This document shows, piece after piece, positions 1 to 64,000 of a stretch of 64,000 nucleotides of DNA; the first letter of the stretch is position 1, and the number at the start of each line of letters is the position of its first letter. The notes beneath the pieces were generated by a model that searched no databases, had not been told where the DNA came from, and saw only the letters and a program-made list of their open reading frames with translations. Both the position numbers and the translations under genes were made by a program. Source of the stretch: a virus; the IMG/VR virus record IMGVR_UViG_3300023179_000035, positions 1 through 64,000 of that record. One strand, written 5' to 3'.

Positions 1-10
1 CACCTACCAG

Positions 11-3000
11 TTGCTGCAAGCCGCCACCCAGACAGCCGCCGACTCCCAGGCCTCAAAGAACAAGGGCGTCATGAGCGGGGAGGTCAAGAAGATAAAGGAC
101 AAGCTTATCGACACGATAGGCTCAGCCAACGTCGCGAAGCAGTCCCTGCTGCAGAACAAGGAGTTCTACCTCGCTACGCCCGACGCGTCGGGCATAATAC
201 AGTACCTTAAGCAGCTGTCCCCCGTAGACATAAGCAGTGTGACATCGACCAAGGCATACCTGCAGTACCTCTCCATTTTGCAGGCCGCCATGCTAGACGG
301 CGTCGTCATCAATTTAGACTTTGACAAGTCTGCCGACTACTCCCACCCGCTAAGGCTCGTCTTTCCAAGCGCTTATTCTATAAAGCCGAGCGCTTACACG
401 GCGGCGGGGCTGCTAGACTCTTTGAACCAGCCAAACTCAGGTCTGATTATTGGTGTCGGAGGCGGGCCGCCGGCTGACGTGCCTAACTCTTACATTCCAA
501 TAACAGCCCAAATGAACGACATACTGTCGCTGGCGCCGCAGTATGACATGTACTCTCTCTTCGACTTCATAGCACAGGAGCTGCTGTACTCTTATAACGT
601 CAACCAAAAGGTCAACTATTCCTTCGTCCAGAAGGTGCTGCAGATGTCTAAGGCGGGGACGTCGAACGTTGTCGCTAGGTCACCAGAGTGCCAGCTGGAC
701 GCCTTGGCCTATGCACAAGATTCAGTCAGCGGCATGGGGGTCCTGATATTTGAAGATAACGACATAAGGTACAACCAGCTAGTCCTAGAGTCAGGGGCTT
801 ACTACCTCGTTGACAGCATCTTTGACACAGTCGACGAGGCTGGCCTCAACAGCGACGTGGTCGACAGGTTCAACAAGTACATGAGCGACCTGGACTCTGC
901 CTCTAAGTCGCTAGACAGCCTCATGAAGCTAGAGGACACATCGCGGTTGGACCCGAGGTACGACGGCTATTACATCGATCCGGTCAAAAAAGTGATGGAC
1001 ACGCTCTTCGGTGGTTCCACGCCAACGGGGGTGACATTCAGCCAGGTGCAGGCCAAAGAAGCAATCATGTCAGTCTTTCGGCTCGCCTCCGGCAACAGCG
1101 GCGTCCGCAACTACCTTTTCATGTTGGCGTACCTCGCGTCCGTCGGCAACACGGGAGAGCTGTTTGACAAGTTCTGGTCGTCTCTGGTCAGCCTCATCAA
1201 GTCTTACTCCGGCTTGGACGACAAGACGTCGACCGCTGTGTCAGGCCTGAACTTAGACAGCCCAACCATCGCGACATTTGACTCTAGCGCTAGTCCTGAC
1301 GGTGTGCATGTCGCCAGCACAGCTGGGTACCTCGCAGAGCTGCTGACTAACAACCCGTCGCTAGGCGTCCAGTACGGCATCGATGTGGACCAGGCTAACA
1401 AGGCCAAGAAAGTGCTCTATAGGCCTTACACAGGCGAGGGCAGGGTAGAGTCTACGCAGGCCGGACTGCAGGCAGCCGACTACCAGAGCCTCGGCATAGA
1501 CCCAACACAGACAAAGGTCTGGTGGGTAGACGACGTGAAGAACGTCGTTGTCATCCACTGCTCTGACTACGTGGCCCACTTCATCGACAACATTCCGAAG
1601 ATAGACATGATCAACATGGCCTACCAGCTTGACACTGGGCTGTGGGCCGACCATGACACTCGTATCACTCCAAAGGACTTATTAAAGTACCTGAAGCCTG
1701 ACGGAGCTATCATGGATGTTGTCAAGCAGAACCTGGGCGGCGGCACCCTGTACTTCTACCTCGACAAGGAGTCTTTCTTCGCCTCCGAGAGCGTCGCGGC
1801 GATCGTCAACATGCTGCGCGACTTGCAGCAAGTCTGCAGCCAGACAATGACAGCCGGCAAGAGCAAGTACAGGGGTATAACAGACGTCCAGGTCCTAGCC
1901 TGGTTCTTTGACCTCGTCTGCAAGTGTTTCTCTTGCTACCCGTCCCGACTGACTGGTTACGTCGACGTCAAGGAGTCATTTTCGGGGCCCGACACTGCCA
2001 TCACGGGCCTCGTGCCGTTTCTGCTGACCTACAGCCAGGACTCGCCCGACGCAGACATCACCAAGTCTTTCTGCCCCCGTGGGCTGCTGGCCAGCAAGGC
2101 GCAAAAATCGTCGACATCAAACGAGGCGGTGTGCCTCACGATGATGCAGAACCTAAACGACAACATAAAGAAGGTCTACTCGTCGCTCGACTCCTTCTCT
2201 TCTAACCTGTTTGGCAAAGACAACATCTTTACGCTGCTGCTGCCGCCACCGCCTGCCAAGCCGTTCCTTGACACCGCCACATTCACAAGCTTTTTCAAGG
2301 ACTCCCAGATAGAGCTGCTGCTCACGCGGATTGACGATTTCTCATCGAGGATCGGCGCCGCGTCGGGCTTCAGCGCCATCGACTCTGGAGTCATTAACGC
2401 CCCCGCGCGGAACATGCTCTACAGGTTCCTTGGTAAGCACCCAGACTCTGACGTGTCTCGCCTCGCAGGTGCTTCTGTCCTGTCAGTGGCGCTGCCAGTC
2501 GGCTTCATGAAATCTTCGGCGGTAGACATAACCAATATCGCTAGCGTCACGCAGCTACAGCCGAAGAGGAAGTCGATCGTCAAGGTCGTCGTAGTCAAGA
2601 AGGACGAGATGAACCCAGACGTCGTGTGGCTCCCGAAGGTCTACCTGTTCGACATGTCCCTGCAACACAGCTTGGACTACAGCCTGATCGTAGAGCCTCC
2701 CGCCTTTTCAACAACAATAAACAAGGGACCAAAGTACAAGGGCGAGCTGACAGGAATACCGCTGCGTGACTATACATTTGGGCCAGGTCCATACTACCAG
2801 CTGCCAGAAGCTACGCCATACAGCTTCCTGTCAGCCGACGAGAAGGACTCGTTGCTGAGAAATCACTTCGAGAGCTACATGCTAGACGCATACCTGTCTA
2901 CTTACACTGGCTTCTCATTCAACGAGCAGTCTATGGTCGACGTGGCGACGCTGCGGCAGGTCAGCGACATAAAGGACCAGTCAGGCATAGCCTTGAAGTT

Positions 3001-3307
3001 GCTAGCAGACCCGCTAGCGTCTGACCCAGCCGCGGGCGGCAGGGTGAAGAAGATGACGAAGGCCAACAGCAACGTCATGGATGACACTGCCCTGAAGAAG
3101 TACCTGCTGTCCCCTCGGCTGTTTGACAGGGTCTTCCACGTCATTGTGGACCCTAACAGCTTCGAGGTCGACGACTCGCTAACGCCGTACACGGTATGGA
3201 ACAACTGGCAATCATTCCTGTCCCAGTATGGAAATACAGCCCTCAATATAGGCATCCCAGCCATAGCTCAATTTCAGGTGTTCGTAGTCCCATACCAGGC
3301 TATTTAG
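11..3307 (+). CDS. Large hypothetical protein, probably virion structural; 5'-truncated
   Basis: 1098-aa ORF; the frame is open to the window edge; it precedes baseplate-like genes; no recognisable enzyme motif. Confidence 0.6.
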   Translation: MLQAATQTAADSQASKNKGVMSGEVKKIKDKLIDTIGSANVAKQSLLQNKEFYLATPDASGIIQYLKQLSPVDISSVTSTKAYLQYLSILQAAMLDGVVINLDFDKSADYSHPLRLVFPSAYSIKPSAYTAAGLLDSLNQPNSGLIIGVGGGPPADVPNSYIPITAQMNDILSLAPQYDMYSLFDFIAQELLYSYNVNQKVNYSFVQKVLQMSKAGTSNVVARSPECQLDALAYAQDSVSGMGVLIFEDNDIRYNQLVLESGAYYLVDSIFDTVDEAGLNSDVVDRFNKYMSDLDSASKSLDSLMKLEDTSRLDPRYDGYYIDPVKKVMDTLFGGSTPTGVTFSQVQAKEAIMSVFRLASGNSGVRNYLFMLAYLASVGNTGELFDKFWSSLVSLIKSYSGLDDKTSTAVSGLNLDSPTIATFDSSASPDGVHVASTAGYLAELLTNNPSLGVQYGIDVDQANKAKKVLYRPYTGEGRVESTQAGLQAADYQSLGIDPTQTKVWWVDDVKNVVVIHCSDYVAHFIDNIPKIDMINMAYQLDTGLWADHDTRITPKDLLKYLKPDGAIMDVVKQNLGGGTLYFYLDKESFFASESVAAIVNMLRDLQQVCSQTMTAGKSKYRGITDVQVLAWFFDLVCKCFSCYPSRLTGYVDVKESFSGPDTAITGLVPFLLTYSQDSPDADITKSFCPRGLLASKAQKSSTSNEAVCLTMMQNLNDNIKKVYSSLDSFSSNLFGKDNIFTLLLPPPPAKPFLDTATFTSFFKDSQIELLLTRIDDFSSRIGAASGFSAIDSGVINAPARNMLYRFLGKHPDSDVSRLAGASVLSVALPVGFMKSSAVDITNIASVTQLQPKRKSIVKVVVVKKDEMNPDVVWLPKVYLFDMSLQHSLDYSLIVEPPAFSTTINKGPKYKGELTGIPLRDYTFGPGPYYQLPEATPYSFLSADEKDSLLRNHFESYMLDAYLSTYTGFSFNEQSMVDVATLRQVSDIKDQSGIALKLLADPLASDPAAGGRVKKMTKANSNVMDDTALKKYLLSPRLFDRVFHVIVDPNSFEVDDSLTPYTVWNNWQSFLSQYGNTALNIGIPAIAQFQVFVVPYQAI

Positions 3308-3320
3308 TACAGTGAAATAA

Positions 3321-5165
3321 ATGGCGAAGCCACCACTAATACCCAGCCCGTCTGTCAACCAGACTCCACCGCCGAACATCATAAATACTTTCGCTCCTAT
3401 AGCCGGGAAGAAGAAAGGCGTCAGCGTCAATGACCTCACAGGCTTTCCGCCGTCCGAGGACTGTTATAAGTTTATACTTGTTAGCCCAGCCAGCCCGACG
3501 GCCGATTTCTATTACAACTATTTTGTAAGAGACGAGAGGGTGAAGGGCGACCCCATACAGCAGGACAAAGTCCCACAGGACAGGGCGAAGAAGCGAGTCT
3601 TCCTACAGAAGAAGCCGAGGTACGTCAAGCTGTCCTTCAGCACGCCGTATCCAGGACAGTCAAAGAAGATAGCCGGCGGCATCGAGCAGTACGCCTCCAA
3701 GATAGTGCAGAACAACGGCAACACAGACTTCCTGAGCGTCGTCTTCCAGGACTTCAACGTCTTAGACAGCCTCAGAAAGAACTTGAAGGACTCATTCCCA
3801 GGGGCAGAAGCCGACCAGAAGAAGAAGGCTATATCGGACCTCGTCACCAACTCATCAGCACCGCTCAACTCCTACTTCCTTAGCACTCTCGCAGCTGTCC
3901 CAGACGACCCAGAGGCGTCCACGGTGCAGGTCGGGAATGAGACAGTGTCGTTCAACCCTTACTCTGACCTGGGCAAGGAGTCTCTGATTAGCAGCATCAA
4001 CAACAAGTTCTACGAGGTCATGCTGACAGTCGCGTCTATGGACACCTACTCTGACCACTACGACACGCCGCAGGCGAGCTCGGTCGTGACGCAGCAGAAA
4101 AACTACGGTTACTTCGCTGACCCATACACCATTGCCGAGCCGCTTAACAGCAAGAACAATTACACTGAGCTGCTTCTTGCCGGCTACCAGGTAGACAGGT
4201 ATGTCGTCGATGACAGCGGCATAATGAGCTACCAGAAGTCTATCATCTTAGACCAAGACGATTCGGCCAAGTCCATTATCTACTATGACACAGACGTGCT
4301 GTACGGCGTTACGTACGTCTATGCTGTCAAGGCGATCTATGACGCCAAGCTGGTGCTCAGAGATGTCACTGCAGGTGGATATGTCACCGCCCGCTACCTG
4401 GTCGGCTCCCGTCACTCTGACTTCACTCAGGTACAGTGCGTCAAACAGCACACCCCGCCGCCGCCGGGAGACATCAGGTTCATGTGGGACCCAAAGGAGT
4501 CTGGGCTCTTCATCTCCTGGTGCACGCCAATGAACTCTATGAGGGACGTCAAGGGCTTCAAGGTCTTTAAGAGGTCCAGCATCAATGAGCCCTACCAGAT
4601 GGTGAAGATGTTCGACTTCAATGACGCGTACAACAGGTACCCGCTGCCTGACTTTCTCGCTAACAGTGGCGTAGTCCAGGTGGTGCCGGATACCGACTCA
4701 GGTGACAAGCTGCCTGTCATTTCTTGGTATGACCACGACTTTGACCCATACGGCGTCCAGATGTACGCCCTGGTCTCCTACACGGCCCACAACTATGACT
4801 CCACGCTCTCGGCCCAGTTCCAGGTCACTTATAACCAAGTGACGGGCAGGGCCGAGATGGAGCTCGTATCGAGGCAGGGGGCGCCCCTCGCCTATCCAAA
4901 CATCTACGTCAACAGGTCGTCTCTCTTCGTCAATACGATGGTGTCAGACGGCATGGACAGGTTGCGAATATACTTCGACCCCGCGGCCCGCAGGGCGGTA
5001 AAGAAGTCGAACGGATCCCAGAAGTCTGCCGAGGACCTGTACTTTGCCTACGACCCGCTCGCCAAGACGGGTAGGTATGTCCTCAATATCACGAACCTAG
5101 ACCTGCTGAAGCACACGCAGGTCGACGTTAAAATACTCAACTTAGAAATATCTCAGATTGTGTGA
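3321..5165 (+). CDS. Putative virion protein with fibronectin type III-like domains
   Basis: Motifs YYDTDVLYGVTYVYAVKA and PPPPGDIRFMW...ISW..P...GFKVFKR resemble FN3 repeats. Confidence 0.55.
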   Translation: MAKPPLIPSPSVNQTPPPNIINTFAPIAGKKKGVSVNDLTGFPPSEDCYKFILVSPASPTADFYYNYFVRDERVKGDPIQQDKVPQDRAKKRVFLQKKPRYVKLSFSTPYPGQSKKIAGGIEQYASKIVQNNGNTDFLSVVFQDFNVLDSLRKNLKDSFPGAEADQKKKAISDLVTNSSAPLNSYFLSTLAAVPDDPEASTVQVGNETVSFNPYSDLGKESLISSINNKFYEVMLTVASMDTYSDHYDTPQASSVVTQQKNYGYFADPYTIAEPLNSKNNYTELLLAGYQVDRYVVDDSGIMSYQKSIILDQDDSAKSIIYYDTDVLYGVTYVYAVKAIYDAKLVLRDVTAGGYVTARYLVGSRHSDFTQVQCVKQHTPPPPGDIRFMWDPKESGLFISWCTPMNSMRDVKGFKVFKRSSINEPYQMVKMFDFNDAYNRYPLPDFLANSGVVQVVPDTDSGDKLPVISWYDHDFDPYGVQMYALVSYTAHNYDSTLSAQFQVTYNQVTGRAEMELVSRQGAPLAYPNIYVNRSSLFVNTMVSDGMDRLRIYFDPAARRAVKKSNGSQKSAEDLYFAYDPLAKTGRYVLNITNLDLLKHTQVDVKILNLEISQIV

Positions 5166-5224
5166 GGCGTGATTTATGTGTCAGACTTTCGCTGTAGGAT
5201 TATTTAGCGTGAAGGACTAGAGGC

Positions 5225-5926
5225 ATGGGATTCCTAGACAACACAACGAGCAACATCATACTTGACGCTGTGCTGACCGACGTCGGCAGGCAGTTCCTTG
5301 CGCGCAATGACGGATCGTTCTCGGTCTTTCAGTTCGGCATGGGAGACGATGAGGTCGACTATGGCCTCATAAAGAAGTACGGCAGGACGGTCGGCAAGGA
5401 GAAGATACAGAAGAACACTCCCGTCTTTGAGGCCCTGACGAACCAGGACTACGCCCTCAAGTACCACCTTGTCATGATCAACAACCAGGGCCTCACCTAC
5501 CTCCCAACTATCAACCTGGTGGGCAGTCAGACGTTCTACCAGCTTAAGATCTCGTCAGGTGGCACCTCAGCCTCTAGCGCCACTGTGCAGCTGAAGACAT
5601 CGAACGGCCTGGGCGGCAACATTGACGTAGACCTACAGGACACGAGCTTCTTCCTTGAGATGTCGAACCTCTTCCTGCAGACATCGCAGAGCTCAAGCGC
5701 CACCCTCCTGTCGGTCGACGGCAAGCAGCGCGCCCTATACTCGCTCATAGCAGGCACCGCTAGCCCAGACGGCACAGTGACCGTCAGCTTCACGCTAGCC
5801 CCCAGAACCATCAGCGCGGCGATGTTCAACGTCTACGGGGTCAACGGCACCATCACCACGTACGTCAAGGTGACAGGCAACAACTCTGGTGTGACGGCGG
5901 AGTTCCCAGTCAAGATCACACAGTAA
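5225..5926 (+). CDS. Putative baseplate wedge or tail-collar protein
   Basis: N-terminus LDAVLTDVGRQFLAR...F.FGMGDDEVDY recalled as typical of large-phage baseplate/collar proteins; AAGGA SD and TTATTTA motif upstream. Confidence 0.6.
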   Translation: MGFLDNTTSNIILDAVLTDVGRQFLARNDGSFSVFQFGMGDDEVDYGLIKKYGRTVGKEKIQKNTPVFEALTNQDYALKYHLVMINNQGLTYLPTINLVGSQTFYQLKISSGGTSASSATVQLKTSNGLGGNIDVDLQDTSFFLEMSNLFLQTSQSSSATLLSVDGKQRALYSLIAGTASPDGTVTVSFTLAPRTISAAMFNVYGVNGTITTYVKVTGNNSGVTAEFPVKITQ

Positions 5927-5944
5927 GGGCTAGGATACAGAAAA

Positions 5945-7117
5945 ATGCCATTATTCAAACAGTTCGACGCTGCCGACATCAAGACGGCTAGGTCCTTCCT
6001 CAACCAGCTCATAGACGTCTTAGAGGAGAGCGTGAGTGGCTCTTCTAACCGGAGGTCCTACCAACACTTCGTGACAGGTGGGATTGGCCTTGGAGTAACG
6101 TCTTCCCTCTACCAGACGGTCTACGACCAGGACTTCACGCTGCAGACTGCCAACCCAATCTTCGATGTAACAGTAGGATTAAACCCGAACGGCAGCACAG
6201 TCTCAGGTTCGAAGACAGGAGTCGACGCCGCCGGCAAGGAGCTGTTCCCGTCACAGTCTCTCATGATGAGAGAGAAGATGGACATCTACAGGCAGTTCGC
6301 GAAGACGCTGCTCGGGTCACCTGACTCAGAGTTTGAGTTTGACTCAACGAAGGTCGACTCGGCCATGTTCATGGCCTTCCGGAGGCTGTTCTCTAGGGAC
6401 GGCATCAAGAACCAGACTTTCGCGATGCGCATGTACGCGTCGGCCTCCAGCGGCTCTAATAACGCGCCAAACACCAACTACACCTCGGTATCTGGCTCGA
6501 CTTACTACACAGACTTTGGCTCTGCCATATCGAAGCAGTCTGGCCCCGGAGGGATGTTCTCCAGCGTCGTCGACGCTTCTAACAAGACACGGACAGTGGG
6601 CCAGATATTCTACGACAGAGGCATCGTGGTCTACGACCTCAACAAGATCATCAAGGGAAACGAACACGTCACAGGCACTATCAAGGCCATGAGCCCAATA
6701 GGCATAGGCCAGATAGGCAACGCGGGCGGCAACCCAAGCGCGACTTTCATACCAGACCTTATGGTGTCTGGGTCCATAGACGACATCGTCGACTGCCTTT
6801 GCTCTACGAGGTTTAGCTCCGGCTCCCTGTCGACGGTTACTTTCCAGAACATCACAAACATCAACTCCACCCTAGTCTTCTGCAAGGCGGCCGCCGACGA
6901 GTTTAACTACTCGCAGAACCCGACCTACGTCGACAACAACAACAGGATAGTCGTCATCGACCCAGGCCAGGAGGACGTCCAGCAGAGCTTTACTTTCGTG
7001 ACGACGATAGGGCTCTACGACCCTGTCGGTAACTTGCTGGCTGTCGCCAAGCTGTCACGTCCAGTAGAGAAGAGCTCTGAGAGGGACCTCACGTTCAGGG
7101 TTAGGCTGGACTTCTAA
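5945..7117 (+). CDS. Putative baseplate/tail structural protein
   Basis: C-terminal FNYSQNPTY...FVTTIGLYD...LLAVAKLSRPVEK module, shared with the next ORF. Confidence 0.6.
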   Translation: MPLFKQFDAADIKTARSFLNQLIDVLEESVSGSSNRRSYQHFVTGGIGLGVTSSLYQTVYDQDFTLQTANPIFDVTVGLNPNGSTVSGSKTGVDAAGKELFPSQSLMMREKMDIYRQFAKTLLGSPDSEFEFDSTKVDSAMFMAFRRLFSRDGIKNQTFAMRMYASASSGSNNAPNTNYTSVSGSTYYTDFGSAISKQSGPGGMFSSVVDASNKTRTVGQIFYDRGIVVYDLNKIIKGNEHVTGTIKAMSPIGIGQIGNAGGNPSATFIPDLMVSGSIDDIVDCLCSTRFSSGSLSTVTFQNITNINSTLVFCKAAADEFNYSQNPTYVDNNNRIVVIDPGQEDVQQSFTFVTTIGLYDPVGNLLAVAKLSRPVEKSSERDLTFRVRLDF

Positions 7118-7135
7118 GAAGGGCCCAGGGGGCAA

Positions 7136-9541
7136 ATGTCCGTCTTCTCCCTGCAGCCCTTCGACACCGAGGTGCTGTCTCTGGCGACCAACCACGAGAC
7201 GTACTTCGTCAGTAGCTCTGCCGGGGTGACGGGCTCTATCACCTACAACGCGAGGACATTTAAGTCTCTGAAGGAGCTGGCAGACCTACCGCCAGCTTTC
7301 ATCACAGACAACATATTTCAGGCCCAGCAGGACCTAGCCATAGCGGTGGCTGATCCGACTGTGCAAGACGTGACGTCCTACCTACAGCACTACTTCGACA
7401 AGGTCAACGAGCTGGAGTCGGCTGAGGTCGTGAAGGAGGTAGAGAGGCTGAAGCCCGCCTACATCGACGAGGACCCACCCATCAAAGTCATGGGAATGAA
7501 AGCAGTGCTCTCGTCCACGCTAATGCCCTACTACAGGGCGCAGCACGGCAGCTACGCCTACTCCTACTACAACTACTACTGCGTAAACTTCGTCTCGTCC
7601 AGCGGCTCGATCAAGTACTCTGGCATCGTTTATCCAAATGACGGGGGCCTGACGCCAACCGACAGCTTCAGCCTAGACTTTTACATAAACGTCAGGAGGC
7701 CGCCGTCAGACGTACCGCGGCCAGGCACCGTCCTGCACTTGTCTTCGTGCTACGCCATCAGCGTCGTGTCGGGCACGCACGTCAACTCTAGCGGCTACCT
7801 CGACAGCTACGGCCTGCTCCTGCAGCTGAGCCACAGCGCAGACATAGCGCCGCACGCCGCTTCAGCTGGACCGTTCCCGCAGGACCTCATCTTCAAGTTT
7901 GACGATGTCCTGCGGCAGGACGTGTGGCACCACGTCATCGTCAGGTGGGATCCGGCCATCGACAACGGGCTGGGCAACCTCCGCGTCGACGGCTTGGACG
8001 TCGGCAGCTTCTACGTGCCGTCCTCCTCCATAGCTTCTACTGCTGCGACGACGCCTGACGCCCTAGTGGTCGGCAATTACTACGACGGTGTCAACGATGC
8101 GACAGACGGACTGCGAACCTTCTTCTCAGCCGACGCCTCCACTGCCTACGGCGTCGTCCAGCTAGACGCAGCCACCGGAGTCGTCGAGCCGTCAAACTAC
8201 CTCTTCTCTCACCCAGGTTTCTTTGAGCTGCACGACCTGTCAGTCAAGGACTACTACGTAGACGACGACTTCACAGACGTCAGGTCGACGCCGACGACCC
8301 TGAGCGGCTGCGCCCTCTACGTGCCTCCATACTTTTACGAGGAGACGCCAGCCAGGTCGCCTGTCGTGATTGGCCTGACGACCCACGGCGGCGTGCCGTA
8401 TAGCCCAACGACTGCCGGGCAGGGTAGGACTTCGACGCCCCACAGCCTGTCGCTGTCGGACGGCTGTGGGACGCTTCACATGAACTTGGAGAATCACTTC
8501 AAGGACATGGTCACGGGAAGGCTGCCCAGGTTTGTAGGCCTCCACATGTCTACCGACAACGCCTACTACAATGACGAGCCGCCGGACGACGCTCGTACAT
8601 ACCTGGACTCTAACGACCAGCAGCTGACTGCTAGGAACTACACGCTGCTGCCCTGCGATGACGGCACCTTCACTCCGATACCCTCATTTTTCTCCTGCGA
8701 CGATAGGGTACAGCTGTACCTTGTCAGCGGCTCTGTGTCAGAAGTGACAGTCTCGCCTGGCACGTCTCAGGAGGCTGTCGTGGTACAGGGGACGACAAAG
8801 GCAGACCCACCGGCCGACTTTACCAATATCACATCAGAGCTGTTCCAGCTGCAGAAGGTCGACCAGGTGCTGGGCTTCAGCCCGCAGAAATACCTTCGGC
8901 CGCCCGGCCCCACTTTTAACTCATGGCTAACAGACACAGACCTGACAGACCCCTACTACGACAGGACGCAGCCGACTGCCATGTACTGGAAGTACCTGCA
9001 GAACAGCTCTAATGAGTTCATCGTCTTCAACGCTAGCAGCCTATTTTACGGCGACTCTATAGAGCCTGGCAGCGTTGAGGTGGTCGGGTCCGTCTTTGGA
9101 GACACTACATACCGCAGCATCGTCCTACGCGACGACTCTCGAGGTGTCGTCTACAGGGCGGACAGCGAGTCTGCGCCATTCATGCAGGGAGACGTCGGCA
9201 ACGTCTTCTACCCAGAGGGCGTCATCATGTTGAAGCACCCAGTGCTCAGCAACGTGGGCATGTGGTCCTTCAGCGTCAGGTTTAGGGGCAGCAGGAACGT
9301 GCACGTGTTCAAGATAGAGGCCATGGCCCCCCGCGGCATGGTAAACTCATCGTCCAATCCAAGCTACATACAGCTCGCCCCCACGGCCAACAACATCGAC
9401 GCCAACGAGAAGTTCGTCTACGTCAGCGGCGTCAACTTCCACGACGAGGACTTCAACATAGTGGCTCGCACGAAGCTAGCCCAGCCTGTCGTCAAGCGGC
9501 TATCCTCACGCATCATGGTGAAGAGCAAGATAGACTTCTGA
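7136..9541 (+). CDS. Putative baseplate/tail protein with LamG-like domain
   Basis: WHHVIVRWD...LRVDG (LamG-like); C-terminus NSSSNPSY...YVSGVNFHD...VARTKLAQPVVK is paralogous to 5945-7117. Confidence 0.6.
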   Translation: MSVFSLQPFDTEVLSLATNHETYFVSSSAGVTGSITYNARTFKSLKELADLPPAFITDNIFQAQQDLAIAVADPTVQDVTSYLQHYFDKVNELESAEVVKEVERLKPAYIDEDPPIKVMGMKAVLSSTLMPYYRAQHGSYAYSYYNYYCVNFVSSSGSIKYSGIVYPNDGGLTPTDSFSLDFYINVRRPPSDVPRPGTVLHLSSCYAISVVSGTHVNSSGYLDSYGLLLQLSHSADIAPHAASAGPFPQDLIFKFDDVLRQDVWHHVIVRWDPAIDNGLGNLRVDGLDVGSFYVPSSSIASTAATTPDALVVGNYYDGVNDATDGLRTFFSADASTAYGVVQLDAATGVVEPSNYLFSHPGFFELHDLSVKDYYVDDDFTDVRSTPTTLSGCALYVPPYFYEETPARSPVVIGLTTHGGVPYSPTTAGQGRTSTPHSLSLSDGCGTLHMNLENHFKDMVTGRLPRFVGLHMSTDNAYYNDEPPDDARTYLDSNDQQLTARNYTLLPCDDGTFTPIPSFFSCDDRVQLYLVSGSVSEVTVSPGTSQEAVVVQGTTKADPPADFTNITSELFQLQKVDQVLGFSPQKYLRPPGPTFNSWLTDTDLTDPYYDRTQPTAMYWKYLQNSSNEFIVFNASSLFYGDSIEPGSVEVVGSVFGDTTYRSIVLRDDSRGVVYRADSESAPFMQGDVGNVFYPEGVIMLKHPVLSNVGMWSFSVRFRGSRNVHVFKIEAMAPRGMVNSSSNPSYIQLAPTANNIDANEKFVYVSGVNFHDEDFNIVARTKLAQPVVKRLSSRIMVKSKIDF

Positions 9542-9936
9542 TGCCGCGTAGGAAGAAGAGGCGGGGGCACTACCACAGGGGCGAGTACACCTCGTCTAAG
9601 ACGCAGCAGGTCTGCAGGTACAGGTCAGGCTGGGAGCTGTCCCTAATGCAGTACCTGGACTCTGACCCGGCCACGGCCACCTGGTCCTACGAGTCAGTCG
9701 TGATAGAGTACGTCAGCAACGCCAGGACAGGCAAGAAGCGCAGGTACTTCCCCGACTTCTATGTTGAGACAGCCTCGGGAGAGCGCCAGCTCATTGAGGT
9801 GAAGCCGTCAAAGAAGCTCCGCCAGCTGGCGGTGGCCAAGAAGCTGTCTGCTGCAGGAGACTGGTGCAGGGACAACCAGGTGACGCTCAGAATAATAACT
9901 GAGGTGGAGCTGAAGGAGCTTGGGCTTCTGAAGTAG
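9541..9936 (+). CDS. TnsA-N/T4 gp4-like (head completion) PD-(D/E)XK endonuclease
   Basis: YRSGWE...WSYES...RYFPDF...IEVKP. Confidence 0.8.
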   Translation: MPRRKKRRGHYHRGEYTSSKTQQVCRYRSGWELSLMQYLDSDPATATWSYESVVIEYVSNARTGKKRRYFPDFYVETASGERQLIEVKPSKKLRQLAVAKKLSAAGDWCRDNQVTLRIITEVELKELGLLK

Positions 9937-9940
9937 GGAT

Positions 9941-9970
9941 TTTACTGGAAGCCCCCCAGTGTCGTAGAAT
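9941..9970 (+). promoter_or_regulatory. Sigma70-like promoter, probably leaderless, for the RuvC-like gene
   Basis: TTTACT-N18-TAGAAT ending 6 nt before the ATG at 9977; no SD. Confidence 0.55.
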
Positions 9971-9976
9971 ACGACA

Positions 9977-10537
9977 ATGAAACTGGTCCTCGGCCTCGAC
10001 GTGTCTACGTCAGTGACTGGTGTCTGCGTCGTGGACTCTGACGTGGCGCCTGACGATAGTGGGTCTCACATAGCCTACTTGGACCGCATCGAGTTCAAGG
10101 GATGCAAGACTTTCTTTGAGAAAGCTGACGCAGTCCGCTCGGCGCTCGTGGGCCTCTGCGAGGACAGAGGCTGGAAGCCAGAAATTTTTGCCCTAGAAGA
10201 GCCGCTGCTCGGCTTCCAAAAGGGCATGTCGTCCGCGGCGACGATCACCACGCTGATGCGGTTCAACGGCATCGTGTCGTACATCGGCCGCGACGTCTTT
10301 GGGGTTGACCCCGTCTACATCTCCTCTGCTCACGCTCGTAAGGTGTGCGGCATCAAGATGCAGCGGACCAAGGTCGCAGGCATGAGCGGCAAGGAGCAGG
10401 TCTTCAAGCACATGTCTGAACACGACCTGAAGCACGTCGCTTGGCCCGCCAAGAAGAACGGCTCGGCTGTCGACTGGAGCCGCGACGCCACCGACGCTTA
10501 CGTCATCGCCCGCGCCGCCTGCCTCGTGAACAAGTGA
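9977..10537 (+). CDS. RuvC-like Holliday junction resolvase
   Basis: VLGLDVSTSVTG, LEEP and DATDAYVIA acidic motifs of the RNase H fold. Confidence 0.85.
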   Translation: MKLVLGLDVSTSVTGVCVVDSDVAPDDSGSHIAYLDRIEFKGCKTFFEKADAVRSALVGLCEDRGWKPEIFALEEPLLGFQKGMSSAATITTLMRFNGIVSYIGRDVFGVDPVYISSAHARKVCGIKMQRTKVAGMSGKEQVFKHMSEHDLKHVAWPAKKNGSAVDWSRDATDAYVIARAACLVNK

Positions 10538-10562
10538 CGCGTCCAAGCCTTAAATTACGTGT

Positions 10563-11525
10563 GTGACCGTCTCCCTGACTGAGAGGCTTCGGTTCTACGA
10601 GTCGGCCTTCGGGCGCGGCCAGCTGTCTCGTGACGAGAGGAACTTCAGCGTCAGATGCCCCATCTGTGACCCGAAAGATCCCAACAAGAAGAAGCTCGTC
10701 ATCAGGACTGTAGACGACGTGACCCACTGCTGGGTGTGTGGTTTTTCCTCGAGGTCGCTAGCCCCGCTCCTCAGGAGGTTCGCCGGTCCGTCTTTACTGT
10801 CGCACTATGTCGAAAGGTTCTGCGGCGCTGCTGGGCTAGGCCTTGACGCGGCAGACAAGCCTGTCTTAAACACGCCACAAGACATGCGGCTGCTGCTGCC
10901 TGACTTCATAGGCTCTGACCCTGACGCCATCGCCACCTATCGCTACATCAGGTCCAGAGGTGTGACTGACTCCGACGTGTGGAGGCGCCGCGTCTGCTTC
11001 TCCAACACCACCCCGTGGTCCCGACGCGTCGTATTCGTGTCTCACGACGCGTCGGGCGCTGTTAACTACCTGACAGGGAGGGGAATTGACAGGAAGCAGT
11101 CGCCTCGGTACGTCAACTGCGACGCCGACCGCGTAGGCGTCGTCTTTCAGGAGGTCAGCGTAGACTGGAAGTCGCCGCTGGTCCTGTGCGAGGGGCCCTT
11201 CGACCTGCTAAAGTGCGGAGACAACGCGACCTGCATGCTGGGCTCAGAGTTGAGCGAGTCTTCCCTGCTGCTCGATAGGATAGTGACTCACGGCACGCCT
11301 GTCATACTGGCGATGGACGCCGACACGTACGACAAGAAGCGGCCACGGGTCATCAGGAAGCTACAGGAGTACGACATTGACGTTAGGATCACAGACATGG
11401 GAGCCTACCCGGACCCCGGGTCCGCCCCCACAAGCTTCATGCAAGAGTGCATAGCAAAGGCTGCCCCTGTCGACTGGTTTGGCATGTTCTCTATGCGCCT
11501 CAACTCCCTGACAGGCTCGCGGTAG
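10563..11525 (+). CDS. DNA primase (zinc finger plus TOPRIM, DnaG-like)
   Basis: CPIC...HCWVC zinc finger; VLCEGPFD and MDAD TOPRIM motifs. Confidence 0.85.
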   Translation: MTVSLTERLRFYESAFGRGQLSRDERNFSVRCPICDPKDPNKKKLVIRTVDDVTHCWVCGFSSRSLAPLLRRFAGPSLLSHYVERFCGAAGLGLDAADKPVLNTPQDMRLLLPDFIGSDPDAIATYRYIRSRGVTDSDVWRRRVCFSNTTPWSRRVVFVSHDASGAVNYLTGRGIDRKQSPRYVNCDADRVGVVFQEVSVDWKSPLVLCEGPFDLLKCGDNATCMLGSELSESSLLLDRIVTHGTPVILAMDADTYDKKRPRVIRKLQEYDIDVRITDMGAYPDPGSAPTSFMQECIAKAAPVDWFGMFSMRLNSLTGSR

Positions 11526-11570
11526 CGCCTTACGTTGCACAACGCTGCGCTCCGTAGTACCTTTACAGGA

Positions 11571-14500
11571 GTGCTAAAGATAGCCCACATTAGTGACATC
11601 CACTACAGGCCCCTGTCACGACACGCAGAGTACAGGCAGGTCTTCGAGAAGTTCGCAGAGTCTTGCTGGGAGTCGTCCGTCGACGCCATTGTCGTCACAG
11701 GAGATATATACCACTGTAAGACGACAGGCATCTCAGCTGAGTACATCGACGAGCTGTCGTGGTGGGTTCGGACACTTGCCTCTGTGGCACCGCTCCACCT
11801 GACGCTAGGCAACCATGACTTTAACATGAGCAACAAGGGGCGACAAGACGCCGTGTCCCCCATCGTGTCGTCGCTCCGAAACGATTCGACGATAGAGAAC
11901 CCTGTCAAGCTCTACAAGGACAGCGGCGTCTACCCGCTGTCCCAGGACGTCAACCTGTGCGTCTACTCTATCTTCGACGAGGACAGGTGGGGCCTCGTGG
12001 CGCCAGTCGCTGGCAAGAAGAACGTAGCAGTCTACCACGGGCCCGTCGACTCTGCTGTCACAGAGACAGGGTGGAAGATGTCTTCTAGCGTGTCTGTCGA
12101 CATGTTCAAGGACTACGACGTCTGCCTCCTCGGCGACATTCACAAGCAGCAGTTCCTCAGCTGCAGGACGGTAGGAGGCGAGCTGACCCCATGGATCGGC
12201 TACCCAGGGTCAGCCGTGCAGCAGAACTACGCTGAAGACATCGACCACGGCTACCTGCTGTGGGACATAAGGGCCAACGGCCACAGGGTCGACTTCATAA
12301 AGCTGCCCAACCCCAAGCCGTTCGTCACGGTAGGGTGGACTCCCGGGATAGCAGACATCTCTGTGCCGGAAGGGTCTCGAGTCCGTGTAAAACACACGGG
12401 CCCCCTGTCGCAGCTGGACACGAAGCTCGCTACGCAGCACTTCAGGGACAAGTGCAGAGCGTCTGAGGTGACTTTTAGCCAGGACAGCGCTGGGCTGACG
12501 AGCCACATCGCCGCGACAGCGGCCAGGGCCCGCCACGACTTCCACGATGTCACCACCCTGATGGACCTGCTGAGACGCCACGATGTGGCTCACAGCATGA
12601 CGGAGCCTGACTGGGCTGACGTGCAGCAGGCGGTGTCGCACTACGTCTCTAAGATGGTGCCTGACGAGTCAGCCGCCAGCCGCGGCGTAAAGTGGTCGCT
12701 GAAGGACCTCCGGTTTGACAACATCATGGGCTACGGTGATGGCAGCCACATCCGCTTCGGAGACTTAGGAGGCCTCGTAGGCGTATTCGGACCAAACAGG
12801 TCGGGCAAGTCGTCAGCCATCGCAGCCCTGACCTACTGCCTCTTCAACTCCTCAGACCGCGGCCCCCTCAAGAACCTCCAGTTCATCAACGTTAGGAAGC
12901 CTCACGCCTACGCCAGGGCCGTGTTGACTGTCAACCAAGAGGACTACGTGGTAGAGCGCCAGACTGTCAGGGTGCCAGGCAAGAAGGAGGAGACAGGGTC
13001 GACGTCTGTCAACCTGTTCAAGATAGTCGACGGCGAGGCTGTCGACATGAACGGCGAACAGCGGTCAGACACTGACAAGCTCATCAGGGGTCTGATAGGC
13101 TCAGTGGAGGACTTCATGATGACGTCGATGTCGACCCAGGGGGACATCGACAGGTTCATCAGGGAGGGCTCGTCACACAGGAAGCAGGTCCTGACTCGGT
13201 TCATGGACTTAGACTTCATGGACCAGCTCTTTGACCTCGCCAAGGCTGACGTCACGTCCCTTAAGGCCGAGGCAAAAGCAGCCACCCCCGCCTCACAGGA
13301 CGACCCGCAGAAAATTGAAGAGCAGAAGCGTGCAGTCCAAGCGTCGGTCGACAGCCTCAATATTCTGCGTGACAGCAGGAGGGTCGCCGCGCAGGCGGCT
13401 CGGGCGTCCCTTGAGTCGCTAGGCGCGGACGCTGCCAAGGTGTCCTCGCGCCGAGAGAAAGAGTCAAAGCTAGCTGCGCTGAGGTCGTCCCTTGCCTCCT
13501 TAGAGTCTGAGAAGGCGCAGCTGGCCTCCTCAATACTTGAGGCTGAGACGAGCGCCGCCGCCTCCGAGGCTGTCGCGTCGTCTTGCGACCCGTCTGCCGT
13601 GGCGGCTGCCCTCGAGAGGGTCATCGCTGCCAAGGAGGTCGTCTCTGCCAGGGAGAGGGAGAAGACGGCAGCCGTCACTAAGGAGTCAGCGGCCCGGTCG
13701 TCCGTCAGGGTCCTCCAAGAAGTCCCCTGCGACAACGCGTTTCCCACCTGCAAGTTCATACGGTCAGCCGTGGCCGACTCCTCTGCCCTACCTGGGATGG
13801 AGCGGGACACTGCCATCGCCACCGCCGCCCTGGAAGAGGCGACAGCAGCCTTAGCCTCCCTCAACGAGGCAGTCTACCGGGCCGAGAGCAAGAAGTATGA
13901 GGAGGCCCGGTCCTCTGTAGAGGTGTACAGGAAGAAGTCGGCAGTCCTGGGGCGACAGCTCCTTGAAGTCGAGTCAAAGGCTGCGCACGTGGCGGCCAGC
14001 GTAGAGTCTATCGTCGAAGCCATCGCTGAGCTGCCGGCCTCCCTCCCTGCTGGTTATGATGACGCGCTCGTGACTGTCAGGTCCCGTGAGGAGGAGCTGC
14101 GCTCTGTCGAAGCTGAACTCTTGAGCGCTTCCCGCCAGCTGGGTGTGCTGGACGAGAAGCTGGACAAGTCTCGTGAGGCCAGCGATCGGCTGGTTGGCGT
14201 CCTCCGACGGCTGAAGGTCCACGAGTTCATATCGCAGGCCTTCTCCAAGAAGGGCGTGCCTGCCGCTGTCCTGTCTGAGCGGCTACCTGTCATCAACCAG
14301 GAGATATCGTCAATCCTGGCCGGGGTTGTTGACTTTGGAATTGAGCTAGAGTGCGAGCCAGGGTCCTCCTCCCTGGAGGTCTACATCAACTATGGAGACT
14401 CTAGGAGGGCGATAGAGCTGTGCAGCGGCATGGAGAAGATGGTCGCCTCTCTTGCGATAAGGATAGCTCTTACCAACCTGACGACAGTCCCCAAGTCTGA

Positions 14501-14693
14501 CATCATGGTCATCGACGAGGGGTTCGGCGTCCTCGACGAGATCAACGCCGACGCAGTCAAGAAGATCCTCGTCGCGGCCAAGAAGTACTTCAAGTCTATC
14601 GTCATCATCAGCCACGTCCCGGCCATCAAGGACGTGGCAGACACAGTGCTAGAGGTGAGGAGGAATGAGAAAGACTCCAAGATTACACACTGA
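11571..14693 (+). CDS. Fused SbcD/Mre11 nuclease and SbcC/Rad50 ATPase (gp47-gp46-like)
   Basis: Phosphoesterase motifs HISDIH, TGD, GNHD, YHG, GDIH; Walker A GPNRSGKS; coiled coil; CSGME signature; VIDEGFG; ISH. GTG 11571 preferred as start, just after TTGCAC-N17-TACCTT. Confidence 0.9.
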   Translation: MLKIAHISDIHYRPLSRHAEYRQVFEKFAESCWESSVDAIVVTGDIYHCKTTGISAEYIDELSWWVRTLASVAPLHLTLGNHDFNMSNKGRQDAVSPIVSSLRNDSTIENPVKLYKDSGVYPLSQDVNLCVYSIFDEDRWGLVAPVAGKKNVAVYHGPVDSAVTETGWKMSSSVSVDMFKDYDVCLLGDIHKQQFLSCRTVGGELTPWIGYPGSAVQQNYAEDIDHGYLLWDIRANGHRVDFIKLPNPKPFVTVGWTPGIADISVPEGSRVRVKHTGPLSQLDTKLATQHFRDKCRASEVTFSQDSAGLTSHIAATAARARHDFHDVTTLMDLLRRHDVAHSMTEPDWADVQQAVSHYVSKMVPDESAASRGVKWSLKDLRFDNIMGYGDGSHIRFGDLGGLVGVFGPNRSGKSSAIAALTYCLFNSSDRGPLKNLQFINVRKPHAYARAVLTVNQEDYVVERQTVRVPGKKEETGSTSVNLFKIVDGEAVDMNGEQRSDTDKLIRGLIGSVEDFMMTSMSTQGDIDRFIREGSSHRKQVLTRFMDLDFMDQLFDLAKADVTSLKAEAKAATPASQDDPQKIEEQKRAVQASVDSLNILRDSRRVAAQAARASLESLGADAAKVSSRREKESKLAALRSSLASLESEKAQLASSILEAETSAAASEAVASSCDPSAVAAALERVIAAKEVVSAREREKTAAVTKESAARSSVRVLQEVPCDNAFPTCKFIRSAVADSSALPGMERDTAIATAALEEATAALASLNEAVYRAESKKYEEARSSVEVYRKKSAVLGRQLLEVESKAAHVAASVESIVEAIAELPASLPAGYDDALVTVRSREEELRSVEAELLSASRQLGVLDEKLDKSREASDRLVGVLRRLKVHEFISQAFSKKGVPAAVLSERLPVINQEISSILAGVVDFGIELECEPGSSSLEVYINYGDSRRAIELCSGMEKMVASLAIRIALTNLTTVPKSDIMVIDEGFGVLDEINADAVKKILVAAKKYFKSIVIISHVPAIKDVADTVLEVRRNEKDSKITH

Positions 14694-14982
14694 CGAACCG
14701 CTGCAGTGGACGTCCTACCCAGGCGATAGGTCAGCGGCGCAGCACCCGGCCGGATTCCTGGTCATAGTCCCCAAAGACTACGAGGACCCTGTGCCGCTGT
14801 TCTGCCCCGTGTGTGGCTGTTCGCAGCCTACGCAGGAGGACGTCCAGACGTGTGTCGTGGAAGGATGCTGCTCCCACTGTTTCCAGAAGTGGGGCTACTC
14901 CCACAGGGAAGAGTGGCGCCGCGGCTGGCGGCCTTCCATCACGTCGTGCGAATATAAAAAGACAGTCACGGTAGGACAATAG
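14665..14982 (+). CDS. Small Cys-rich (zinc-binding) hypothetical protein
   Basis: FCPVC...CCSHCFQKW...W..GWRP; GAGG-containing SD upstream. Confidence 0.55.
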   Translation: MRKTPRLHTDEPLQWTSYPGDRSAAQHPAGFLVIVPKDYEDPVPLFCPVCGCSQPTQEDVQTCVVEGCCSHCFQKWGYSHREEWRRGWRPSITSCEYKKTVTVGQ

Positions 14983-14990
14983 TTATCCCC

Positions 14991-15407
14991 ATGCTACGCA
15001 ATTCCTTCGAGTACTCATCAGGCACAATCAGCCCCGCCGTCGACATCAACGCCCTTGGGCAGGCTATTGACACGACTTGGGGCAGGACATCGACGCCACG
15101 TACAGCGTCCTACTCTGTCAAGACCTCTATGGTCGGTGACTTCCTACAGGTCAGCTACGCGGCTATCGTCAACTTTGCGACTGAGAGAGACATGATAGAG
15201 ATGAAGCGCGTGTATGCCACTGAGTGCAAGGCCATCATAAACGCTCACGTCAAGGGTATCAAGGCCTCATACAAGGAGCTGTCTGGTAAGACGCTGAAGC
15301 TGAAGCTGTTAGACTCGTCCGACTCTTTAGAGATAATATCCAACTCTGTCAACAACCCGAAGCGGACAGCCTACTTCCGCTGCAAGGCGATGTACCAGTT
15401 CGCCTAA
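14991..15407 (+). CDS. Hypothetical protein upstream of terminase
   Basis: 138 aa; ATAGTTA motif just upstream; TAATG overlap with terminase. Confidence 0.7.
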   Translation: MLRNSFEYSSGTISPAVDINALGQAIDTTWGRTSTPRTASYSVKTSMVGDFLQVSYAAIVNFATERDMIEMKRVYATECKAIINAHVKGIKASYKELSGKTLKLKLLDSSDSLEIISNSVNNPKRTAYFRCKAMYQFA

Positions 15408-17029
15408 TGACGCAGAAGGTACTGGCCCGAGACGAGCAGATCAAAGAGATAGTCCGCTGCGGCAAGGATCCTGTCTACTTTACGAAGAACTACGTCAAGA
15501 TACAGCACGCTGTCAAGGGCGCGATACCGTTTGAGACGTACCCGTTCCAGGACGACTGTCTCCAGCAGTTCCAGTCCAACAGGTTCAACATAATACTGAA
15601 GTCGAGGCAGCTGGGCCTGTCTACCATCTGCGCTGACTACGCCGTGTGGGACGCCATCTTCCACAAGGACAGGAACATCCTCGTCATCGCCACCAAGCTG
15701 GACACGGCCATCAACTTCATCAAGAAGGTGAAGTACATGATAGACTCCCTGCCCAAGTGGCTCCTACTGCCTCGCTACGAGCACAACAGGAGGTCTATTA
15801 GGTTCAACAACGGGTCTACCATCACTGCTATCCCGACTTCGCCCGACGCCGGTAGGTCCGAGGCCATCTCCCTGCTAATCATAGACGAGGCGGCCTGGAT
15901 CGACGACTTCGACGCCATATGGACAGGGCTGTCGCCCACTATCTCTACCGGAGGCAACGCCATACTGCTGTCGACGCCCAACGGAGTAGGCGGGCAGTAC
16001 TACAAGATTTGGACAGACGCCATGACGGGTGGTAATAACTTCAACGCCATCCAGCTGCCATGGAGGGTCCACCCAGAGCACGACGAGGAATGGTTCAAGA
16101 ACGAGACGCGTGGCCTATCGCGCCGGCAGATAGCTCAAGAGTTTGAGTGTGACTTCTTGACGTCAGGCGAGACGTTCCTCCAGCCTGAGACGATGGAACA
16201 CCTCAAGTCAAAGATAGCCCAACCCCCCGACAGGGGTGAGGACAGGAACTTGTGGATCTGGAAGCGCCCTGTATACGACCACAGGTACGTCATAGCCGCA
16301 GACGTCTCGAGGGGAGACGCCGCCGACTTCTCGGCCTTCCATGTCATAGACGTCACTACTTCAGATGTCGTCGCTGAGTACAAGGGCAAGATGCCGCCGG
16401 ACAAGTTCGCTGACCTGCTATACGCTACCGGCATGGAGTACAACAAGGCCCTACTGTGTCCAGAGAACAACACGTTTGGGTTCACGACATGCACCCGGCT
16501 GAAAGACAAGAGCTACCCGCGGCTCTTCTACATGTCGTGCAGGGGCGACCCATTCGTCTATACCCCGGCAGACCCGGAAGAGCTGCCAGGGTTCTCGACC
16601 CAGCAGCGTAGCCGAGTCCAGGTGCTGACTCACCTAGAGCAGGTGCTACGAAATGGAATGCTCTCTGTCAGCTCCCAGAGGCTCTACATGGAGCTCCAGT
16701 CATTCGTCTGGAAGGGCATGAAGGCTGCCGCCGCCAAAGACTCAAACGACGACCTGGTCATGTCGCTGGCCATCGGCGTTTGGGTCGCGATAGACAACGC
16801 CGCAGCCTCCCAGGGCGCCATGGCCATGGCTAACGCCCTGCTGCAGGCCACAGGCGTCGTCAAGAGCAACATCAGTAGCATCACGGCGGCCATTGACGCT
16901 GTGGGGCCGGTTAGGGGGCACCTAAACCCATCCAACCAAGCCGCCATGCGACGGGAGTATACACGGGCGCAGGACCCAGGTAGATACGGAATATCGCAGG
17001 CAAACGATTTTTCTTGGTTGCTAAAGTGA
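15407..17029 (+). CDS. terL: Terminase large subunit (T4 gp17-like)
   Basis: KSRQLGLST Walker A, LIIDEAAW Walker B, STPNG motif C, ADVSRG and NDDLVMS nuclease motifs. Confidence 0.95.
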   Translation: MTQKVLARDEQIKEIVRCGKDPVYFTKNYVKIQHAVKGAIPFETYPFQDDCLQQFQSNRFNIILKSRQLGLSTICADYAVWDAIFHKDRNILVIATKLDTAINFIKKVKYMIDSLPKWLLLPRYEHNRRSIRFNNGSTITAIPTSPDAGRSEAISLLIIDEAAWIDDFDAIWTGLSPTISTGGNAILLSTPNGVGGQYYKIWTDAMTGGNNFNAIQLPWRVHPEHDEEWFKNETRGLSRRQIAQEFECDFLTSGETFLQPETMEHLKSKIAQPPDRGEDRNLWIWKRPVYDHRYVIAADVSRGDAADFSAFHVIDVTTSDVVAEYKGKMPPDKFADLLYATGMEYNKALLCPENNTFGFTTCTRLKDKSYPRLFYMSCRGDPFVYTPADPEELPGFSTQQRSRVQVLTHLEQVLRNGMLSVSSQRLYMELQSFVWKGMKAAAAKDSNDDLVMSLAIGVWVAIDNAAASQGAMAMANALLQATGVVKSNISSITAAIDAVGPVRGHLNPSNQAAMRREYTRAQDPGRYGISQANDFSWLLK

Positions 17030-17058
17030 AACATAATTAGTGTGCTAGGAGACGACAC

Positions 17059-17415
17059 ATGCAGCATAGGATTACTTCGACGAGACTTCGCCAGATAATT
17101 TCAGAAGAGGTCAGGCGCTTCTTGGCCGAGGCCGACGGCGAGGCCGAGGTACCAGTAGGCAAGAAGATGGTCCAGGCGGCCCAGGGCATGGTCGAGCTAC
17201 AAGCCGCCCTCAATAAGTTTAGGGACACAAGCCCCGACGCGGCGGCGGCGGTCGACGCACAGCTGGCCGACCTAGAGTCGATACTTGGCACGAAGCTGGA
17301 GCCCCTCGCGTCGCTGGTATCACCTTCACCATCCCCCTCTAAGTTTGCAGGCCCACAGGGGCTGCATTCTCCTCCACATGAGGAAGAGGATGAAGACGAG
17401 GAAGGCGAGTATTAA
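17059..17415 (+). CDS. Small acidic protein with ITSTRLRQIISEE leader; putative head-internal protein
   Basis: ATAATTA motif and GGAG SD; shared leader motif; acidic tail. Confidence 0.65.
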   Translation: MQHRITSTRLRQIISEEVRRFLAEADGEAEVPVGKKMVQAAQGMVELQAALNKFRDTSPDAAAAVDAQLADLESILGTKLEPLASLVSPSPSPSKFAGPQGLHSPPHEEEDEDEEGEY

Positions 17416-17473
17416 CACGCAGCCACGTAGGTGATACAAACACCCAATACCAACCTTAACTAGGGGGTAGCAC

Positions 17474-20400
17474 ATGCCACAGAGAGAGTCACAAGAAAGC
17501 TTATTCAGGCGCCTCACCCGTATATTTCGGTCGGGTCCAGCTGTCCACCGCAAGGTGCGGGCTGCTGACACAGGGATAGCCGTCCCAGACAGGACAAAGT
17601 CTTCAGGGGCACTGCTCTTTCAAAAGAGCATGTCCCCGACGTACGCTACTATCACGTCAAACGCTTACAACCTGTCAGAGAGGCTGACGCGGTATCAAGA
17701 CTTCCAAGAGATGGAGTATAGTCTTGATGGTGCTACCAGGATCGCACAACCTGATGGGTACAAGACGATAGAGGAACTGGCGAAAGAGTGCTCTGAAAAC
17801 CCAGGCCACACCTTTGTCGTCTACTCCTACGACCACGAAAAGGGGAAAATTGTTCCTGCGATTGGCAAGCAGGCGAGGCAGACGTGCGTCGACCATGCCT
17901 GGAAAATTACGTTTGAAGACGGCAAATCGATCACGGCTTCAGCAGAGCACCGCCTGATGTTACGCGATGGGACGTACAAGAAAGTAGAGGACATCCAGGT
18001 TGGAGACTCTATGATGCCGTTCTACAGAAAAGACTTGTTTGAAAACTCAGCCAATGGCACTAAGGGTTACAACTGGGTCTATACGCTAGACGGCAGGTTC
18101 AAAGGCTGGACGAAGGAACACCAGCTTGTCGCCGAGTGGATGCTAGGACGCCAGCTCGTCGAAGACGAGGTCGTCCATCACATCAACTTCAACAAAAAAG
18201 ACAACCGCCCAGAGAACCTGAGGGTGATGTCAAAGTTCGACCACAACTCTTTGCACGCTGCGATAAACAACAGCTCCAAGTGGAGCGAAGAGAACACTGC
18301 GTGGGTAGAGAACTTTAAGAAGAACCACGCCGAATGGATGGCCAAGAACGCTCCGACCCGTCGCCGAGACGTGACATTTCCTAAGATAATCCAAGTAGGC
18401 GAGAAGGTCGGGTTCGATATTGGAAAAATCGCTAGCGTCCTCGACGCCTCTACCTACCTGATCCACGAGAGGCTCACCGCCAACGGCTTCTCTACTTTTG
18501 AGTCTTTCAGGAGAGCGTACGAATGCGGCAGCTTAAACGCCGGCGCAGTCGGCCAAAAGATGAGGCTGACGAGAGAAATTAGCCTAGAAGAAATAAAGCA
18601 AAAGGTGGAAGAGTCTGACACCAAACGATCTCTCGCCATCAAGCTCAACTGCACCGTCAATGTCCTAGACAAGTTCCTAGAAAGACGCGTCAACAGTTCT
18701 TGGAACCAAATCAGAAAAGAGTGCGGCCTAGGGCCGTCGAACGAGAACAGCGGAAGGCCAAAAGGAGCCAACAGGCATGGCGTCACTTTCCAAGACGTTT
18801 GCAACGTATACGAAAATGGGATAACGAGGCCAAGGCTGGCCGACAAGCTCAATGTGTCGACGTCAACTGTGACGCAAGTCCTTGCGGCTGTGGGCTTCAA
18901 AAAATACAGCGAATTTGTCGACTCTTACGCTAACCACAGGGTCGTCTCTATCGAGTACTGCGGTGAGATTCCGCTCTATGACCTGACTGTCGACGGCTAC
19001 AAGAACTTCGCGACAGACACCGTCATCTCTCACAACACCGCCGAGATCGCGTCTGCCCTCGACATCTACGCCGACGAGACTGTGGCGCAGGACGACAAGG
19101 GCAGGATACTCCACATCTACTCAGACAACCCAAAGATAAAGTCTCTCCTCGACGACCTGTTCTACAACATCCTCAACGTAGAGTTCAACCTGCGGCCCTG
19201 GGCCCGTAACCTCGTCAAGTTTGGAGACTTTTTCCTCTACAACGACGTGTCCCCCTCCGAGGGCGTCATCAACGCCTTCCCGGTGCCCGTCAACGAGATT
19301 GAGCGGGAAGAGAACTACGACAGGTCTGACCCGTCTGCTGTCAGGTTCCGATGGGTCACCCTGGGCAACAGGGTCCTTGAGAACTGGGAGGTGACGCACA
19401 TGCGCCTCCTCGGCAACGATATGTTCCTGCCCTATGGCTCTTCAGTCATCGAGCCCGCCCGCCGCATCTGGCGACAGCTCATCCTCATTGAGGACGCCAT
19501 GCTAGTGTACCGAGTCGTCAGGGCCCCTGAGAGGCGCGTATTCTATATTGATGTTGGGGGACTTCCCGCGGAGGCTGTTCCTGCATACATTGAAGACCAG
19601 AAGAAGGTCCTGAAGTCCAGCCAGGTCATCGACAGGCAGAGCGGCAGGGTAGACGTACGTTATAACCCAATGTCGGTCGAAGAAGACTACTTCCTCCCAG
19701 TGCGTGGTGGAGAGTCTGGCACCAAGATAGACACCCTTGCCGGCGGGCAGAATGCAGCCGCGGTCGAGGACGTTACTTACATCCAAAAGAAGCTGTTTGC
19801 AGCCCTTAAGATTCCGAAGGCGTACCTCGGCTATGACGAGAGCCTCTCGTCAAAGGCCACACTAGCCCAGGAGGACATAAGGTTCTCTAGGACAGTGTCA
19901 GTCATCCAGAAGACTATCATAGCAGAGCTCAACAAGCTCGCCATCATCCACCTCTACTCCCACGGGTATGACGCCGATGACCTCGTCAACTTCACCCTTA
20001 GGCTGTCTAACCCATCGACTGTGGCACAGATGCAGAAGCTGGAGCTGTGGAAGTCTAAGTTTGAGATTGCTGGCGCATCGCTAGGCGAGGGCATGGCTTC
20101 CAAGACTTTCGCCCGTAAAGAGATACTCGGCCTGACGGACGAGCAGATACAGGAGATAGACGCGCAGAGGTACCAGGAGAAGATAGTCGAGGCCCAGATT
20201 GAGGCAGCCAAGCCCGAGGAGGAGTCAGGCGGCGGCGGTGAGGGAGGCGAAGAGTCTATCAGCGACATCCTCGGTGGTGGTGAGGAGAAGGGTGGCGAAG
20301 AGGGGGAGAAGGGCGGTGGCGAGGAAGAGAAGCCAGCCGAGGAGACGCCTCCCCCTGAGAACGCCGGCGAGGACAGGGACGATGGCCTGGAGCTCCTGAC

Positions 20401-20803
20401 GTCAGACGACTCTGAGCCTGGAAACCTAGAGTTCTCTTCGGCCAAGCCAAAGGGCAGGAAGAGGCCGCCCGTCAAGGTGGCGTCAGCCTCACAGAAAGCC
20501 ATGCAGGATGCAGAGCGTCGGTCTAAGAGGCGTCGCTATGACGGTCCGGCCAAGACGCACATGCCAAACTTCTACAAGATGGCGACGTCCATCGACTCGC
20601 TGAGCGACCCACCAGACATGTCGTGGCTCAGCTCGGCTGCGAAGAATCCATTCTCCGAGGGCAGCGTCGTCAGGCCTACCCTGCCCCCCGACATCGTCAA
20701 AGCCCTCAGGGGAATGTCGGCCCGGAGCGAGCGCAGGACGGGCCTCCTGTCAGAGGACTACGAACTAGACATCACAACGAACGACGAAGGTGAGGAGACA
20801 TGA
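17474..20803 (+). CDS. Portal protein (T4 gp20-like) containing an intein
   Basis: EIASALDIYADE, LIEDAMLVYRVVRAPERRVFYIDVG, EDYFLPVRGG, LAQEDIRFSR; long acidic C-terminal tail. Confidence 0.95.
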   Translation: MPQRESQESLFRRLTRIFRSGPAVHRKVRAADTGIAVPDRTKSSGALLFQKSMSPTYATITSNAYNLSERLTRYQDFQEMEYSLDGATRIAQPDGYKTIEELAKECSENPGHTFVVYSYDHEKGKIVPAIGKQARQTCVDHAWKITFEDGKSITASAEHRLMLRDGTYKKVEDIQVGDSMMPFYRKDLFENSANGTKGYNWVYTLDGRFKGWTKEHQLVAEWMLGRQLVEDEVVHHINFNKKDNRPENLRVMSKFDHNSLHAAINNSSKWSEENTAWVENFKKNHAEWMAKNAPTRRRDVTFPKIIQVGEKVGFDIGKIASVLDASTYLIHERLTANGFSTFESFRRAYECGSLNAGAVGQKMRLTREISLEEIKQKVEESDTKRSLAIKLNCTVNVLDKFLERRVNSSWNQIRKECGLGPSNENSGRPKGANRHGVTFQDVCNVYENGITRPRLADKLNVSTSTVTQVLAAVGFKKYSEFVDSYANHRVVSIEYCGEIPLYDLTVDGYKNFATDTVISHNTAEIASALDIYADETVAQDDKGRILHIYSDNPKIKSLLDDLFYNILNVEFNLRPWARNLVKFGDFFLYNDVSPSEGVINAFPVPVNEIEREENYDRSDPSAVRFRWVTLGNRVLENWEVTHMRLLGNDMFLPYGSSVIEPARRIWRQLILIEDAMLVYRVVRAPERRVFYIDVGGLPAEAVPAYIEDQKKVLKSSQVIDRQSGRVDVRYNPMSVEEDYFLPVRGGESGTKIDTLAGGQNAAAVEDVTYIQKKLFAALKIPKAYLGYDESLSSKATLAQEDIRFSRTVSVIQKTIIAELNKLAIIHLYSHGYDADDLVNFTLRLSNPSTVAQMQKLELWKSKFEIAGASLGEGMASKTFARKEILGLTDEQIQEIDAQRYQEKIVEAQIEAAKPEEESGGGGEGGEESISDILGGGEEKGGEEGEKGGGEEEKPAEETPPPENAGEDRDDGLELLTSDDSEPGNLEFSSAKPKGRKRPPVKVASASQKAMQDAERRSKRRRYDGPAKTHMPNFYKMATSIDSLSDPPDMSWLSSAAKNPFSEGSVVRPTLPPDIVKALRGMSARSERRTGLLSEDYELDITTNDEGEET
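17720..19036 (+). mobile_element. Intein (439 aa) with HNH homing endonuclease in the portal gene
   Basis: Block A SLDGATRIA, block B ITASAEHRLM, HNH VVHHINFNKKDNRPENL, blocks F/G LYDLTVDGYKNF...ISHN followed by T; more AT-rich than the exteins. Confidence 0.93.
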
Positions 20804-21642
20804 GCGGCCACAACAAGCGAAGGAACAGCGCGTTAGTCTATGAGTTTCTGGTGAAGCACGTGGCCAAGTGCCTCGTGTCTGACGACAAGGCGTCGTCCAA
20901 CAGGGCCCTTAAGATACTGAAGAAGTACTACAGGCCCGGGACGGAGGTGTACAAGGAGTTTAGGCTGATAGACTCCCTGGCCCGGACTCACGTCAGCACC
21001 CAGGCCGTCGCCGCCTCCATCATGTCAGAGGCCAAGTCAGCGTCGCGTGGGGTCGACCCACGCAAGCTGGACGCCGAGAAGACGTCGATGCTACACGAGC
21101 TGAACAGGGCGATCAAGGACCCAGACTTTTACGAGCAGCCTGTGGCTGACTACAAGCTGCTCGCCACCCTGCAGTCCCTTGTCAACCACTGGCGTGGGTC
21201 GACCAGCCTAGACATAGGCAGGCTGGCAGAGTACGAGGACGTGGTCTTCGCGAACCTGGTAGAGGCCCCGCAGGAGAAGCAGCCGGGCGAGACGATCTCG
21301 GAGACGAAGGGGACGCGTCGCCTGCTGATGCGGGTGATGCTCAGAAAATTCAACGAGAAGTACCGGGGTAGCCTGACGGAGGACCAGCAAAAATTGTTGA
21401 AGGCCTACGTGGGATCCCCAGGAGACGGCGTGGTGGTCCACCACATGGCGCAGCTGAAGGAGAGCGTCATCAGGCTGCTCGACTCTGCTGTGCAGGACCC
21501 GTCCGCCACTGAGTACTCAAAGAAGAAGCTGTCTGAGGCCAGAGCAGCCGTGGCGGCAGAGACACCCGCCGTGACCGACGAGTGCTTTGTCAACTTTATG
21601 CTGTACGCTAAGCTCAAGTCTGAGCTGGAATCGGAGGGGTGA
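20800..21642 (+). CDS. Conserved head-module hypothetical protein
   Basis: HNKRRNS.LVYEFL N-terminus; lies between portal and protease with an ATGA overlap. Confidence 0.7.
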   Translation: MSGHNKRRNSALVYEFLVKHVAKCLVSDDKASSNRALKILKKYYRPGTEVYKEFRLIDSLARTHVSTQAVAASIMSEAKSASRGVDPRKLDAEKTSMLHELNRAIKDPDFYEQPVADYKLLATLQSLVNHWRGSTSLDIGRLAEYEDVVFANLVEAPQEKQPGETISETKGTRRLLMRVMLRKFNEKYRGSLTEDQQKLLKAYVGSPGDGVVVHHMAQLKESVIRLLDSAVQDPSATEYSKKKLSEARAAVAAETPAVTDECFVNFMLYAKLKSELESEG

Positions 21643-21643
21643 C

Positions 21644-22243
21644 ATGAGGCTATTAAGTTCATACGAGACGTTTGACTACACCCCGCAGGCCATCAAAGAG
21701 TCGCGGGACCAGAACGGCGGCAAGGTCCTCATGAAGGGGACGCTGCAGAAGGCAGAGACTCTCAACCAGAACGGCAGGGTCTACCCGCGGTCTGTCCTGG
21801 AGCGGGAGGTCCGCAACTACCAGAAGTTTATCATCGAGAACAGGGCACTGGGGGAGTGCGACCACCCTGACTCGTCTGTCGTCAACCTGAAGAACGTGTC
21901 CCACATCGTCAGGGAGGCTTACTTCAAGGACGACGTCGTCTACGGCACCATAGAGCTGCTGGACACTCCCAGCGGCAAGATACTGCAGTCGCTCGTGGAG
22001 AGCGGCGTCAAGCTGGGGATATCCTCACGCGGCGTCGGCTCTACCGCCAAGAAGGGGGACTACCAGGTCGTCCAAGACGACTTCCAGCTCATCTGTTGGG
22101 ATATGGTTTCGGAGCCTTCCACGCCGGGTGCATTTATGATGGCTGAGGGAAAAACCATTACTTCTGATGAATTAAGAAGGGTTTTTAACAAGCAGGATAG
22201 GATAGACAGGGTCCTCAATGATATTTTACACTCAAGAGTGTGA
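21644..22243 (+). CDS. Prohead protease (T4 gp21-like)
   Basis: NQNGRVYP, ALGECDHP, VSH, LDTPSG, GISSRGVGS, WDMVSEPSTPGA; GGAGGGG SD supports ATG 21644. Confidence 0.93.
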   Translation: MRLLSSYETFDYTPQAIKESRDQNGGKVLMKGTLQKAETLNQNGRVYPRSVLEREVRNYQKFIIENRALGECDHPDSSVVNLKNVSHIVREAYFKDDVVYGTIELLDTPSGKILQSLVESGVKLGISSRGVGSTAKKGDYQVVQDDFQLICWDMVSEPSTPGAFMMAEGKTITSDELRRVFNKQDRIDRVLNDILHSRV

Positions 22244-23233
22244 ATGACAGAGCCGACTGGGTCACTCAACTTTAAGAGTTTTAACTGCGCTACCTGTGGT
22301 GCCTCTTTTGCGAGGTATGTGCCCCCGTCTGACAAGAGCGGAACGAGGACATTCTGTTCTCGTTCCTGTCAGATGAAGGGGACTAGGGCGCTTGACTCAC
22401 GCGTCAAACAGTCTGGAAACGTCACTGCCTGCTGCGAGCTCTGCGGAAGTCAGTTCACCAAATACCACAAGGGCCACATGCCGCTGCCTAGATTCTGCAA
22501 CAGAAGCTGCGCAGCGAAGCACCTCTCCTCGTCTGGCAAGAACGGATTTGCTTCAGCGTCGCAGCTGCCACCTGAGACGCGTCAAAAGATAGCCGAGTCT
22601 CGTCGTCTATCGACTACGCGTAGGAACACGGGCAAGAGGCTCTCTGGTGAGACTCGAAAGAAAATATCAGAGTCCTGCATGGGCAAGTCTAACCCAATTA
22701 AGGGCAAGACATACTCAGAGTACTACGGCGAGGAGAGGGCGACTGAGCTCGCGGAATCACACTCACGTAAGCTAAAAGAAGGATTTAAGGCCGGCAGGAT
22801 AAAGCCGACAGCTAGGACATCGTCTGCTCCTACGTACAAGGGAGTTAAGCTGAGGTCAATGCTAGAGCAGAGCGCCATACAGCTTTTAGAGTCATACGGC
22901 CGCCGGCTTGGCGAAGATATCTTTTATGAAGACGAGAGGACGAGGGTCGAGTGGGTTGGACACGACGGGGCTAGCCACACTTACACCCCTGACATCTACG
23001 ATAGCGTCTCAGGGATCGTGTACGAGGTCAAGCCCGCCTGGCTTGTCAGGAAGCCTACTAGAGAGATGGTCTTAAAAGAAGAGTCAGCCATCCAGCAGCT
23101 GCGCCTTAGGGGCATGACGTTTAGTTACATGACATCAGATGACATTTTATGCGGCGGTCTGAGACATGGGCAGCTACATATTACAGGTGACGCCACGGGG
23201 GTATCATACGCCGATGAAACTAACAAAGTCTGA
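22244..23233 (+). mobile_element. Free-standing homing endonuclease (zinc fingers, NUMOD-like repeats, TnsA-like PD-(D/E)XK domain)
   Basis: Two CxxC...FCSRSC-type fingers; ETRKKISES; LRSMLE...YTPD...YEVKP. Confidence 0.8.
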
Positions 23234-23591
23234 CCTGAAAGCTGTCGTAAAGGAGTGCCTCGTGGAGCTGCTGTCGGAGGGCATCGGCGGCGTGCAACAG
23301 GCGAAGCCCACACAAAAACAGCCTCAGCGTGTCCTGCAGGCTGAGGCACGTAGTGGCCCTCCAGCTGTCAAGAGGCCCAGCACTGGAAACTCAATATTTG
23401 ACGACATACTAGCAGATACGGCGCGGACCACCCTGCCTAACATGCTGAAAGCCGAGGCCTCAAAGTCGATGCCCACTGTAGGAAGGGTAGAGACGCTTGT
23501 GGAGTCGTCCACACCGCAGGAGCTGTTCGGTGACGAGGCAGCCTCAAAGTGGGCGGCCCTCGCCTTCGCGGCTCCTACAAAGAACACATAA
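23214..23591 (+). CDS. Hypothetical head-module protein with MKLTKSDLKAVVKE leader
   Basis: Start ATG 23214 preferred; shared leader motif; TATCAT ends 6 nt upstream. Confidence 0.65.
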   Translation: MKLTKSDLKAVVKECLVELLSEGIGGVQQAKPTQKQPQRVLQAEARSGPPAVKRPSTGNSIFDDILADTARTTLPNMLKAEASKSMPTVGRVETLVESSTPQELFGDEAASKWAALAFAAPTKNT

Positions 23592-23636
23592 ACTTTTTGT
23601 CGGGTATACATACTTAGGAAACAACGAGGTATTGGT

Positions 23637-23876
23637 ATGAAGCTAACTCCATCAGTTCTGCGCAAGCTTGTCCTAGAAGAGGTCGCTAAGTTGAAGTCAG
23701 AGAAGCTCAAGTCAGGCGCTGCCAAGGAGGTAGATGCTGACGAGTTTGCTGACTCGCTGGAGCACCAGGTCAACGCCCTCAAGGCGTTCGGTATCAAAGA
23801 GGCGAAGCTGACGAAGGAGCTCGCCCTTGTCAAGGAGCGCAAGGCCCGCCTCCTCAAGCGCCTCTCGGGTGCCTGA
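23637..23876 (+). CDS. Small protein with MKLTPSVLRKLVLEE leader
   Basis: ATACTTA motif at 23610, GAGG SD, coiled-coil character. Confidence 0.7.
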   Translation: MKLTPSVLRKLVLEEVAKLKSEKLKSGAAKEVDADEFADSLEHQVNALKAFGIKEAKLTKELALVKERKARLLKRLSGA

Positions 23877-23888
23877 TAGGAGGACTCT

Positions 23889-24443
23889 ATGCCAGGACAA
23901 GGCAAGTATTCAAACTATTCTGACACCCTGGGAGGCGAGGACAAGGCCCGCGTCGGCTTCCTCGGTAAGCTGTTCTCAGGCGGGCCGAGCATGGCCAAGC
24001 CAGATGTGATAGCCAGGGCCAAGGCGTTTCTCGTACCGGCAAGCCAGCGCCCACCTGACGCTGTAGCGTGGGGAACTGAGGCGGTAGACATGTCGTACGT
24101 AGGCTCTCCTGACATATCAAAGGTAGGCTGGTCGAAACCCGGCGACCCATCTACACCATACACGCCAGACGTTAGGTCCCCTGGGTCAGCTGTGCCACAA
24201 GAACTGCTCGGCAGCACAGACACGACATCAATCTCGACCAACGTGTCTCCAAAGGACGTCAACCCAGACGTGTCATATGCTGCATTTAAGCCCAACTACG
24301 TGGCCGGCGTCGTCGGCGGCGGGACCAGGTCACCGGCCGAGGCGGCCACCTTCGTCAAGGGCCAAGGCTCTAACCTAGGCAAATCTCTGCCTGAGAGCGA
24401 CGTCGTCGGCAAGGGCGCAGGCGGAGAGATCTACAAATCATAA
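23889..24443 (+). CDS. Hypothetical Pro/Gly-rich protein
   Basis: GGAGG SD; 184-aa ORF within the head operon. Confidence 0.65.
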   Translation: MPGQGKYSNYSDTLGGEDKARVGFLGKLFSGGPSMAKPDVIARAKAFLVPASQRPPDAVAWGTEAVDMSYVGSPDISKVGWSKPGDPSTPYTPDVRSPGSAVPQELLGSTDTTSISTNVSPKDVNPDVSYAAFKPNYVAGVVGGGTRSPAEAATFVKGQGSNLGKSLPESDVVGKGAGGEIYKS

Positions 24444-24455
24444 GCGAGAACTCAG

Positions 24456-26375
24456 ATGAGCAAGCACCTATACGAAGAGGCATTGGTCGAGGTACGGCAG
24501 CTGCGACAGCTGGCCGAAGACAACGCGCGTCGAGCTGTCATGGAGGAGCTTGAGCCCAAGATAAAGCAGCTCATCGAGAAGCAGCTGTTAGAGGTCGACA
24601 ATGTGACAGAGGAAGACGAGCCTGCTGCCACCTCTCCCACCTCTCCCACCTCTAAAGAGACCCCTGGCCCAGAGGGTGGAGACGAGGAGCGCGATGACGA
24701 CGACCTCGAGGAGAACGTCCTGCCCCTCGGTGAGGGTTCTGCTGCCCTGCTCGTCAAGATGATCGGCGGTAGCAAGTCGTCAGACCCTGCGAGGTACCAC
24801 GACGTCGTTCGCTTCGTCAAGTCGACTGTCGACGAGGCGGCCGGTAGGGAGCTCGTCACCCTAGAGGAGGTCGTCAAGGGCGCCTACGTCGTGGCCCTCA
24901 ACACGCTGCCGGCCGGCGCGTCCCGCTCGAGGGTAGAGGATAGGCTGGACGAATGCTACAAGATGGTCCAAGAGGCGGCGTCGCGGTCCGTCGCTGACAA
25001 GCGGCGCCTCAAGGAGGCCTCGCTCAATATCAAGATCAGCGGCTTTAAAGAGGAGGCTGTCGACGAGGACACCCTGTCAGGCCTCAGTATCGTCATAGTC
25101 CCGGAGTCTGAGGCGCCTGATTCTGGCGAGGGGGAGGAAGCTGCGGAGCCCGCCGCCGAGAAGCCAGAAGAGGCAGAGGCGGTCCCCGGCGACGACGAAG
25201 AGCTTGACCTAGGTGACCTAGGTGCAGGAGAGCCTGCCGGCGAGGAAGAAAAGCCGGAACAACCAGTAAAGAAAGAGGGAAAGAACATGAATCAGTTTGC
25301 AATGCTCAGTGACGACACTGTCGTCGAGATAGACGAGGGCATGCTGCGTCGTGAGATTGCACGCATGAAGGCCCTCCGCGAGGCCAAGGAGGGCGGCATG
25401 CCCAAGCACAACCCCAAGGGCCACGGCGCCGCCTCCGCAGTGCACCACTTTGGTGGTGGCAAGAGCGTCGGCGAGCCCTTCGAGGACGGCGAGTCGCTCT
25501 TCGACGACGACGACCTGATGGAGTCCTGGATGAAGGACGAGGCAGACGGCCCGGCGACGCCAATGAACCCCGCCAAGAAGGATGACGACGACGATGACCT
25601 CGATGAAGTCGTCGCCGAGCTCATGGCCAACGAGGATGAAGACCTCGACGAGATGGGCCCACACGTGGACGAGGAGGTCGACGAGACCGCTGGTCCAATG
25701 GACGAGGACGACGACCTCGATGAAGCAAAGCCTTCTCATGGCGAGGATCCGTCAATGCCAACCCACAGCGCGCAGGGCGTTAACCCAGGCACCAGCACGA
25801 TGACACAGCAGAATGAGTCGCGCCGCCGCCTCGCTGCCCTTGTCGAAGCCAGGAAGAGTGCGGCCCGCAGGGCCGCCGCTGCCAAGAGGAAGGCAGCCAT
25901 GGCCAAGAAGAAGGGCGACAAGAAGAGTTTCACGGAGGCCCGCAGGGTCTTCGTGGAGTCGGTCAAGGTCTACCACAGGGCCAACGCGGCCATCACGGCC
26001 CTGACCGAGTCCACCCGCCGCTCGAATAGCGGCGCCAGGGAGGTCCAGGACCTCCGCAACCAGTTGGCAGAGACCAATCTGTTCAACGCCAAGCTCCTCT
26101 ACACCAATAAGCTGCTGCAGAACGAGGCCCTGTCGCCCCGTCAGAAGGTCGCCATCATCGAGAAGCTCGATGAGGCCCGCAGCCTACGTGAGGCAAAGCT
26201 TGTCTACGAGAGCCTGACACGCACCATCGCGTCGGGCAAGGCTAGCGTCAATGAGGGCGCTAACCGTCAGGTGCTAGGCTCGGCGTCGCGTGCGACCCGC
26301 CCCTCAAGCACCGTGTCGCTCAACGAGGGTGTTGAGACCGCTCGCTGGGCCAGGCTCGCCGGCATCACCAAGTGA
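24456..26375 (+). CDS. Prohead scaffold/core protein
   Basis: Highly acidic coiled-coil protein directly upstream of the capsid gene; LAETNLFNAKLLYTNKLL; many L-x-E sites; C-terminal RWARLAGI. Confidence 0.8.
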   Translation: MSKHLYEEALVEVRQLRQLAEDNARRAVMEELEPKIKQLIEKQLLEVDNVTEEDEPAATSPTSPTSKETPGPEGGDEERDDDDLEENVLPLGEGSAALLVKMIGGSKSSDPARYHDVVRFVKSTVDEAAGRELVTLEEVVKGAYVVALNTLPAGASRSRVEDRLDECYKMVQEAASRSVADKRRLKEASLNIKISGFKEEAVDEDTLSGLSIVIVPESEAPDSGEGEEAAEPAAEKPEEAEAVPGDDEELDLGDLGAGEPAGEEEKPEQPVKKEGKNMNQFAMLSDDTVVEIDEGMLRREIARMKALREAKEGGMPKHNPKGHGAASAVHHFGGGKSVGEPFEDGESLFDDDDLMESWMKDEADGPATPMNPAKKDDDDDDLDEVVAELMANEDEDLDEMGPHVDEEVDETAGPMDEDDDLDEAKPSHGEDPSMPTHSAQGVNPGTSTMTQQNESRRRLAALVEARKSAARRAAAAKRKAAMAKKKGDKKSFTEARRVFVESVKVYHRANAAITALTESTRRSNSGAREVQDLRNQLAETNLFNAKLLYTNKLLQNEALSPRQKVAIIEKLDEARSLREAKLVYESLTRTIASGKASVNEGANRQVLGSASRATRPSSTVSLNEGVETARWARLAGITK

Positions 26376-26420
26376 CGGCACAGACCACAGAGACAACCAA
26401 CTGTTACGGAGAAGAAGAAC

Positions 26421-28313
26421 ATGAAGTCATTCACACTTGAGTCATTAACTGAGGGCATCCGCGAGCGCCACGTCGGCGCAGAGCGTTCGCGCCTCATTGA
26501 GAAGTGGAGCCGCACAGGGCTCCTCCGCGGCCTTGACGGTGTCAAGCGCGAGACCATGGCCCAGCTCCTGGAGAACCAGGCGGCTGAGGTCCTGAAGGAG
26601 AGTAACGGCCTCTCAACCGGTGGCGGTTCGGTCAGCACCTCGGGGCAGCTCCAGGGCTTCACCAACATCGCCTTCCCGATCGTCCGCAGGGTCTTCGGTG
26701 GCCTCGTGGCCAACGAGCTCGTGTCGATCCAGCCAATGAGCCTCCCGTCGGGCCTCATCTTCTACATCGACTACACCTACGGCTCCAACGTCGGTGGGGC
26801 TGCCGGCCTGGGCCTCAACCCACTCGCCGCTAACTCCACCTACACCAAGGGCGCTTCGATCTACAACAACCCAACCGGCAAGGGTGTCCAGTCAGGATCG
26901 CTCGCTGCCGGCGGTATGTACGACCTCGTCGGCACGGGCTTCAGCAAGGTCCACAGCGGCTCAGCCAGCGTGGACGCCACCAACGCCCTGTCGGGTTCGT
27001 TCACGCTAGGCACCACTGTCCTGACCCCCAACGGCTCGTCTGTCTCGTCGCTGACCGCGTTCTCGGCCTCCAACGCCAAGTTCGCCGGCTTCGACCCACA
27101 GATCGCCTCGGCCCTGGACGACGGCTCCCTGGCCGGCTTCAGCTTCCTCCTCGTCCCTGTGGCGGCCATCACCGGCTCCATCGCCAAGGCGGACGTGGCG
27201 GCTGTCGACCAGATCGCCCTCTTCGGCACCGACCAGGGCTCGACCCTGACGGCCTGGAACGACAAGTACCAGGGTGGCACGGGGGTCCTCAACCTCCGCC
27301 GCCTCAACAAGCGCGTCGACGTCAACGGCTCCAATGTCGTGACCCCCAACCCGCTCAATGGCCAGTACGTCCTGATGGTCGTCAAGGGCACCTTCTCGGG
27401 CGCCGCCGCGACGACGCTCAACATCACGGCCACCCTGTCGGACGCCCTCGACGCTTCCTTCGGAACAGGCGCCACCCTGACGGTCCCCTCCTTCGAGTCG
27501 GACTTCTCGACGACCCCGTCGCCGGCCATCCCGGAGATCGACATCAAGATCGAGTCGATCGCCATCACGGCCACCACACGCAAGCTCAGGGCCCGCTGGA
27601 GCCCAGAGCTCGCACAGGACCTCAACGCTTACCACAGCCTCGACGCTGAGGTGGAGCTGACGAGCATCCTGTCGGAGCAGATCGCCCTGGAGATCGACCG
27701 CGAGATCCTCAACGACCTCCTGGCCTCGGCCAACGGCGCCAACCTCTACTGGTCGCGCGCCCCGGGTCACTTCGTCAACAAGGAGACGGGCACCCCCCTC
27801 ACCCTGTCGTCGACCCTGTCGATCGGACCGCAGTTCACCGGTACGGTCCGCGAGTGGTACGAGACCCTCGTCGAGACAGTCATCGACGTGGCCAACACCA
27901 TCCACCGCAAGACCCTCCGCGGCTCGGCCAACTTCATGGTCACCAGCCCGGACGTCGCCACCATCCTCGAGTCCTCGGTCCTCTACAAGCCGAAGTACTC
28001 GATCGACGGCGAGGGACAGGTCGGTTCGCCCTTCACCATCGGTGCAGAGCAGATCGGCACCCTGTCGAACCGCTTCACTGTCTACAAGGACCCCTACTTC
28101 GTTAGGAACAAGATCCTCGTCGGCTACAAGGGCGGCAGCTACCTCGAGACCGGCTACGTCTACGCTCCATACGTGCCACTCATCGTGACACCGACGATAT
28201 TCGCTCCCGAAGACTTTACGCCTCGTAAAGGAGTCATGACCCGCTACGGCAAGAAGGTAATTCGTAGCGACTTCTACGGTACCGTCACCGTGCTCGACCT
28301 AACAACAATATAA
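26421..28313 (+). CDS. Major capsid protein (T4 gp23-like)
   Basis: LLENQ, FPIVRRVF, VSIQPMSLPSGLIFY, RKLRARWSPELAQDLNAYH, EIDREIL, YAPYVPL, PRKGVMTRY; strongly biased codon usage. Confidence 0.96.
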   Translation: MKSFTLESLTEGIRERHVGAERSRLIEKWSRTGLLRGLDGVKRETMAQLLENQAAEVLKESNGLSTGGGSVSTSGQLQGFTNIAFPIVRRVFGGLVANELVSIQPMSLPSGLIFYIDYTYGSNVGGAAGLGLNPLAANSTYTKGASIYNNPTGKGVQSGSLAAGGMYDLVGTGFSKVHSGSASVDATNALSGSFTLGTTVLTPNGSSVSSLTAFSASNAKFAGFDPQIASALDDGSLAGFSFLLVPVAAITGSIAKADVAAVDQIALFGTDQGSTLTAWNDKYQGGTGVLNLRRLNKRVDVNGSNVVTPNPLNGQYVLMVVKGTFSGAAATTLNITATLSDALDASFGTGATLTVPSFESDFSTTPSPAIPEIDIKIESIAITATTRKLRARWSPELAQDLNAYHSLDAEVELTSILSEQIALEIDREILNDLLASANGANLYWSRAPGHFVNKETGTPLTLSSTLSIGPQFTGTVREWYETLVETVIDVANTIHRKTLRGSANFMVTSPDVATILESSVLYKPKYSIDGEGQVGSPFTIGAEQIGTLSNRFTVYKDPYFVRNKILVGYKGGSYLETGYVYAPYVPLIVTPTIFAPEDFTPRKGVMTRYGKKVIRSDFYGTVTVLDLTTI

Positions 28314-28339
28314 CAAAAACAACCACTTAAAAGGTGGTG

Positions 28340-28379
28340 AAAGGGAGGAGATCGAAAGGTCTCCTCCCTTTTTATTTTT
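28340..28379 (+). terminator. Intrinsic terminator after the capsid gene
   Basis: AAGGGAGGAGATC-GAAA-GGTCTCCTCCCTT followed by a T tract. Confidence 0.9.
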
Positions 28380-28416
28380 CTGAATACCTATAGCCATAAA
28401 AGGGTATAATGACTTT

Positions 28417-29880
28417 ATGGCATACGGAACTAACAAATCATGTTTATGCCTCATATGTGACGAACAATTTGATCACATGAAGAAGCTGTCAGAACACATC
28501 AAGAAAATTCACAACCTATCACCGCAGGAATACTACACCAAGTACTTCAATAATAATCTGAGGCCATCCTGCCTCATCTGCGGTGGTGAAACGAGGTACG
28601 TCAGCCTCAGCGAGGGATTCAAAAAATACTGCGCATCGGATGCCAAAGTGGCAGCTTCAATGCTTGGTAGTGCTGGCGGTAAAATTAAAAAAACGTGGAA
28701 CAAGGGAAAGACGAAAGAGGACGACGCTAGGATCCTTGAACAGTCCAAGAAAATGTCTGGGGAGGGAAATCCGTTCTACGGCAAGAAACACTTGCCTGAA
28801 TCAATTAAGCGAAATGCCGATGCGCATAGGTTAAAATTTGATGAAGTAATTGGCAGAGTATCCAGAGAAGTTTCAAGCGTTTCTGTTGTCTCTGGCTGGA
28901 AGAGCTACGAAAGCCAAAATTCTCTCCTCCGCGTTGCATGCAAGAAGTGTTTGCTTGAAGACGACGTGTCGTTTTTCAATTTAATGAGATGCTGGAGATG
29001 CAAGAATTGTGATCCTATTGGATCAAGGCAACAGCTCGACATCTCGAATTACGTTAAGTCTTTTGGTTTTATCGTTGAAGACTCAACAAAGAAAGTTATC
29101 CCTCCCCTCGAGCTGGACGTCTGGATTCCGGAGAAGATGGTTGCTATAGAATATCACGGCCTTTACTGGCACTCAGGAGGGAGAGAATCGACGTTCGACA
29201 AGCGACGTCATAGAAAAAAGTACGAAGCTTGCGCCGCAGCTGGCATTAAACTCATACAAATTTTTTCTGATGAGTGGCGTGACAAAGAGGACATCTGCAA
29301 GTCGATTATAAAGAATGCGCTAGGCAAGAATGACGTAAAGTTGAATGCTAGAGATTGCGTAGTTGAAGATGTTGATGTCACGACAGCACAAAAATTTCTT
29401 AACGACACACACATCTCCGGCTACACGAGGTGCAAGCATAAGTTTGGGCTATTCCATAAGACGCATGGCCTTGTAGGAATTGCGACCACTAGAACACCGA
29501 TCCAAGGAAGATGGGGAAGGTTATCTGAGCTGGCCAGAATGTCATTTGCTAGCGGAGTTTCTGTCCGCGGGGGTGCATCAAAGTTACTCGAAAAGGTAAA
29601 GTCCCAAGCGGTTGTAGAAGGTTTCGAAGGAGTCCTATCCTACGCAGATCTTCGATTCGGCAATGGTGCTGTCTACGAAAAGTGCGGTCTAAAGTATATT
29701 GGAGAATCTACGATTAATTACTGGTACACTGATGGCCATAAACGATTTGACAGATTTGCATTCAAAGCGCAGCCTGGAAAATCTGAGAAGCTGGTGGCAG
29801 ATGAGGCTGGCGTTCGAGCCGTGTGGGGATCAGGTAATAAAATCTACGCGTGGAAACATGATCCTTCAATCTTTCTTTAG
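28417..29880 (+). mobile_element. Hef-like endonuclease (zinc finger, NUMOD3, Vsr/DUF559-like nuclease) with C-terminal Mom-like GNAT domain; copy 1
   Basis: CLIC..H..H; GEGNPFYGKKH; ELDVWIPEKMVAIEYHGLYWH...IFSDEW; ELARM...SYADLRFGNGAVY; AT-rich relative to flanks. Confidence 0.8.
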
Positions 29881-29916
29881 AACTAAAAGTTAGGTGTTTA
29901 ATTGGAAACTTCTTCT

Positions 29917-30051
29917 GACGACCTAACCCTCAGGTACGACCGTTTCAAATTTAGGGCCCGGGACGGAAAGTCAGAGAAGCAAGTCGCGATGGACGCTGGC
30001 GTCTCACGGATCTGGGGCTGCGGCTCCTTAACTTTTCAATTTCATCTATAA
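29917..30051 (+). pseudogene. Orphan C-terminal remnant of another Hef-like gene
   Basis: Translates to DDLTLRYDRFKFRARDGKSEKQVAMDAGVSRIWGCGSLTFQFHL*, matching the C-termini of the three intact paralogues. Confidence 0.85.
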
Positions 30052-30119
30052 GATCTCTGCCACTCCGCGATACTTAGCTTCCAAGGGTGCAACACCCACA
30101 AAGGAAGAGGAGATGAGAC

Positions 30120-30596
30120 ATGCCAAGCACAGTAATTTCTAGCGTGGGTACAGTCGACTACGCTGCCGGTAGCGGCGTCACGGTGTCGCAGGACGTCACC
30201 TTTGGATCTGACGTGACTGTCAGCGGCTCTCTCTACTCCGAGCAGGGCGCACAGTTCACGGGCGGCATGATCGAAGTCAGCGGGTCACTGTACGTCAGCG
30301 GATCGTTTCAAGCTGCTGACGTCGTCGAAGTAAGTGGATCCCTGTACGTCAGCGGAGTTTTCTACGCCAGCAGCGAGTTGGCAGGCACAGCAACGCTGTC
30401 GGGAGGCCAGGCGACTGTCCTCAACAGCAGCGTCGCTTCAAACTCCATGATCTTCCTCACGAAGCAGCCGACTGTCTCGTTCGTCGGCGGCGTCGTGTCT
30501 GTCTACACGGTCGTGTCAGGCACGTCCTTTGACATCACGTCGTCTGCGGCCGCCGACACAGACAAGGTAGCTTGGTTCATCGTCAACCCATCGTAA
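30120..30596 (+). CDS. Putative virion fibre or decoration protein with VSGSLY repeats
   Basis: Repeated (E/T)VSGSLY; GTATLSGG..TV C-terminal domain; ATACTTA motif and GGAG SD. Confidence 0.65.
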   Translation: MPSTVISSVGTVDYAAGSGVTVSQDVTFGSDVTVSGSLYSEQGAQFTGGMIEVSGSLYVSGSFQAADVVEVSGSLYVSGVFYASSELAGTATLSGGQATVLNSSVASNSMIFLTKQPTVSFVGGVVSVYTVVSGTSFDITSSAAADTDKVAWFIVNPS

Positions 30597-30711
30597 CGAT
30601 GCCTCGGTAGAGGTGCTAGAGGCCAAAGCAGCCAGGGCTGTGGGCTGCCTAATATTCTAAAAAGAAGAACCAAGAGCAGGATACTTACCGCTATCCAAGG
30701 GAGACACACGC

Positions 30712-31962
30712 ATGCCGACAATTCGTACACGTATCACCGACAAGGGCGTCGTCCAGGAGAACATTGGCGACGGCTCAACGGGCTTCGGCTCTGCTCCAAC
30801 ATTTAGCGTTGAAGTTCCGCACGTGGGCGCCGCGGGAACCGTCACATGGGCACCCTACGCTGACGAAGCGACGGCAGCTCAGAAGGGCTGGTACACGAGC
30901 TGGGCTGCAGCAGTGTCAGCTCTGCAGAGCCTATCGACACCGACAACGATCCTTCAGATTGAAGCTGATCCCTGGAACGACGACGAAGTGATCATCCCGG
31001 GTGGTGAGTGGACTCTCAACAACACCACTATCGTTGGAAAGACAACCTACGCTCACGGTGGTCAGTACTACAACTCCAACAACTTCTGGGGAGGCTCTAT
31101 CGGTTCCAACGCGCACCGTGGAGCGCAGATCCTCCTGCAAGTGTTCACTCAGGGGTACTATGATGATGATTCTGTTAACGACAACCCATGCCGCCTCAAC
31201 GGTGTTAGGGGTCTCAAGGACATCTTCTGGCGCGGCGAGCAGTGCGCTTACCCAAGCGGCGGGGGTGATGTTATCGCTTTCAATCCTGACACTAACCTCG
31301 TCACTTTCCGCCGCACCGGTGGTAACCTCTTCTCCACGATCGATGCTCCGGACGCGAAGTGGATCGAATCAGGCGAGAGCGAGGGGAGGTTCCCCAGCCA
31401 GATCAACATCAACGGCAGCGGCGCCAGCAACGACGGCACGTTCGATGTGGTTGAGTGGATCGACGAGAACACAGTCACCTATATCAACTCGAGCGCCTCT
31501 CTGGAATCGGGGCTCAGCTGGAACATGGATAGAGTCAATTCCGTCTTCTTCTACAACGAGACCTTCGGTAGATACGGCGAGTTTGTGCTTGATAACGTCG
31601 ATTTCCGCAACGGCGGTAGCGGCTGGGGGTCGTTCTACTCTGGCGACTCGGCGCGCCTTTTCATCAGGCTGATGAACGGTGCATCGATGCGCTGGTACTC
31701 AAGCTTCGTCGACGGTAGGGCAGTTGTCCAGTCTGATGGATCACCTTGCTGGGTTGGTAACTACGCCTTCGCAGGCAACGGTTACGTGAAGTTCTACATT
31801 GAGCCCGGCATGGAGTTTCACGACGACCAAGATGTATCGTACGACACGTACAACTCGATCATCTGGTACAAGGCTGACAACTACGGTAACTGGAATGGAT
31901 ACCCGCAGTCTGTGCAAGCAGCTCTTGACGAGCTCGCTTCTCGTGTCAAGGCGCTTGAGTGA
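30712..31962 (+). CDS. Putative virion appendage protein
   Basis: Beta-rich; C-terminal SVQAALDELASRV fibre-like motif; ATACTTA motif and GGAG SD. Confidence 0.6.
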   Translation: MPTIRTRITDKGVVQENIGDGSTGFGSAPTFSVEVPHVGAAGTVTWAPYADEATAAQKGWYTSWAAAVSALQSLSTPTTILQIEADPWNDDEVIIPGGEWTLNNTTIVGKTTYAHGGQYYNSNNFWGGSIGSNAHRGAQILLQVFTQGYYDDDSVNDNPCRLNGVRGLKDIFWRGEQCAYPSGGGDVIAFNPDTNLVTFRRTGGNLFSTIDAPDAKWIESGESEGRFPSQININGSGASNDGTFDVVEWIDENTVTYINSSASLESGLSWNMDRVNSVFFYNETFGRYGEFVLDNVDFRNGGSGWGSFYSGDSARLFIRLMNGASMRWYSSFVDGRAVVQSDGSPCWVGNYAFAGNGYVKFYIEPGMEFHDDQDVSYDTYNSIIWYKADNYGNWNGYPQSVQAALDELASRVKALE

Positions 31963-31985
31963 AAGAATAAAAGGAGAAAATAAAA

Positions 31986-32375
31986 ATGAGCAATCCGTAT
32001 TTTTACCGCACAGGTGACGCGACCAAGACTCCCGTCGATCCGTACACACTTACGCCAGGAACGAGCGTCACTCTCGTGGGAGCTAGCAACAGACACCCAG
32101 AGAGGGAGATCGTGACAATAATTCCAAGGCCATGGCCGCCAGGCCCCAACGCATTCGTCTACCTGGCTGGAGACGTTACGAAGACGCCCGTCGACCTATC
32201 AGCCCAAGCAGTTGGTACCGACTTGATCCTTGTCAGTGGCGGGAAAGAGACACCTGTTACGGCAGGAAATTTCACTCTGAAACCTGCTCAGAACGTGGAC
32301 CTCTACGTGAAGGTCTTGAAGGCAATGATGAACAGCAACAGTAACGGCAAGCCCAGCGATCCCAACTCGTTCTAA
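31986..32375 (+). CDS. Hypothetical protein with an internal duplication
   Basis: YRTGDATKTPVD and YLAGDVTKTPVD repeats; AAGGAG SD. Confidence 0.7.
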   Translation: MSNPYFYRTGDATKTPVDPYTLTPGTSVTLVGASNRHPEREIVTIIPRPWPPGPNAFVYLAGDVTKTPVDLSAQAVGTDLILVSGGKETPVTAGNFTLKPAQNVDLYVKVLKAMMNSNSNGKPSDPNSF

Positions 32376-32392
32376 AAGTCTCTCGCAGTAAT

Positions 32393-32430
32393 AGCAGCGG
32401 GTTGCGTTTTAAAACGCAACCCGCTGTTTC
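32393..32430. terminator. Perfect 32-bp palindrome; probable terminator
   Basis: CAGCGGGTTGCGTTTT|AAAACGCAACCCGCTG at 32395-32426, followed by TTT. Confidence 0.7.
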
Positions 32431-32447
32431 ATTGTATAGTTACTTCT

Positions 32448-32747
32448 ATGAACCCCAGCGCCATCCTGAAAAAATCTTTCCTGTTGCTGCTGTTAGTTTC
32501 ATCATGCGATAAGCCAAAATTTCCCAAGCATCACCAGACCTCGCTGGACGTTGATGTTCTGTACTGCGATGCGGCTGGATCGAAACTTCGATCTTTAAGT
32601 TGCGATGAAGGTAACCCAACGAAGAAAGGAACCTCTTTCGAGGACCTGTGCCGCGATCTAGAAAGCAAGAGCATTTACGTTGGAGCGCAGTGCATCTCAA
32701 AGATCAGCTCGTGCGATCAGGTCGACGACTGCACAGGGAGCCGATGA
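32448..32747 (+). CDS. Cys-rich lipoprotein
   Basis: KK, hydrophobic stretch and LVSSC lipobox-like signal; six further Cys. Confidence 0.7.
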   Translation: MNPSAILKKSFLLLLLVSSCDKPKFPKHHQTSLDVDVLYCDAAGSKLRSLSCDEGNPTKKGTSFEDLCRDLESKSIYVGAQCISKISSCDQVDDCTGSR

Positions 32748-33535
32748 TGGAGGCGTTTAGAGTCGGCGGGTACATACCCGACCCAAAGAGTGACAAGGAC
32801 TACAAGTTTGCTTCCTTCGCTCCGGTCCTGACCCGTCCCGCGCAGCCGGGGGTTAGGAACATCATCAAAGAGCTGACGCCCGTCTCTAACCAGGGTCAGC
32901 TGTCTTCCTGCGTCGCCAACTCCACCGTCGACGCCCTTGAGATCCTCCTAGGGCTCGAGGACCCAAGCTCTGTCCAACAGCTGTCGCGCCTCTTCGTCTA
33001 CTACAACGCTCGCAACTACGACGACGCCACCCGCGCCGACGCTGGTACTTTCATCCGCAACGCTTTTAGCTCCCTCAGGGACTTTGGGGTGTGCCGCGAG
33101 GACGACTGGCCTTACAATCCAAGCAGCGTCTACCTCCAGCCTTCCATCAACTGCTACAAGGAAGCCAGCGACAACCGTCTCGCAGCCTTCTACAGGATAG
33201 ACTCGTCAGGCGACCAGCTCCTCGACGACGTTGTCAACGCCCTCGACGCCAATCATCCTGTGGTCTTCGGGACGGGTGTGTCTAAGGAGTTCACGCAGAC
33301 CTTCAACGCAGGACCCGACGTGGCCTTCACAGCTCCCGCTTCGACCGTCGGTAACCACGCCATGATTATCGTGGGCTACGACACGGTCCCATACCTACGA
33401 TTTTACGTCCGCAACTCGTGGGGACCAGATTGGGGCGACGGCACAGGGCACTGCTGGTTCAGCCCTGATTACGTCAAATCAACGATGACGTCAGACCTGT
33501 GGGTCCCCACCCTGGTTCCTCCAATTCTTACTTGA
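32744..33535 (+). CDS. Papain-like cysteine peptidase (C1 family)
   Basis: PVSNQGQLSSCVANS (Gln/Cys), GNHAMIIVGYD (His), VRNSWGPDWG (Asn); ATG 32744 overlaps the lipoprotein stop. Confidence 0.9.
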   Translation: MMEAFRVGGYIPDPKSDKDYKFASFAPVLTRPAQPGVRNIIKELTPVSNQGQLSSCVANSTVDALEILLGLEDPSSVQQLSRLFVYYNARNYDDATRADAGTFIRNAFSSLRDFGVCREDDWPYNPSSVYLQPSINCYKEASDNRLAAFYRIDSSGDQLLDDVVNALDANHPVVFGTGVSKEFTQTFNAGPDVAFTAPASTVGNHAMIIVGYDTVPYLRFYVRNSWGPDWGDGTGHCWFSPDYVKSTMTSDLWVPTLVPPILT

Positions 33536-33555
33536 AATAACGAATACATAGTAGC

Positions 33556-35079
33556 ATGTCAGTCAGCGTCGCCTACGACACAGCTCAGGGGCTGGTGCAG
33601 GTTTCTTCTCTTGGGTCCGCGTCAGTCAGCTTCTCTGGTGCGCAGCTGTCAGCAGATGTCAGGGGCTCTGTCTCAGTCGCTGTCGACTCTGTGGCTGACG
33701 TGTCTGCCTACGATGCGACAAACTTATCTGACGGCGCTGTCTTGTACAGCAAAGACGTCAAGGACTACTGGACACTGTCGCGCTCCTCAACTCTAAACTC
33801 AGACGGCATAACAGTCGTCCTGCCGTCTGACGGCCTAGGCAGGTGGGTCAGGTCATGCATGGGCAACTCAGAATGGGCTCAGCAAAATTTTTGGCACGTT
33901 GACTCAGTCAACGGGTCTGACACTAACGATGGTTTCACATCGGGCTCTGCGCTGAAGACTGGCACGGAGCTGGCTCGGCGACTCAACGGTCAAATTGTAA
34001 GGTTAGACTCAAGCCGTGGCCTCCTCTCCTCTAGCCTTTTTATCCACAATGACATTTTGATGCCCGACGCCCTCTTCCTCGACTTTACGCTAGGGGTCAC
34101 TGGGTCAGCCTCCTCCGCGGAAGACAAGCGAGGTTTTGTGATCCAAGGAGTCCCAAAGACCGTCGCCTCTGGCACGCTGACATCGACTACTGCGATTGAC
34201 AGGGCTACCAACACCCCGGCCTCCATCAATGCAGGCGGCATGGATCTGTCCCCATACATCAAGGGAAATTATAGGCTCAAGTTCTTGAGCGACAATGCCG
34301 TGTGCTACGTCGTCAAGTCCTTGGGCGGAGGATCTTATAGGATCAGCCCCCCTTTGGCGGGCTGGCCTGGCCCAGCCAAGACGCCCAGGACAGCAGGAGA
34401 ACAATTCATAGTAGAATCTTTGCCTGTCGTCGAGAGGACAGCGGGCAGCGTAAGCAATGCTTTTATCTACGCAAGGGACCTTTGTTTTAACCTGTATGAG
34501 CTGTTGATCGCTACCCCAGGAGAAGGCGCTTACGCATCGTACCCATACTGTATCTTCAGCGGGTCGTCGGTCCAAAATATCAATCGAGCGCGGAACGTCT
34601 ACACAAATCCGTGCTTTATAAACGGATTTTCTTCTGCGGCATCGACAGTCAACGTCCAGGGAGGCGCCTCCTTCGGTCCTGTTTCTCTCAGTGAAATGAC
34701 AAGCGCGACTGTCTTTGATGACTTTATCGTGCAGGGAAGCTCTGTGCTGCTAGACACTAATTCCTACGCTGAATTAACATGTGCAGCCGTGTTCGACACG
34801 CCAGGCAACGCAATTACGATTAGAAAAAATTCTTCTGCCCGGCTTCGGGAGACGCCAACGTACGGCGTCTACGGCTCAGGGTCGACCGGCTACGGAATTT
34901 TCTTGGGCAAGGGCACCCAGATCTACCAGTACTCTAACAACTCTTTCAGCACAGTCAAGATAACTGGGTCTCTTGGAGACGTCAACGTTGGCGGCACCGT
35001 CAAGTCTTGGTCAGACTTAGGAACGGCAGGCTACGTCAACACGGGATCTCTCGCTGCGGTGCTGTACGACTATCCATGA
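33556..35079 (+). CDS. Putative tailspike-like or beta-helix virion protein
   Basis: DGITVV...GRWVR fibre motif; WHVDSVNGSDTNDG; beta-helix-like C-terminal half. Confidence 0.6.
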   Translation: MSVSVAYDTAQGLVQVSSLGSASVSFSGAQLSADVRGSVSVAVDSVADVSAYDATNLSDGAVLYSKDVKDYWTLSRSSTLNSDGITVVLPSDGLGRWVRSCMGNSEWAQQNFWHVDSVNGSDTNDGFTSGSALKTGTELARRLNGQIVRLDSSRGLLSSSLFIHNDILMPDALFLDFTLGVTGSASSAEDKRGFVIQGVPKTVASGTLTSTTAIDRATNTPASINAGGMDLSPYIKGNYRLKFLSDNAVCYVVKSLGGGSYRISPPLAGWPGPAKTPRTAGEQFIVESLPVVERTAGSVSNAFIYARDLCFNLYELLIATPGEGAYASYPYCIFSGSSVQNINRARNVYTNPCFINGFSSAASTVNVQGGASFGPVSLSEMTSATVFDDFIVQGSSVLLDTNSYAELTCAAVFDTPGNAITIRKNSSARLRETPTYGVYGSGSTGYGIFLGKGTQIYQYSNNSFSTVKITGSLGDVNVGGTVKSWSDLGTAGYVNTGSLAAVLYDYP

Positions 35080-35429
35080 GCCGCTGGTCGACAGGAAAGT
35101 ACAGGTCTCGAAAGTCCGGGACCGTCTACGACTACAAGTCCTCGTGGGAGGCGATCTACATGGACATGCTGGACTCGGACCCGGCAGTCGATTCCTGGGA
35201 GTACGAGTCTGTCTGGGTCATGTACCACAACGGCCAGAAGGTCAAGAAGTATCTGCCTGACTTCCTCGTCGCCCTCCGCGGCGGCGGTAGGGTCCTAGTT
35301 GAAGTCAAGCCGGAGAAGCTCCGCGACAACCCGACCAACGCCGCCAAGCGCCTCGCGGTGCAGCAGAAGTGCCGGGAGGAAGGCTGGGTGTACTACGAGT
35401 GGGCCCAGGGGCAACCTGGCCTGCCTTGA
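35076..35429 (+). CDS. Second TnsA-N/gp4-like endonuclease
   Basis: YKSSWE...LDSDP...WEYES...YLPDF...VEVKP; paralogue of 9541-9936; ATG 35076 overlaps the upstream stop. Confidence 0.8.
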   Translation: MSRWSTGKYRSRKSGTVYDYKSSWEAIYMDMLDSDPAVDSWEYESVWVMYHNGQKVKKYLPDFLVALRGGGRVLVEVKPEKLRDNPTNAAKRLAVQQKCREEGWVYYEWAQGQPGLP

Positions 35430-35450
35430 ACAACAGACAGGTTTGGCCGT

Positions 35451-35457
35451 ATACTTA
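35451..35457 (+). promoter_or_regulatory. Representative ATAnTTA putative late-promoter motif
   Basis: The same heptamer recurs in intergenic positions at 14979, 17033, 23610, 30070, 30681, 32436, 36890, 37353, 40563, 43711, 47298, 52454 and 58271 (minus strand). Confidence 0.7.
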
Positions 35458-35472
35458 CACTGTCTTTGACAA

Positions 35473-35840
35473 GGGGGCGAAATAGTTTCGACACGGCGGC
35501 GAACGCCGAGCCTGCAGGCGGGGGTGCACGAGGGTCCCCCTTCAAAACCCAAGTGACGTACAGATGCCAACGACAACGGCACCGCTGTTCTCGCCCTCGC
35601 GGCCTGAACAATGGGGTCCTAACACCTAGAAACAGAACGTTAGGAAAACGTCAGGGGACCAGACGTTAACTGGAACGCGTCAAAGTGCTGGACGTAAAAC
35701 GAAGTGCCGTCCGTGGTAGTCTAGGACGCTAAAGTTCGACTGTCTAATCCCGCCTGAGGATGAACAAATAGAAGGCCAAGCCTGTGAAAGATGGCTCGGA
35801 TTTTAAGTCGTGGACCCCGGGGCAGCGCCGGGCGCCTCCA
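35473..35840 (+). ncRNA. ssrA: tmRNA, one-piece, with tag ANDNGTAVLALAA
   Basis: Acceptor stem GGGGGCG/CGCCTCC with G3:U and discriminator A; helices ACGGC/GTCGT and CCGAGCC/GGCTCGG; T arm CCCGG-GGCAGCG-CCGGG; tag ORF 35566-35607 ending LAA*. Confidence 0.95.
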
Positions 35841-35877
35841 CTATAACAAACAACTGCAGACAGCAATACATAACTTC

Positions 35878-36216
35878 ATGAAGATAACGACGACGCAGCT
35901 CAGGAAGATTATTAGGGAAGAAGCGCAGCTCCTCATGGAGGATCCGGAGGATCCTGCAACAATGAAGGCTGAGCCAGGGGCTCAAAGAGCTTCTAATGTG
36001 TTAACAACAATTGAAGGTTCAAGCAATCTAATGCATAAGATGCAGTCCCTTGCAATGGCAAATAAGAAGGATGAGATTACCGCATTATTCCAGGGGCTGC
36101 TGGACGTGATGCACGATGCGAATCCCAGGCTGTCAACGTCCAACATCGTCTCGGCTTTGAGGACAGTCACAGCCACAGAGAAGGATCCTGAAAAGCCCAA
36201 GACGTCCACGGCGTGA
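35878..36216 (+). CDS. Small protein with MKITTTQLRKIIREE leader
   Basis: Start ATG 35878 (the longer call overlaps the tmRNA); shared leader motif. Confidence 0.7.
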   Translation: MKITTTQLRKIIREEAQLLMEDPEDPATMKAEPGAQRASNVLTTIEGSSNLMHKMQSLAMANKKDEITALFQGLLDVMHDANPRLSTSNIVSALRTVTATEKDPEKPKTSTA

Positions 36217-36273
36217 GAATATCGACGTATTCGCCCCTGTACACTTAGATTTCCTTTGCTACATTGACGTAGA

Positions 36274-36495
36274 GTGATACACCTAAGTCTGACGCCAACT
36301 GAAGCTATCGAGCTGCTTAATGTCCTTATCGCTGCAGGCGACAAGAGGCTGGCAGCTCGCCTGTCCACTGAGCTGGTTAATGTCCTAGAGTCACTCGATA
36401 AGTTAGGCAGGGACCGCCACGCGGCGATGGCGTCAGCATGGATTAAGTCACAGCACCAGAAGATGAACAAGGTGGAGGAAGAAGATGTCGGCTAA
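36274..36495 (+). CDS. Hypothetical protein
   Basis: 73-aa ORF in a tightly packed small-gene cluster. Confidence 0.55.
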   Translation: MIHLSLTPTEAIELLNVLIAAGDKRLAARLSTELVNVLESLDKLGRDRHAAMASAWIKSQHQKMNKVEEEDVG

Positions 36496-36661
36496 GACAG
36501 AGCAGCTACTAGAGCAGATCAATAAACTAAAGGAGTATGTTCCGGTCCTGGAGGGGCAGGGGCAGGACCCACTGTCAGTACAGAAAGAGATCTCCCGCCT
36601 GGAGCGAGAGCTCTTTCAGGCCAACCAGGTGCTGACTGAGTCCAAGGTAATGAAGGGTTGA
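36485..36661 (+). CDS. Small coiled-coil protein (58 aa; absent from the ORF track)
   Basis: MSAKTEQLLEQINKLKEYVPVLEGQGQDPLSVQKEISRLERELFQANQVLTESKVMKG*; GGAGG SD; fills the gap between neighbours. Confidence 0.6.
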   Translation: MSAKTEQLLEQINKLKEYVPVLEGQGQDPLSVQKEISRLERELFQANQVLTESKVMKG

Positions 36662-36663
36662 CC

Positions 36664-36885
36664 ATGGGCAACGTCGCCAATGTATACGCCACTGTTGTGG
36701 CCGACAAGCAGGGACCACCACCCCTAGTCATCAATGTCCTCACCACACCGCGGACCATGGAGTTCGTGGGAGGGGTCCCATCCTCGGCCACCCGAGTCGA
36801 GTCGTATGTTCTCTTCTCTGCCCTGCCTGAGGAGCTGCAGGCTCGTGTCAGGGTCTCAATAGAGGCCCTGCAGGCGGGAATCTGA
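36664..36885 (+). CDS. Hypothetical protein
   Basis: ATG 2 nt after the previous stop; AAGGG upstream. Confidence 0.55.
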   Translation: MGNVANVYATVVADKQGPPPLVINVLTTPRTMEFVGGVPSSATRVESYVLFSALPEELQARVRVSIEALQAGI

Positions 36886-36901
36886 CCCTATACTTATAGG
36901 G

Positions 36902-37201
36902 ATGAGCCCACGCCAACTAGAGGCTTCTCCCTACACAGGTCCGCTGCTGCCGTCATCTCTCAAGTCAATGTCAGACGAAGAGTCTGGCTTGGCCGACGCT
37001 GATGATGGCGACGTCATTCGTGAGTACCTACAGTCCCTAGTGCCGCAGCTCGTCCTCAACGAGATAGTAAGAAAGTGCGGCGGCAAGTGGTGCCTGTACA
37101 CGAAACATAAGAAGAATGGCAAGAGGAGGAGGCTTGGGACCCATCCTACCAAAGCAGCTGCCTACAGGCAGGAGAGAGCCATAAAAGCTCGAGGTGGTTG
37201 A
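36902..37201 (+). CDS. Small protein with acidic N-terminus and basic C-terminal domain; possible head-internal protein
   Basis: ATACTTA upstream; acidic half ends in LNE; basic IVRKCGGKWCLYTK...LGTHPTK..A..QERAI half. Confidence 0.6.
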   Translation: MSPRQLEASPYTGPLLPSSLKSMSDEESGLADADDGDVIREYLQSLVPQLVLNEIVRKCGGKWCLYTKHKKNGKRRRLGTHPTKAAAYRQERAIKARGG

Positions 37202-37462
37202 GTCGATTAAGCCAGGCGCCTCGGTCGCCGGCGTCGATGTTAAATTTGGTGGCCTATTTGACATGGTCTGGCGAAGCCTGTCGATGAGTTACGACAGGCC
37301 ACAGCCGAAGGCGGCTTGACAGCAAAGATGCAGCTGAAAGCTATCAGACGCGATACTTACCAAGTAAGTGGCTCGAAAGAAGCGGGAAGAAACTTTCTCA
37401 CAGCATCGAAGGAAGTGAAAGTTACAACTGGATTGATCAACTCAAGGCCCTGGGAAACATGA

Positions 37463-38629
37463 ATGCCGACGTTTAATGTGACGATAAACCCCACTCCGTT
37501 TGGCTTTTTTGACGCCGAGGTTGATTTTCAGGCCGACGCCGATTCGATAGTCACCTTCGTGAAGCGCAAACTGGGGGACGACGTGCTGTCTGTGGAGTTG
37601 ACCTCTCGACAGATATGGGCGTGTTTTGAGGAGTCTGCCCTGGAGTACGCCAACCAGGTGCACCAGGTCAAGATAACGTCTGAGCTCGCCAACGTCCTCG
37701 GCATCGCTACCGGGTCTAACCTCACCAACAAGTACCCGCGCCAGACTCTAGAGTTCCTAATGCGACAGGCCGAGCCGTACGCCACCTACGCTGGTGTCAT
37801 GGGCTCTCAGGACCCTATACTCGGCTACATAGAGCTGACGCCAGGCGTCCAGGACTACGACATATACGACAGTCTCAAGGACCTGAGCGGCAGCCTCGTC
37901 TACGGTCCCACCGGTGTCGGCAACCAGAAGCTCAGGATACTTGAGGTGTTCCACTTTGAGCCCCTGGCCGCCCAGCAGGTCCTCCTCAACGCCTCCAACA
38001 TCACCAACTTCCTAGCCACTAACTTCAACTACGAGTCGTACGTCAACTCCACCATCTTCTACGTCCTGCCTGTCTTTGAGGACGTCCTACGACGTGGCAT
38101 GCTGGAGGAGGCCTTCAGGGTGCGCCGCTCCCACTACTCCTACGAGATAGTCGGAAAGAAGCTGAGGATTTACCCTGTCCCTGTGACGGACCAGCAGCTA
38201 GGCAGGTTGTTCTTGAGTGTGGCCCCTCCGATGAACCCCATAGACCCATCTTTCCAAGACGAGTCTATCAACGGCGTGTCGGGGCCCAACAACTTCCCGC
38301 TAGGCAATATTCCCTACAATACTATCACCCAGCCCGGTAGGCAGTGGATACGGCAGTACACGCTGGCCCTCTCTAAGGAGCTACTCGGCCTCGTCAGGTC
38401 GAAGTTTGACTCCATACCCATCCCCAACGCAGACCTGAAGCTTAATGGATCTGAACTCATAACGCAGGGCAGGGAGGACAAGGAGAAGCTGGTGACGCAG
38501 CTCCGCGAGTTCTTGGGCAACCTGACTCATGCGAAGCTCTTAGAGCAGCAGGCGACGGCCGCCGACAACATGCTGAAGCAGCTACGAATGGTCCCAATAC
38601 CCGCCGGCAAGGCGATTACCATGGGCTAA
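37463..38629 (+). CDS. Neck protein (gp13-like head-tail adaptor)
   Basis: RKLGDDVLSVEL, LRIYPVP, WIRQYTLALSKELLG.VRSKF..IP; position before sheath genes. Confidence 0.8.
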   Translation: MPTFNVTINPTPFGFFDAEVDFQADADSIVTFVKRKLGDDVLSVELTSRQIWACFEESALEYANQVHQVKITSELANVLGIATGSNLTNKYPRQTLEFLMRQAEPYATYAGVMGSQDPILGYIELTPGVQDYDIYDSLKDLSGSLVYGPTGVGNQKLRILEVFHFEPLAAQQVLLNASNITNFLATNFNYESYVNSTIFYVLPVFEDVLRRGMLEEAFRVRRSHYSYEIVGKKLRIYPVPVTDQQLGRLFLSVAPPMNPIDPSFQDESINGVSGPNNFPLGNIPYNTITQPGRQWIRQYTLALSKELLGLVRSKFDSIPIPNADLKLNGSELITQGREDKEKLVTQLREFLGNLTHAKLLEQQATAADNMLKQLRMVPIPAGKAITMG

Positions 38630-38639
38630 GGGGACAGCT

Positions 38640-39305
38640 GTGAGCCGCCTGTTCATAACCGAGAGAGAGCTGAACCTCATCTCTGACATCACCAAAGAGG
38701 TCGTCAAGGACGTCGTCGGCCAGAAGATCTTCCTCTTCCCGATCTCTGAGCTGAAGACCCAGTCCCACGAGGTCTACAACGAGGCCATCAAGAAGGTCTA
38801 CGAGAACCCCATCGAGGTCGACGCCCTCGTCGGCCAGCCTGAGGCGACCGTCAAGGTCAACAACTTCGGCGTCGACAGGACGTTCAAGGTGGAGGTCTAC
38901 CTGCAGTGGCGCGACGTCGTCGACAAGGGGATAAGCGTCAACGTCGGCGACTACTTCTCGTACGGCGACAACTTCTACGAGATAGCCGAGTACGTCTACA
39001 CCCGCAACATCTACGGCCAGGTCGACCACAAGGATGGCATGAAGATCACAGGCACCAAGGTCCGCGAGGGCCAGTTCAGGGCGAAGATGTTCGGTCCGAC
39101 CGACATATCCAACTCTGAGGACGACGCGGTGCAGAAGACATTCGAGCAGCAGCGCGGCGCCGCCGAGAACTCTCAGGGGCCGACCAACGACAGACGCGAG
39201 CTGATCGAGAGGGGCGTCCTGGACAGGCCCCTGACAGGCCCGAAGAGCGTCAACGACAAGAGCGGGTCTCCCAGCGGCAACGCCTTCTACGGTGAGGACT
39301 CCTGA
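38640..39305 (+). CDS. Neck protein (gp14-like head closure)
   Basis: YNEA..K, GDYFSYG..FYEI; position in the neck module. Confidence 0.7.
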   Translation: MSRLFITERELNLISDITKEVVKDVVGQKIFLFPISELKTQSHEVYNEAIKKVYENPIEVDALVGQPEATVKVNNFGVDRTFKVEVYLQWRDVVDKGISVNVGDYFSYGDNFYEIAEYVYTRNIYGQVDHKDGMKITGTKVREGQFRAKMFGPTDISNSEDDAVQKTFEQQRGAAENSQGPTNDRRELIERGVLDRPLTGPKSVNDKSGSPSGNAFYGEDS

Positions 39306-40528
39306 TGCACAGGTTCTCCCTGCCCCGCCCATCAGGCAGCATCGGCTCCGGCTACGACAACCCGAACAGCACCGACTACACGGTGCCATCTTGCGGCGTC
39401 GAGGACGTCGACGCTGCCCTGTTCAACCTGTTCGACAAGCAGCTGCCTATGTTCGTGTCTGAGGACACGACACGACGCGTCGGCAACCAGTCGAGGGTGC
39501 CTGTCATATTCGCCGCGGGTGAGAAGTGGGCCCTGCTGAGGAAGGGCCGGGCCCTTCGTGACAACGCTGGTACCCTGATACTACCTCTCATAACCATCGC
39601 CAGGACAGGCATCGAGCAGACGAGTAACGATGTGACAGGCAGGGGAATCAACCAGCAGACAGGGCTGTTGACCTTTACACGCAGGCTCGCCCAAGAGGAC
39701 AGGGCGTACCAGAACCTGATCAACAAGCTCTACATAAAGAACCAGCCTAGCACGTTCCTGCCCCTGGCAGAGCCGAGCGAGGTGCCATACCAGGCCCGGA
39801 CGTCTAGGTCAGTCGGCGCTGCAAGAAGCCAGGTGGCTGTCAGTGACGGGTCGCTGCTGGCCCCCCAGCTTAATAGGAACATCTTTGAGACGATAGAGCT
39901 ACCGGCCCCCCAGTTCTTTACTGCCAAGTACGAGGTGACAATCTGGACGCAGTACACACAGCAGATGAACCAGCTGCTAGAGACCCTGATGAGCTCCTTC
40001 CTGCCACAGGGCCGCTGCTTCAGGCTAGACACCCAGAAGGGCTACTGGTTCGTGGCGTACGTAGAAGACTCCTACGCTCAGGACGCCAACTTTGACGACA
40101 TGTCCGGGCAGGAGAGGATCATTAAGAACAAGATCAGCATGCACGTCCCGGCCTACGTCCTGGCCTCTTCGGCCCCCGGTGTTCCCATCGCTGTGCGGCG
40201 TCGCCTGTCGTCCGTGGACGTTAGCTTCGAGACGACGATAGACGTCCCGCTGGGCTACCCGTGGGTCGGCGCCGACGACCCGACCCTGCCTCTCGTCAAG
40301 TCTGACAGCAACCTCAGGAGCGACGGCAGGGACACGGGAGTTGGGCCGCTCGACTCGTCGGCCGGAAGCGATCCAGCCCTGTCGTCGTACCCTCGTGGGG
40401 TGCCAGGCAGCTACGTCGTCTCTGGAAGCCTACTGAAGAGGGCCCCCATACGGGGCCCACACGGTGAGTCAACCGTCAGCGTGGCCGAGTTCTTCGCCCA
40501 GGTGCTGCAAGACCCGCTTGCCAAGTAA
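39305..40528 (+). CDS. Tail completion/sheath terminator protein (gp15-like)
   Basis: VPVIFA.GEKW, LPLITI.R, YEVTIWTQY.QQMN.L.E. Confidence 0.7.
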   Translation: MHRFSLPRPSGSIGSGYDNPNSTDYTVPSCGVEDVDAALFNLFDKQLPMFVSEDTTRRVGNQSRVPVIFAAGEKWALLRKGRALRDNAGTLILPLITIARTGIEQTSNDVTGRGINQQTGLLTFTRRLAQEDRAYQNLINKLYIKNQPSTFLPLAEPSEVPYQARTSRSVGAARSQVAVSDGSLLAPQLNRNIFETIELPAPQFFTAKYEVTIWTQYTQQMNQLLETLMSSFLPQGRCFRLDTQKGYWFVAYVEDSYAQDANFDDMSGQERIIKNKISMHVPAYVLASSAPGVPIAVRRRLSSVDVSFETTIDVPLGYPWVGADDPTLPLVKSDSNLRSDGRDTGVGPLDSSAGSDPALSSYPRGVPGSYVVSGSLLKRAPIRGPHGESTVSVAEFFAQVLQDPLAK

Positions 40529-40600
40529 ACGCTGTCAAAAAAGATAAACGCCCCTGGCGTCTATAATTAGTCATGGCAGCCAACAACCGGAGACAACAAG

Positions 40601-43600
40601 ATGGCCGAGCAGACATTCCGTTCACCTAATTTCTTTGACAGAGAGATAGACCTCTCAGGCAAGGTTCCAACCCCTCCGACCGGGACACCTGCCGGCGTCA
40701 TTGGAACATCCAATAAGGGGCCCGCCTTCGTTCCGGTTACAGTAGGCAACTTTGATGACTTTTCGCTGAAGTTTGGTGGCCTCAACCCAGACCACCCAGC
40801 CGTGTACGCTGTCAACAGGTTCCTAGAGACCAGGCAGTCTCTCACCTTCCTCAAGGTCCTCGGGGCGGGAGCTAACTCCTCGTCAGCAGACTCTGACTAC
40901 ACCAGAACGTACGGCAGGGTCGTCAACGCAGGGTTCACGCTGCCGTCTAGCAACTCAAACGGAGGCGTCTACTTCATATCGACTACCGAGGTCCCGACCG
41001 TCAGCGAGTCGTACGGCTTTCCTATGTTCAATGACAACGACTCCTTCTCTGGCTACGACTCCGTGTCAGGCACACTGGGCTCTGCAGGCATGCAGCTCAT
41101 CAGGGGCATGGTCATGCTGCCTTCGACAGCCAGGCTACTGACGTTTGGGTCGGGCACAAACGTGACTGAGACAGACGTCAACAGCCTCAACAAAGACCAC
41201 ACGTGGCTGGCCGACTCCCCTCTGGATGGTGACGCGGGCCTGGACTACTACTTCAAGCTCGTTATATCCTCTTCAAACTCTGACTTTAAGGCCTACAACA
41301 CGTCAGACGGCATAAAGGGCGTCAAGATATTCAGCGCGTCGCTCAACCCGAGCTCGCCCAACTACATCGGCAAGATACTCAACACTGACTCCAAGAAGTT
41401 CGAGGAGAAGCAGCACTTCCTATACGCTCACTTCCCAATCGACCACCAGGTGTCGTTCCCCGTCTCGGCCTCGCTGCTGTCTGGGACGCAAAACTCTAGC
41501 TTGGTCGACACCAACATCAAGTATAGGGACCTATTTGGTCACTTTGACACCCGCTTCACGACGCCAGCCTCTCCGACGTTCATATCACAGCCCTTCGGCG
41601 ACAAGGAGCACGACCTCTTCCACTTCGAGGCCCTGGACGACGGTGAGTTCGCCAACAAGCTCTACAAGATATCTGTCGCCAACCTCAAGGTGTCAGCTGA
41701 CCCGACGAACCCATACGGAACATTCTCGGTGCAGGTCAGGGACTGGAACGACTCGGACATAACACCTTCCATCCTAGAGCAGTACGATAACTGCGACCTC
41801 AACCCAAGCTCCCCCAACTACGTCGCCAAGCTGATCGGAGACATGCGCAGGTACTTCAACTTTGACGCCTCCACGCTGGCGGAGCGCAGGGTCCTCATAG
41901 ACGGCAACTTTGAGAACGTGTCCAAGCGCGTCAGAGTCGTCATGAACGACGACGTCAAGAACAAGCAGGTCCCGGCCAAGTCGTTGCCCTTCGGCTTCAG
42001 GGGAATGCAGCTCCTCAAGACCGCTGACACCATCAGCGGCATGAGCGGCTCAATCAACGCCGCCGCGACCATCCTGCAGCGTTCTGCCGGGACGGTGTCA
42101 GCCCAGCTACCACCGATACCCTTCAGGGTCAAGCTGACGACGGGCCAGGTTAACATGTCGGGCAGCCTATTTGACACCAGCAAGTACGAGGTCCTGAAGC
42201 CTAGCCTGTACTGGGGTGTCAAGTTCGAGCGCAACACAGACATCCTGAAGGTCAACGAGGTGGTAGAGCGCAACGAGCTGCTCGACAGCTACACCAAGTT
42301 CCTTGGAATACCTGGGCTGATGACCCTGACTGACCAGGACACGGCGGACTCCCTCAACAACAACAAGTTCAGCCTGTCGAGGGTCACCTTCAACGTCACC
42401 AGCCTGGACAACATGACGCAGTCGGCCGAGTTGCACATGCTGAACACAGCCTACATCAGGAACGGCGTTCCTGACCCGAACAGCTACATGATGGTCGACA
42501 CGACGAACAATATCAGCACCCCACACGTCACCCTAGCCTCTCTTGTCAACGCCACAGACAACAGCTACACTAACGGTGTCGTCGCTGCGTCTAACTTCAA
42601 CAGGTTCGCGCAGTACACGAAGTTCACCACGTTCATGTACGGAGGCTTCGACGGCACCAACATCCTCGACAACGACTCGAGGCTCCTCAACGAGAAGTCG
42701 CTGTCTTTCGTTGAGGTCTCCTCTGACGGGTCGGCGGGCGGTGCTTCAAGCATGTATGAGATGCCGGGCTTCCCAGGCTACAACCCGTCAGGAGTCCACG
42801 GCAAGAACGCTTCAGTGATGTCCTACAAGACTGCCGCTGACATCATGACTGACCCATACGCGGTGGCCACCAACATCCTGACGATACCTGGCATCAAGGA
42901 GTCGTTCGTCACAGACTACGCGGCCGAAAAGGTCCGTAGCTACGGCCTGGCCCTCTACGTCATGGACATCACGTCCTACGACGACGACAACAAGGCGATA
43001 TTCGACGGCACCAGGGCCAAGCCAAACATCGAGAACACTGCGGCCCAGTTCGAGCAGCGCAACATGGACAACGACTACGTGGCGACGTACTTCCCCGACG
43101 TGTTCTTGGATGACGCCACCAACCGCCGCCGCGTCAAAGTCCCAGCGTCAGTCGCGGCCCTTAGCGCCCTCGGCTTCAACGACAAGGATACGTTCCCGTG
43201 GTTCGCCCCGGCCGGCTTCAACAGGGCGTCCCTTGACTTCGTCACCAACGTTCAGGTGCGCCTCAACGTCACCGACAGGGACAGGCTGTACGACGCTAAG
43301 ATCAATCCAATCGCGACCTTCCCACGCCAGGGCTTCGTCATCTACGGCCAGAAGACGGTCAAGGCCAAGAAGTCTGCCCTGGACCGCGTCAACGTCCGCC
43401 GGCTGCTCCTCGAGGTCAAGAGGATAATCGGCAACATAGCCACCAACCTGATATTCGAGCAGAACACGCCGGCCCTTCGCAATAAGTTTGTGGCAGACGC
43501 CACCGTCCAGCTGGGCCTCATCCAGGCGCAGGCGGGCATCGAGGCGTCGCAGGTCATCATGAACGAGTCGAACAACACCCAGGACGACGTCGACAACAAC

Positions 43601-43696
43601 AGGCTCAACGGGCGCGTCGTCATAGTGCCGACCCGGTCGATCGAGTTCATCGCCATAGACTTCATAGTCACAAACAGCGGCGTTCAGTTCGTGTGA
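40601..43696 (+). CDS. Tail sheath protein 1
   Basis: SPNFFDREIDLS, KGPAFVP, WFAPAGFNR, INPIATFP, GQKT, SALDRVNVRRLL. Confidence 0.95.
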   Translation: MAEQTFRSPNFFDREIDLSGKVPTPPTGTPAGVIGTSNKGPAFVPVTVGNFDDFSLKFGGLNPDHPAVYAVNRFLETRQSLTFLKVLGAGANSSSADSDYTRTYGRVVNAGFTLPSSNSNGGVYFISTTEVPTVSESYGFPMFNDNDSFSGYDSVSGTLGSAGMQLIRGMVMLPSTARLLTFGSGTNVTETDVNSLNKDHTWLADSPLDGDAGLDYYFKLVISSSNSDFKAYNTSDGIKGVKIFSASLNPSSPNYIGKILNTDSKKFEEKQHFLYAHFPIDHQVSFPVSASLLSGTQNSSLVDTNIKYRDLFGHFDTRFTTPASPTFISQPFGDKEHDLFHFEALDDGEFANKLYKISVANLKVSADPTNPYGTFSVQVRDWNDSDITPSILEQYDNCDLNPSSPNYVAKLIGDMRRYFNFDASTLAERRVLIDGNFENVSKRVRVVMNDDVKNKQVPAKSLPFGFRGMQLLKTADTISGMSGSINAAATILQRSAGTVSAQLPPIPFRVKLTTGQVNMSGSLFDTSKYEVLKPSLYWGVKFERNTDILKVNEVVERNELLDSYTKFLGIPGLMTLTDQDTADSLNNNKFSLSRVTFNVTSLDNMTQSAELHMLNTAYIRNGVPDPNSYMMVDTTNNISTPHVTLASLVNATDNSYTNGVVAASNFNRFAQYTKFTTFMYGGFDGTNILDNDSRLLNEKSLSFVEVSSDGSAGGASSMYEMPGFPGYNPSGVHGKNASVMSYKTAADIMTDPYAVATNILTIPGIKESFVTDYAAEKVRSYGLALYVMDITSYDDDNKAIFDGTRAKPNIENTAAQFEQRNMDNDYVATYFPDVFLDDATNRRRVKVPASVAALSALGFNDKDTFPWFAPAGFNRASLDFVTNVQVRLNVTDRDRLYDAKINPIATFPRQGFVIYGQKTVKAKKSALDRVNVRRLLLEVKRIIGNIATNLIFEQNTPALRNKFVADATVQLGLIQAQAGIEASQVIMNESNNTQDDVDNNRLNGRVVIVPTRSIEFIAIDFIVTNSGVQFV

Positions 43697-43745
43697 AGTT
43701 GGCCGTCGTAATAGTTATGAAGCAATCAGCTAGGAGCCACACCAG

Positions 43746-46700
43746 ATGAGCAGCACTTACAGAGTTAGCCCAGGCGTCACCTCACGTGAGATAGACCTAA
43801 CAGGACCGACTACGACTGGGCCGAGGGGGGTGCCTGCAGGAGTCATAGGCACATCACAGATGGGACCTGCCTTCGTCCCGATCACCGTGGCCAACATCTC
43901 AGAGCTAGAGAACAGGTTCGGTGCCTTTGACAGGACAGAGTTTGGAATCCTGGCCGCCCGTGAGTGGCTGTCCAACGCTCAGGCCCTGACATACCTCAGG
44001 GTGCTGGGCGTTGGGACGGGCGAGATGAGCATGGTCAACGACAACGACTCCCCTGGGTCGGGAGCCGGCAGGGTAAAGTACGCTGGCTTCGTAGTCGGTA
44101 ACAAGCTTCCCGGAGCCGCCCTTGGCGGCACCTCGTGGGGTGACCTGGTCGGTAATCCATACGCTTCAGGTAGCGGCCCTGGCGGCAGGACCTACTTCTT
44201 AGGAGCTTTCATGGGGGCAGACGTCAACGTCGCCTCGGTGGGAGACCAGCTCTTTACAAGCGGCGTCCTCGCTGGCACAGCACCGCAGCCTTTCATCGTA
44301 GGAGTCCTGATGGCTCCAAGCGGGGTCGTCCTGACTCTGTCGTCGACGTACGGCGGTGGAAACTCTGACGTCGCCTCGTCTAACGCTTACCTGCCTAGCG
44401 GGTCAAGTGTTGGAGACGTGGTCCTCAAGAGCCCAGCCTCGACGATGTCTGGGATGAGCCAGTTCGTCATGCTGCTCAACGGGCACGCTACAGGAACGAC
44501 TGCCATAACAGCCTCGTTGTCCAGGAACAGCAACTCCTACTTCGGCTCCACCTTCAACACAGTTCCTACGAAGATGCAGGAGGCCGGTCACTACCTCTAC
44601 GCTGCCTGGGACTACCCAGGCCTGTCTGTGACAGGGTCCAGCCTGATGTCAGGGTCTGTCACCAGCTCTTACTCTAATCCAAAGTACGTTGAGCCTATCG
44701 TCTTCCTGCTGACTGGCTCCAACGACCAGAACCACGTCAGCGCCACGTCACCTAACTACGAGAACTTTGAGACACGCTTCGGCCACGCAGTCACTCCGAT
44801 GGTAGTGTCGCAGCGCATCGGCGGCAAGCCCACTGACCTCTTCCGCCTCCACGCCCTGTCAGACGGCGCCGGCGTCGCGAAGAATTACAAGTTCTCTATC
44901 GAGAATATAACGCCCTCCCCCGACCCTGCCTACCTATACGGCACGTTTGACCTCCTCGTCAGGTCGTGGAATGACACTGACTTTGAGAAGACGGTCTACG
45001 AGAAGTACACGGGCCTGTCGCTCGACCCAACAAACGACAGGTATATCGCCAAGGCGATCGGCGACGTCAACACCTACTACGACTTTGAGCGCGACACAAA
45101 CTCCCAGAAGCTCGTCGTCGAGGGGGACTACAACAACAACTCTAGCATCGTGAGGGTAGAGGTAAGCGACGATGTGTCCCTGGGGCTCGCCGCCGCAGAG
45201 TGCTTGCCGATGGGGTTCAGGGGACTCCCACACCTCGTCACTTCGGGCTCTGCCCTCAAGGTCGACGGCCTAGACCTAGCCGTGACAGGCTCTGGTGTCT
45301 CATCCTTCAGCAGCCTACTGAAGTCTGCCCGGCAGGCTCCGGTTCCGTACGTCCTGTCAATATACAAGGGCCTCAGCACGAAACGCACAGCAGACCCCAA
45401 CAGGTACTGGGGCGTCGCATTCGACCTACCAGTGCTAACAAACGACACAGGCGTCCAGCTGGGGCGCCACAAGAACCAGTTCGTGTCTGACTTCACCAAG
45501 TTCTTCCCACAGTTCATCGTGGGCAATCCCAACTTTGTCGTCGGCGACAATGCTGGTGTGGCTGACGACGTCAACTTCGGGGTGGTGGACGCCGACAGGT
45601 TCAACAACAACCTCTTCACGCTGGAGAACATCGCAGTCGTCACATCGTCCAAGACGCCGCACATGGCCGATCCAAACGCCTGGCAGAACGCTGAGTATAT
45701 GCGCAACGGCATCAAGCCTGCTGACGACCGCAGGATGCTAACCGTCTCTGACCTGACGACAGACAACAAGGGCTACGCCAAGTTCACCTTCGTGATGCAG
45801 GGCGGCTTCGACGGCGTCAACCTGTTCGACGAGCACTCGGCGGCCATCGACGGCGTAGCGGTGGAGTGCGACATGAGGCAGCCCCTACGGCACGACGTCA
45901 ACGGCGCCAACGTCAAGGCCTACACCAAGGCCCTGGACGTCATGAAGAACGTGACCAACGTCGACATACAGCTCCTCGCCATGCCAGGCATCAGGAACAC
46001 ATACGTGACTGACAGGGCCCTGGCCGCCGTCGAGTCCCGGTTCGACGCCATGTACCTGATGGACGTGGAGGCCTACGACCAGGGCGACAACCTCCTGCTA
46101 CCTGGCACGGAGAACTTCATGGACAACGGGCTGCCGGTGGAGAAGGTCGACGTCAGCTACACTGCGCAGAACTTCGCAGACCGCGGCATCAACTCCTCCT
46201 TCGGCGCTGCGTACTTCCCAGACCTCAGGTACGTCCACCCCAGCACTGCCGCTGAGGTCCAGGTACCACCGACTGTGGCTGTCCTCGGGGCCCTGTCCCT
46301 CAACGACAAACTGGGACACCCGTGGTTCGCTCCTGCCGGATACACCCGCGGGGTGCTGCCCAACGTGACAGACCCGACTGTTCCCCTGACAGACGCTGAC
46401 ATGGACAGGCTGTACGACAGGGACGTCAACATGGTCATCAAGAAGGCAGCCCCGGCCGGCACGGTGGTCTGGGGCCAAAAGACGCTGTTGAAGGCCGCCT
46501 CGGCCCTGGACCGCGTCAACGTCCGCCGCCTCTTGATAGAGGTACGACGCCAGGTCAGGGACATCGCCCAGACCATCCTCTTCGAGCCCAACAGGGCCGC
46601 CACCCTGGCCCGTTTCTCTGCTGCCATCACCCCGAGGCTGCAGACCATCCAGCAGCAGGCCGGCCTCGACAGGTTCAAGGTCATCATCGACTCCTCCACA

Positions 46701-46817
46701 ACGACGCAGGCCGACATCGAGAATAACACGGTCCGCGGCAAGATATACCTGCAGCCAACGAAGAGCGTCGAATTCGTGTCCTTGGACTTCGTTGTAACAA
46801 ACAACATCCAGCAGTGA
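43746..46817 (+). CDS. Tail sheath protein 2
   Basis: SPGVTSREIDL, GPAFVP, WFAPAGYTRG, WGQKTL, SALDRVNVRRLL. Confidence 0.95.
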   Translation: MSSTYRVSPGVTSREIDLTGPTTTGPRGVPAGVIGTSQMGPAFVPITVANISELENRFGAFDRTEFGILAAREWLSNAQALTYLRVLGVGTGEMSMVNDNDSPGSGAGRVKYAGFVVGNKLPGAALGGTSWGDLVGNPYASGSGPGGRTYFLGAFMGADVNVASVGDQLFTSGVLAGTAPQPFIVGVLMAPSGVVLTLSSTYGGGNSDVASSNAYLPSGSSVGDVVLKSPASTMSGMSQFVMLLNGHATGTTAITASLSRNSNSYFGSTFNTVPTKMQEAGHYLYAAWDYPGLSVTGSSLMSGSVTSSYSNPKYVEPIVFLLTGSNDQNHVSATSPNYENFETRFGHAVTPMVVSQRIGGKPTDLFRLHALSDGAGVAKNYKFSIENITPSPDPAYLYGTFDLLVRSWNDTDFEKTVYEKYTGLSLDPTNDRYIAKAIGDVNTYYDFERDTNSQKLVVEGDYNNNSSIVRVEVSDDVSLGLAAAECLPMGFRGLPHLVTSGSALKVDGLDLAVTGSGVSSFSSLLKSARQAPVPYVLSIYKGLSTKRTADPNRYWGVAFDLPVLTNDTGVQLGRHKNQFVSDFTKFFPQFIVGNPNFVVGDNAGVADDVNFGVVDADRFNNNLFTLENIAVVTSSKTPHMADPNAWQNAEYMRNGIKPADDRRMLTVSDLTTDNKGYAKFTFVMQGGFDGVNLFDEHSAAIDGVAVECDMRQPLRHDVNGANVKAYTKALDVMKNVTNVDIQLLAMPGIRNTYVTDRALAAVESRFDAMYLMDVEAYDQGDNLLLPGTENFMDNGLPVEKVDVSYTAQNFADRGINSSFGAAYFPDLRYVHPSTAAEVQVPPTVAVLGALSLNDKLGHPWFAPAGYTRGVLPNVTDPTVPLTDADMDRLYDRDVNMVIKKAAPAGTVVWGQKTLLKAASALDRVNVRRLLIEVRRQVRDIAQTILFEPNRAATLARFSAAITPRLQTIQQQAGLDRFKVIIDSSTTTQADIENNTVRGKIYLQPTKSVEFVSLDFVVTNNIQQ

Positions 46818-46838
46818 TAGACAAGGAATAGAAAGAGC

Positions 46839-47168
46839 ATGACAATGAAACTCACAGCCAACCAGCTCCGCCAGATCATCAAGGAGGAAGTCGATGCTAT
46901 GATGCCTGCCGCTGGAGGCAAAGACCCACAGCGCTTCCTCCACGGCTACGAGTCCGGTCACCCGATGGACGACGAGGGCTACATGGCCAAGTCCCGGATG
47001 GTGGATATCAAGGAGATGGCTGGGACGATCTGTGGCCTGGTGGAGGAGGGCGACCAGCTCCCAGCATGGGTGCAAGACCTGATCGCCAAGGCCCATGAGA
47101 ACCTTGAGCACGTCAAGGACTACATGGCCGGGGACGAGGCCCTGCGTGATGCCGGGGAGACAGACTGA
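46839..47168 (+). CDS. Small protein with MKLTANQLRQIIKEE leader; putative head-internal protein
   Basis: Shared leader; DEGYMAKS...LPAWVQ.LI..A...L helical domain. Confidence 0.7.
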   Translation: MTMKLTANQLRQIIKEEVDAMMPAAGGKDPQRFLHGYESGHPMDDEGYMAKSRMVDIKEMAGTICGLVEEGDQLPAWVQDLIAKAHENLEHVKDYMAGDEALRDAGETD

Positions 47169-47203
47169 CGCTGGCTGTGGCTCCGCCCTTCCTGTGAGAT
47201 AGG

Positions 47204-47240
47204 TCCTGGTGGTCCACGAGGCCACCAGGATTTTTCTTTT
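47204..47240 (+). terminator. Intrinsic terminator
   Basis: TCCTGGTGGTC / GGCCACCAGGA stem followed by TTTTTCTTTT. Confidence 0.85.
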
Positions 47241-47392
47241 CCTCTGGACGGTAGAAACCCACGCCTACTGTGGGAGGATTATCCTGGTGTCATCTAGATA
47301 CTTAAGCGACAGCCGATGATACGACCTGACACATTCCTCCGCCGCGTCATTCGTGAAGAGGCCAAGAGGGTCCTACACCCCAGCCATTTCGT

Positions 47393-48244
47393 GTGGGGCT
47401 CGTCCAGATGGGCTGCGGGACTGACCCCGCCCAGAACCTGGAGAGGGCTGTCGAGCTGACGCGTGAGGCAGCCCGGCTAGGCGCCAACGTCGTGTGTCAC
47501 CAGGAGCTGTTCCTGACGCAGTACTTCTGTCGCGTCCAGGACCCCCGTTCCTTTGGCCTGGCCGAGAGCGTTCCAGGCCCCACGACGGGTGCCATGAGTC
47601 GCCTCGCCAGGGAGCTGGGCGTCGTCATCGTGGTCCCTCTCTTCGAGAGGGCCGGCGCCCGCTTCTACGACACGGCTGTCATCATTGACGCTGACGGCTC
47701 CCTGGCGGGCAAGTACCGCAAGACGCACCTGCCGGAGGAGCCGCTGTACCACGAGAAGTTCTACTTCTCCCCTGGAGACCTTGGGTTTAGGGCCCACGAC
47801 ACACGGTTCGGTCGTATCGGCGTGCTCGTCTGTTGGGACCAGTGGTTCCCAGAGGCGGCCCGCCTGACTGCCCTGGACGGGGCAGACGTGCTGCTGTACC
47901 CCACAGCTATCGGGTGGAGCTCTGCTGACAGGGACCAGTACGGGGAGGCTGACCTGTCTGCCTGGGAGACAGTGCAGCGGGGCCACGCCATCTCTAACGG
48001 CGTCTATGTCGTGGCCGCCAACCGGACAGGGAGAGAGGGTCCACCAGGGCAAGACATCCAATTCTGGGGCTCGTCTTTCGCTGTCGACCCACACGGGCGG
48101 GTGGTGGCCAGGGCCTCCAGGGACGGCCAGGGGGTTTTAGTCGTTGACATCGACCCCTGGGAGGTCGCTGAGGCCCAACGACAGTGGCCCTTCTTTCGGG
48201 ACAGGCGGGTGGACGCCTACGGCGGGCTGGTTGGCGGCAGGTGA
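47393..48244 (+). CDS. Carbon-nitrogen hydrolase (N-carbamoylputrescine amidase-like); true start uncertain
   Basis: Catalytic E-K-C in HQELF, YRKTHLP and VCWDQWFPE; YPTAIGW; WPFFRDRR. Confidence 0.88.
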   Translation: MGLVQMGCGTDPAQNLERAVELTREAARLGANVVCHQELFLTQYFCRVQDPRSFGLAESVPGPTTGAMSRLARELGVVIVVPLFERAGARFYDTAVIIDADGSLAGKYRKTHLPEEPLYHEKFYFSPGDLGFRAHDTRFGRIGVLVCWDQWFPEAARLTALDGADVLLYPTAIGWSSADRDQYGEADLSAWETVQRGHAISNGVYVVAANRTGREGPPGQDIQFWGSSFAVDPHGRVVARASRDGQGVLVVDIDPWEVAEAQRQWPFFRDRRVDAYGGLVGGR

Positions 48245-50119
48245 CACGTTGAGGCGGTAGACCAGGTTGGAGCACCCCCAGATCTTGACGACGCCAGCCT
48301 CGTCTGCCACCTGGGCCTCCGTCATGCCGCGGGAGGGGTCAGCCTTGAACTTGAAGCGATCGAACCGCTTGTGATAGTCTGTCCACCAATAACGTGGACT
48401 AGTCTTTTTTTCCAAGATGAATCCTGACAGGACGTACCCGTTACCATCGCCTCCGAGTCGGGTGTCAACGTAAGATATGACGCTTGAAACGCCAGTTACC
48501 CTCGCCTCTTGAACAACTTTTTTGACCAACCTGCTCATTCCACCTGGGACCACTAGGTTAACCCTAGAGCAAAAGCGGGCTATCTCCAATGATTCGCTGT
48601 ACTTTTTGTGGAACGGTCGCCGTGCTGAGATTGCGGCCACCAGCTCTCCGTCTTTCGTCCTAAGACCGAAAGAAAAAGAGGCATTGACATCGCCATCGAG
48701 GTGGTTGAGCTCAAAAAATTCGCGACGTTCCTCTGGGCTGAGGCCGACGACGTCGCAGTCTCGAGCGTTGACCCTATCGTTGATCATCTGCAGCTTTGAT
48801 AGGATCGTCGACTTTACGACCTCCCGCTTGTCGTACCACTCGTCTTCGAAGATATGGACGAGAGACACCCCGTGCTTTTCACAAGATAAAGACTTTTGCT
48901 GGTGGTACCTAGCGTCTTTGCCTGGTTGTGTTTCACCGTGCCAGAATAGTCCATTAAACTCTATGGCAACCATCTTCTCCGGAACGAAGATGTCTAACTG
49001 CTTCTTACCGTCCAGGATTCCGACAACGTTCCGGCCAACGTAAAGGCCAAGCGACTGAAGCCAGTCAGCGATCTCATTCTGGCCACGCGACCCTATGGGA
49101 GTACACTTGGGGCACCTGTCTGCTCGCGCGCGGTCAAATGTGACTGCATCAGACCACCCACAAGACTTGCACCTGACGAGGATAGACGAGACGTAGACAT
49201 TTTTATAGCTTTCTATCTCGACGAGCTCTACTGCTTGGTTGCCTGACAACTTTTCTCTAACCACATCTTCTGACCAGTGGACGTGCTGGTACTCCTTCAT
49301 GGCGTCACGATTAGCCCAAAACTTGTCGATGCGTGGGTCTTCGGCTGCAGTTTTTCCAGCGTGCCACGCCTTGACACGTCCGGACTCATATGCTTGCCGG
49401 AGGGATTCATTCTTCTGCTTGACGCGATCGTCGACCTCTTCAGACAGGCCCTTGTGCCACTGCGACCTTATGCCGTTTGCAAAGTCTTCCTTCAAGCGCT
49501 GGGAAAACGCCAGTAGCCTTTCGTCGGTCTCTTTGGTTAGGCCCTTCGACCAGGCCTTTAGCTCGCCTTCATCAAAGGCCTTCTTCCTTCCTACGCTAGT
49601 TGCGGCAGCGCGGGCTGCCACCCGTTCGTCAGTTTCTTTGGTCAACCCCTTTGACCACCCTGTAGTTCCCCTCAGGGCGGCAGACCGCTTTGCGGCTATC
49701 TCCAACGCCTTCTCTTCTTCGTAGACTGAGTAGATGCTCGCGTTGTGACCGCATAGGACAGACGAGTACCCCTTTGCCCATCCAACCCACGTAGTCTGCC
49801 TTCCGCACCCACACTTGCAAAGTGCTGGACTAGCGTCCTTTAGTCGCAGCCACAGCTCCTCTGGAGAAACGCCGTGTCTCGCAGCGTGCTCTTCGACGCC
49901 TTCCTTAGAGGTCCTAAACTCTTCAGTGCACAGAGAACATTTTTCTGTCCCGGCGTTCTTCTTCCCATTATTGGACCGCGAGCACTTAACACAAGGAGAA
50001 CCCGCCTTCTCGGCCGCTCTACACTTTGCCTTGGACTTATGCTCGACGGTCGAGCCGCACTGGGGGCAGTGTCTTGACCATAAGGTCTCTTTTTCTTTAG
50101 CTTCCATCTTTTCTAGCAT
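48137..50119 (-). mobile_element. Hef-like endonuclease with Mom-like GNAT domain; copy 2
   Basis: Zinc fingers, CKCGCG, WSKGLTKETDER repeats, LDIFVPEKMVAIEFNGLFWH...IFEDEW, EIARF...SYVDTR...GNGY. Confidence 0.8.
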
Positions 50120-50219
50120 TGTACTTCATTTAATTAAGCTTTTGCATACGAAAAAAGTCGTATATGAACGTGCAGCTATACGTAACTTTGGCACTTAAAG
50201 TGCGAAGAGGAGACACACC

Positions 50220-50708
50220 ATGGCCGAGACACTCGACGTTTCATCAATGATTCCGAATAAGTTCGAACCAAAGCGCAAAAATAGATGGGTATTAATGATA
50301 GAAGGCATTGACGCCTACATCGTCAAGAGCGCCTCGCGCCCCACCTTCACCACGGACGAGGTTGAGATACCGTTCATCAACTCCCGCCGCTACGTGGCCG
50401 GCATGACCAAGTTTGAGACCATCTCGGTCAACCTCCACGACCCCATCGCTCCCTCGGGCGCCCAGCAGGTCATGGAGTGGATCCGTCTCCACTTCGAGTC
50501 GGTGTCGGGCCGCGCTGGCTACGCTGACTTCTACAAGAGGGACATCCAGCTTAAGATGCTTGATCCTGTCGGTACAGTGATAGAACTTTGGGACATCAAA
50601 GGCGCTTTCATTACATCGGCCAACTTCGGTGAGCTCGCGTATGATGGCGCAGATCCACAGGAGATCCAGCTCACGATTAGGTTCGACAACTGCGTGCTGC
50701 AGTTCTGA
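50220..50708 (+). CDS. Tail tube protein (gp19-like)
   Basis: FEPKRKNRW, SASRP, V.EW, YKRDI.L.MLDPVG..IE.W.IKGAF; GAGGAG SD. Confidence 0.9.
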   Translation: MAETLDVSSMIPNKFEPKRKNRWVLMIEGIDAYIVKSASRPTFTTDEVEIPFINSRRYVAGMTKFETISVNLHDPIAPSGAQQVMEWIRLHFESVSGRAGYADFYKRDIQLKMLDPVGTVIELWDIKGAFITSANFGELAYDGADPQEIQLTIRFDNCVLQF

Positions 50709-50765
50709 TTCGATAAAAATACCTACTGGGTTGCACAACTTCGAAGGCTGTGGTACATTTATGCC

Positions 50766-52418
50766 ATGGCCTTCGAACGCATTCGCTGCCCCCGCTGCGA
50801 CCTAACATTTGGACAAGAAGCTCGGTTCCTCGACCACCTGGTCGATGTCCACGGGATCCCGGATCATCTAGCCCTGTACCTTGAGCTCCACCACTGTGGC
50901 ATTCACCCGACCTGTCAGTGCTCGTCTGATTGTCAGGAGAAGCTGTCTTGGTCCGGGTGGAAGAAAGGGTTCCTGTCAAAGTTCGTCCGTGGCCACAACG
51001 CTCGCGTCGACTCTGTCTACCTCGACCCCGCACGCCAGGCTGAGTTCGCCAAGAAGAGGGCCGACGGCTACGCTGGCGGTAAGTACAAGGTCTGGAACGA
51101 CGGTCTGACCAAAGAGACGTCTGCGAAGGTTGCAGGTATGGCCGTGAAGACGTCTGCCACCCTTCAGGAGCTGTACTCTTCTGGTTATAACTCTTGGCAG
51201 AGTGGGAAGACGAAGGAAGAAGACCCCCGTGTTGCCAACATGGCCGCGTCCAGGGTTGCAGCGTTACGAGCGGGTGAGATCCATGTTTGGAACAAGGGCC
51301 TGACAAAGGAGGATGACCCGCGTGTTGAGCTGTTGTCGCAGAAGCTTTCAGCCTTAAAGCAGGCTTACGACCCGCGTCGCTTAACGCCGGCGGAGCTGCT
51401 GAATCGAGTCGAACAGTTTCCGCAGTTCTCACTCGTCACCCCGCCTAGTGAGTACCGCAACAAGTACCAGCGACTCAAGTTCAAGTGCATTGAATGTGGG
51501 ACCGAGCAGGAGAAGAACCTCATGATGCTAGAGTCTACTCCCGTCTGCTTCTCCTGCCACCCCAAAGAGTCCAAGGGCCAGCTGGAGCTCCTGGAGTTCG
51601 TCCGGTCCCTTGGGGTGGAAGCTGCCTCCAACGACAGGACGGTCCTGGCTCCCCTGGAGGTGGACGTCTGGGTCCCGTCCCACAAGTTCGGTGTGGAGTA
51701 CAACGGCCTCTACTGGCACTCCTCCCTCGTCATCGCAGACCAGAAGTACCACCAGGCCAAGCACGACGCTGCCCGAGCGGCAGGAGTCAGTCTCTTCAGC
51801 GTCTACGAGGACGAGTGGAGGGACAGGCGTCCCGTCGTGGAGGGCATGCTACGCCACCGCCTCAAGATGCCTGTCGAAGTGTTGGACGCCCGCAAGCTGA
51901 GGGTGGAGCAGCTGGACTCGGCCGTCGCTACAGGCTTCTTCCAGGCCTCCCACCTGGAGGGGGCGACACGCAGCGTCGCATCTTTCGGCCTCGTCGATGG
52001 GTCCGGCCGCGTGGTGGCCGCTTCTTCCCTCCGCCGCCCCTTCCACAAGCGGCACTCGGACACGCTTGAGGTGGCCAGGTCAGCCACCCTGCCTGGCGTC
52101 GCAGTCAGGGGCTGGCTAGGGAAGCTGACGCCTCACCTGGCCCGCTACGCTTCTTCTGCTGGCATGAAGGGCCTGATGACATACGTCGACGGCCGCGTCG
52201 GCGCCGGCGTTGGCTACGAGGCAGCCGGGTGGAAGCTGGAGCGGGCCTCTACCGGCCCCCGCTTCTGGTGGACAGACTTCGAGCGCAGGTACAACCGCTT
52301 TAAGTTCAAGGCCGATAAGTCCCGTGGCATGACGCAGGCCCAGGTGGCCCAGGAGGCGGGGGTCGTCGAGATCTATGGGTGCTCCAACTCCTCCTGGCGA
52401 CTTGACGTCGTACCGTAG
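50766..52418 (+). mobile_element. Hef-like endonuclease with Mom-like GNAT domain; copy 3
   Basis: C2H2 finger, WNKGLTKEDDPRV repeats, EVDVWVPSHKFGVEYNGLYWH...VYEDEW, EVARS...TYVDGR...GVGY; TTGCAC-N17-TACATT upstream. Confidence 0.8.
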
Positions 52419-52478
52419 GTCCCGCTGCAGGCCATCAGCTCCCCCGTTCCCAGATATTTAAACATCAGGGAGTTTGAC

Positions 52479-55400
52479 ATGTCAATATCAGCGAAGTACA
52501 CACCTGGCCAGGGTCTTGTCCAGTTCAATGGCGAGGATGGGGGCGTCGACTTTGGCGGCGCCCCTGTCAGTGGCTCTTTTGTCGGCGCCTTCAGCGGCTC
52601 CCACACCGTCGTCGGCGATGGATCGCCTTTCCTGGTGGCCGGGGCGAACGTCGTCATCACCACCGGGTCCAATGGGTCTATCACAGTAGCGGCCCCGGCC
52701 GTGCCGGCCTCCCCCGTCGGCCTTGACAAACAGGTCCAGTTCAATGACAGCGGCTCTCTGGCCGGCGACCCTGGCCTGACGTACGACAGGTACGATGGCC
52801 TCCTGACGGCGACGAAGGTCGGCACAACTTCCATCACGGCGGCCAGCGTCATTGTCTCGGGCACCACCGGTGGGCCGGGTGGAGGCTACCTCCAGATGCT
52901 ACCCGTCGATGCCGCGGGATCCATCCCGGCTAACCTGACCGCTTCATACGTCTACACCTCAGGCTCCACCAACGACCTCTATTTCACGCAGTACCAGGGA
53001 CCATACACCAACACCACACGTCTCCGGTGGCTGGAGAGCTACATGAGCACCGGCATCCTACACGGCGGCGTGGTATCCACGACCCCGGGAACAACGACAT
53101 TCAGCGTCGCTGCCGGTGAGGGAATCGTCGTCGCCCAGAACGCCTCCACTTCATCGTCACCGTACCCGACCATAAAGCTGGTCAAGTGGGATAATTTCGT
53201 AAACGTGCCGCTGGCGTACTCAGCCTCCGCCAAGATCACATACATTGGCATTGGTCCCGACGGGGACCTGATACAACAAACTCTTCCGTGGGGCTCCATC
53301 AACATCAATCAACACGATGAGGCGATTGACCTGGCTGCCGTCTTGCACCTCTCCGGAAATCTCACCACCGGTGTCTTCAATGCCCCGCAGGTCTCCTACG
53401 CCTCTAACCAGCAAACTGACGACTTCTTGCGTGCCTTTGGGCCCATGAAGCTATCGGGCCACACACTGGAAGCCTCAGGCTCCACGCTGGGCATCGTAAA
53501 GGCGGCCGGCAGGTCTTTCAAGCTGGGTGCCAACTACACGGTCGACCCGAGCCATCCCTCGACAATCGTCGAGGACACACCGGTGACTGTCTCCAAGATC
53601 GCTCGCTACTACGTCAGCGGCTCCACGCCCATCATCGACGTTGGCCCCGGGGCGGCAGGTTACACTTACATCGACCCGACACACTACAACAACAACGGCA
53701 CGCTCACCCTCGTCCCGAGCGGGTCCTGGACAATCCAACGCGTCTTCTGGGTGCCAAACTCTCCGACGGGCCTCTTCCTCGTCTACTACGGCAACACGGC
53801 CTACGCTGACGCATCCTCAGCCCAGGGTGGCATCAACAACGAACCGTTCATCGAGGCGCCCAACTCTGCTCAGAACGCGATCCTCTTGGGGTACATCATC
53901 CTCAGAGAGGACTGCACGGACCTCTCTGACGGGTTGGTCATCATCCAGCAAGCCGGGCTCTTCAGGCAGGTCGGTGGCGTAGGCGTCAGCGCCCAGCCAA
54001 CGGTTCCCACCCAACTGCAAGAGCTCGGAGACGTTTCCATCAGCGCCGGCTCCACGGGCGATATGTTGGTCTTCAATCAGACGACGGGCTTCTGGAGCAA
54101 CTCAAAGACACTCCAGAGCTTCACGGTCGGCACCGCCAACACGACTACGACCAACGCCACGACTGTGAACGCGTCGTACTTGACAGGCTCTCTCACGAAG
54201 CTGTCTGATGGATCGTCCTACCTCGTGGCCGGAGGAAACATGAGCGTCGTGACCGGCTCTAATGGGTCAGTCACGTTAGCCACGGTCAACAGCGGCACGA
54301 TACACGGAGTGACGGCCGGAACAGGCCTGACTGGCGGAGGAACATCAGGCGTCATCGTGGTGAACCTTTCGAACACCGGATCGGCCGGAACATACGGATC
54401 CGCTTCGCAAGTTCCCGTGTTCGTGACGGATCCGCAGGGTAGAGTAACCGCGGTATCAAACACGTCAATTCAGATAACCGAATCTCAGGTCACTGGCCTG
54501 GTGACCGACCTGGGGAACATAACGGGTTCTATTAATTCATTGTCTAGCTCGCTGGCTTCCCAGAAGGCCGACAAGATCACGACGATATCAGCTGGAACCG
54601 GGCTGGCTGGTGGTGGAGACCTCTCTGCAAACCGCACCATATCGATGCCCAACGTTGGGACCGCCGGGACCTACGGCTCCGCCGCGCTTGTCCCTGTCTT
54701 CACCACCGACGCGCAGGGCAGGGTTACAGCCGTGACCAACACTTCTGCCTCGCTGGATGCCTCCCAGGTGACCTCAGGAATTCTTTCTGTCGCCAGGGGT
54801 GGTACTGGATTGTCTTCTTCCGGATTATCTGGAAGCATCCTCACGAGCAACGGGACGGGTTGGGCCAGCTCGGTCCTGACCATCAACTCAGCCACGGCGG
54901 TCAACAACTCCGCTACTGCGTCGATATCTGTGGCTGACCCCACCCACTCCCATCCAGTATCATCGACCACAGCGGTCAATAACTCTGCCACGGCGTCGAT
55001 CTCGGTCACAGACCCGACCCACTCACACCCAATCTCTTCAACCACAGCCACCGTCCAGCCCCTGACTCTGGCGGCGCACGAGTCGTTTAACATCGCACAG
55101 AACATCGGCACCACCCTCGCTACGATCACCTTACCCGGTTCTACACCAGTCAGCCCATCGGCTCAGCCTGGAGTGCCAAGAAACATACAGGTCAACTTTG
55201 GCAACAACTGGAACGGCGGAAACATAACGGTGGCCGGCACAGACGTCTTTGGAAATGTGGTGTCAGAGACCTTCACGTCAAATCCCGGCAACCTCGCCGT
55301 CGGAACAAAGATCTTCTCTCTCATCAACGCCAACGGTATCACCCACACCTTGAACGGTACAGGCGGAGCTGGGCATAACGCAACGGTCCAGCTTGACTCC

Positions 55401-55748
55401 TACATCGGCGTCCTGAACATCCCAGTCGCTTCTTTCTTGAAGACGTCTGTCGCCGGGCTCAACGATTCCTTCTCATCCACCAACCTATCGAGCGGCAGCT
55501 TCGGAACCACCACGTCAATCAATGGGAACGTTGTCGACGTCTGGTACACCTACCAGGTGACCCCGGTCCAGAACTCACACACCCACGTGATAACCAGCGG
55601 GTCAACTGGCATCACTGCGACCGACGCAGGCCACAACCACACACAGAACTCCCACACGCACGTGCTGACCAGCGGCTCTACAGGGATCACCGCAAGTGAC
55701 GCAGGCCACAACCACACGCAGGCTTCGCATACCCATACACACAGCTAA
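52479..55748 (+). CDS. Tail fibre protein with HxH needle-type tip
   Basis: QVQFNDSG, AGTGL.GGG, two GTYGSA..VPVF.TD.QGRVT repeats, HSH/HTH/HNH repeats. Confidence 0.85.
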   Translation: MSISAKYTPGQGLVQFNGEDGGVDFGGAPVSGSFVGAFSGSHTVVGDGSPFLVAGANVVITTGSNGSITVAAPAVPASPVGLDKQVQFNDSGSLAGDPGLTYDRYDGLLTATKVGTTSITAASVIVSGTTGGPGGGYLQMLPVDAAGSIPANLTASYVYTSGSTNDLYFTQYQGPYTNTTRLRWLESYMSTGILHGGVVSTTPGTTTFSVAAGEGIVVAQNASTSSSPYPTIKLVKWDNFVNVPLAYSASAKITYIGIGPDGDLIQQTLPWGSININQHDEAIDLAAVLHLSGNLTTGVFNAPQVSYASNQQTDDFLRAFGPMKLSGHTLEASGSTLGIVKAAGRSFKLGANYTVDPSHPSTIVEDTPVTVSKIARYYVSGSTPIIDVGPGAAGYTYIDPTHYNNNGTLTLVPSGSWTIQRVFWVPNSPTGLFLVYYGNTAYADASSAQGGINNEPFIEAPNSAQNAILLGYIILREDCTDLSDGLVIIQQAGLFRQVGGVGVSAQPTVPTQLQELGDVSISAGSTGDMLVFNQTTGFWSNSKTLQSFTVGTANTTTTNATTVNASYLTGSLTKLSDGSSYLVAGGNMSVVTGSNGSVTLATVNSGTIHGVTAGTGLTGGGTSGVIVVNLSNTGSAGTYGSASQVPVFVTDPQGRVTAVSNTSIQITESQVTGLVTDLGNITGSINSLSSSLASQKADKITTISAGTGLAGGGDLSANRTISMPNVGTAGTYGSAALVPVFTTDAQGRVTAVTNTSASLDASQVTSGILSVARGGTGLSSSGLSGSILTSNGTGWASSVLTINSATAVNNSATASISVADPTHSHPVSSTTAVNNSATASISVTDPTHSHPISSTTATVQPLTLAAHESFNIAQNIGTTLATITLPGSTPVSPSAQPGVPRNIQVNFGNNWNGGNITVAGTDVFGNVVSETFTSNPGNLAVGTKIFSLINANGITHTLNGTGGAGHNATVQLDSYIGVLNIPVASFLKTSVAGLNDSFSSTNLSSGSFGTTTSINGNVVDVWYTYQVTPVQNSHTHVITSGSTGITATDAGHNHTQNSHTHVLTSGSTGITASDAGHNHTQASHTHTHS

Positions 55749-55757
55749 GGGATTGCC

Positions 55758-57857
55758 TTACAGCCCGTACGTCGCCTTGTCGTTGAGCCACAGCTGTTGG
55801 ACCTGCGCATCAGTAAGCGCGGCGAATTCACCATAGACCTCTACCTTACCGATGTCGCCCAGGAAGTAGCCGCTGTCAAACAGCCCGCCACCCCAGCCCA
55901 CCCATGAGGCGATACGCCAGTACGCACCTTCGTACTGGTATGGTGACGCGGTGATCGTCCCCTCGAGGTTTCCGTCGACGTAGATCTTCACGGTGCCTGT
56001 CCCAGTCGCCTGCGTGTTTGGGTCGAAGATGCAGGATGCGACGCAGTGGTGCCACACGCCGTCGTTGACGGGAGTCGTCGACAGGACCGTCCGCTGCATC
56101 GTGTCGAACACGCCGAACCCCAAGAGGCCCGTCGTGTCCTGCACGAACATGTGCCGATCATAACCCGAAGAGCCCTGGCCCACCTGGTTGTTCTCGAACC
56201 CGATGATCTTGCGGTCTGTCCACGGGGTCTTGACCCAGGCGGCCACGGTGAAGGTGTTCATCCCGGGTGACATGAGAGCTGATGTGTACGCATACTGTCC
56301 AGACATGTCTCCGCCGTAAGTCACCCGTGGTGGTGATGCTGAGACTGTAGGCCCGTTGACGAGATGTGCAGCGTTTCCGGGTGCACCGATGAGACCCGCG
56401 TAGGCTCCCGTGTCGGGTATAATTCCTGCGTCGTAGTTGGCTGGATCCCACCTGAAGTAGGGTGTTGGCAGCGATACTGGGGGAAGCGGATACCTGCTCT
56501 TTAGGCTCTCGTAGCTTCCTGAGACGTCTACACTGCTAAGCGCCCTGTCGTAGATCTTGACGAAGGGTATCGAGCCAGACACGTAGGACGTAGCGTCGTT
56601 GTAACCGTCCCACCGACGCCCGATGTTGACGTCTCCACCAGACGTCAGGCTGACCGAGCTCCACGCCGTCGAACCGCTGCTCGCTCCGTTGATGTAGAAC
56701 TTGACGTCTGACCCGTCGTACGTCGCGGCGAGGTGATACCACGTGTCCGTTACTGGGGTTAGAGTGTTAGGCGCGTTCTGCCAGCCGCCGCCCATAACGT
56801 TCTTGTACAGCCCACCAGCAATCTCGCTAGTGTCGTTGTTGCCTATCGAGAAGTTGACGTCATTGCCCCCATAATTGTTGGTAATCACGCCCAATGAACT
56901 AATGTTTGTCACGTCGCTGAACTTGACCCAGGTCTCCACCGTCCACCGTGTCAGGTCACCGAGGTCAGGCACTGTGGCGGCCTGGGTGCTGTCGGCATCG
57001 AACAGGATCGTGCCGCTGTTCGCCGAGCTGTAGGCCGGAGAGTTGAGCAGCGTCGCGTCGTTGTGCCACAGCCCGAGGTCGGACCACGTGGACCCGCTGC
57101 CGGGATAAGACGCCGGGATCGCTGCATCTAGGTAGACGAGCGGGCCGGCATACCTCGTGTTGAGGGAGTTGTAGCTGTTCGTCACCTCGGTCGCGGTGAT
57201 CGGCCTGTCGTACAGCCTGACCACAGCGATGTCCCCATCGGTGAATGAGCTGTCACCATCGTACTGCCCGATCTGCAGGTAGCTGGTCCGTGTGGTGACG
57301 GAGCACGTCTTGGTGTCAGACGCCACGAGGACGCCGTCCCTGTACAGCTTGGACAGGCCAGAGGCCCTGTCCCATGTCCCCACGAGGTGGTACCAGACCC
57401 CAGTCTCGATGGGTCCGGGGTCGAAGACCTGTTCGCCTGCCGCGACCTCCCACCTGATCTCTCCGCCGCTGGTGTAGATCAGGTTCATGTAGCCCGGGCT
57501 GTTAAAGACGACGATGCCCTGTTGCACTGCGAGGTCACGGAACTTGACGTAGACCTCCATCGTGAAGCCCTCCGTCAGGTCGACCGTCACGTCGCTCGGC
57601 GTTGTGGCGAAACCGTCTGTACCGTTGAAGTCTACTCTACCGCTGTGGTAGGCGTATCCGCCCTGCAGCGTCGCTGGGACCCCACTAATCAGGTCTGTCC
57701 ACGTCGTCCCAGCCCCTGGGTATGAAGTTGGGTTGCCGGCGTCAAAGAAGAGGACAGGCCCGCGGAGAGCTGCCTGATTCTCTTGGTAGCTAAACCCGTT
57801 GCCGAAGCCGTACGACTGGGCGAAGTTGAACGTCTGGTTGAAGCCAAAGTTCGACAT
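55758..57857 (-). CDS. Protein with three LamG/concanavalin A-like domains
   Basis: DAG..SYPG.G.TW.DL repeats; three WYH/WHH...Y.(D/N)G modules. Confidence 0.85.
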   Translation of the reverse strand: MSNFGFNQTFNFAQSYGFGNGFSYQENQAALRGPVLFFDAGNPTSYPGAGTTWTDLISGVPATLQGGYAYHSGRVDFNGTDGFATTPSDVTVDLTEGFTMEVYVKFRDLAVQQGIVVFNSPGYMNLIYTSGGEIRWEVAAGEQVFDPGPIETGVWYHLVGTWDRASGLSKLYRDGVLVASDTKTCSVTTRTSYLQIGQYDGDSSFTDGDIAVVRLYDRPITATEVTNSYNSLNTRYAGPLVYLDAAIPASYPGSGSTWSDLGLWHNDATLLNSPAYSSANSGTILFDADSTQAATVPDLGDLTRWTVETWVKFSDVTNISSLGVITNNYGGNDVNFSIGNNDTSEIAGGLYKNVMGGGWQNAPNTLTPVTDTWYHLAATYDGSDVKFYINGASSGSTAWSSVSLTSGGDVNIGRRWDGYNDATSYVSGSIPFVKIYDRALSSVDVSGSYESLKSRYPLPPVSLPTPYFRWDPANYDAGIIPDTGAYAGLIGAPGNAAHLVNGPTVSASPPRVTYGGDMSGQYAYTSALMSPGMNTFTVAAWVKTPWTDRKIIGFENNQVGQGSSGYDRHMFVQDTTGLLGFGVFDTMQRTVLSTTPVNDGVWHHCVASCIFDPNTQATGTGTVKIYVDGNLEGTITASPYQYEGAYWRIASWVGWGGGLFDSGYFLGDIGKVEVYGEFAALTDAQVQQLWLNDKATYGL

Positions 57858-57858
57858 C

Positions 57859-58251
57859 TCAGCCGACGCCGCCGTAGCCGTTCGACCCCGTGATTGTCAC
57901 AAAGTTCCTAGACGGGATGAACGTCAGCCCGCCGATGACTGTGTACGTCGGCGTGCCAGCTGAGCCTGAGATGAAGAGCCTGTCTACTCGCATGTCTGCC
58001 GAGAAAGACTCCGTGCCGTTGAGGATGAAGTAGTTGGAGTTGCTGGGCAGCAGGCCGTTCTCAGTGAAGGCCACTGCGATGTTAGAGCCGCTCGGGCTGG
58101 TGTTCCTGACGATGATGAACCTGGCGACGTAGCCGAAGTCTATCTCGTGGACATCCCCCAAGGCCACCTGGGAAGACGTGACGTACGGGGTGGCAGATAT
58201 CTGGTAAGAGGAGACGTAACCCTCGGCTGGGACAGCATAATTTAGTGGCAT
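57859..58251 (-). CDS. Hypothetical virion-associated protein
   Basis: YQISATPYVTSS; AAGGTG SD; ATAGTTA motif on the minus strand at 58271-58277. Confidence 0.7.
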   Translation of the reverse strand: MPLNYAVPAEGYVSSYQISATPYVTSSQVALGDVHEIDFGYVARFIIVRNTSPSGSNIAVAFTENGLLPSNSNYFILNGTESFSADMRVDRLFISGSAGTPTYTVIGGLTFIPSRNFVTITGSNGYGGVG

Positions 58252-58473
58252 CTAATCACCTTGCTGCTCTTAACTATCTAGGACGCTTCTTAGTTGTAGC
58301 TTCTTCCTACTCTGGTTATTGTTAGATAATTGTGTAGCTGCAGTGGGCAGAAGTAAACGTGTCTCATGGCAGGAATATTCCTAGTGCCCCCAGGGGCGGC
58401 TATTTGCAGTTTGGTAATAAGTTTTACTGGCCGCTGCCCAAGAGTGTAGGTTTGGCGGCAGGAGAGCAACAGC

Positions 58474-59346
58474 ATGTCAGACGACCGCGAGAATCGCAAC
58501 GCAGTGTTCCAGGGACAGGTTTCAGCCCCGCCGGGAGTCCAGCCGGGCATGCCGACGACGACGATGGCCGACAGGGTCAAGGCGGACTTTGGCCTCGACA
58601 TTCCGGTGGAGCTCGTCCCCCTGCCGTCCAGCGGCAGGGTCTACCCGCAGGGGTCAGCCCTGGCCGACAGGGAAGCCTTGGAGATTCGGGCCATGACAGC
58701 CCGCGAGGAGGACATCCTGACCAGTAGGGCCCTCCTGAAGAAGGGCACCGCCATCACTGAGCTCATCCGGTCATGCATCGTCGACAAGAGCGTCAACGTG
58801 TCTGACATGCTGATCGGTGACAGGAACGCCCTGATGGTGGCCGTTAGGATCACGGGGTACGGCCCTGAGTACCCAGTGGAGCTGGAGTGTCCAGACTGCG
58901 ACACTAACACCCAACACACCTTCAACCTGGCCGAGCTCCAGATCCGCAGGCTGGCGATCGACCCCGTGGTCGAGGGCAGCAACGCCTTCGAGTTCGCCCT
59001 GCCCGTCTCCAAGAAGAACGTCCGCTTCAAGTTCCTGACGGGACGGGACGAGGACGACATGATGGCCCTGGCCGAGAAGCAGAAGAAGCATGGGCTCGGC
59101 AACGAGTCAGCCGTCACCACAGCGCTACAGTACGCTATCGTGGCTGTGGACGGCGTGACCGACAGGGCCAAGATCTCTAACTTCATCAAGAGCATGCCGG
59201 CCCGCGACTCTAGGGCCCTTCGCACTTACATCAAAGACAACGAGCCAGGCATCGTGATGCGGCAGGACGTGGCCTGCGACAAGTGCGGCCACTCAGAGGA
59301 GGTCGACATGCCGCTCGGCGTCAACTTTTTTTGGCCTTCGACATGA
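58474..59346 (+). CDS. Tail assembly chaperone/baseplate hub assembly protein (gp26-like)
   Basis: LPSSG..Y, MTAREEDILT, RITGYG..Y...CPDC, LPVS, CDKC...NFFWP; GGAG SD; lies before the tape measure. Confidence 0.8.
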   Translation: MSDDRENRNAVFQGQVSAPPGVQPGMPTTTMADRVKADFGLDIPVELVPLPSSGRVYPQGSALADREALEIRAMTAREEDILTSRALLKKGTAITELIRSCIVDKSVNVSDMLIGDRNALMVAVRITGYGPEYPVELECPDCDTNTQHTFNLAELQIRRLAIDPVVEGSNAFEFALPVSKKNVRFKFLTGRDEDDMMALAEKQKKHGLGNESAVTTALQYAIVAVDGVTDRAKISNFIKSMPARDSRALRTYIKDNEPGIVMRQDVACDKCGHSEEVDMPLGVNFFWPST

Positions 59347-59602
59347 GGACAGGGAGGGGATCATCCTTGAGCCCACTTTCCTGCTGATGTACTACGGTGG
59401 TTTCACCTTCACAGAGGCCTACAACATACCCGTCTCCTACAAGAGGTGGTTCGTAGACCGCCTCGTCCAAGAGCTGACGCGGAAGGGGCCGGACGGCTCC
59501 GATGCCCCGACCCGGGCCGCCCACGCAGACACCCCAGATGTCAGGGCCATGCAGGGGCGGTCTCGGGAGCAGGTACCGTCCCGCCTGAGGCGCTTTACGT
59601 GA
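59327..59602 (+). CDS. Chaperone partner (gp51/GT-like), probably reached by frameshift
   Basis: The +1 frame is open from the T7 run: FFGLRHEDREGIILEPTFLLMYYGGFTFTEAYNIPVSYKRWFVDRL...; alternative ATG at 59387. Confidence 0.6.
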   Translation, partial: FFGLRHEDREGIILEPTFLLMYYGGFTFTEAYNIPVSYKRWFVDRLVQELTRKGPDGSDAPTRAAHADTPDVRAMQGRSREQVPSRLRRFT

Positions 59603-59646
59603 CCCTTTTGCTGCGTCTCCACTACTTAGTCTGACAGGGGTGACGC

Positions 59647-62600
59647 TTGGCTAAAAGAAAAGGCGGCAAGGGCGGCGGTGAGCCGTACGATTTTTCTGCG
59701 CAGGCTACTGCCATGGCGGCCATGGCGGCCAGCATGGAGAACATCAATGAGAAGCTGACTAGCACCATTGAGGGCCAGCTTAAAGTGCTAGAGCAGCTCC
59801 AGAAGACGCTGGCCTCTCTCGCCGAGGCCGGAGAGGGGCCGGTCGCTGACGCCGCCGCTAACACGTCTAAGGCGGCCGAGGGGGCGCAACAGGTCAACGA
59901 GTCCCTAGAGGACATCATAAAAAACATGGACGAAGCCGGCGGGTCCGCCGCCTCCCTCGCGCAGGCTATAGCGAAAGCCTACGGCCGGCCAGAGCCCCAA
60001 AAGTTCAAGACCCTTCAGGGGCAGCTGGCCAAGGGGGCCAAGAAGTTCATCGACCAGTACAAGAACACTTCCAGCGTCCTGCTCTTCTTCCAGGGCCTGT
60101 CCCAGGGCGTCCAGAACGCCATGAACGTCTTGAAGGGCGCCACGTCTATAGCTACCAGCCTGGCCTCCTCGCTCTTCAACATCGGCTTCGCCATCGCCTC
60201 CATACCGTTCCAGATGTTCCAGAAGCTGATGGACTTCGCCGCCAAGGCCACCGGTGGCACCGAGTTCGCCCAGGCCCGAGAGAACGTCCGCAAGTACTTC
60301 GGCGACCTGAGGACTGGGACCTCCGCCATGGTGCTAGACGTCGGCACAAAGATGCAGGGCTTCGCGAAGAACACAGGCCTGAGCCTCTACAGCGTCTTTG
60401 GGGACGCCGCCGAGATGCTCAACTACGTCAACGAGATGGCCCAGGGCATCGGGGCCGCCCTGCCCTCAATGCTCAAGTCCTTTGGCAAGAAACAGCAGGG
60501 CACGCTCTTCGCCTTCGCCAAGGGCCTAGGCCTAGGAGCGGAGGAGATGAGGTCAATCGGCCTCTACGCTCTCGCTTCAGGCAAGGACGCCAAGCATGTC
60601 TTTCAGGACATGACCAAGATGGCCCTGCAGCTGGAGAAGGCCTACGGCGATAACGCTAAGGTCTTGGGCAGGGACGTCGGCAAGGCCATCAAGGACGTTG
60701 GTGTCTTCGGCAACGCCACCGTGGAGACCCTCTTCAAGGGCGCCACTTACGCTCGCGGCCTTGGGGTAGAACTGGACCACATTAAGGGCACGCTAGGCGC
60801 TTTCGGCACCTTCGAGCAGGCCGCTGACAACGTCTCTATGCTGACGCAGGCCTTTGGCGCCAACATTGACACCATGGAGCTGCTGCAGGCGGGTGCCGGC
60901 GGCGACGCCGCTAAGCAGGTAGACATCCTTCGAAAGTCACTGTTCAGTGCCGGCGTCTCTGCCGACACGATGAACAACTACAACCTCAAGCTGTTGGCCT
61001 CTAGCACTGGCCTGTCAGAAGAGGTGGCCCGTACCGTCTTTTCTATGAACAACCAGGGCAGGTCGCTGCAGGACATCCAGAAGCAGGCTGACGCGGCCAA
61101 GAAGAAGGAGGAGGCCTACCAGGAGACACTTCGGCGTCTCGCTCCATCCATCGAGAGGGTGGTGAGGCAGTTCGAGATGGTGGGGTCCTTCTTCGAGATG
61201 TTCTTCAAGGGGATGGCCAGGGCCCTTGTCATGTTCGGCCCCTTTAGGGACGTCGTCTTCGACATCAGGAAGGCCCTGATGCACACCTTCCAGATCGGCT
61301 TCCAGTTCGGCATGAAGTTCTTCGGCATCCTCGAGAACACTTTCGGTCTCTTCACTGCGATGCACAACTTTTTCAAGCAGGGTGGCATAGAGAAGTTCTT
61401 TAATACCTTCTCGGGTATCTTGGAGAGGTTCACTCGGTCACTCGCTACGGGCCAGGGTGACGTGAAAGGGCTGCTCGACGACTTCTCGAGGCTCATCACT
61501 GACTTCTTCAGCGGCAACAATCCAGCATTCGCCGGCATAGCCGCCTCCTTCCAGAAGATCATGGCGGTCGTCGGGGCCACCATAGGCGCCGGCATTAGGG
61601 CGCTATCGCCCATGGTAATCAACGCCCTCGACTTCCTTATCAACCTCATCATCGACCCAAAGAGGGCGGACGCCCAGATAAACCAGGCAACGGGCATTAT
61701 GGGCCCATTCGTCATGCCCATCTACACTGCCCTGCGCGAGAACCTTCCAAAGATAGCGTCCAAGATGGGTGACCTGCTGTGGGAGCTTTTAGGACTCGCT
61801 CGGGCTGAGCTATGGAAGGGCAGAGATTTTATGCTTCTTGGCATGTCATTTGGAACTGCCTTAGCCTCATATGCTCTAATACCGGGTATTATTAAATTTG
61901 GTCTCGGAAGATTGTTTCAAAGTTCGGCTACTAGCGCTATTACACAAGCGATCTATCAGGCGGCAGCGGCTGCAGAGGCAGGTAAGGCTGGAGAATTAGC
62001 TGCCTCGCAGCTAAGTCAAGGTTGGATATCCTATCTTGGAAATCCTGTAAGTACAGCGATGTTTAAAACATCATTTACTTCTTTCTTAGGGGCTGCGGGA
62101 CTTCTTGCAGCGTCCTTCACCGCAGGATGGGCATTAGGTAAAATGATTGCTGATTCTGTCGGCCAAGGGATGAGAGATAATGCAAAACAATCTGCTGACA
62201 GCGCTGATAAATTCACAAAAGATATATTGGCCGAGCAAGATAAGAAGAAAAAAATTGAAATAGCTAAAAAAGAACTTGAAGAACAGCAGGCATTAAGACA
62301 AAAAGCCAAAGAAGACGCAGAGAAGCTTAGTTGGGCTGAAACAGGCATGGTAGCAGGCGTAGGAGCACTAGGATTTGTTGGAGGGTCAATTGTAGCGCCA
62401 GGCGCAGGATCAGTTGCAGGTGCAGTAGGCTTATCAGCTGCCGCCGGGGTGGCTTTTAAAGCAGCAAAAATGAAGGAATTTGATGCGAATGCAGCTGCAT
62501 TTGACCTAAGGATTATGAGTGCTCAATCAATTATTGATGCGTATGAAAATCCAAGCAGTCCTGCCTATAAAGCGCGTGAAAATGCTGAAGCACAGGCAAA

Positions 62601-63825
62601 AAAAGCTCAAGAAGCGGCAGCTGAAAAATCGCAGAGAGACATGGCTCTGTCATCCCTCGGTGCAGTTACGCCAGAAAATGTCCAAGAGAGGATAAAGTCC
62701 TTCAAGGACATGGCTGCAAAATTAACCGTTGACGAGATAAAAGGCATCAACGCTACGATGAAGTCTATCCGCGATGCGATGGACCAGATCGACTGGCGTG
62801 TAATGGGACCTGACGCTGAGAAAAATTTTAAGGACAAGGTCCTGCAGGTCAAGATATTCCAAGACCTCATAACTTCCGTCACTACGTCTATTAATGCAGT
62901 TATTCAGGCCAACCAGACAGTCGCTGGGTTCAAGCCAGCCTGGACGACGTTCAGCAAGGCGATGGGCGACGTCTTCATGACCATAAATTCATACTTTGAT
63001 GCTGGGCAGGGCCCGACCCTTGGCTCCGCATTGACCCTCACTGACTCCACGAAGGCTAGCCTAAAGAGCGCGGCGGATAGCGCCGACGCCGCCGGCCAAT
63101 CTTTCACTAGCATGAAAGGCGGCGTGTCGAGCATGGTGGCGGCTGTAGGCCAGATCACAGCGACAATACCAACAGGAGTCGGCACGGCGCAGGCCATCGC
63201 CCAGTCAGCTGGCTCCCTTTACAATATCTTCAACGCGATATACGCTGGTTACAGCGTCGACTCTCCGATAGGCAGGCTCCTGTCCTCCTCGCCGGTGGCG
63301 ACGTCTTTTACTACCATGGACCAGGCGAAGTCTAGCATCGACGCCGCGACCCAGAAGGTGCAGACTACAATGGGCGCCGCCAAGGAGCTCTTCAAGGCGT
63401 CTAACGAGTTCAACACAGAGCTAGGCAAACTAAAGGGCCAGAACTTCAACGTCAAGGCCTCCCTCGACTCCTTGGGCAACCGCCTCGGCTTCGGAGACCA
63501 GGTGACGCTCCGCAACGACAAGGTGGTCATCAACCTGGAGGTGTCGGTCGACATGAAGGCTGACACCCTGGAGAGGATACTGGTCCTGCGCAAGGACTCT
63601 ATCATTAGGGACAGGCTGGACTGGTCCGTTAGGGCGTTGAAGATTAATTTAGACAACAAGTCAGATGGGACAAGTTATGCAACCAACGCAGCGGTCTCCA
63701 ACCCTGAGACTGCAAAATACGAAACGCAGCAACTGACTTACCCCACCCTGCTTGATGAGTTGCCGCATGACCCAGGCGGACACGTTAAGAGAGCTGTGAC
63801 AGACAGCACGCACCAAGCTAAGTAA
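59647..63825 (+). CDS. Tape measure protein
   Basis: 1392 aa, Ala/Gly-rich and helical with hydrophobic segments; follows the chaperones; TTG start with GGGGTG SD. Confidence 0.85.
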   Translation: MAKRKGGKGGGEPYDFSAQATAMAAMAASMENINEKLTSTIEGQLKVLEQLQKTLASLAEAGEGPVADAAANTSKAAEGAQQVNESLEDIIKNMDEAGGSAASLAQAIAKAYGRPEPQKFKTLQGQLAKGAKKFIDQYKNTSSVLLFFQGLSQGVQNAMNVLKGATSIATSLASSLFNIGFAIASIPFQMFQKLMDFAAKATGGTEFAQARENVRKYFGDLRTGTSAMVLDVGTKMQGFAKNTGLSLYSVFGDAAEMLNYVNEMAQGIGAALPSMLKSFGKKQQGTLFAFAKGLGLGAEEMRSIGLYALASGKDAKHVFQDMTKMALQLEKAYGDNAKVLGRDVGKAIKDVGVFGNATVETLFKGATYARGLGVELDHIKGTLGAFGTFEQAADNVSMLTQAFGANIDTMELLQAGAGGDAAKQVDILRKSLFSAGVSADTMNNYNLKLLASSTGLSEEVARTVFSMNNQGRSLQDIQKQADAAKKKEEAYQETLRRLAPSIERVVRQFEMVGSFFEMFFKGMARALVMFGPFRDVVFDIRKALMHTFQIGFQFGMKFFGILENTFGLFTAMHNFFKQGGIEKFFNTFSGILERFTRSLATGQGDVKGLLDDFSRLITDFFSGNNPAFAGIAASFQKIMAVVGATIGAGIRALSPMVINALDFLINLIIDPKRADAQINQATGIMGPFVMPIYTALRENLPKIASKMGDLLWELLGLARAELWKGRDFMLLGMSFGTALASYALIPGIIKFGLGRLFQSSATSAITQAIYQAAAAAEAGKAGELAASQLSQGWISYLGNPVSTAMFKTSFTSFLGAAGLLAASFTAGWALGKMIADSVGQGMRDNAKQSADSADKFTKDILAEQDKKKKIEIAKKELEEQQALRQKAKEDAEKLSWAETGMVAGVGALGFVGGSIVAPGAGSVAGAVGLSAAAGVAFKAAKMKEFDANAAAFDLRIMSAQSIIDAYENPSSPAYKARENAEAQAKKAQEAAAEKSQRDMALSSLGAVTPENVQERIKSFKDMAAKLTVDEIKGINATMKSIRDAMDQIDWRVMGPDAEKNFKDKVLQVKIFQDLITSVTTSINAVIQANQTVAGFKPAWTTFSKAMGDVFMTINSYFDAGQGPTLGSALTLTDSTKASLKSAADSADAAGQSFTSMKGGVSSMVAAVGQITATIPTGVGTAQAIAQSAGSLYNIFNAIYAGYSVDSPIGRLLSSSPVATSFTTMDQAKSSIDAATQKVQTTMGAAKELFKASNEFNTELGKLKGQNFNVKASLDSLGNRLGFGDQVTLRNDKVVINLEVSVDMKADTLERILVLRKDSIIRDRLDWSVRALKINLDNKSDGTSYATNAAVSNPETAKYETQQLTYPTLLDELPHDPGGHVKRAVTDSTHQAK

Positions 63826-63842
63826 CCCTAGCAGGTCATGAC

Positions 63843-64000
63843 ATGAAATCACAAAAGTTTATAGACATGCTGAGGTCCGACCCCAGCTATGCGGCCGCCC
63901 TGGCGGCCGCCCCAGACGAAGAGACCCGTCGCAAGGTGGCCGCCGCCGCTGAGTCACTAGCCCTAAAACTAGGAGAGGTCCTCGACCCGTTCATGGAGAC
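63843..64000 (+). CDS. Hypothetical protein, 3'-truncated
   Basis: MKSQKFIDMLRSDPSYAAAL... open to the window end. Confidence 0.5.
   Translation, partial: MKSQKFIDMLRSDPSYAAALAAAPDEETRRKVAAAAESLALKLGEVLDPFME

What the first reader, a model, noticed from the sequence alone, without database searches (positions are those of the whole stretch)
28417..52418. Family of nuclease / Mom-like GNAT fusion genes: candidate mobile cut-and-modify system
Seen: three paralogues (28417-29880 +, 48137-50119 -, 50766-52418 +) share one layout: variable zinc fingers and W(N/S)KG(L/K)TKE repeats, then a Vsr/DUF559-like nuclease (D(V/I)(W/F)(I/V)P...E(Y/F)xGL(Y/F)WH...DEW), then a conserved C-terminal domain. 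Recalled knowledge: that domain aligns by eye with phage Mu Mom, an adenine-modifying GNAT. Mom LRVE...KHYS matches LRVE...SHLEG, THISG and NHLDG. Mom ELNRM matches ELARM, EIARF and EVARS. Mom SFADER..GVVY matches SYADLRFGNGAVY, SYVDTR..GNGY and TYVDGR..GVGY. The His, Asp and Tyr that I recall as Mom's metal ligands are present in all three copies. Inference: these 'Hef-like homing endonucleases' may pair a nuclease with a DNA-modifying or modification-sensing domain. Such an element could mark its own genome and cut unmarked competing phage DNA at essential genes.
Basis: partly seen in the sequence, partly recalled or inferred. Interest (0 to 1): 0.9.

Follow-up and report, generated by a model that had tools for sequence, protein, structure and literature searches.

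The report
Hef-type homing endonucleases with Mom-like domain
Three selfish DNA-cutting "homing endonuclease" genes wedged between the capsid, sheath and tube genes of an uncultured giant phage each end in a well-preserved relative of phage Mu's DNA-modifying enzyme Mom; this gene type is common and already described, but what its Mom-like part does has never been tested.

Summary
The three ORFs are paralogues (30-35% identity) with one layout: zinc finger and W-x-K-G-x-T-K-E repeats, a Vsr-like nuclease, then a C-terminal domain. That domain is a GNAT whose closest solved structure is Mu Mom (8bv8, Foldseek E 1.6e-8). The profile-profile match to Mom has 95% probability. Equivalents of Mom H58, R111 and Y159 are invariant in 151/151 family domains, and D149 and R151 are nearly so.

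The genes belong to the very large Hef-like / EDxHD homing-endonuclease family: 421 phage records and 8815 cluster representatives. In related phages they are present or absent at exactly these sites, as free-standing homing genes are.

The nuclease-Mom fusion and the cut-and-protect idea are already in print (Iyer et al. 2021). This scan has noted the same thing in at least 165 other genomes.

Added here:
- Unlike Mom, the family keeps a GCN5-like glycine loop.
- The Hef-3 lineage lacks the serine that Mom needs.
- A synonymous AAG-to-AAA change in tube codon 14 tracks the upstream gene (Fisher p = 1.6e-11). This points to sequence-based immunity or co-conversion.

Whether the GNAT modifies DNA is still untested; I put it at about one in three. 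An ordinary new member of a known kind.

The parts
28417..29880 (+). Hef-1, a free-standing Hef-type homing endonuclease gene (487 aa). It has a C2H2 zinc finger, a Cys4 ribbon, one W-N-K-G-K-T-K-E repeat plus a NUMOD3-like stretch, a Vsr-like nuclease and a Mom-like GNAT. Its composition is foreign to the genome.
   Evidence: GC is 44.9% (GC3 47.7%), against 63.7% (GC3 87.3%) for the capsid gene just upstream.
29014..29328 (+). Hef-1 Vsr-like (EDxHD-type) nuclease domain, residues about 200-304. D234, E245, H252 and D285 are intact.
   Evidence: Family profile A2 matches I-Bth0305I (3r3p) at E 2.5e-5. The single protein matches it only weakly. Residues are invariant in the three paralogues. 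The DEHD tetrad is intact in 30 of 31 synteny-found copies.
29329..29877 (+). Hef-1 Mom-clade GNAT domain, residues 305-487. It has H332, E371, R374, G385, S388, D411, R413, Y420 and R446.
   Evidence: Domain alone scores 32.4 bits on Pfam Mom, above the 27.1 cut-off. AF2 model pLDDT 96.3. Foldseek top hit is 8bv8 Mom, E 1.6e-8, TMq 0.72. hhalign probability 95.3%.
29920..30048 (+). Relic of the last ~43 codons of another Hef-type gene (end of the GNAT domain plus a stop codon). It lies 40 nt after the Hef-1 stop and points to an earlier occupant of the same site.
   Evidence: Profile match at E 2.9e-11 to positions 500-543 of the paralogue profile. Translation. GC 53.5%, intermediate.
48137..50119 (-). 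Hef-2 (660 aa), between the second sheath gene and the tube gene and divergent from the tube gene. It has extra N-terminal Cys motifs, four W-x-K-G-L-(T/S) repeats, a nuclease (48785-49105) and a GNAT (48236-48784), with an unmatched 35-residue tail.
   Evidence: GNAT residue pattern HERGSDRYR and nuclease pattern DEHD. GC 54.3%.
50766..52418 (+). Hef-3 (550 aa), directly after the tube gene. It has a zinc finger, three repeats, a nuclease (51552-51866) and a GNAT (51867-52415). The GNAT has Gly where Mom has its essential Ser124.
   Evidence: Patterns DEHD and HERGGDRYR. GC 61.6%.
50220..50708 (+). Tail tube gene, bracketed by Hef-2 and Hef-3 and the presumptive homing target or co-converted flank. 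Codon 14 (50259-50261) is AAG here.
   Evidence: phrog_4542 tail tube, E 9e-32. GC3 is 0.78-1.0 in the middle and 0.33-0.67 at both ends. Codon-14 association. Sequence read.
26421..28313 (+). Major head protein gene. Hef-1 sits 103 nt downstream of it.
   Evidence: phrog_138, E 1e-72. tblastn finds relatives among T4-like phages.
43746..46817 (+). Second of two tandem tail-sheath paralogues. In HEG-less relatives it directly abuts the tube gene.
   Evidence: phrog_23 tail sheath, E 1.5e-49. Gaps of 47-780 nt in 54 relatives.

Best explanation
The three genes are free-standing Hef-type homing endonuclease genes of an uncultured T4-like giant phage. This identity is shown or nearly certain (about 0.95).

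The family has a Vsr-like PD-(D/E)xK nuclease of the 'EDxHD' lineage. Each protein carries N-terminal zinc and NUMOD-like DNA-reading modules, an intact nuclease, and a C-terminal GNAT of the Mom clade. In the model these parts pack with the nuclease into one compact unit.

Inferred working:
1. The N-terminal modules hold the enzyme on a long site in the conserved neighbouring virion gene of a co-infecting phage that lacks the element.
2. The nuclease cuts there.
3. Recombinational repair copies the gene and its flanks into the cut genome.

Most likely role of the GNAT (inferred, about 0.35): it is still an enzyme acting on DNA. It would flip a base at or near the enzyme's own site into the conserved H/E/R/D/R/Y pocket. 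It would then transfer an acyl or aminoacyl group from an activated donor. The donor could be aminoacyl-tRNA, as in Mom, or acyl-CoA, as the retained glycine loop suggests. The carrier genome would thus be marked and spared while naive DNA is cut. This is the logic of single-chain type IIG/IIC restriction-modification enzymes, placed inside a homing element.
For: Identity:
- PHROG homing-endonuclease families at E 4e-50 to 3e-75.
- 421 phage records hold relatives, many annotated 'Hef-like homing endonuclease'.
- The nuclease profile matches I-Bth0305I (3r3p) at E 2.5e-5. Taylor et al. 2011 place Hef-type enzymes in that family (PMC3239194, passages read).

Mobility:
- Among 80 relatives of the tube gene, the sheath|tube junction holds a Hef-2-like gene in 20, none in 54, unknown in 6.
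- The site after the tube gene holds a full Hef-3-like gene in 7, shorter hits in 26, none in 30, unknown in 17.
- After the capsid gene: 3 full copies, 3 fragments, 44 none, 30 unknown.
- Hef-1 has foreign composition and sits beside a relic of an earlier copy.
- The tube gene's ends have a different GC3 from its middle.

GNAT of the Mom clade:
- pLDDT 96.3.
- Mom 8bv8 is the top Foldseek hit: E 1.6e-8, TMq 0.72, against 0.59 or less for the other GNATs listed.
- VIA aligns 171 residues to Mom against 128-143 for the other 49 GNAT rows, so the match includes the beta6-beta7 insertion.
- hhalign probability 95.3%.

Pocket under selection:
- Equivalents of Mom H58, R111 and Y159 are kept in 151/151 domains; D149 in 135 (plus E in 15); R151 in 129.
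- R111 is said to be Mom-specific within GNATs (10.1101/861617, passage read).
- In 31 copies found by synteny, not by GNAT similarity, nuclease and GNAT always occur together. H/E/R/G/D are kept in 31/31.

One unit: the model of the ribbon, nuclease and GNAT together has pTM 0.89.

Analogy: a parallel family joins the same Hef-type nuclease (47 of 120) or NUMOD4/HNH (16 of 120, my count) to an SPPY amino-methyltransferase-like domain (116 of 120) in place of the GNAT.
Against: - No chemistry was measured here, nor in any paper I could find.
- The Ser that is essential in Mom (S124A is catalytically dead) is Ser in only 97 of 151 family domains. It is Gly in Hef-3, and Gly or Ala in all 8 genes at the Hef-3 position.
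- Mom Y59 and the dimer residue W48 are not kept.
- By sequence profile the domain matches GCN5 acetyltransferases (E 2.3e-6), while Mom 8bv8 is not among the 21 hits at E up to 10. The acceptor therefore need not be DNA.
- VIA Z-scores tie Mom with ordinary GNATs (15.4 against 15.3).
- Carrier genomes seem to have sequence-level protection or a co-conversion marker. Tube codon 14 is AAA in 18 of 21 alleles with the upstream gene and AAG in 51 of 54 without it. Modification is thus not obviously needed.
- In the two relatives I opened (L009, L013), the site after the tube gene holds a homing-type nuclease with the same kind of N-terminus. It has a TnsA-like nuclease and no GNAT. Homing at this site does not require a GNAT.
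- The 151-domain sample was chosen by GNAT similarity, which inflates conservation.
Confidence: 0.35

Rival explanations
1. The GNAT is a non-catalytic DNA-recognition module. It is descended from a Mom-like enzyme and still clamps DNA and flips a base into the old pocket. This adds specificity or positions the nuclease, without transferring any group.
For: The Ser essential for Mom catalysis is missing in 54 of 151 domains and in the whole Hef-3 lineage, while the arginines and the beta6-beta7 insertion are kept. In Mom these arginines and the insertion are assigned to nucleic-acid binding (PMC13219725, section 13 read). The GNAT packs tightly with the nuclease (pTM 0.89). Carrier alleles show a sequence marker at a candidate target.
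Against: Glu371 is invariant. It aligns with the catalytic-base position of GCN5; that role is my recollection, and the alignment is. Also invariant or nearly so are the His, the Tyr (151/151) and the glycine of the cofactor loop (G385, 151/151). That is more than a binding scaffold should need. The proteins already have dedicated N-terminal DNA-binding modules.
Confidence: 0.25
2. The GNAT is an ordinary acyl-CoA-dependent acetyltransferase acting on a protein or small molecule. Candidates include a host or rival repair, recombination or defence protein, or the enzyme itself. It would help the element indirectly.
For: The best sequence-profile hits in the PDB are GCN5 histone acetyltransferases (E 2.3e-6) across beta4-alpha3-beta5. 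These include the motif-A glycine and an 'L-T-Y-A-D' stretch. Mom is not listed. G385 is 151/151, whereas Mom has no glycine there. Pfam Acetyltransf_1 gives weak hits in 2 of 9 domains.
Against: Mom is the top structural hit and the only one covering the insertion. Pfam's only GNAT hit on the three full-length proteins is Mom. R374 and R413 match Mom's R111 and R151, which GCN5 lacks. The parallel family swaps the GNAT for a DNA methyltransferase-like domain, not for a protein modifier.
Confidence: 0.15
3. These are not homing elements. They would be phage-encoded single-chain restriction-modification-like weapons that momylate the phage genome broadly and degrade host or superinfecting DNA. 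This is the reading of Iyer et al. 2021.
For: It is a published prediction for jumbo-phage Mom-REase fusions (PMC7824862, section 3.4.7 passages read). The pocket is conserved.
Against: - Presence or absence varies at fixed intergenic sites beside conserved virion genes.
- The N-terminal modules are of the NUMOD and zinc-finger type.
- There are relics and compositional mosaics.
- A different homing-type nuclease occupies the same site in relatives.
- The nuclease belongs to a proven homing-endonuclease family (PMC3239194). Phage U5 Hef is cited in print as a homing enzyme (PMC2988022, passage read).

This rival and the homing reading are not mutually exclusive.
Confidence: 0.1

Closest known systems
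Hef of T-even-like phage U5 and the 'Hef-like' free-standing homing endonucleases. Examples are in Bacillus phages AR9 and PBS1, Campylobacter phages such as CP30A and NCTC12673 with 10-12 copies each, Yersinia phiR1-37, and Dickeya LIMEstone F-LimIII/VII/VIII/X.
   Same: The nuclease-plus-C-terminal-domain core is the same: tblastn matches of 28-35% identity over roughly residues 240-625 of Hef-2, and PHROG 3339/559. The genes are free-standing beside conserved virion or replication genes. In LIMEstone one of them sits by the tail tube gene (PMC3296691, Table 1 read).
   Different: Only 30-35% identical to any deposited phage copy. The number of N-terminal zinc modules and repeats differs. 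No cleavage or homing data exist for these copies. I could not read the original Hef paper (Sandegren et al. 2005; not held).
I-Bth0305I, prototype of the EDxHD (Vsr-like) homing endonuclease family, PDB 3R3P
   Same: The nuclease fold and catalytic residues are the same (profile hit E 2.5e-5; D/E/H/D kept). It has N-terminal NUMOD-type DNA-binding modules, and Hef-type enzymes are assigned to this family in print (PMC3239194).
   Different: I-Bth0305I is intron-encoded and ends with the nuclease, with no GNAT domain.
Phage Mu Mom (PDB 8BV8), a Gly-tRNA(Gly)-dependent adenine-N6 modifying GNAT
   Same: GNAT fold with an insertion between beta6 and beta7. It is the top structural hit. Equivalents of H58, E108, R111, D149, R151 and Y159 are conserved.
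   Different: - About 18-20% identity.
- No basic N-terminal tail and no W48 dimer residue.
- Y59 is replaced by an aliphatic residue.
- S124 is variable.
- A GCN5-like glycine loop is kept, which Mom lacks.
- The insertion is shorter.
- The domain is always tethered to a nuclease rather than standing alone: 134 of 153 by a crude three-sequence model, and 31 of 31 in the synteny set.
- The one 'stand-alone' copy I opened (P0007) was in fact part of a longer ORF.
Mom-REase fusions of jumbo phages described by Iyer, Anantharaman, Krishnan, Burroughs and Aravind 2021 (e.g. five in PA5oct)
   Same: This is the same architecture and the same proposed protect-and-cut logic.
   Different: That paper does not call them homing endonucleases; the terms 'Hef', 'homing endonuclease' and 'Vsr' occur 0 times in it. 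It assumed an acyl-CoA donor.
Single-chain type IIG/IIC restriction-modification enzymes (recalled examples: MmeI, BcgI)
   Same: One polypeptide combines a nuclease with a domain that modifies an exocyclic amine of a DNA base. This is a functional analogy only.
   Different: No methyltransferase domain is present in these three genes. They have long homing-type sites rather than short restriction sites. They are not members of that group.

Membership tests
Hef-type / EDxHD (Vsr-like) homing endonucleases | Vsr-like PD-(D/E)xK nuclease domain with the conserved acidic, His and Asp catalytic residues | tested here: met
   Family profile hits 3r3p at E 2.5e-5. D234, E245, H252 and D285 are invariant in the three paralogues and intact in 30 of 31 synteny-found copies. 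The Pfam REase_MTES_1575 hits are only weak.
Hef-type / EDxHD (Vsr-like) homing endonucleases | [quoted passage not shown] | tested here: inconclusive
   NUMOD3 scores 20.1 bits in Hef-1, just under the 20.4 cut-off. The W-x-K-G-x-T-K-E repeats and Cys/His motifs are seen directly. No Pfam NUMOD hit for Hef-2 or Hef-3.
Hef-type / EDxHD (Vsr-like) homing endonucleases | Free-standing gene beside a conserved gene, present or absent among related genomes | tested here: met
   Counts are present / absent / unknown. Sheath|tube junction: 20 / 54 / 6. After the tube gene: 7 full plus 26 shorter hits / 30 / 17. After the capsid gene: 3 full plus 3 fragments / 44 / 30.
Hef-type / EDxHD (Vsr-like) homing endonucleases | Site-specific double-strand cleavage of the HEG-less allele and gene conversion (homing) | not testable with these tools
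   Indirect signs only: the GC3 mosaic of the tube gene, the codon-14 marker, and a relic copy.
Mom family (Pfam PF25680) | GNAT fold with the Mom-type insertion between beta6 and beta7 | tested here: met
   AF2 pLDDT 96.3. 8bv8 is the top Foldseek hit. VIA aligns 171 residues (model 7-183 to chain 37-227), against 128-143 for the other 49 GNAT rows, although Z is tied at 15.4 against 15.3.
Mom family (Pfam PF25680) | Score above Pfam's gathering cut-off (27.1 bits) | tested here: inconclusive
   Hef-1 passes: 28.7 bits full length and 32.4 bits for the domain alone. Hef-2 and Hef-3 give no Pfam Mom hit at E up to 1, and only weak PHROG 1384 hits at 4.5e-6 and 6.9e-3. 4 of 9 isolated domains hit Mom at E up to 0.01.
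Mom family (Pfam PF25680) | Residues shown to matter in Mom: H58, Y59, R111, S124, D149, R151, Y159 (PMC13219725, section 13) | tested here: inconclusive
   H, R111, D, R151 and Y159 equivalents are present in all three copies. The S124 equivalent is Ser in Hef-1 and Hef-2 and Gly in Hef-3. The Y59 equivalent is Ile or Leu in all three.
Mom family (Pfam PF25680) | Aminoacyl-tRNA-dependent modification of adenine N6 in double-stranded DNA | not testable with these tools
   No biochemical or sequencing-kinetics data were available.
Classical acetyl-CoA GNATs (GCN5-like) | Motif A pyrophosphate-binding loop (Q/R-x-x-G-x-G/A) and sequence-profile similarity | tested here: inconclusive
   The profile of 9 isolated domains hits Tetrahymena GCN5 at E 2.3e-6 over beta4-alpha3-beta5. 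The loop glycine G385 is 151/151. The sixth motif position is Ala, Met and Leu in the three copies. Pfam Acetyltransf_1 is below its cut-off.
Type IIG/IIC single-chain restriction-modification enzymes | DNA methyltransferase domain fused to the nuclease | tested here: not met
   No methyltransferase family was detected in the three proteins. A sister architecture with an SPPY methyltransferase-like domain exists in other phages.

The most novel reading that the evidence does not exclude
Hef-type homing endonucleases are single-chain 'cut-and-mark' selfish elements. The Mom-clade GNAT would put a site-specific acyl or aminoacyl adduct on a base inside the enzyme's own long recognition site. Carrier genomes would be immune by chemistry rather than by sequence. 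The element could then target absolutely conserved codons and persist on alleles that still carry the sensitive sequence. This window's tube gene may be such a case: it keeps the HEG-less AAG form of codon 14. That would make one of the commonest phage gene families a large, unexplored reservoir of programmable site-specific DNA base-modifying enzymes.
Probability: 0.3. Interest if true: 0.75.

Novelty: new member of a known kind. Interest (0 to 1): 0.3.

Why it matters
On its own the locus is ordinary: three more members of a family with thousands of members, whose domain make-up and proposed logic are already in print.

The open point is general. No one has tested what the Mom-like domain of Hef-type homing endonucleases does. 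The 2026 reconstitution of Mom with Gly-tRNA and its crystal structure now give the assay and the residues needed to ask.

If the domain modifies DNA at a single long site, the family would supply site-specific base-modifying enzymes. It would also be a new way for selfish genes to gain self-immunity. If it does not, the family would be a clear case of an enzyme fold kept as a DNA-reading module.

The codon-14 marker offers a concrete candidate target for cleavage assays.

Tried and rejected
- Pairwise BLASTP of each paralogue against Mu Mom gave only weak local matches (best E 0.003 for Hef-1). It misaligned Hef-2 onto its nuclease, so I moved to profiles.
- phmmer of full-length Hef-1 against PDB sequences found nothing significant.
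- The near-identity search of the phage collection with 5 kb of the window found nothing.
- Foldseek with the two-domain model returned only GNAT hits, so it says nothing about the nuclease fold. I did not fold the nuclease alone.
- NCBIfam gave only sub-threshold hits to 'XF1762 family protein' (26 bits against a cut-off of 50) and none for Mu Mom itself.
- A stand-alone form of the GNAT: the one case I could open (P0007) was the end of a 293-aa ORF with a truncated, degenerate nuclease. I do not claim that stand-alone forms exist. The other short hits were not examined.
- The association scan for the downstream gene had little power (8 against 30 alleles; best p 9.5e-4). I draw nothing from it.
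- The scans are not corrected for relatedness. Mean identity within and between groups is similar (0.775, 0.761, 0.752). HEG-plus alleles include duplicates: 18 distinct 54-nt stretches in 21 alleles.
- ARAGORN found no tRNA or tmRNA in the window.
- Literature: searches for Hef-like + homing endonuclease + Mom, 'Mom domain' + endonuclease, EDxHD + GNAT, Mom-like + homing endonuclease, momylation, and homing endonuclease + acetyltransferase domain + phage found no paper that links Hef to Mom by name or tests the domain. In some searches the 'mom' matches were chance words.
- Iyer et al. 2009 and Sandegren et al. 2005 are not held. What I say of them is taken from citing papers or recalled.
Those of Iyer 2021 and Silva 2026 may list these fusions or residue conservation.

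Full report
WHAT IS THERE

The window is the first 64 kb of a 116,394-base IMG/VR virus record that CheckV rates 32% complete. Its virion genes are T4-like. They include a major head protein (26421-28313), two tandem tail-sheath paralogues (40601-43696 and 43746-46817) and a tail tube protein (50220-50708). By capsid protein the nearest deposited phages are only 31-52% identical: an uncultured 484-kb phage, Rhodothermus RM378, Flavobacterium 'immuto' and Microcystis Mel-JY01.

The three ORFs of the finding are real. They encode 487, 660 and 550 residues. They align end to end at 30-35% identity.

WHAT THE GENES ARE

All three hit the PHROG 'homing endonuclease' families 3339 and 559 at E 4e-50 to 3e-75. 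A tblastn of Hef-2 finds 421 phage records. The matches cover the nuclease plus the C-terminal domain and are often annotated 'Hef-like homing endonuclease'. They include AR9, PBS1, phiR1-37 and Campylobacter phages with 10-12 copies each.

A profile of the family matches the catalytic domain of I-Bth0305I (3r3p) at E 2.5e-5. Taylor et al. 2011 already place Hef-type enzymes in that Vsr-like 'EDxHD' homing family (PMC3239194, passages read).

The catalytic D234, E245, H252 and D285 (Hef-1 numbering) are invariant in the three paralogues. They are intact in 30 of 31 copies collected by synteny.

THE C-TERMINAL DOMAIN

Sequence evidence:
- Pfam's Mom family is the only GNAT family hit among the three full-length proteins. 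It passes the curated cut-off for Hef-1 (28.7 against 27.1 bits; 32.4 bits for the domain alone). Pfam lists no Mom match for Hef-2 or Hef-3 at E up to 1.
- A phmmer search of 1.84 billion cluster representatives with the Hef-1 domain found 8815 at E up to 0.001. In the 150 rows listed, the match lies at the C-terminus of 250-940-residue proteins in most cases.
- I cut out the domain from 148 of the best 150 and added the three window copies. hhalign against Mu Mom and its orthologues gave probability 95.3% and E 2.1e-8 over 139 columns.

Structure evidence:
- An AlphaFold2 model has mean pLDDT 96.3.
- Its best Foldseek match in the PDB is the Mom crystal structure 8bv8 (E 1.6e-8, TMq 0.72). 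The other GNATs listed reach TMq 0.59 at most.
- VIA-align ties Mom with ordinary GNATs on Z (15.4 against 15.3). Mom is however the only row that aligns 171 residues, so the match includes the insertion between beta6 and beta7.

The fold claim is firm. Mom as the nearest relative is well supported.

RESIDUE-LEVEL COMPARISON

Silva et al. 2026 (PMC13219725; abstract and section 13 read in full, other passages by search) show that Mom transfers glycine from Gly-tRNA(Gly) to adenine N6. They name H58, Y59, R111, S124, D149, R151 and Y159 as the active-site set. R111, S124 and R151 are essential, and the insertion is essential too.

On the hhalign register the family of 151 domains compares as follows:
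- H58 equivalent: 151/151
- R111 equivalent: 151/151
- Y159 equivalent: 151/151
- D149 equivalent: D in 135, E in 15
- R151 equivalent: 129
- S124 equivalent: Ser in only 97 (Gly 29, Gln 18)
- Y59 equivalent: never Tyr

That sample was chosen by GNAT similarity, so I repeated the count on copies found only by their position next to tube or capsid genes. There were 31 ORFs with a nuclease, and all 31 also had the GNAT. This gave 28 distinct sequences, to which I added the three window copies. H, E, R, G and D are 31/31, R413 is 30/31, and Y420 is 28/31 with Trp in the other 3.

Hef-3 and all seven full orthologues at its position have Gly or Ala in place of the Mom serine.

A DIFFERENCE FROM MOM

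A profile of nine isolated domains finds GCN5 histone acetyltransferases as its best PDB sequence match (E 2.3e-6). The match runs across beta4-alpha3-beta5. Mom itself is not among the 21 hits at E up to 10.

The family keeps the cofactor-loop glycine (G385, 151/151), where Mom has P-R-N-S-E-S. The activated donor may therefore differ from Mom's.

MOBILITY

Among 80 IMG/VR relatives whose tube protein is 76-89% identical:
- The sheath|tube junction holds a Hef-2-like gene on the minus strand in 20. The sheath abuts the tube gene in 54, and 6 are unknown.
- The site after the tube gene holds a full Hef-3-like gene in 7, shorter matches in 26, nothing in 30, and 17 are unknown.

In the two shorter cases I opened (L009, L013), the occupant is a different 302-residue free-standing nuclease. 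It has a similar zinc-finger and repeat N-terminus, a TnsA-like nuclease (Pfam E 4e-13, above cut-off) and no GNAT.

After the capsid gene, 3 of 80 relatives hold a full Hef-1-like gene, 3 hold fragments, 44 hold none and 30 are unknown.

Further signs of movement:
- Hef-1 has 44.9% GC (GC3 47.7%) beside a capsid gene of 63.7% GC (GC3 87.3%). Hef-2 and Hef-3 are closer to the genome's composition.
- A 43-codon relic of another Hef 3' end lies 40 nt after Hef-1.
- The window's tube gene has GC3 of 0.78-1.0 in its middle and 0.33-0.67 at both ends. Co-conversion with the flanking elements would produce this pattern.

A CANDIDATE TARGET OR IMMUNITY MARKER

A column-by-column scan of the tube gene gave one outstanding site, nt 42, the third base of Lys codon 14 in the conserved P-N-K-F-E-P stretch. 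It is AAG in 51 of 54 alleles without the upstream gene. It is AAA in 18 of 21 alleles with it (Fisher p = 1.6e-11; the next best site has p = 2e-6).

The two groups are not separate clades by overall identity. Several other 5'-proximal synonymous sites (nt 6, 15, 27, 57) show weaker association, as a co-conversion gradient would give.

The window itself, L004 and L006 are the exceptions. They carry the gene and the AAG form.

This is the classical signature of a free-standing homing endonuclease. It shows that most carriers are distinguished by sequence, which weakens the need for protection by modification. The test is not tree-corrected.

A PARALLEL ARCHITECTURE

Next to a decayed nuclease-GNAT gene in locus L162 lies a 719-residue protein. 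It has the same kind of N-terminus, a Vsr-like nuclease, and a C-terminal domain with an SPPY motif. That domain gives weak hits to N6/N4 DNA methylases in three libraries (Pfam E 0.032, PHROG 498 E 1.3e-4, PDB 2zie E 0.2).

The domain has 157 homologues. Of the best 120:
- 116 have SPPY or SPPF.
- 47 have a Hef-type nuclease and none has the GNAT.
- By my count of the table, 43 carry a precomputed PF01555 hit and 16 carry NUMOD4 and/or HNH_3.

Homing-type nucleases are thus repeatedly joined to a domain of a DNA base-modifying kind. This is the best indirect argument that the GNAT also acts on DNA. An earlier follow-up of this scan (e1-5823960) reached the same point on other DNA.

HOW IT MOST LIKELY WORKS

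Shown:
- family membership
- intact nuclease and GNAT pockets
- a compact ribbon-nuclease-GNAT unit (pLDDT 94.8, pTM 0.89)
- presence/absence polymorphism

Inferred: homing by cleavage of the HEG-less allele, followed by repair.

For the GNAT I rate the readings as follows:
- An active DNA-directed transferase that marks the enzyme's own site: about 0.35.
- A non-catalytic base-flipping DNA reader: 0.25.
- An acyl-CoA protein or small-molecule acetyltransferase: 0.15.
- A broad restriction-modification-like weapon, as proposed in print: 0.1.
- The remainder is unassigned.

WHAT IS KNOWN ALREADY

Iyer et al. [quoted passage not shown] They propose that momylation protects the phage while the nuclease attacks other DNA, and they note five such enzymes in PA5oct (PMC7824862, section 3.4.7 passages read). 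They do not use the words Hef, Vsr or homing endonuclease.

No held paper links the two literatures or tests the domain.

This scan has recorded 233 findings with these words in at least 165 genomes. The follow-ups I saw reached the same verdict.

VERDICT

The homology claim is supported. The functional claim is open and not new. This is a new member of a known kind, and interest is modest.

- the residue audit against the 2026 Mom structure
- the GCN5-like loop
- the serine-less Hef-3 lineage
- the site census
- the codon-14 marker

Noticed in passing
window 29920-30048 (+): A 43-codon relic of the 3' end of another Hef-type gene (end of the GNAT domain plus its stop codon) lies 40 nt after the Hef-1 stop. 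Its GC is intermediate (53.5%). It suggests that the low-GC Hef-1 replaced an older resident copy.
   Followed up: partly
window 50220-50708, codon 14 at 50259-50261; loci L002-L081: A synonymous AAG/AAA polymorphism in tube codon 14 tracks the upstream Hef-2-like gene: AAA in 18/21 alleles with the gene, AAG in 51/54 without it. The window itself is an exception, having the gene with AAG. This is a candidate cleavage-site immunity change or co-conversion marker. The test is not tree-corrected.
   Followed up: partly
L009:6556-7464 and L013:2188-3096: In these relatives the site just after the tube gene holds a different free-standing nuclease gene (302 aa). It has a C2H2 finger, a Cys motif and W-x-K-G-L-T-K-D-D-type repeats like the Hef N-terminus. 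Its nuclease is TnsA-like (Pfam E 4e-13) and it has no GNAT. The same reading head appears with a different cutting domain.
   Followed up: partly
L162:395-2554 and L162:2647-3528: Two adjacent genes. The first (719 aa) has a zinc-finger N-terminus, a Vsr-like nuclease and an SPPY N6/N4-methyltransferase-like domain. The second (293 aa) has a truncated, degenerate nuclease but an intact Mom-like GNAT. The methyltransferase-like domain has 157 homologues, some fused to NUMOD4/HNH.
   Followed up: partly
proteins P0042, P0050, P0059, P0072, P0082, P0105, P0111, P0119, P0121, P0138: Ten of the 150 best family representatives have a GIY-YIG-like N-terminus by pattern match. The family profile hits the I-TevI catalytic domain at E 2.3e-6. 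All ten also matched the Vsr-like nuclease model, so some members may carry two nuclease domains.
   Followed up: no
window 40601-43696 and 43746-46817: Two tandem tail-sheath paralogues of about 1030 aa each. Relatives also show two sheath-like matches in tandem.
   Followed up: no
window 26421-28313: The major head protein is 630 aa. It matches most relatives in two pieces covering only about 55-62% of it, so it may carry an insertion domain.
   Followed up: no
window 46818-48136: A 1.3-kb stretch lies between the second sheath gene and the 3' end of Hef-2, with small ORFs (46839-47168, 109 aa). A homologue of that ORF lies after the tube gene in L076 (55% identity). No Hef relic was detected there.
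   Followed up: no
window 35451-35843: Another first-stage note reports a tmRNA here. ARAGORN on the whole window reported no tRNA or tmRNA gene. I did not test it with Rfam.
   Followed up: partly

Follow-up and report, generated by a model that had tools for sequence, protein, structure and literature searches.

Gene exchange between phages is commonly attributed to homing endonucleases, and the direct evidence for this comes nearly all from a few cultured phages, T4 among them. To our knowledge, hardly any Hef-type enzyme has been matched to its target. A locus in an uncultured freshwater phage, part of a 64,000-nt stretch of DNA analysed as a whole (the window), raises the question of whether such elements leave a readable trace in the genes beside them: a tail tube gene lies between two Hef-type endonuclease genes, in the order HEG-L, tube, HEG-R, and tracts of A/T-ending codons interrupt its G/C-ending sequence. 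Metagenomic relatives provide a natural experiment, in which the same structural gene occurs with and without each of the two endonuclease genes.

Gene content of the locus

A profile match and position within the tail module together indicate that the central gene encodes a tail tube protein of the T4 gp19 type. The match is to phrog_4542 'tail tube protein' (9e-32); Pfam Phage_T4_gp19 (PF06841) scores 22.7 bits, under its cut-off of 28.2, and among the tblastn matches are proteins annotated as tube proteins, including one from Microcystis phage Mel-JY01 (47% identity). Two sheath paralogues come before the gene and the baseplate hub after it. The limits assigned to it in a preliminary description of the locus (50119..50766) prove to be the first bases of the two flanking genes, the tube gene itself being shorter (Table 1). 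The spacer between tube gene and HEG-R is 57 nt. Across the intergenic gaps, ATACTTA is the sole enriched 7-mer.

Both neighbours of the tube gene look intact and are predicted to encode Hef-type (EDxHD, Vsr-like) homing endonucleases. Against phrog_3339 'homing endonuclease', HEG-L scores 3.5e-74 and HEG-R 3.9e-50; HEG-L also matches Pfam MTES_1575 at 7e-4, under the family cut-off. In a tblastn search, HEG-R is 28-34% identical (E 1e-30 to 1e-33) to genes of Bacillus phage AR9 and of Klebsiella phages that their depositors named 'Hef-like homing endonuclease'. A 26-sequence profile built from the window and relative genes matches the catalytic domain of I-Bth0305I (3r3p_A, E 1.7e-4) over about 50 residues, and the core residues, assigned to the published catalytic motif through the alignment pattern, are kept in 26/26 aligned sequences. 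The HEG-R core (about aa 297-351, 51654-51818) retains E298, D300, E311, H318, K332 and D349, and the gene has a GC3 of 0.77.

HEG-L (GC3 0.63) carries an N-terminal C2H2-type finger, repeated W.KGLTKE.D.R modules and a four-Cys ribbon; the nuclease core lies at about aa 374-428 (48836-49000), and the C-terminal domain is GNAT/Mom-like. The residues that are invariant in the family (D, E, H, K and D, among them D376, H394 and D426) are retained, with Gln374 in place of the nearly invariant first catalytic Glu, and the last 108 nt overlap a CN-hydrolase gene on the opposite strand. HEG-L may be impaired, given this Gln and a tail that runs into the neighbouring gene.

In a tree of the family, HEG-L falls in a left-position clade of 25 rows and HEG-R in a right-position clade of 13 rows, a split supported by an SH-aLRT of 98. 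These are distinct, position-specific lineages, and the two genes are therefore separate elements rather than duplicates. The best homologues of the two endonuclease genes reach 48% and 55-56% protein identity.

Table 1. Coordinates of features at the locus, numbered from the first base of the window
Feature	Position	Strand	Description
HEG-L	48137..50119	-	660 aa; predicted Hef-type (EDxHD, Vsr-like) free-standing homing endonuclease gene, transcribed away from tube gene
HEG-L/tube spacer	50120..50219	.	100 nt between divergent start codons
Palindrome ATACGA-N6-TCGTAT	50146-50163		in 100-nt spacer; read from sequence
AGGAG ribosome-binding site			in 100-nt spacer, before tube start; read from sequence
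Tail tube gene	50220-50708	+	162 codons/aa, 489 nt
5' A/T-ending tract, codons 7-30	50238..50309	+	6/21 informative codons G/C-ending, 14.8 expected, P 5e-5
Candidate HEG-L recognition or immunity region, codons 12-20	50253..50279	+	top 9-codon window, excess third-position divergence
G/C-ending interior, codons 31-109	50310..50546	+	72/79 codons G/C-ending
Internal 3' A/T-ending tract, codons 110-146	50547..50657	+	18/37 codons G/C-ending
Candidate HEG-R recognition or immunity region, codons 123-131, LWDIKGAFI	50586..50612	+	top 9-codon window
G/C-ending tail, codons 147-162 + stop	50658..50708	+	15/16 codons G/C-ending
HEG-R	50766..52418	+	550 aa; predicted Hef-type (EDxHD, Vsr-like) free-standing homing endonuclease gene on tube-gene strand

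Codon usage along the tube gene

The strong G/C-ending bias first noticed in mid-gene (about 50310-50545) is confirmed by codon counts. Among informative codons of the interior, 69/76 end in G or C, against 53.4 expected from the genome's synonymous codon usage conditioned on each amino acid. Only 14/30 of the first 30 codons do so, and in the 3' tract the figure is 16/35 informative codons against 24.8 expected (P 0.001). Both codon strings quoted in the preliminary description are present, at 50241-50297 and 50559-50615, and relative to the endonuclease-free consensus the 5' tract includes two-step synonymous changes (AGA for CGC, TTA for CTC). Fisher tests, with boundaries picked post hoc, give 2e-6 for the 5' end and 1e-6 for the 3' tract, each against the middle. 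In 5000 codon-usage simulations, with correction for scanning, a single dip has p 0.0018 and a pair of separated dips p 0.0002, so that the proposed shift holds up as significant. The A/T-ending tracts are real features, beyond what a homogeneous codon-usage model produces.

Each recoded end had been said to adjoin a Hef-like gene. Both neighbours are indeed Hef-type, but the 3' tract is internal: the 16 codons of the G/C-ending tail and the 57-nt spacer separate it from HEG-R, so it does not touch that gene.

Association with endonuclease genes across relatives

Relatives of the locus number 127 unique sequences from two collections. The left gene is present in 27/109 of known state and a Hef-type right gene in 12/87; seven of known state have both, and the empty layout of sheath, tube and hub is seen in L002 and L031. 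The p values that follow ignore relatedness, except in the phylogeny-aware paired test.

Where the left gene is present (n=27), GC3 of codons 1-30 lies 0.119 below that of the interior, and where it is absent (n=82) the difference shrinks to 0.004 (p 1e-4). The contrast persists among loci with no Hef-type right gene (-0.163, n=14, vs -0.001, n=46) and in the second collection alone (-0.15 vs -0.012, p 0.012). Codons 110-146 behave similarly with respect to the right gene (-0.105 with it, n=12, vs +0.020 without, n=75; p 0.001). At the 5' end, in loci free of the left gene, the right gene makes no difference (p 0.56). Thus, endonuclease-free relatives, checked for the same A/T-ending ends, show none and keep background codon usage, whereas carriers show the deficit on the matching side. 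In left-gene-free loci 5' GC3 follows interior GC3 (slope 0.55 +/- 0.05), which it scarcely does in left-gene-bearing loci (slope 0.20 +/- 0.12). Two observations complicate the pattern. The left gene also accompanies a 3' deficit where there is no Hef-type right gene (p 0.003), which simple adjacency does not explain; and the closest relative (L001, 89% amino acid identity) has a right-position gene yet no 3' dip (0.78 vs 0.78).

The phylogeny-aware paired test is consistent in direction, with a median p of 0.25 from its four usable pairs. On the tree of the tube-gene interior the left gene requires 14 changes for 18 rows (shuffled mean 15.9), a scattered distribution compatible with mobility or with frequent loss. 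Only eight changes are needed on the tree of nt 1-90, a number as low in 0/500 shuffles, and 13-15 on trees of other segments. These comparisons indicate that the left gene and the 5' 90 nt of the tube gene are inherited together, as co-conversion would predict. The segment trees are poorly supported (8/66 inner branches starred), and bearers are no more alike than other loci in the 5' segment, with a mean pairwise identity of 0.739 against 0.78. The right gene shows no clustering on the tree of the 3' segment (nine changes; 500/500 shuffles as low).

Two independent homing events had been proposed at the outset. The separate left and right lineages and the association on each side agree with that proposal; the right-hand evidence, from 10-12 loci, is the weaker.

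The best tube match among the 127 relatives is 78% at the nucleotide level, and neither a donor nor a near-identical endonuclease-free allele was found; three tract-specific DNA patterns had no match in the viral collection. The phage's own genome offers a further comparison. All 14 gene ends beside its seven endonuclease-like genes have GC3 below that of the gene interior, by 0.155 on average; at 160 other ends the mean shortfall is 0.051 (p 0.0009, or 0.003 with the tube gene left out).

Candidate target regions

An unbiased sliding scan for endonuclease-linked synonymous divergence peaks at codons 12-20 and 123-131, both inside the tracts named earlier. At codons 12-20 the excess third-position divergence between 22 left-gene-bearing and 63 left-gene-free relatives is 0.33, with 0/2000 label permutations as high; the sites associated with the left gene are tube nt 39, 42, 51, 57 and 60. 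Codon 14 is AAA in 16/17 and 8/10 bearers in the two collections, against 3/45 and 6/37 non-bearers. The bearers that depart from this (L003/L005 and L150) have left genes belonging to the same subclade as HEG-L of the window, and at codons 12, 13, 20 and 21 they show the window's own variants; tube alleles at codons 12-21 thus vary with the HEG-L subclade.

For codons 123-131 the excess is 0.28 (12 relatives bearing the Hef-type right gene vs 52 others; permutation p 0.003). GC3 in this region is 0.46 in 10 loci with that gene and 0.73 in 17 empty-slot loci (p 0.0005), and in the window's tube gene 4/8 informative codons differ from the consensus of relatives without a Hef-type right gene.

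Homing and its alternatives

Homing-linked allele turnover, in which cleavage-resistant target regions are carried along by co-conversion, is the explanation that we consider fairly probable from these comparisons. The tube gene is short and conserved and has an insertion slot on either side, each filled by its own Hef-type lineage. In a mixed infection, each enzyme would cleave the tube genes of relatives without it, the left one at or near codons 12-20 and the right one at or near codons 123-131. The break would be repaired from the endonuclease-carrying genome, copying in the endonuclease gene and the adjoining piece of tube gene. Carriers would therefore have to hold a tube allele that their own enzyme leaves uncut, and that resistant allele would differ from the common one at many synonymous positions. 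An A/T-ending tract would then represent synonymous divergence, or import from a lower-GC donor, made visible against a gene that is about 90% G/C-ending. The 'recoded' ends may thus have arrived by co-conversion as a linked allele instead of having changed in situ. The comparison directly shows the tracts, the identity and separate lineages of the two genes, and their association with the tracts among relatives; that the enzymes cut, exactly where they do so, and which way and when the genes moved are inferred. I-Bth0305I tolerates most single substitutions in its own site, as reported in PMC3239194; escape from a similar enzyme would therefore need several changes, which would fit tracts of many codons.

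A broader version, which we think rather doubtful, would have a modular family of homing elements in which one N-terminal zinc-finger module is combined with three unrelated nucleases (Vsr-like EDxHD with GNAT/Mom-like domain, TnsA-like and HNH-like). These would contest one and the same slot next to the tube gene, and each nuclease type would keep an 'immunity allele' of its own, a linked synonymous version of the tube motif that is most conserved.

Among alternatives, the one that survives best, though we judge it unlikely, places no cleavage in the tube gene. Its flanks would be general hot spots at which homologous recombination swaps cargo of every sort, with crossovers in the conserved gene ends leaving patches from other relatives, often of lower GC; the endonucleases would be passengers or would cut elsewhere. 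The slots are variable enough for this, the right one being empty or holding TnsA-like, HNH-like, Hef-type or other genes, and the left one being empty or holding a Hef-type gene or small ORFs. GC3 is also uneven along the tube gene in many relatives (in L043, 0.44 in the interior vs 0.78 at codons 110-146), and the 3' deficit that accompanies the left gene also speaks for it. Loci with TnsA-like or HNH-like genes are richer in G/C at codons 110-146 than empty-slot loci (+0.073 vs -0.043, p 0.0004), and composition therefore follows the type of neighbour with no A/T rule. Against it, divergence linked to the endonucleases is concentrated in short windows of about 27 nt and does not spread evenly inward from the gene end; alleles at codons 12-21 follow the endonuclease subclade; set against truly empty slots, only Hef-type occupants go with the deficit at codons 123-131; and endonuclease-adjacent gene ends are unlike other ends genome-wide. 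Exchange at slot flanks overlaps with homing, co-conversion being itself recombination, and the two differ only in whether and where a break is made.

Chance combined with shared ancestry appears quite improbable. GC3 noise in a patchy genome could produce dips: a GC3 of at most 0.5 is seen in 10% of all 30-codon windows of the genome, and in adjacent-window GC3 contrast the tube gene comes only 9th among 106 ORFs. Post hoc tract boundaries would add to this, and relatedness among endonuclease-bearing loci could inflate the associations, with the paired test underpowered and the segment trees poorly supported. Several of the other top-contrast ORFs also border endonuclease genes, however, and the scan-corrected simulation, the replication of the left-side association in a second, non-redundant collection, the scatter of the left gene over the interior tree and the fall of both scan peaks within tracts that had been named beforehand all argue against it.

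Least probable of all are expression signals within the coding sequence (unfolded mRNA at the translation start or a divergent HEG-L promoter in the 5' tract, a HEG-R promoter in the 3' tract): these too predict association with endonuclease presence, the short spacers (100 and 57 nt) could push promoters into coding sequence, and the first 30 codons have lower GC3 genome-wide (0.64 vs 0.72 for the rest), but the general 5' effect, -0.12 in the first 9 codons of endonuclease-free relatives, covers about 9 codons at about -0.1 against 30 codons at -0.44 here, a search of both strands over 49900-51000 turned up neither a sigma-70-type promoter nor an intrinsic terminator (phage-specific promoters would escape it), the tracts (about 70 and 110 nt) exceed promoter length, and subclade-specific synonymous alleles would be unexpected from a shared promoter.

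Comparison with known systems

The homing reading has its closest precedent in the intronless homing of T4, where free-standing endonucleases act on neighbouring genes (SegG on gene 32, MobE on nrdB; PMC2988022). As in the T4 cases described there, a free-standing endonuclease gene lies between conserved genes and is patchy among relatives; a cleavage site would be expected in a conserved gene next door, as much as hundreds of bases away from where the endonuclease gene is inserted, with flanking markers co-converted. The nucleases differ, being EDxHD/Vsr-like here and GIY-YIG or HNH in T4 (PMC2988022), and here two elements, known from sequence comparison alone, flank a single structural gene of 0.5 kb.

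Hef of the T4-related phage U5 is an endonuclease that cuts nrdB (PMC2988022), and enzymes of this type have been placed in the EDxHD family (PMC3239194). The likeness to U5 Hef is one of annotation: homologues of both window genes are labelled 'Hef-like homing endonuclease' in GenBank phage records. The putative target here is the tail tube gene rather than nrdB, and a possible further difference is the architecture of the window genes, in which long zinc-finger and repeat modules at the N-terminus are combined with a C-terminal domain of GNAT/Mom-like type. The prototype EDxHD homing endonuclease is I-Bth0305I (PDB 3r3p; PMC3239194), with which the window genes share a Vsr-like catalytic core, by the profile match given above; the E/D/H/D residues are all kept in HEG-R, whereas HEG-L has Gln at the first position. 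That enzyme is described as intron-encoded, cutting beside its insertion site and carrying NUMOD-type N-terminal motifs (PMC3239194), whereas the window genes stand alone, have about twice its length and match it over only about 50 residues.

Some features recall the HEG-islands of Barth, Dunham and Seed 2023 (PMC10448857): an essential structural gene bracketed by endonuclease genes, cognate slots holding different endonuclease classes in related phages, and shuffled DNA-binding and nuclease modules. HEG-islands are described as regions longer than 10 kb in which phages that are dissimilar elsewhere share over 90% nucleotide identity (PMC10448857); the cargo here is 489 nt, and no relative exceeds 78% nucleotide identity.

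Implications

Homing and co-conversion are processes already known, and the locus reveals no new kind of system; it adds a new case, in an uncultured freshwater phage. For Hef-type enzymes, the comparison points to two windows of 27 nt as likely, candidate recognition sites. It also suggests that codon-usage dips beside endonuclease genes may flag past homing in uncultured phage genomes. If the modular-family reading is true, the selfish element that most recently converted a structural gene would be legible in its codon usage, and dips in composition beside endonuclease genes could be used as a general detector of past homing in uncultured phages.

Codon usage of the tail tube gene

The tail tube gene lies between two divergently placed genes of the Hef type (EDxHD, Vsr-like), HEG-L on the minus strand to its left and HEG-R on the plus strand to its right, and its codon usage is far from uniform. 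G/C-ending codons make up 14 of 30 in codons 1-30, 72 of 79 in the interior (codons 31-109), 18 of 37 in codons 110-146, and 15 of 16 in codons 147-162. When informative codons are scored against counts expected for each amino acid from the genome's own synonymous usage, G/C endings number 6 of 21 in the 5′ tract (codons 7-30; 14.8 expected), 16 of 35 in the 3′ tract (codons 110-146; 24.8 expected), and 69 of 76 in the middle (53.4 expected). A scan statistic, computed from 5000 simulated genes, gave p = 0.0018 for one dip and p = 0.0002 for two separated dips. The G/C-ending middle and A/T-ending tracts of the preliminary description are therefore upheld, both codon strings quoted there being present and the counts and simulation agreeing; its further statement that each recoded end adjoins a Hef-like gene stands for the 5′ side and fails for the 3′ side, where 16 closing G/C-ending codons make the tract internal and set it apart from HEG-R.

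Gene order and tube-flanking slots

The phage contig comprises 116,394 bp (56% G+C), the window being its first 64 kb. Besides its phrog_4542 match, the tube assignment draws on a sub-threshold match to Pfam gp19 and on annotated tube genes found by tblastn, with that of Microcystis phage Mel-JY01 as the best match (47% identity). The tandem sheath paralogues (together 40601-46817) encode 1031 and 1023 aa, and the pair is found in most relatives too. It is only in this phage that the hydrolase gene and the 109-aa ORF (together 46839-48244) stand between sheath and tube; in the first set, which has 71 unique relatives, tblastn found no hydrolase beside the tube gene and a match to the 109-aa ORF in L075 alone. 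A perfect palindrome, ATACGA-N6-TCGTAT, occupies 50146-50163, within the 100 nt that separate the divergent start codons of HEG-L and the tube gene.

Features of the phage genome and of contigs matching it (window coordinates unless marked genome; L121 and L122 are further pieces of the same genome)
Feature	Position	Strand	Remarks
Gene upstream of third Hef-type copy	26421-28313
Third Hef-type copy	28417-29880
Tail sheath paralogue 1	40601-43696
Tail sheath paralogue 2	43746-46817
109-aa ORF			after second sheath gene, before hydrolase gene
Carbon-nitrogen hydrolase gene	47393-48244		Pfam CN_hydrolase, 6.7e-64
HEG-L	48137-50119	minus	660 aa
Tail tube gene	50220-50708		162 aa; phrog_4542, 9e-32
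HEG-R	50766-52418	plus	550 aa
1089-aa gene, then two genes			between HEG-R and hub gene; the two on minus strand
Baseplate hub gene	58474-59346
HEG-L-to-tube junction contigs	49709-50372 and 50035-50318
Tube 3′ tract contigs	50450-50661 and 50487-50666
Start of HEG-R contig	50756-51360
Ribonucleotide reductase large subunit	genome 78984-84345 (L121:14984-20000)		two ORFs
Vsr-like nuclease gene	genome 79863-80819		GC3 0.39
DNA polymerase region	genome 97004-103597 (L122:13004-19597)
GIY-YIG endonuclease ORF	genome 97004-98182
Two polymerase ORFs	genome 98197-99126 and 100116-102605
Endonuclease-like ORF	genome 102509-103597

With the tube protein as query, viral contigs and metagenome contigs yielded 80 loci each, and removal of identical tube genes left 127 unique relatives, with about 75-89% protein identity and at most 78% nucleotide identity to the window's gene. 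Relatives from the tube-protein scan of metagenomes reached no more than 83% protein and 78% nucleotide identity, phage records searched with the 4.5-kb region that surrounds the tube gene gave no match, and three degenerate DNA patterns built from the window's unusual tract codons gave none in viral contigs.

A minimal layout of sheath, tube, and hub exists in two relatives (L002 and L031), so the tube gene has a variable slot on either side. Among the 109 relatives with a scorable upstream state, 27 have a minus-strand Hef-type gene in the left slot, 100-160 nt ahead of the tube gene. In the right slot, a Hef-type gene lies downstream in 12 of 87 relatives. Many of the short downstream genes in relatives without one are full genes with other nuclease domains; classed by slot content, the 127 relatives comprise 20 empty slots, 13 TnsA-like, 27 HNH-like, and 11 Hef-type, together with 35 in which the slot has other genes or could not be resolved and 21 with too little sequence. 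The TnsA-like gene (about 302 aa, e.g., L011:1116-2024) ends in a TnsA-like nuclease (Pfam PF08722, 3.7e-14); the HNH-like gene (about 265 aa, e.g., L032:5559-6356) has an HNH-looking CxxC..HH..CxxCH end and no Pfam match. Both have an N-terminal C2H2 finger and Cys-rich module in common with the Hef-type genes, so one DNA-binding module carries three nuclease domains in exchange.

HEG-L and HEG-R as members of an enzyme family

That both neighbors of the tube gene are Hef-like, as first described, is confirmed by matches to phrog_3339 "homing endonuclease" (3.5e-74 for HEG-L, 3.9e-50 for HEG-R); in tblastn, HEG-R also matches genes whose depositors named them Hef-like homing endonucleases, among them genes of Klebsiella phages and of Bacillus phage AR9. 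When the three window copies are aligned with 23 genes of relatives, the architecture is one of N-terminal C2H2-type finger, Cys-rich module, repeated W.KGLTKE.D.R units, four-Cys ribbon, core (with D, E, H, K, and D invariant), and C-terminal domain. The family profile hits I-Bth0305I (PDB 3r3p) in its catalytic domain (E = 1.7e-4). PMC3239194, which identifies that structure, defines an EDxHD family with a Vsr-like fold and places phage Hef-type enzymes in it. The C-terminal part of the profile matches GCN5-type acetyltransferases (E = 3e-4), and the third window copy matches the Pfam Mom family (1.2e-6).

HEG-R keeps every motif residue. HEG-L has Gln374 in place of the first Glu, its 3′ end overlaps that of the hydrolase gene on the opposite strand by 108 nt (48137-48244), and its last ~35 residues are without counterpart in homologues; on the strength of the substitution and of the tail reading 108 nt into the hydrolase gene, HEG-L may be impaired catalytically. 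Mutual identity between the two proteins is only 33-34%, and a protein tree sets 25 left-position and 13 right-position genes on opposite sides of one branch (support 98). The left and right genes are two elements, each bound to its own slot. Close homologues sought in viral contigs amounted to one distant locus and nothing nearer for HEG-L, and to a best identity of 55% for HEG-R, so no donor was identified.

Codon usage and endonuclease presence in relatives

Relatives that lack the endonucleases lack the A/T-rich ends too. The difference in GC3 (the fraction of G/C-ending codons) between codons 1-30 and the interior averages −0.119 in relatives with a left gene (a Hef-type gene in the HEG-L position; n = 27) versus −0.004 in the 82 without one (p = 1e-4). 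The same difference is seen at loci without a Hef-type right gene (−0.163, n = 14, versus −0.001, n = 46) and in the second collection alone (−0.15 versus −0.012, p = 0.012), and the eight most negative values of the first collection, the window included, all belong to left-gene-bearing loci. Regressed on the interior, 5′ GC3 has a slope of 0.55 ± 0.05 in left-gene-free loci and 0.20 ± 0.12 in left-gene-bearing ones, and a right gene without a left gene has no effect on the 5′ end (p = 0.56).

For codons 110-146 the difference is −0.105 with a right gene (n = 12) versus +0.020 in a right-gene-free group (n = 75; p = 0.001) in which many loci carry other nuclease genes in the slot. With low-GC loci dropped, 10 Hef-type loci compared with 17 empty-slot loci give −0.127 versus −0.043 (p = 0.03) for this segment and a GC3 of 0.46 versus 0.73 (p = 0.0005) for codons 123-131.

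Position of the signal and linkage to the endonuclease genes

A sliding 9-codon scan for divergence at third positions relative to the endonuclease-free consensus, with a correction for the interior divergence of each locus, peaks for the left gene at codons 12-20 (50253-50279; excess 0.33, with 0 of 2000 label permutations as high) and for the right gene at codons 123-131 (50586-50612; excess 0.28, p = 0.003), both within the A/T-ending tracts originally named. Of single sites, the third position of codon 14 is the strongest: A stands there in 16 of 17 and 8 of 10 relatives with a left gene, versus 3 of 45 and 6 of 37 of the rest. The window itself has G; the remaining exceptions (L003/L005 and L150) have left genes from the same subclade as HEG-L (support 99) together with the window's variants at codons 12, 13, 20, and 21, so the tube allele goes with the endonuclease subclade.

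Left-gene state needs 8 changes on the tree of nucleotides 1-90 (0 of 500 shuffles as low) versus 13-15 on those of other tube segments, so within the tube gene it is the first 90 nt alone that travel with the left gene; on the tube-interior tree the state needs 14 changes for 18 rows, close to the shuffled mean of 15.9. Right-gene state did not cluster on the 3′ segment tree (9 changes, 500 of 500 shuffles as low). One 5′ allele common to all left-gene-bearing loci was ruled out, mean pairwise identity there not being raised.

Other genes and other metagenomes

The genome has at least seven endonuclease-like genes, and at 14 of 14 ordinary-gene ends bordering them GC3 is below the gene interior (mean −0.155, compared with −0.051 across 160 other ends; p = 0.0009, and 0.003 with the tube gene left out). 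One of them, a Vsr-like nuclease gene, divides the ribonucleotide reductase large subunit into two ORFs, the second of which has a possible intein, an insert matching HNH at about aa 253-523. In the DNA polymerase region, a GIY-YIG endonuclease ORF lies just upstream of the polymerase ORFs and an endonuclease-like ORF downstream. The third Hef-type gene has a GC3 of 0.48, far below its surroundings, and the gene upstream of it has 0.90 in its interior and 0.53-0.67 in its last ~45 codons.

Contigs of four public runs were compared with the window. Three runs of another study (X2-X4, freshwater metagenomes) contain the same phage, its junctions included, with 0 differences in the matching pieces (47000-53500), from which we take the arrangement and tracts to be stable across samples. 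Related tube alleles co-occur with the phage within the same samples; in one run, a co-occurring relative has nine differences in 50258-50294; eight of them replace A/T by G/C, and no fewer than seven of the eight restore endonuclease-free consensus codons. No contig in the four runs joins across either endonuclease gene, though contigs are no proof of absence.

Interpretation

The simplest account of the tracts, judged by sequence comparison, would be intronless homing of the kind known in T4 and described in PMC2988022. Each enzyme would cut the neighboring conserved gene in genomes without the endonuclease gene, repair would copy that gene and flanking sequence into the cut genome, and carriers would hold an uncut tube allele; synonymous divergence or import from a lower-GC donor would then give an A/T-ending tract in a gene otherwise about 90% G/C-ending. 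The uncut allele may have arisen by changes made in place or may have been imported. I-Bth0305I tolerates single substitutions (PMC3239194), from which we infer that several changes would be needed for escape.

Several points count against homing: the lack of a donor, the separation of the 3′ tract from HEG-R, the possible impairment of HEG-L, and left-gene-bearing loci being no more alike in the 5′ segment. So do a 3′ deficit that also accompanies the left gene (p = 0.003) and the closest relative (L001), in which a right-position gene is present and the 3′ dip absent. General recombination at the slot flanks, with the break elsewhere, is the most probable of three rival readings, and we consider it unlikely.

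Chance combined with shared ancestry would draw on the patchiness of the whole genome (GC3 is at most 0.5 in 10% of its 30-codon windows) and on the tube gene's rank of 9th among 106 ORFs for GC3 contrast; the sole phylogeny-aware test, on phylogenetically independent pairs, was underpowered (4 pairs). Such a coincidence seems quite improbable. Expression signals embedded in the coding ends, which the generally somewhat A/T-richer gene starts (0.64 versus 0.72) would suit, are a shade less probable still: a scan of 49900-51000 found no sigma-70 promoters or terminators, and a k-mer search for a phage promoter gave ATACTTA as the sole enriched 7-mer (10 copies in the genome, six in intergenic gaps, e.g., 47169-47392 and 37202-37462), which may be part of one.

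Intronless homing, as the preferred reading, invites comparison with the HEG-islands of PMC10448857: here too an essential gene is bracketed by endonuclease genes and one slot is filled by different nuclease classes, although the size and high identity that define those islands are not seen. Among the papers listed by a full-text literature search, judged by titles and abstract beginnings, there is no description of this case. The mechanism and the enzyme family are already known; the new details are this case itself, two candidate recognition windows within the tube gene, and the three-way swapping of nucleases on one DNA-binding module.
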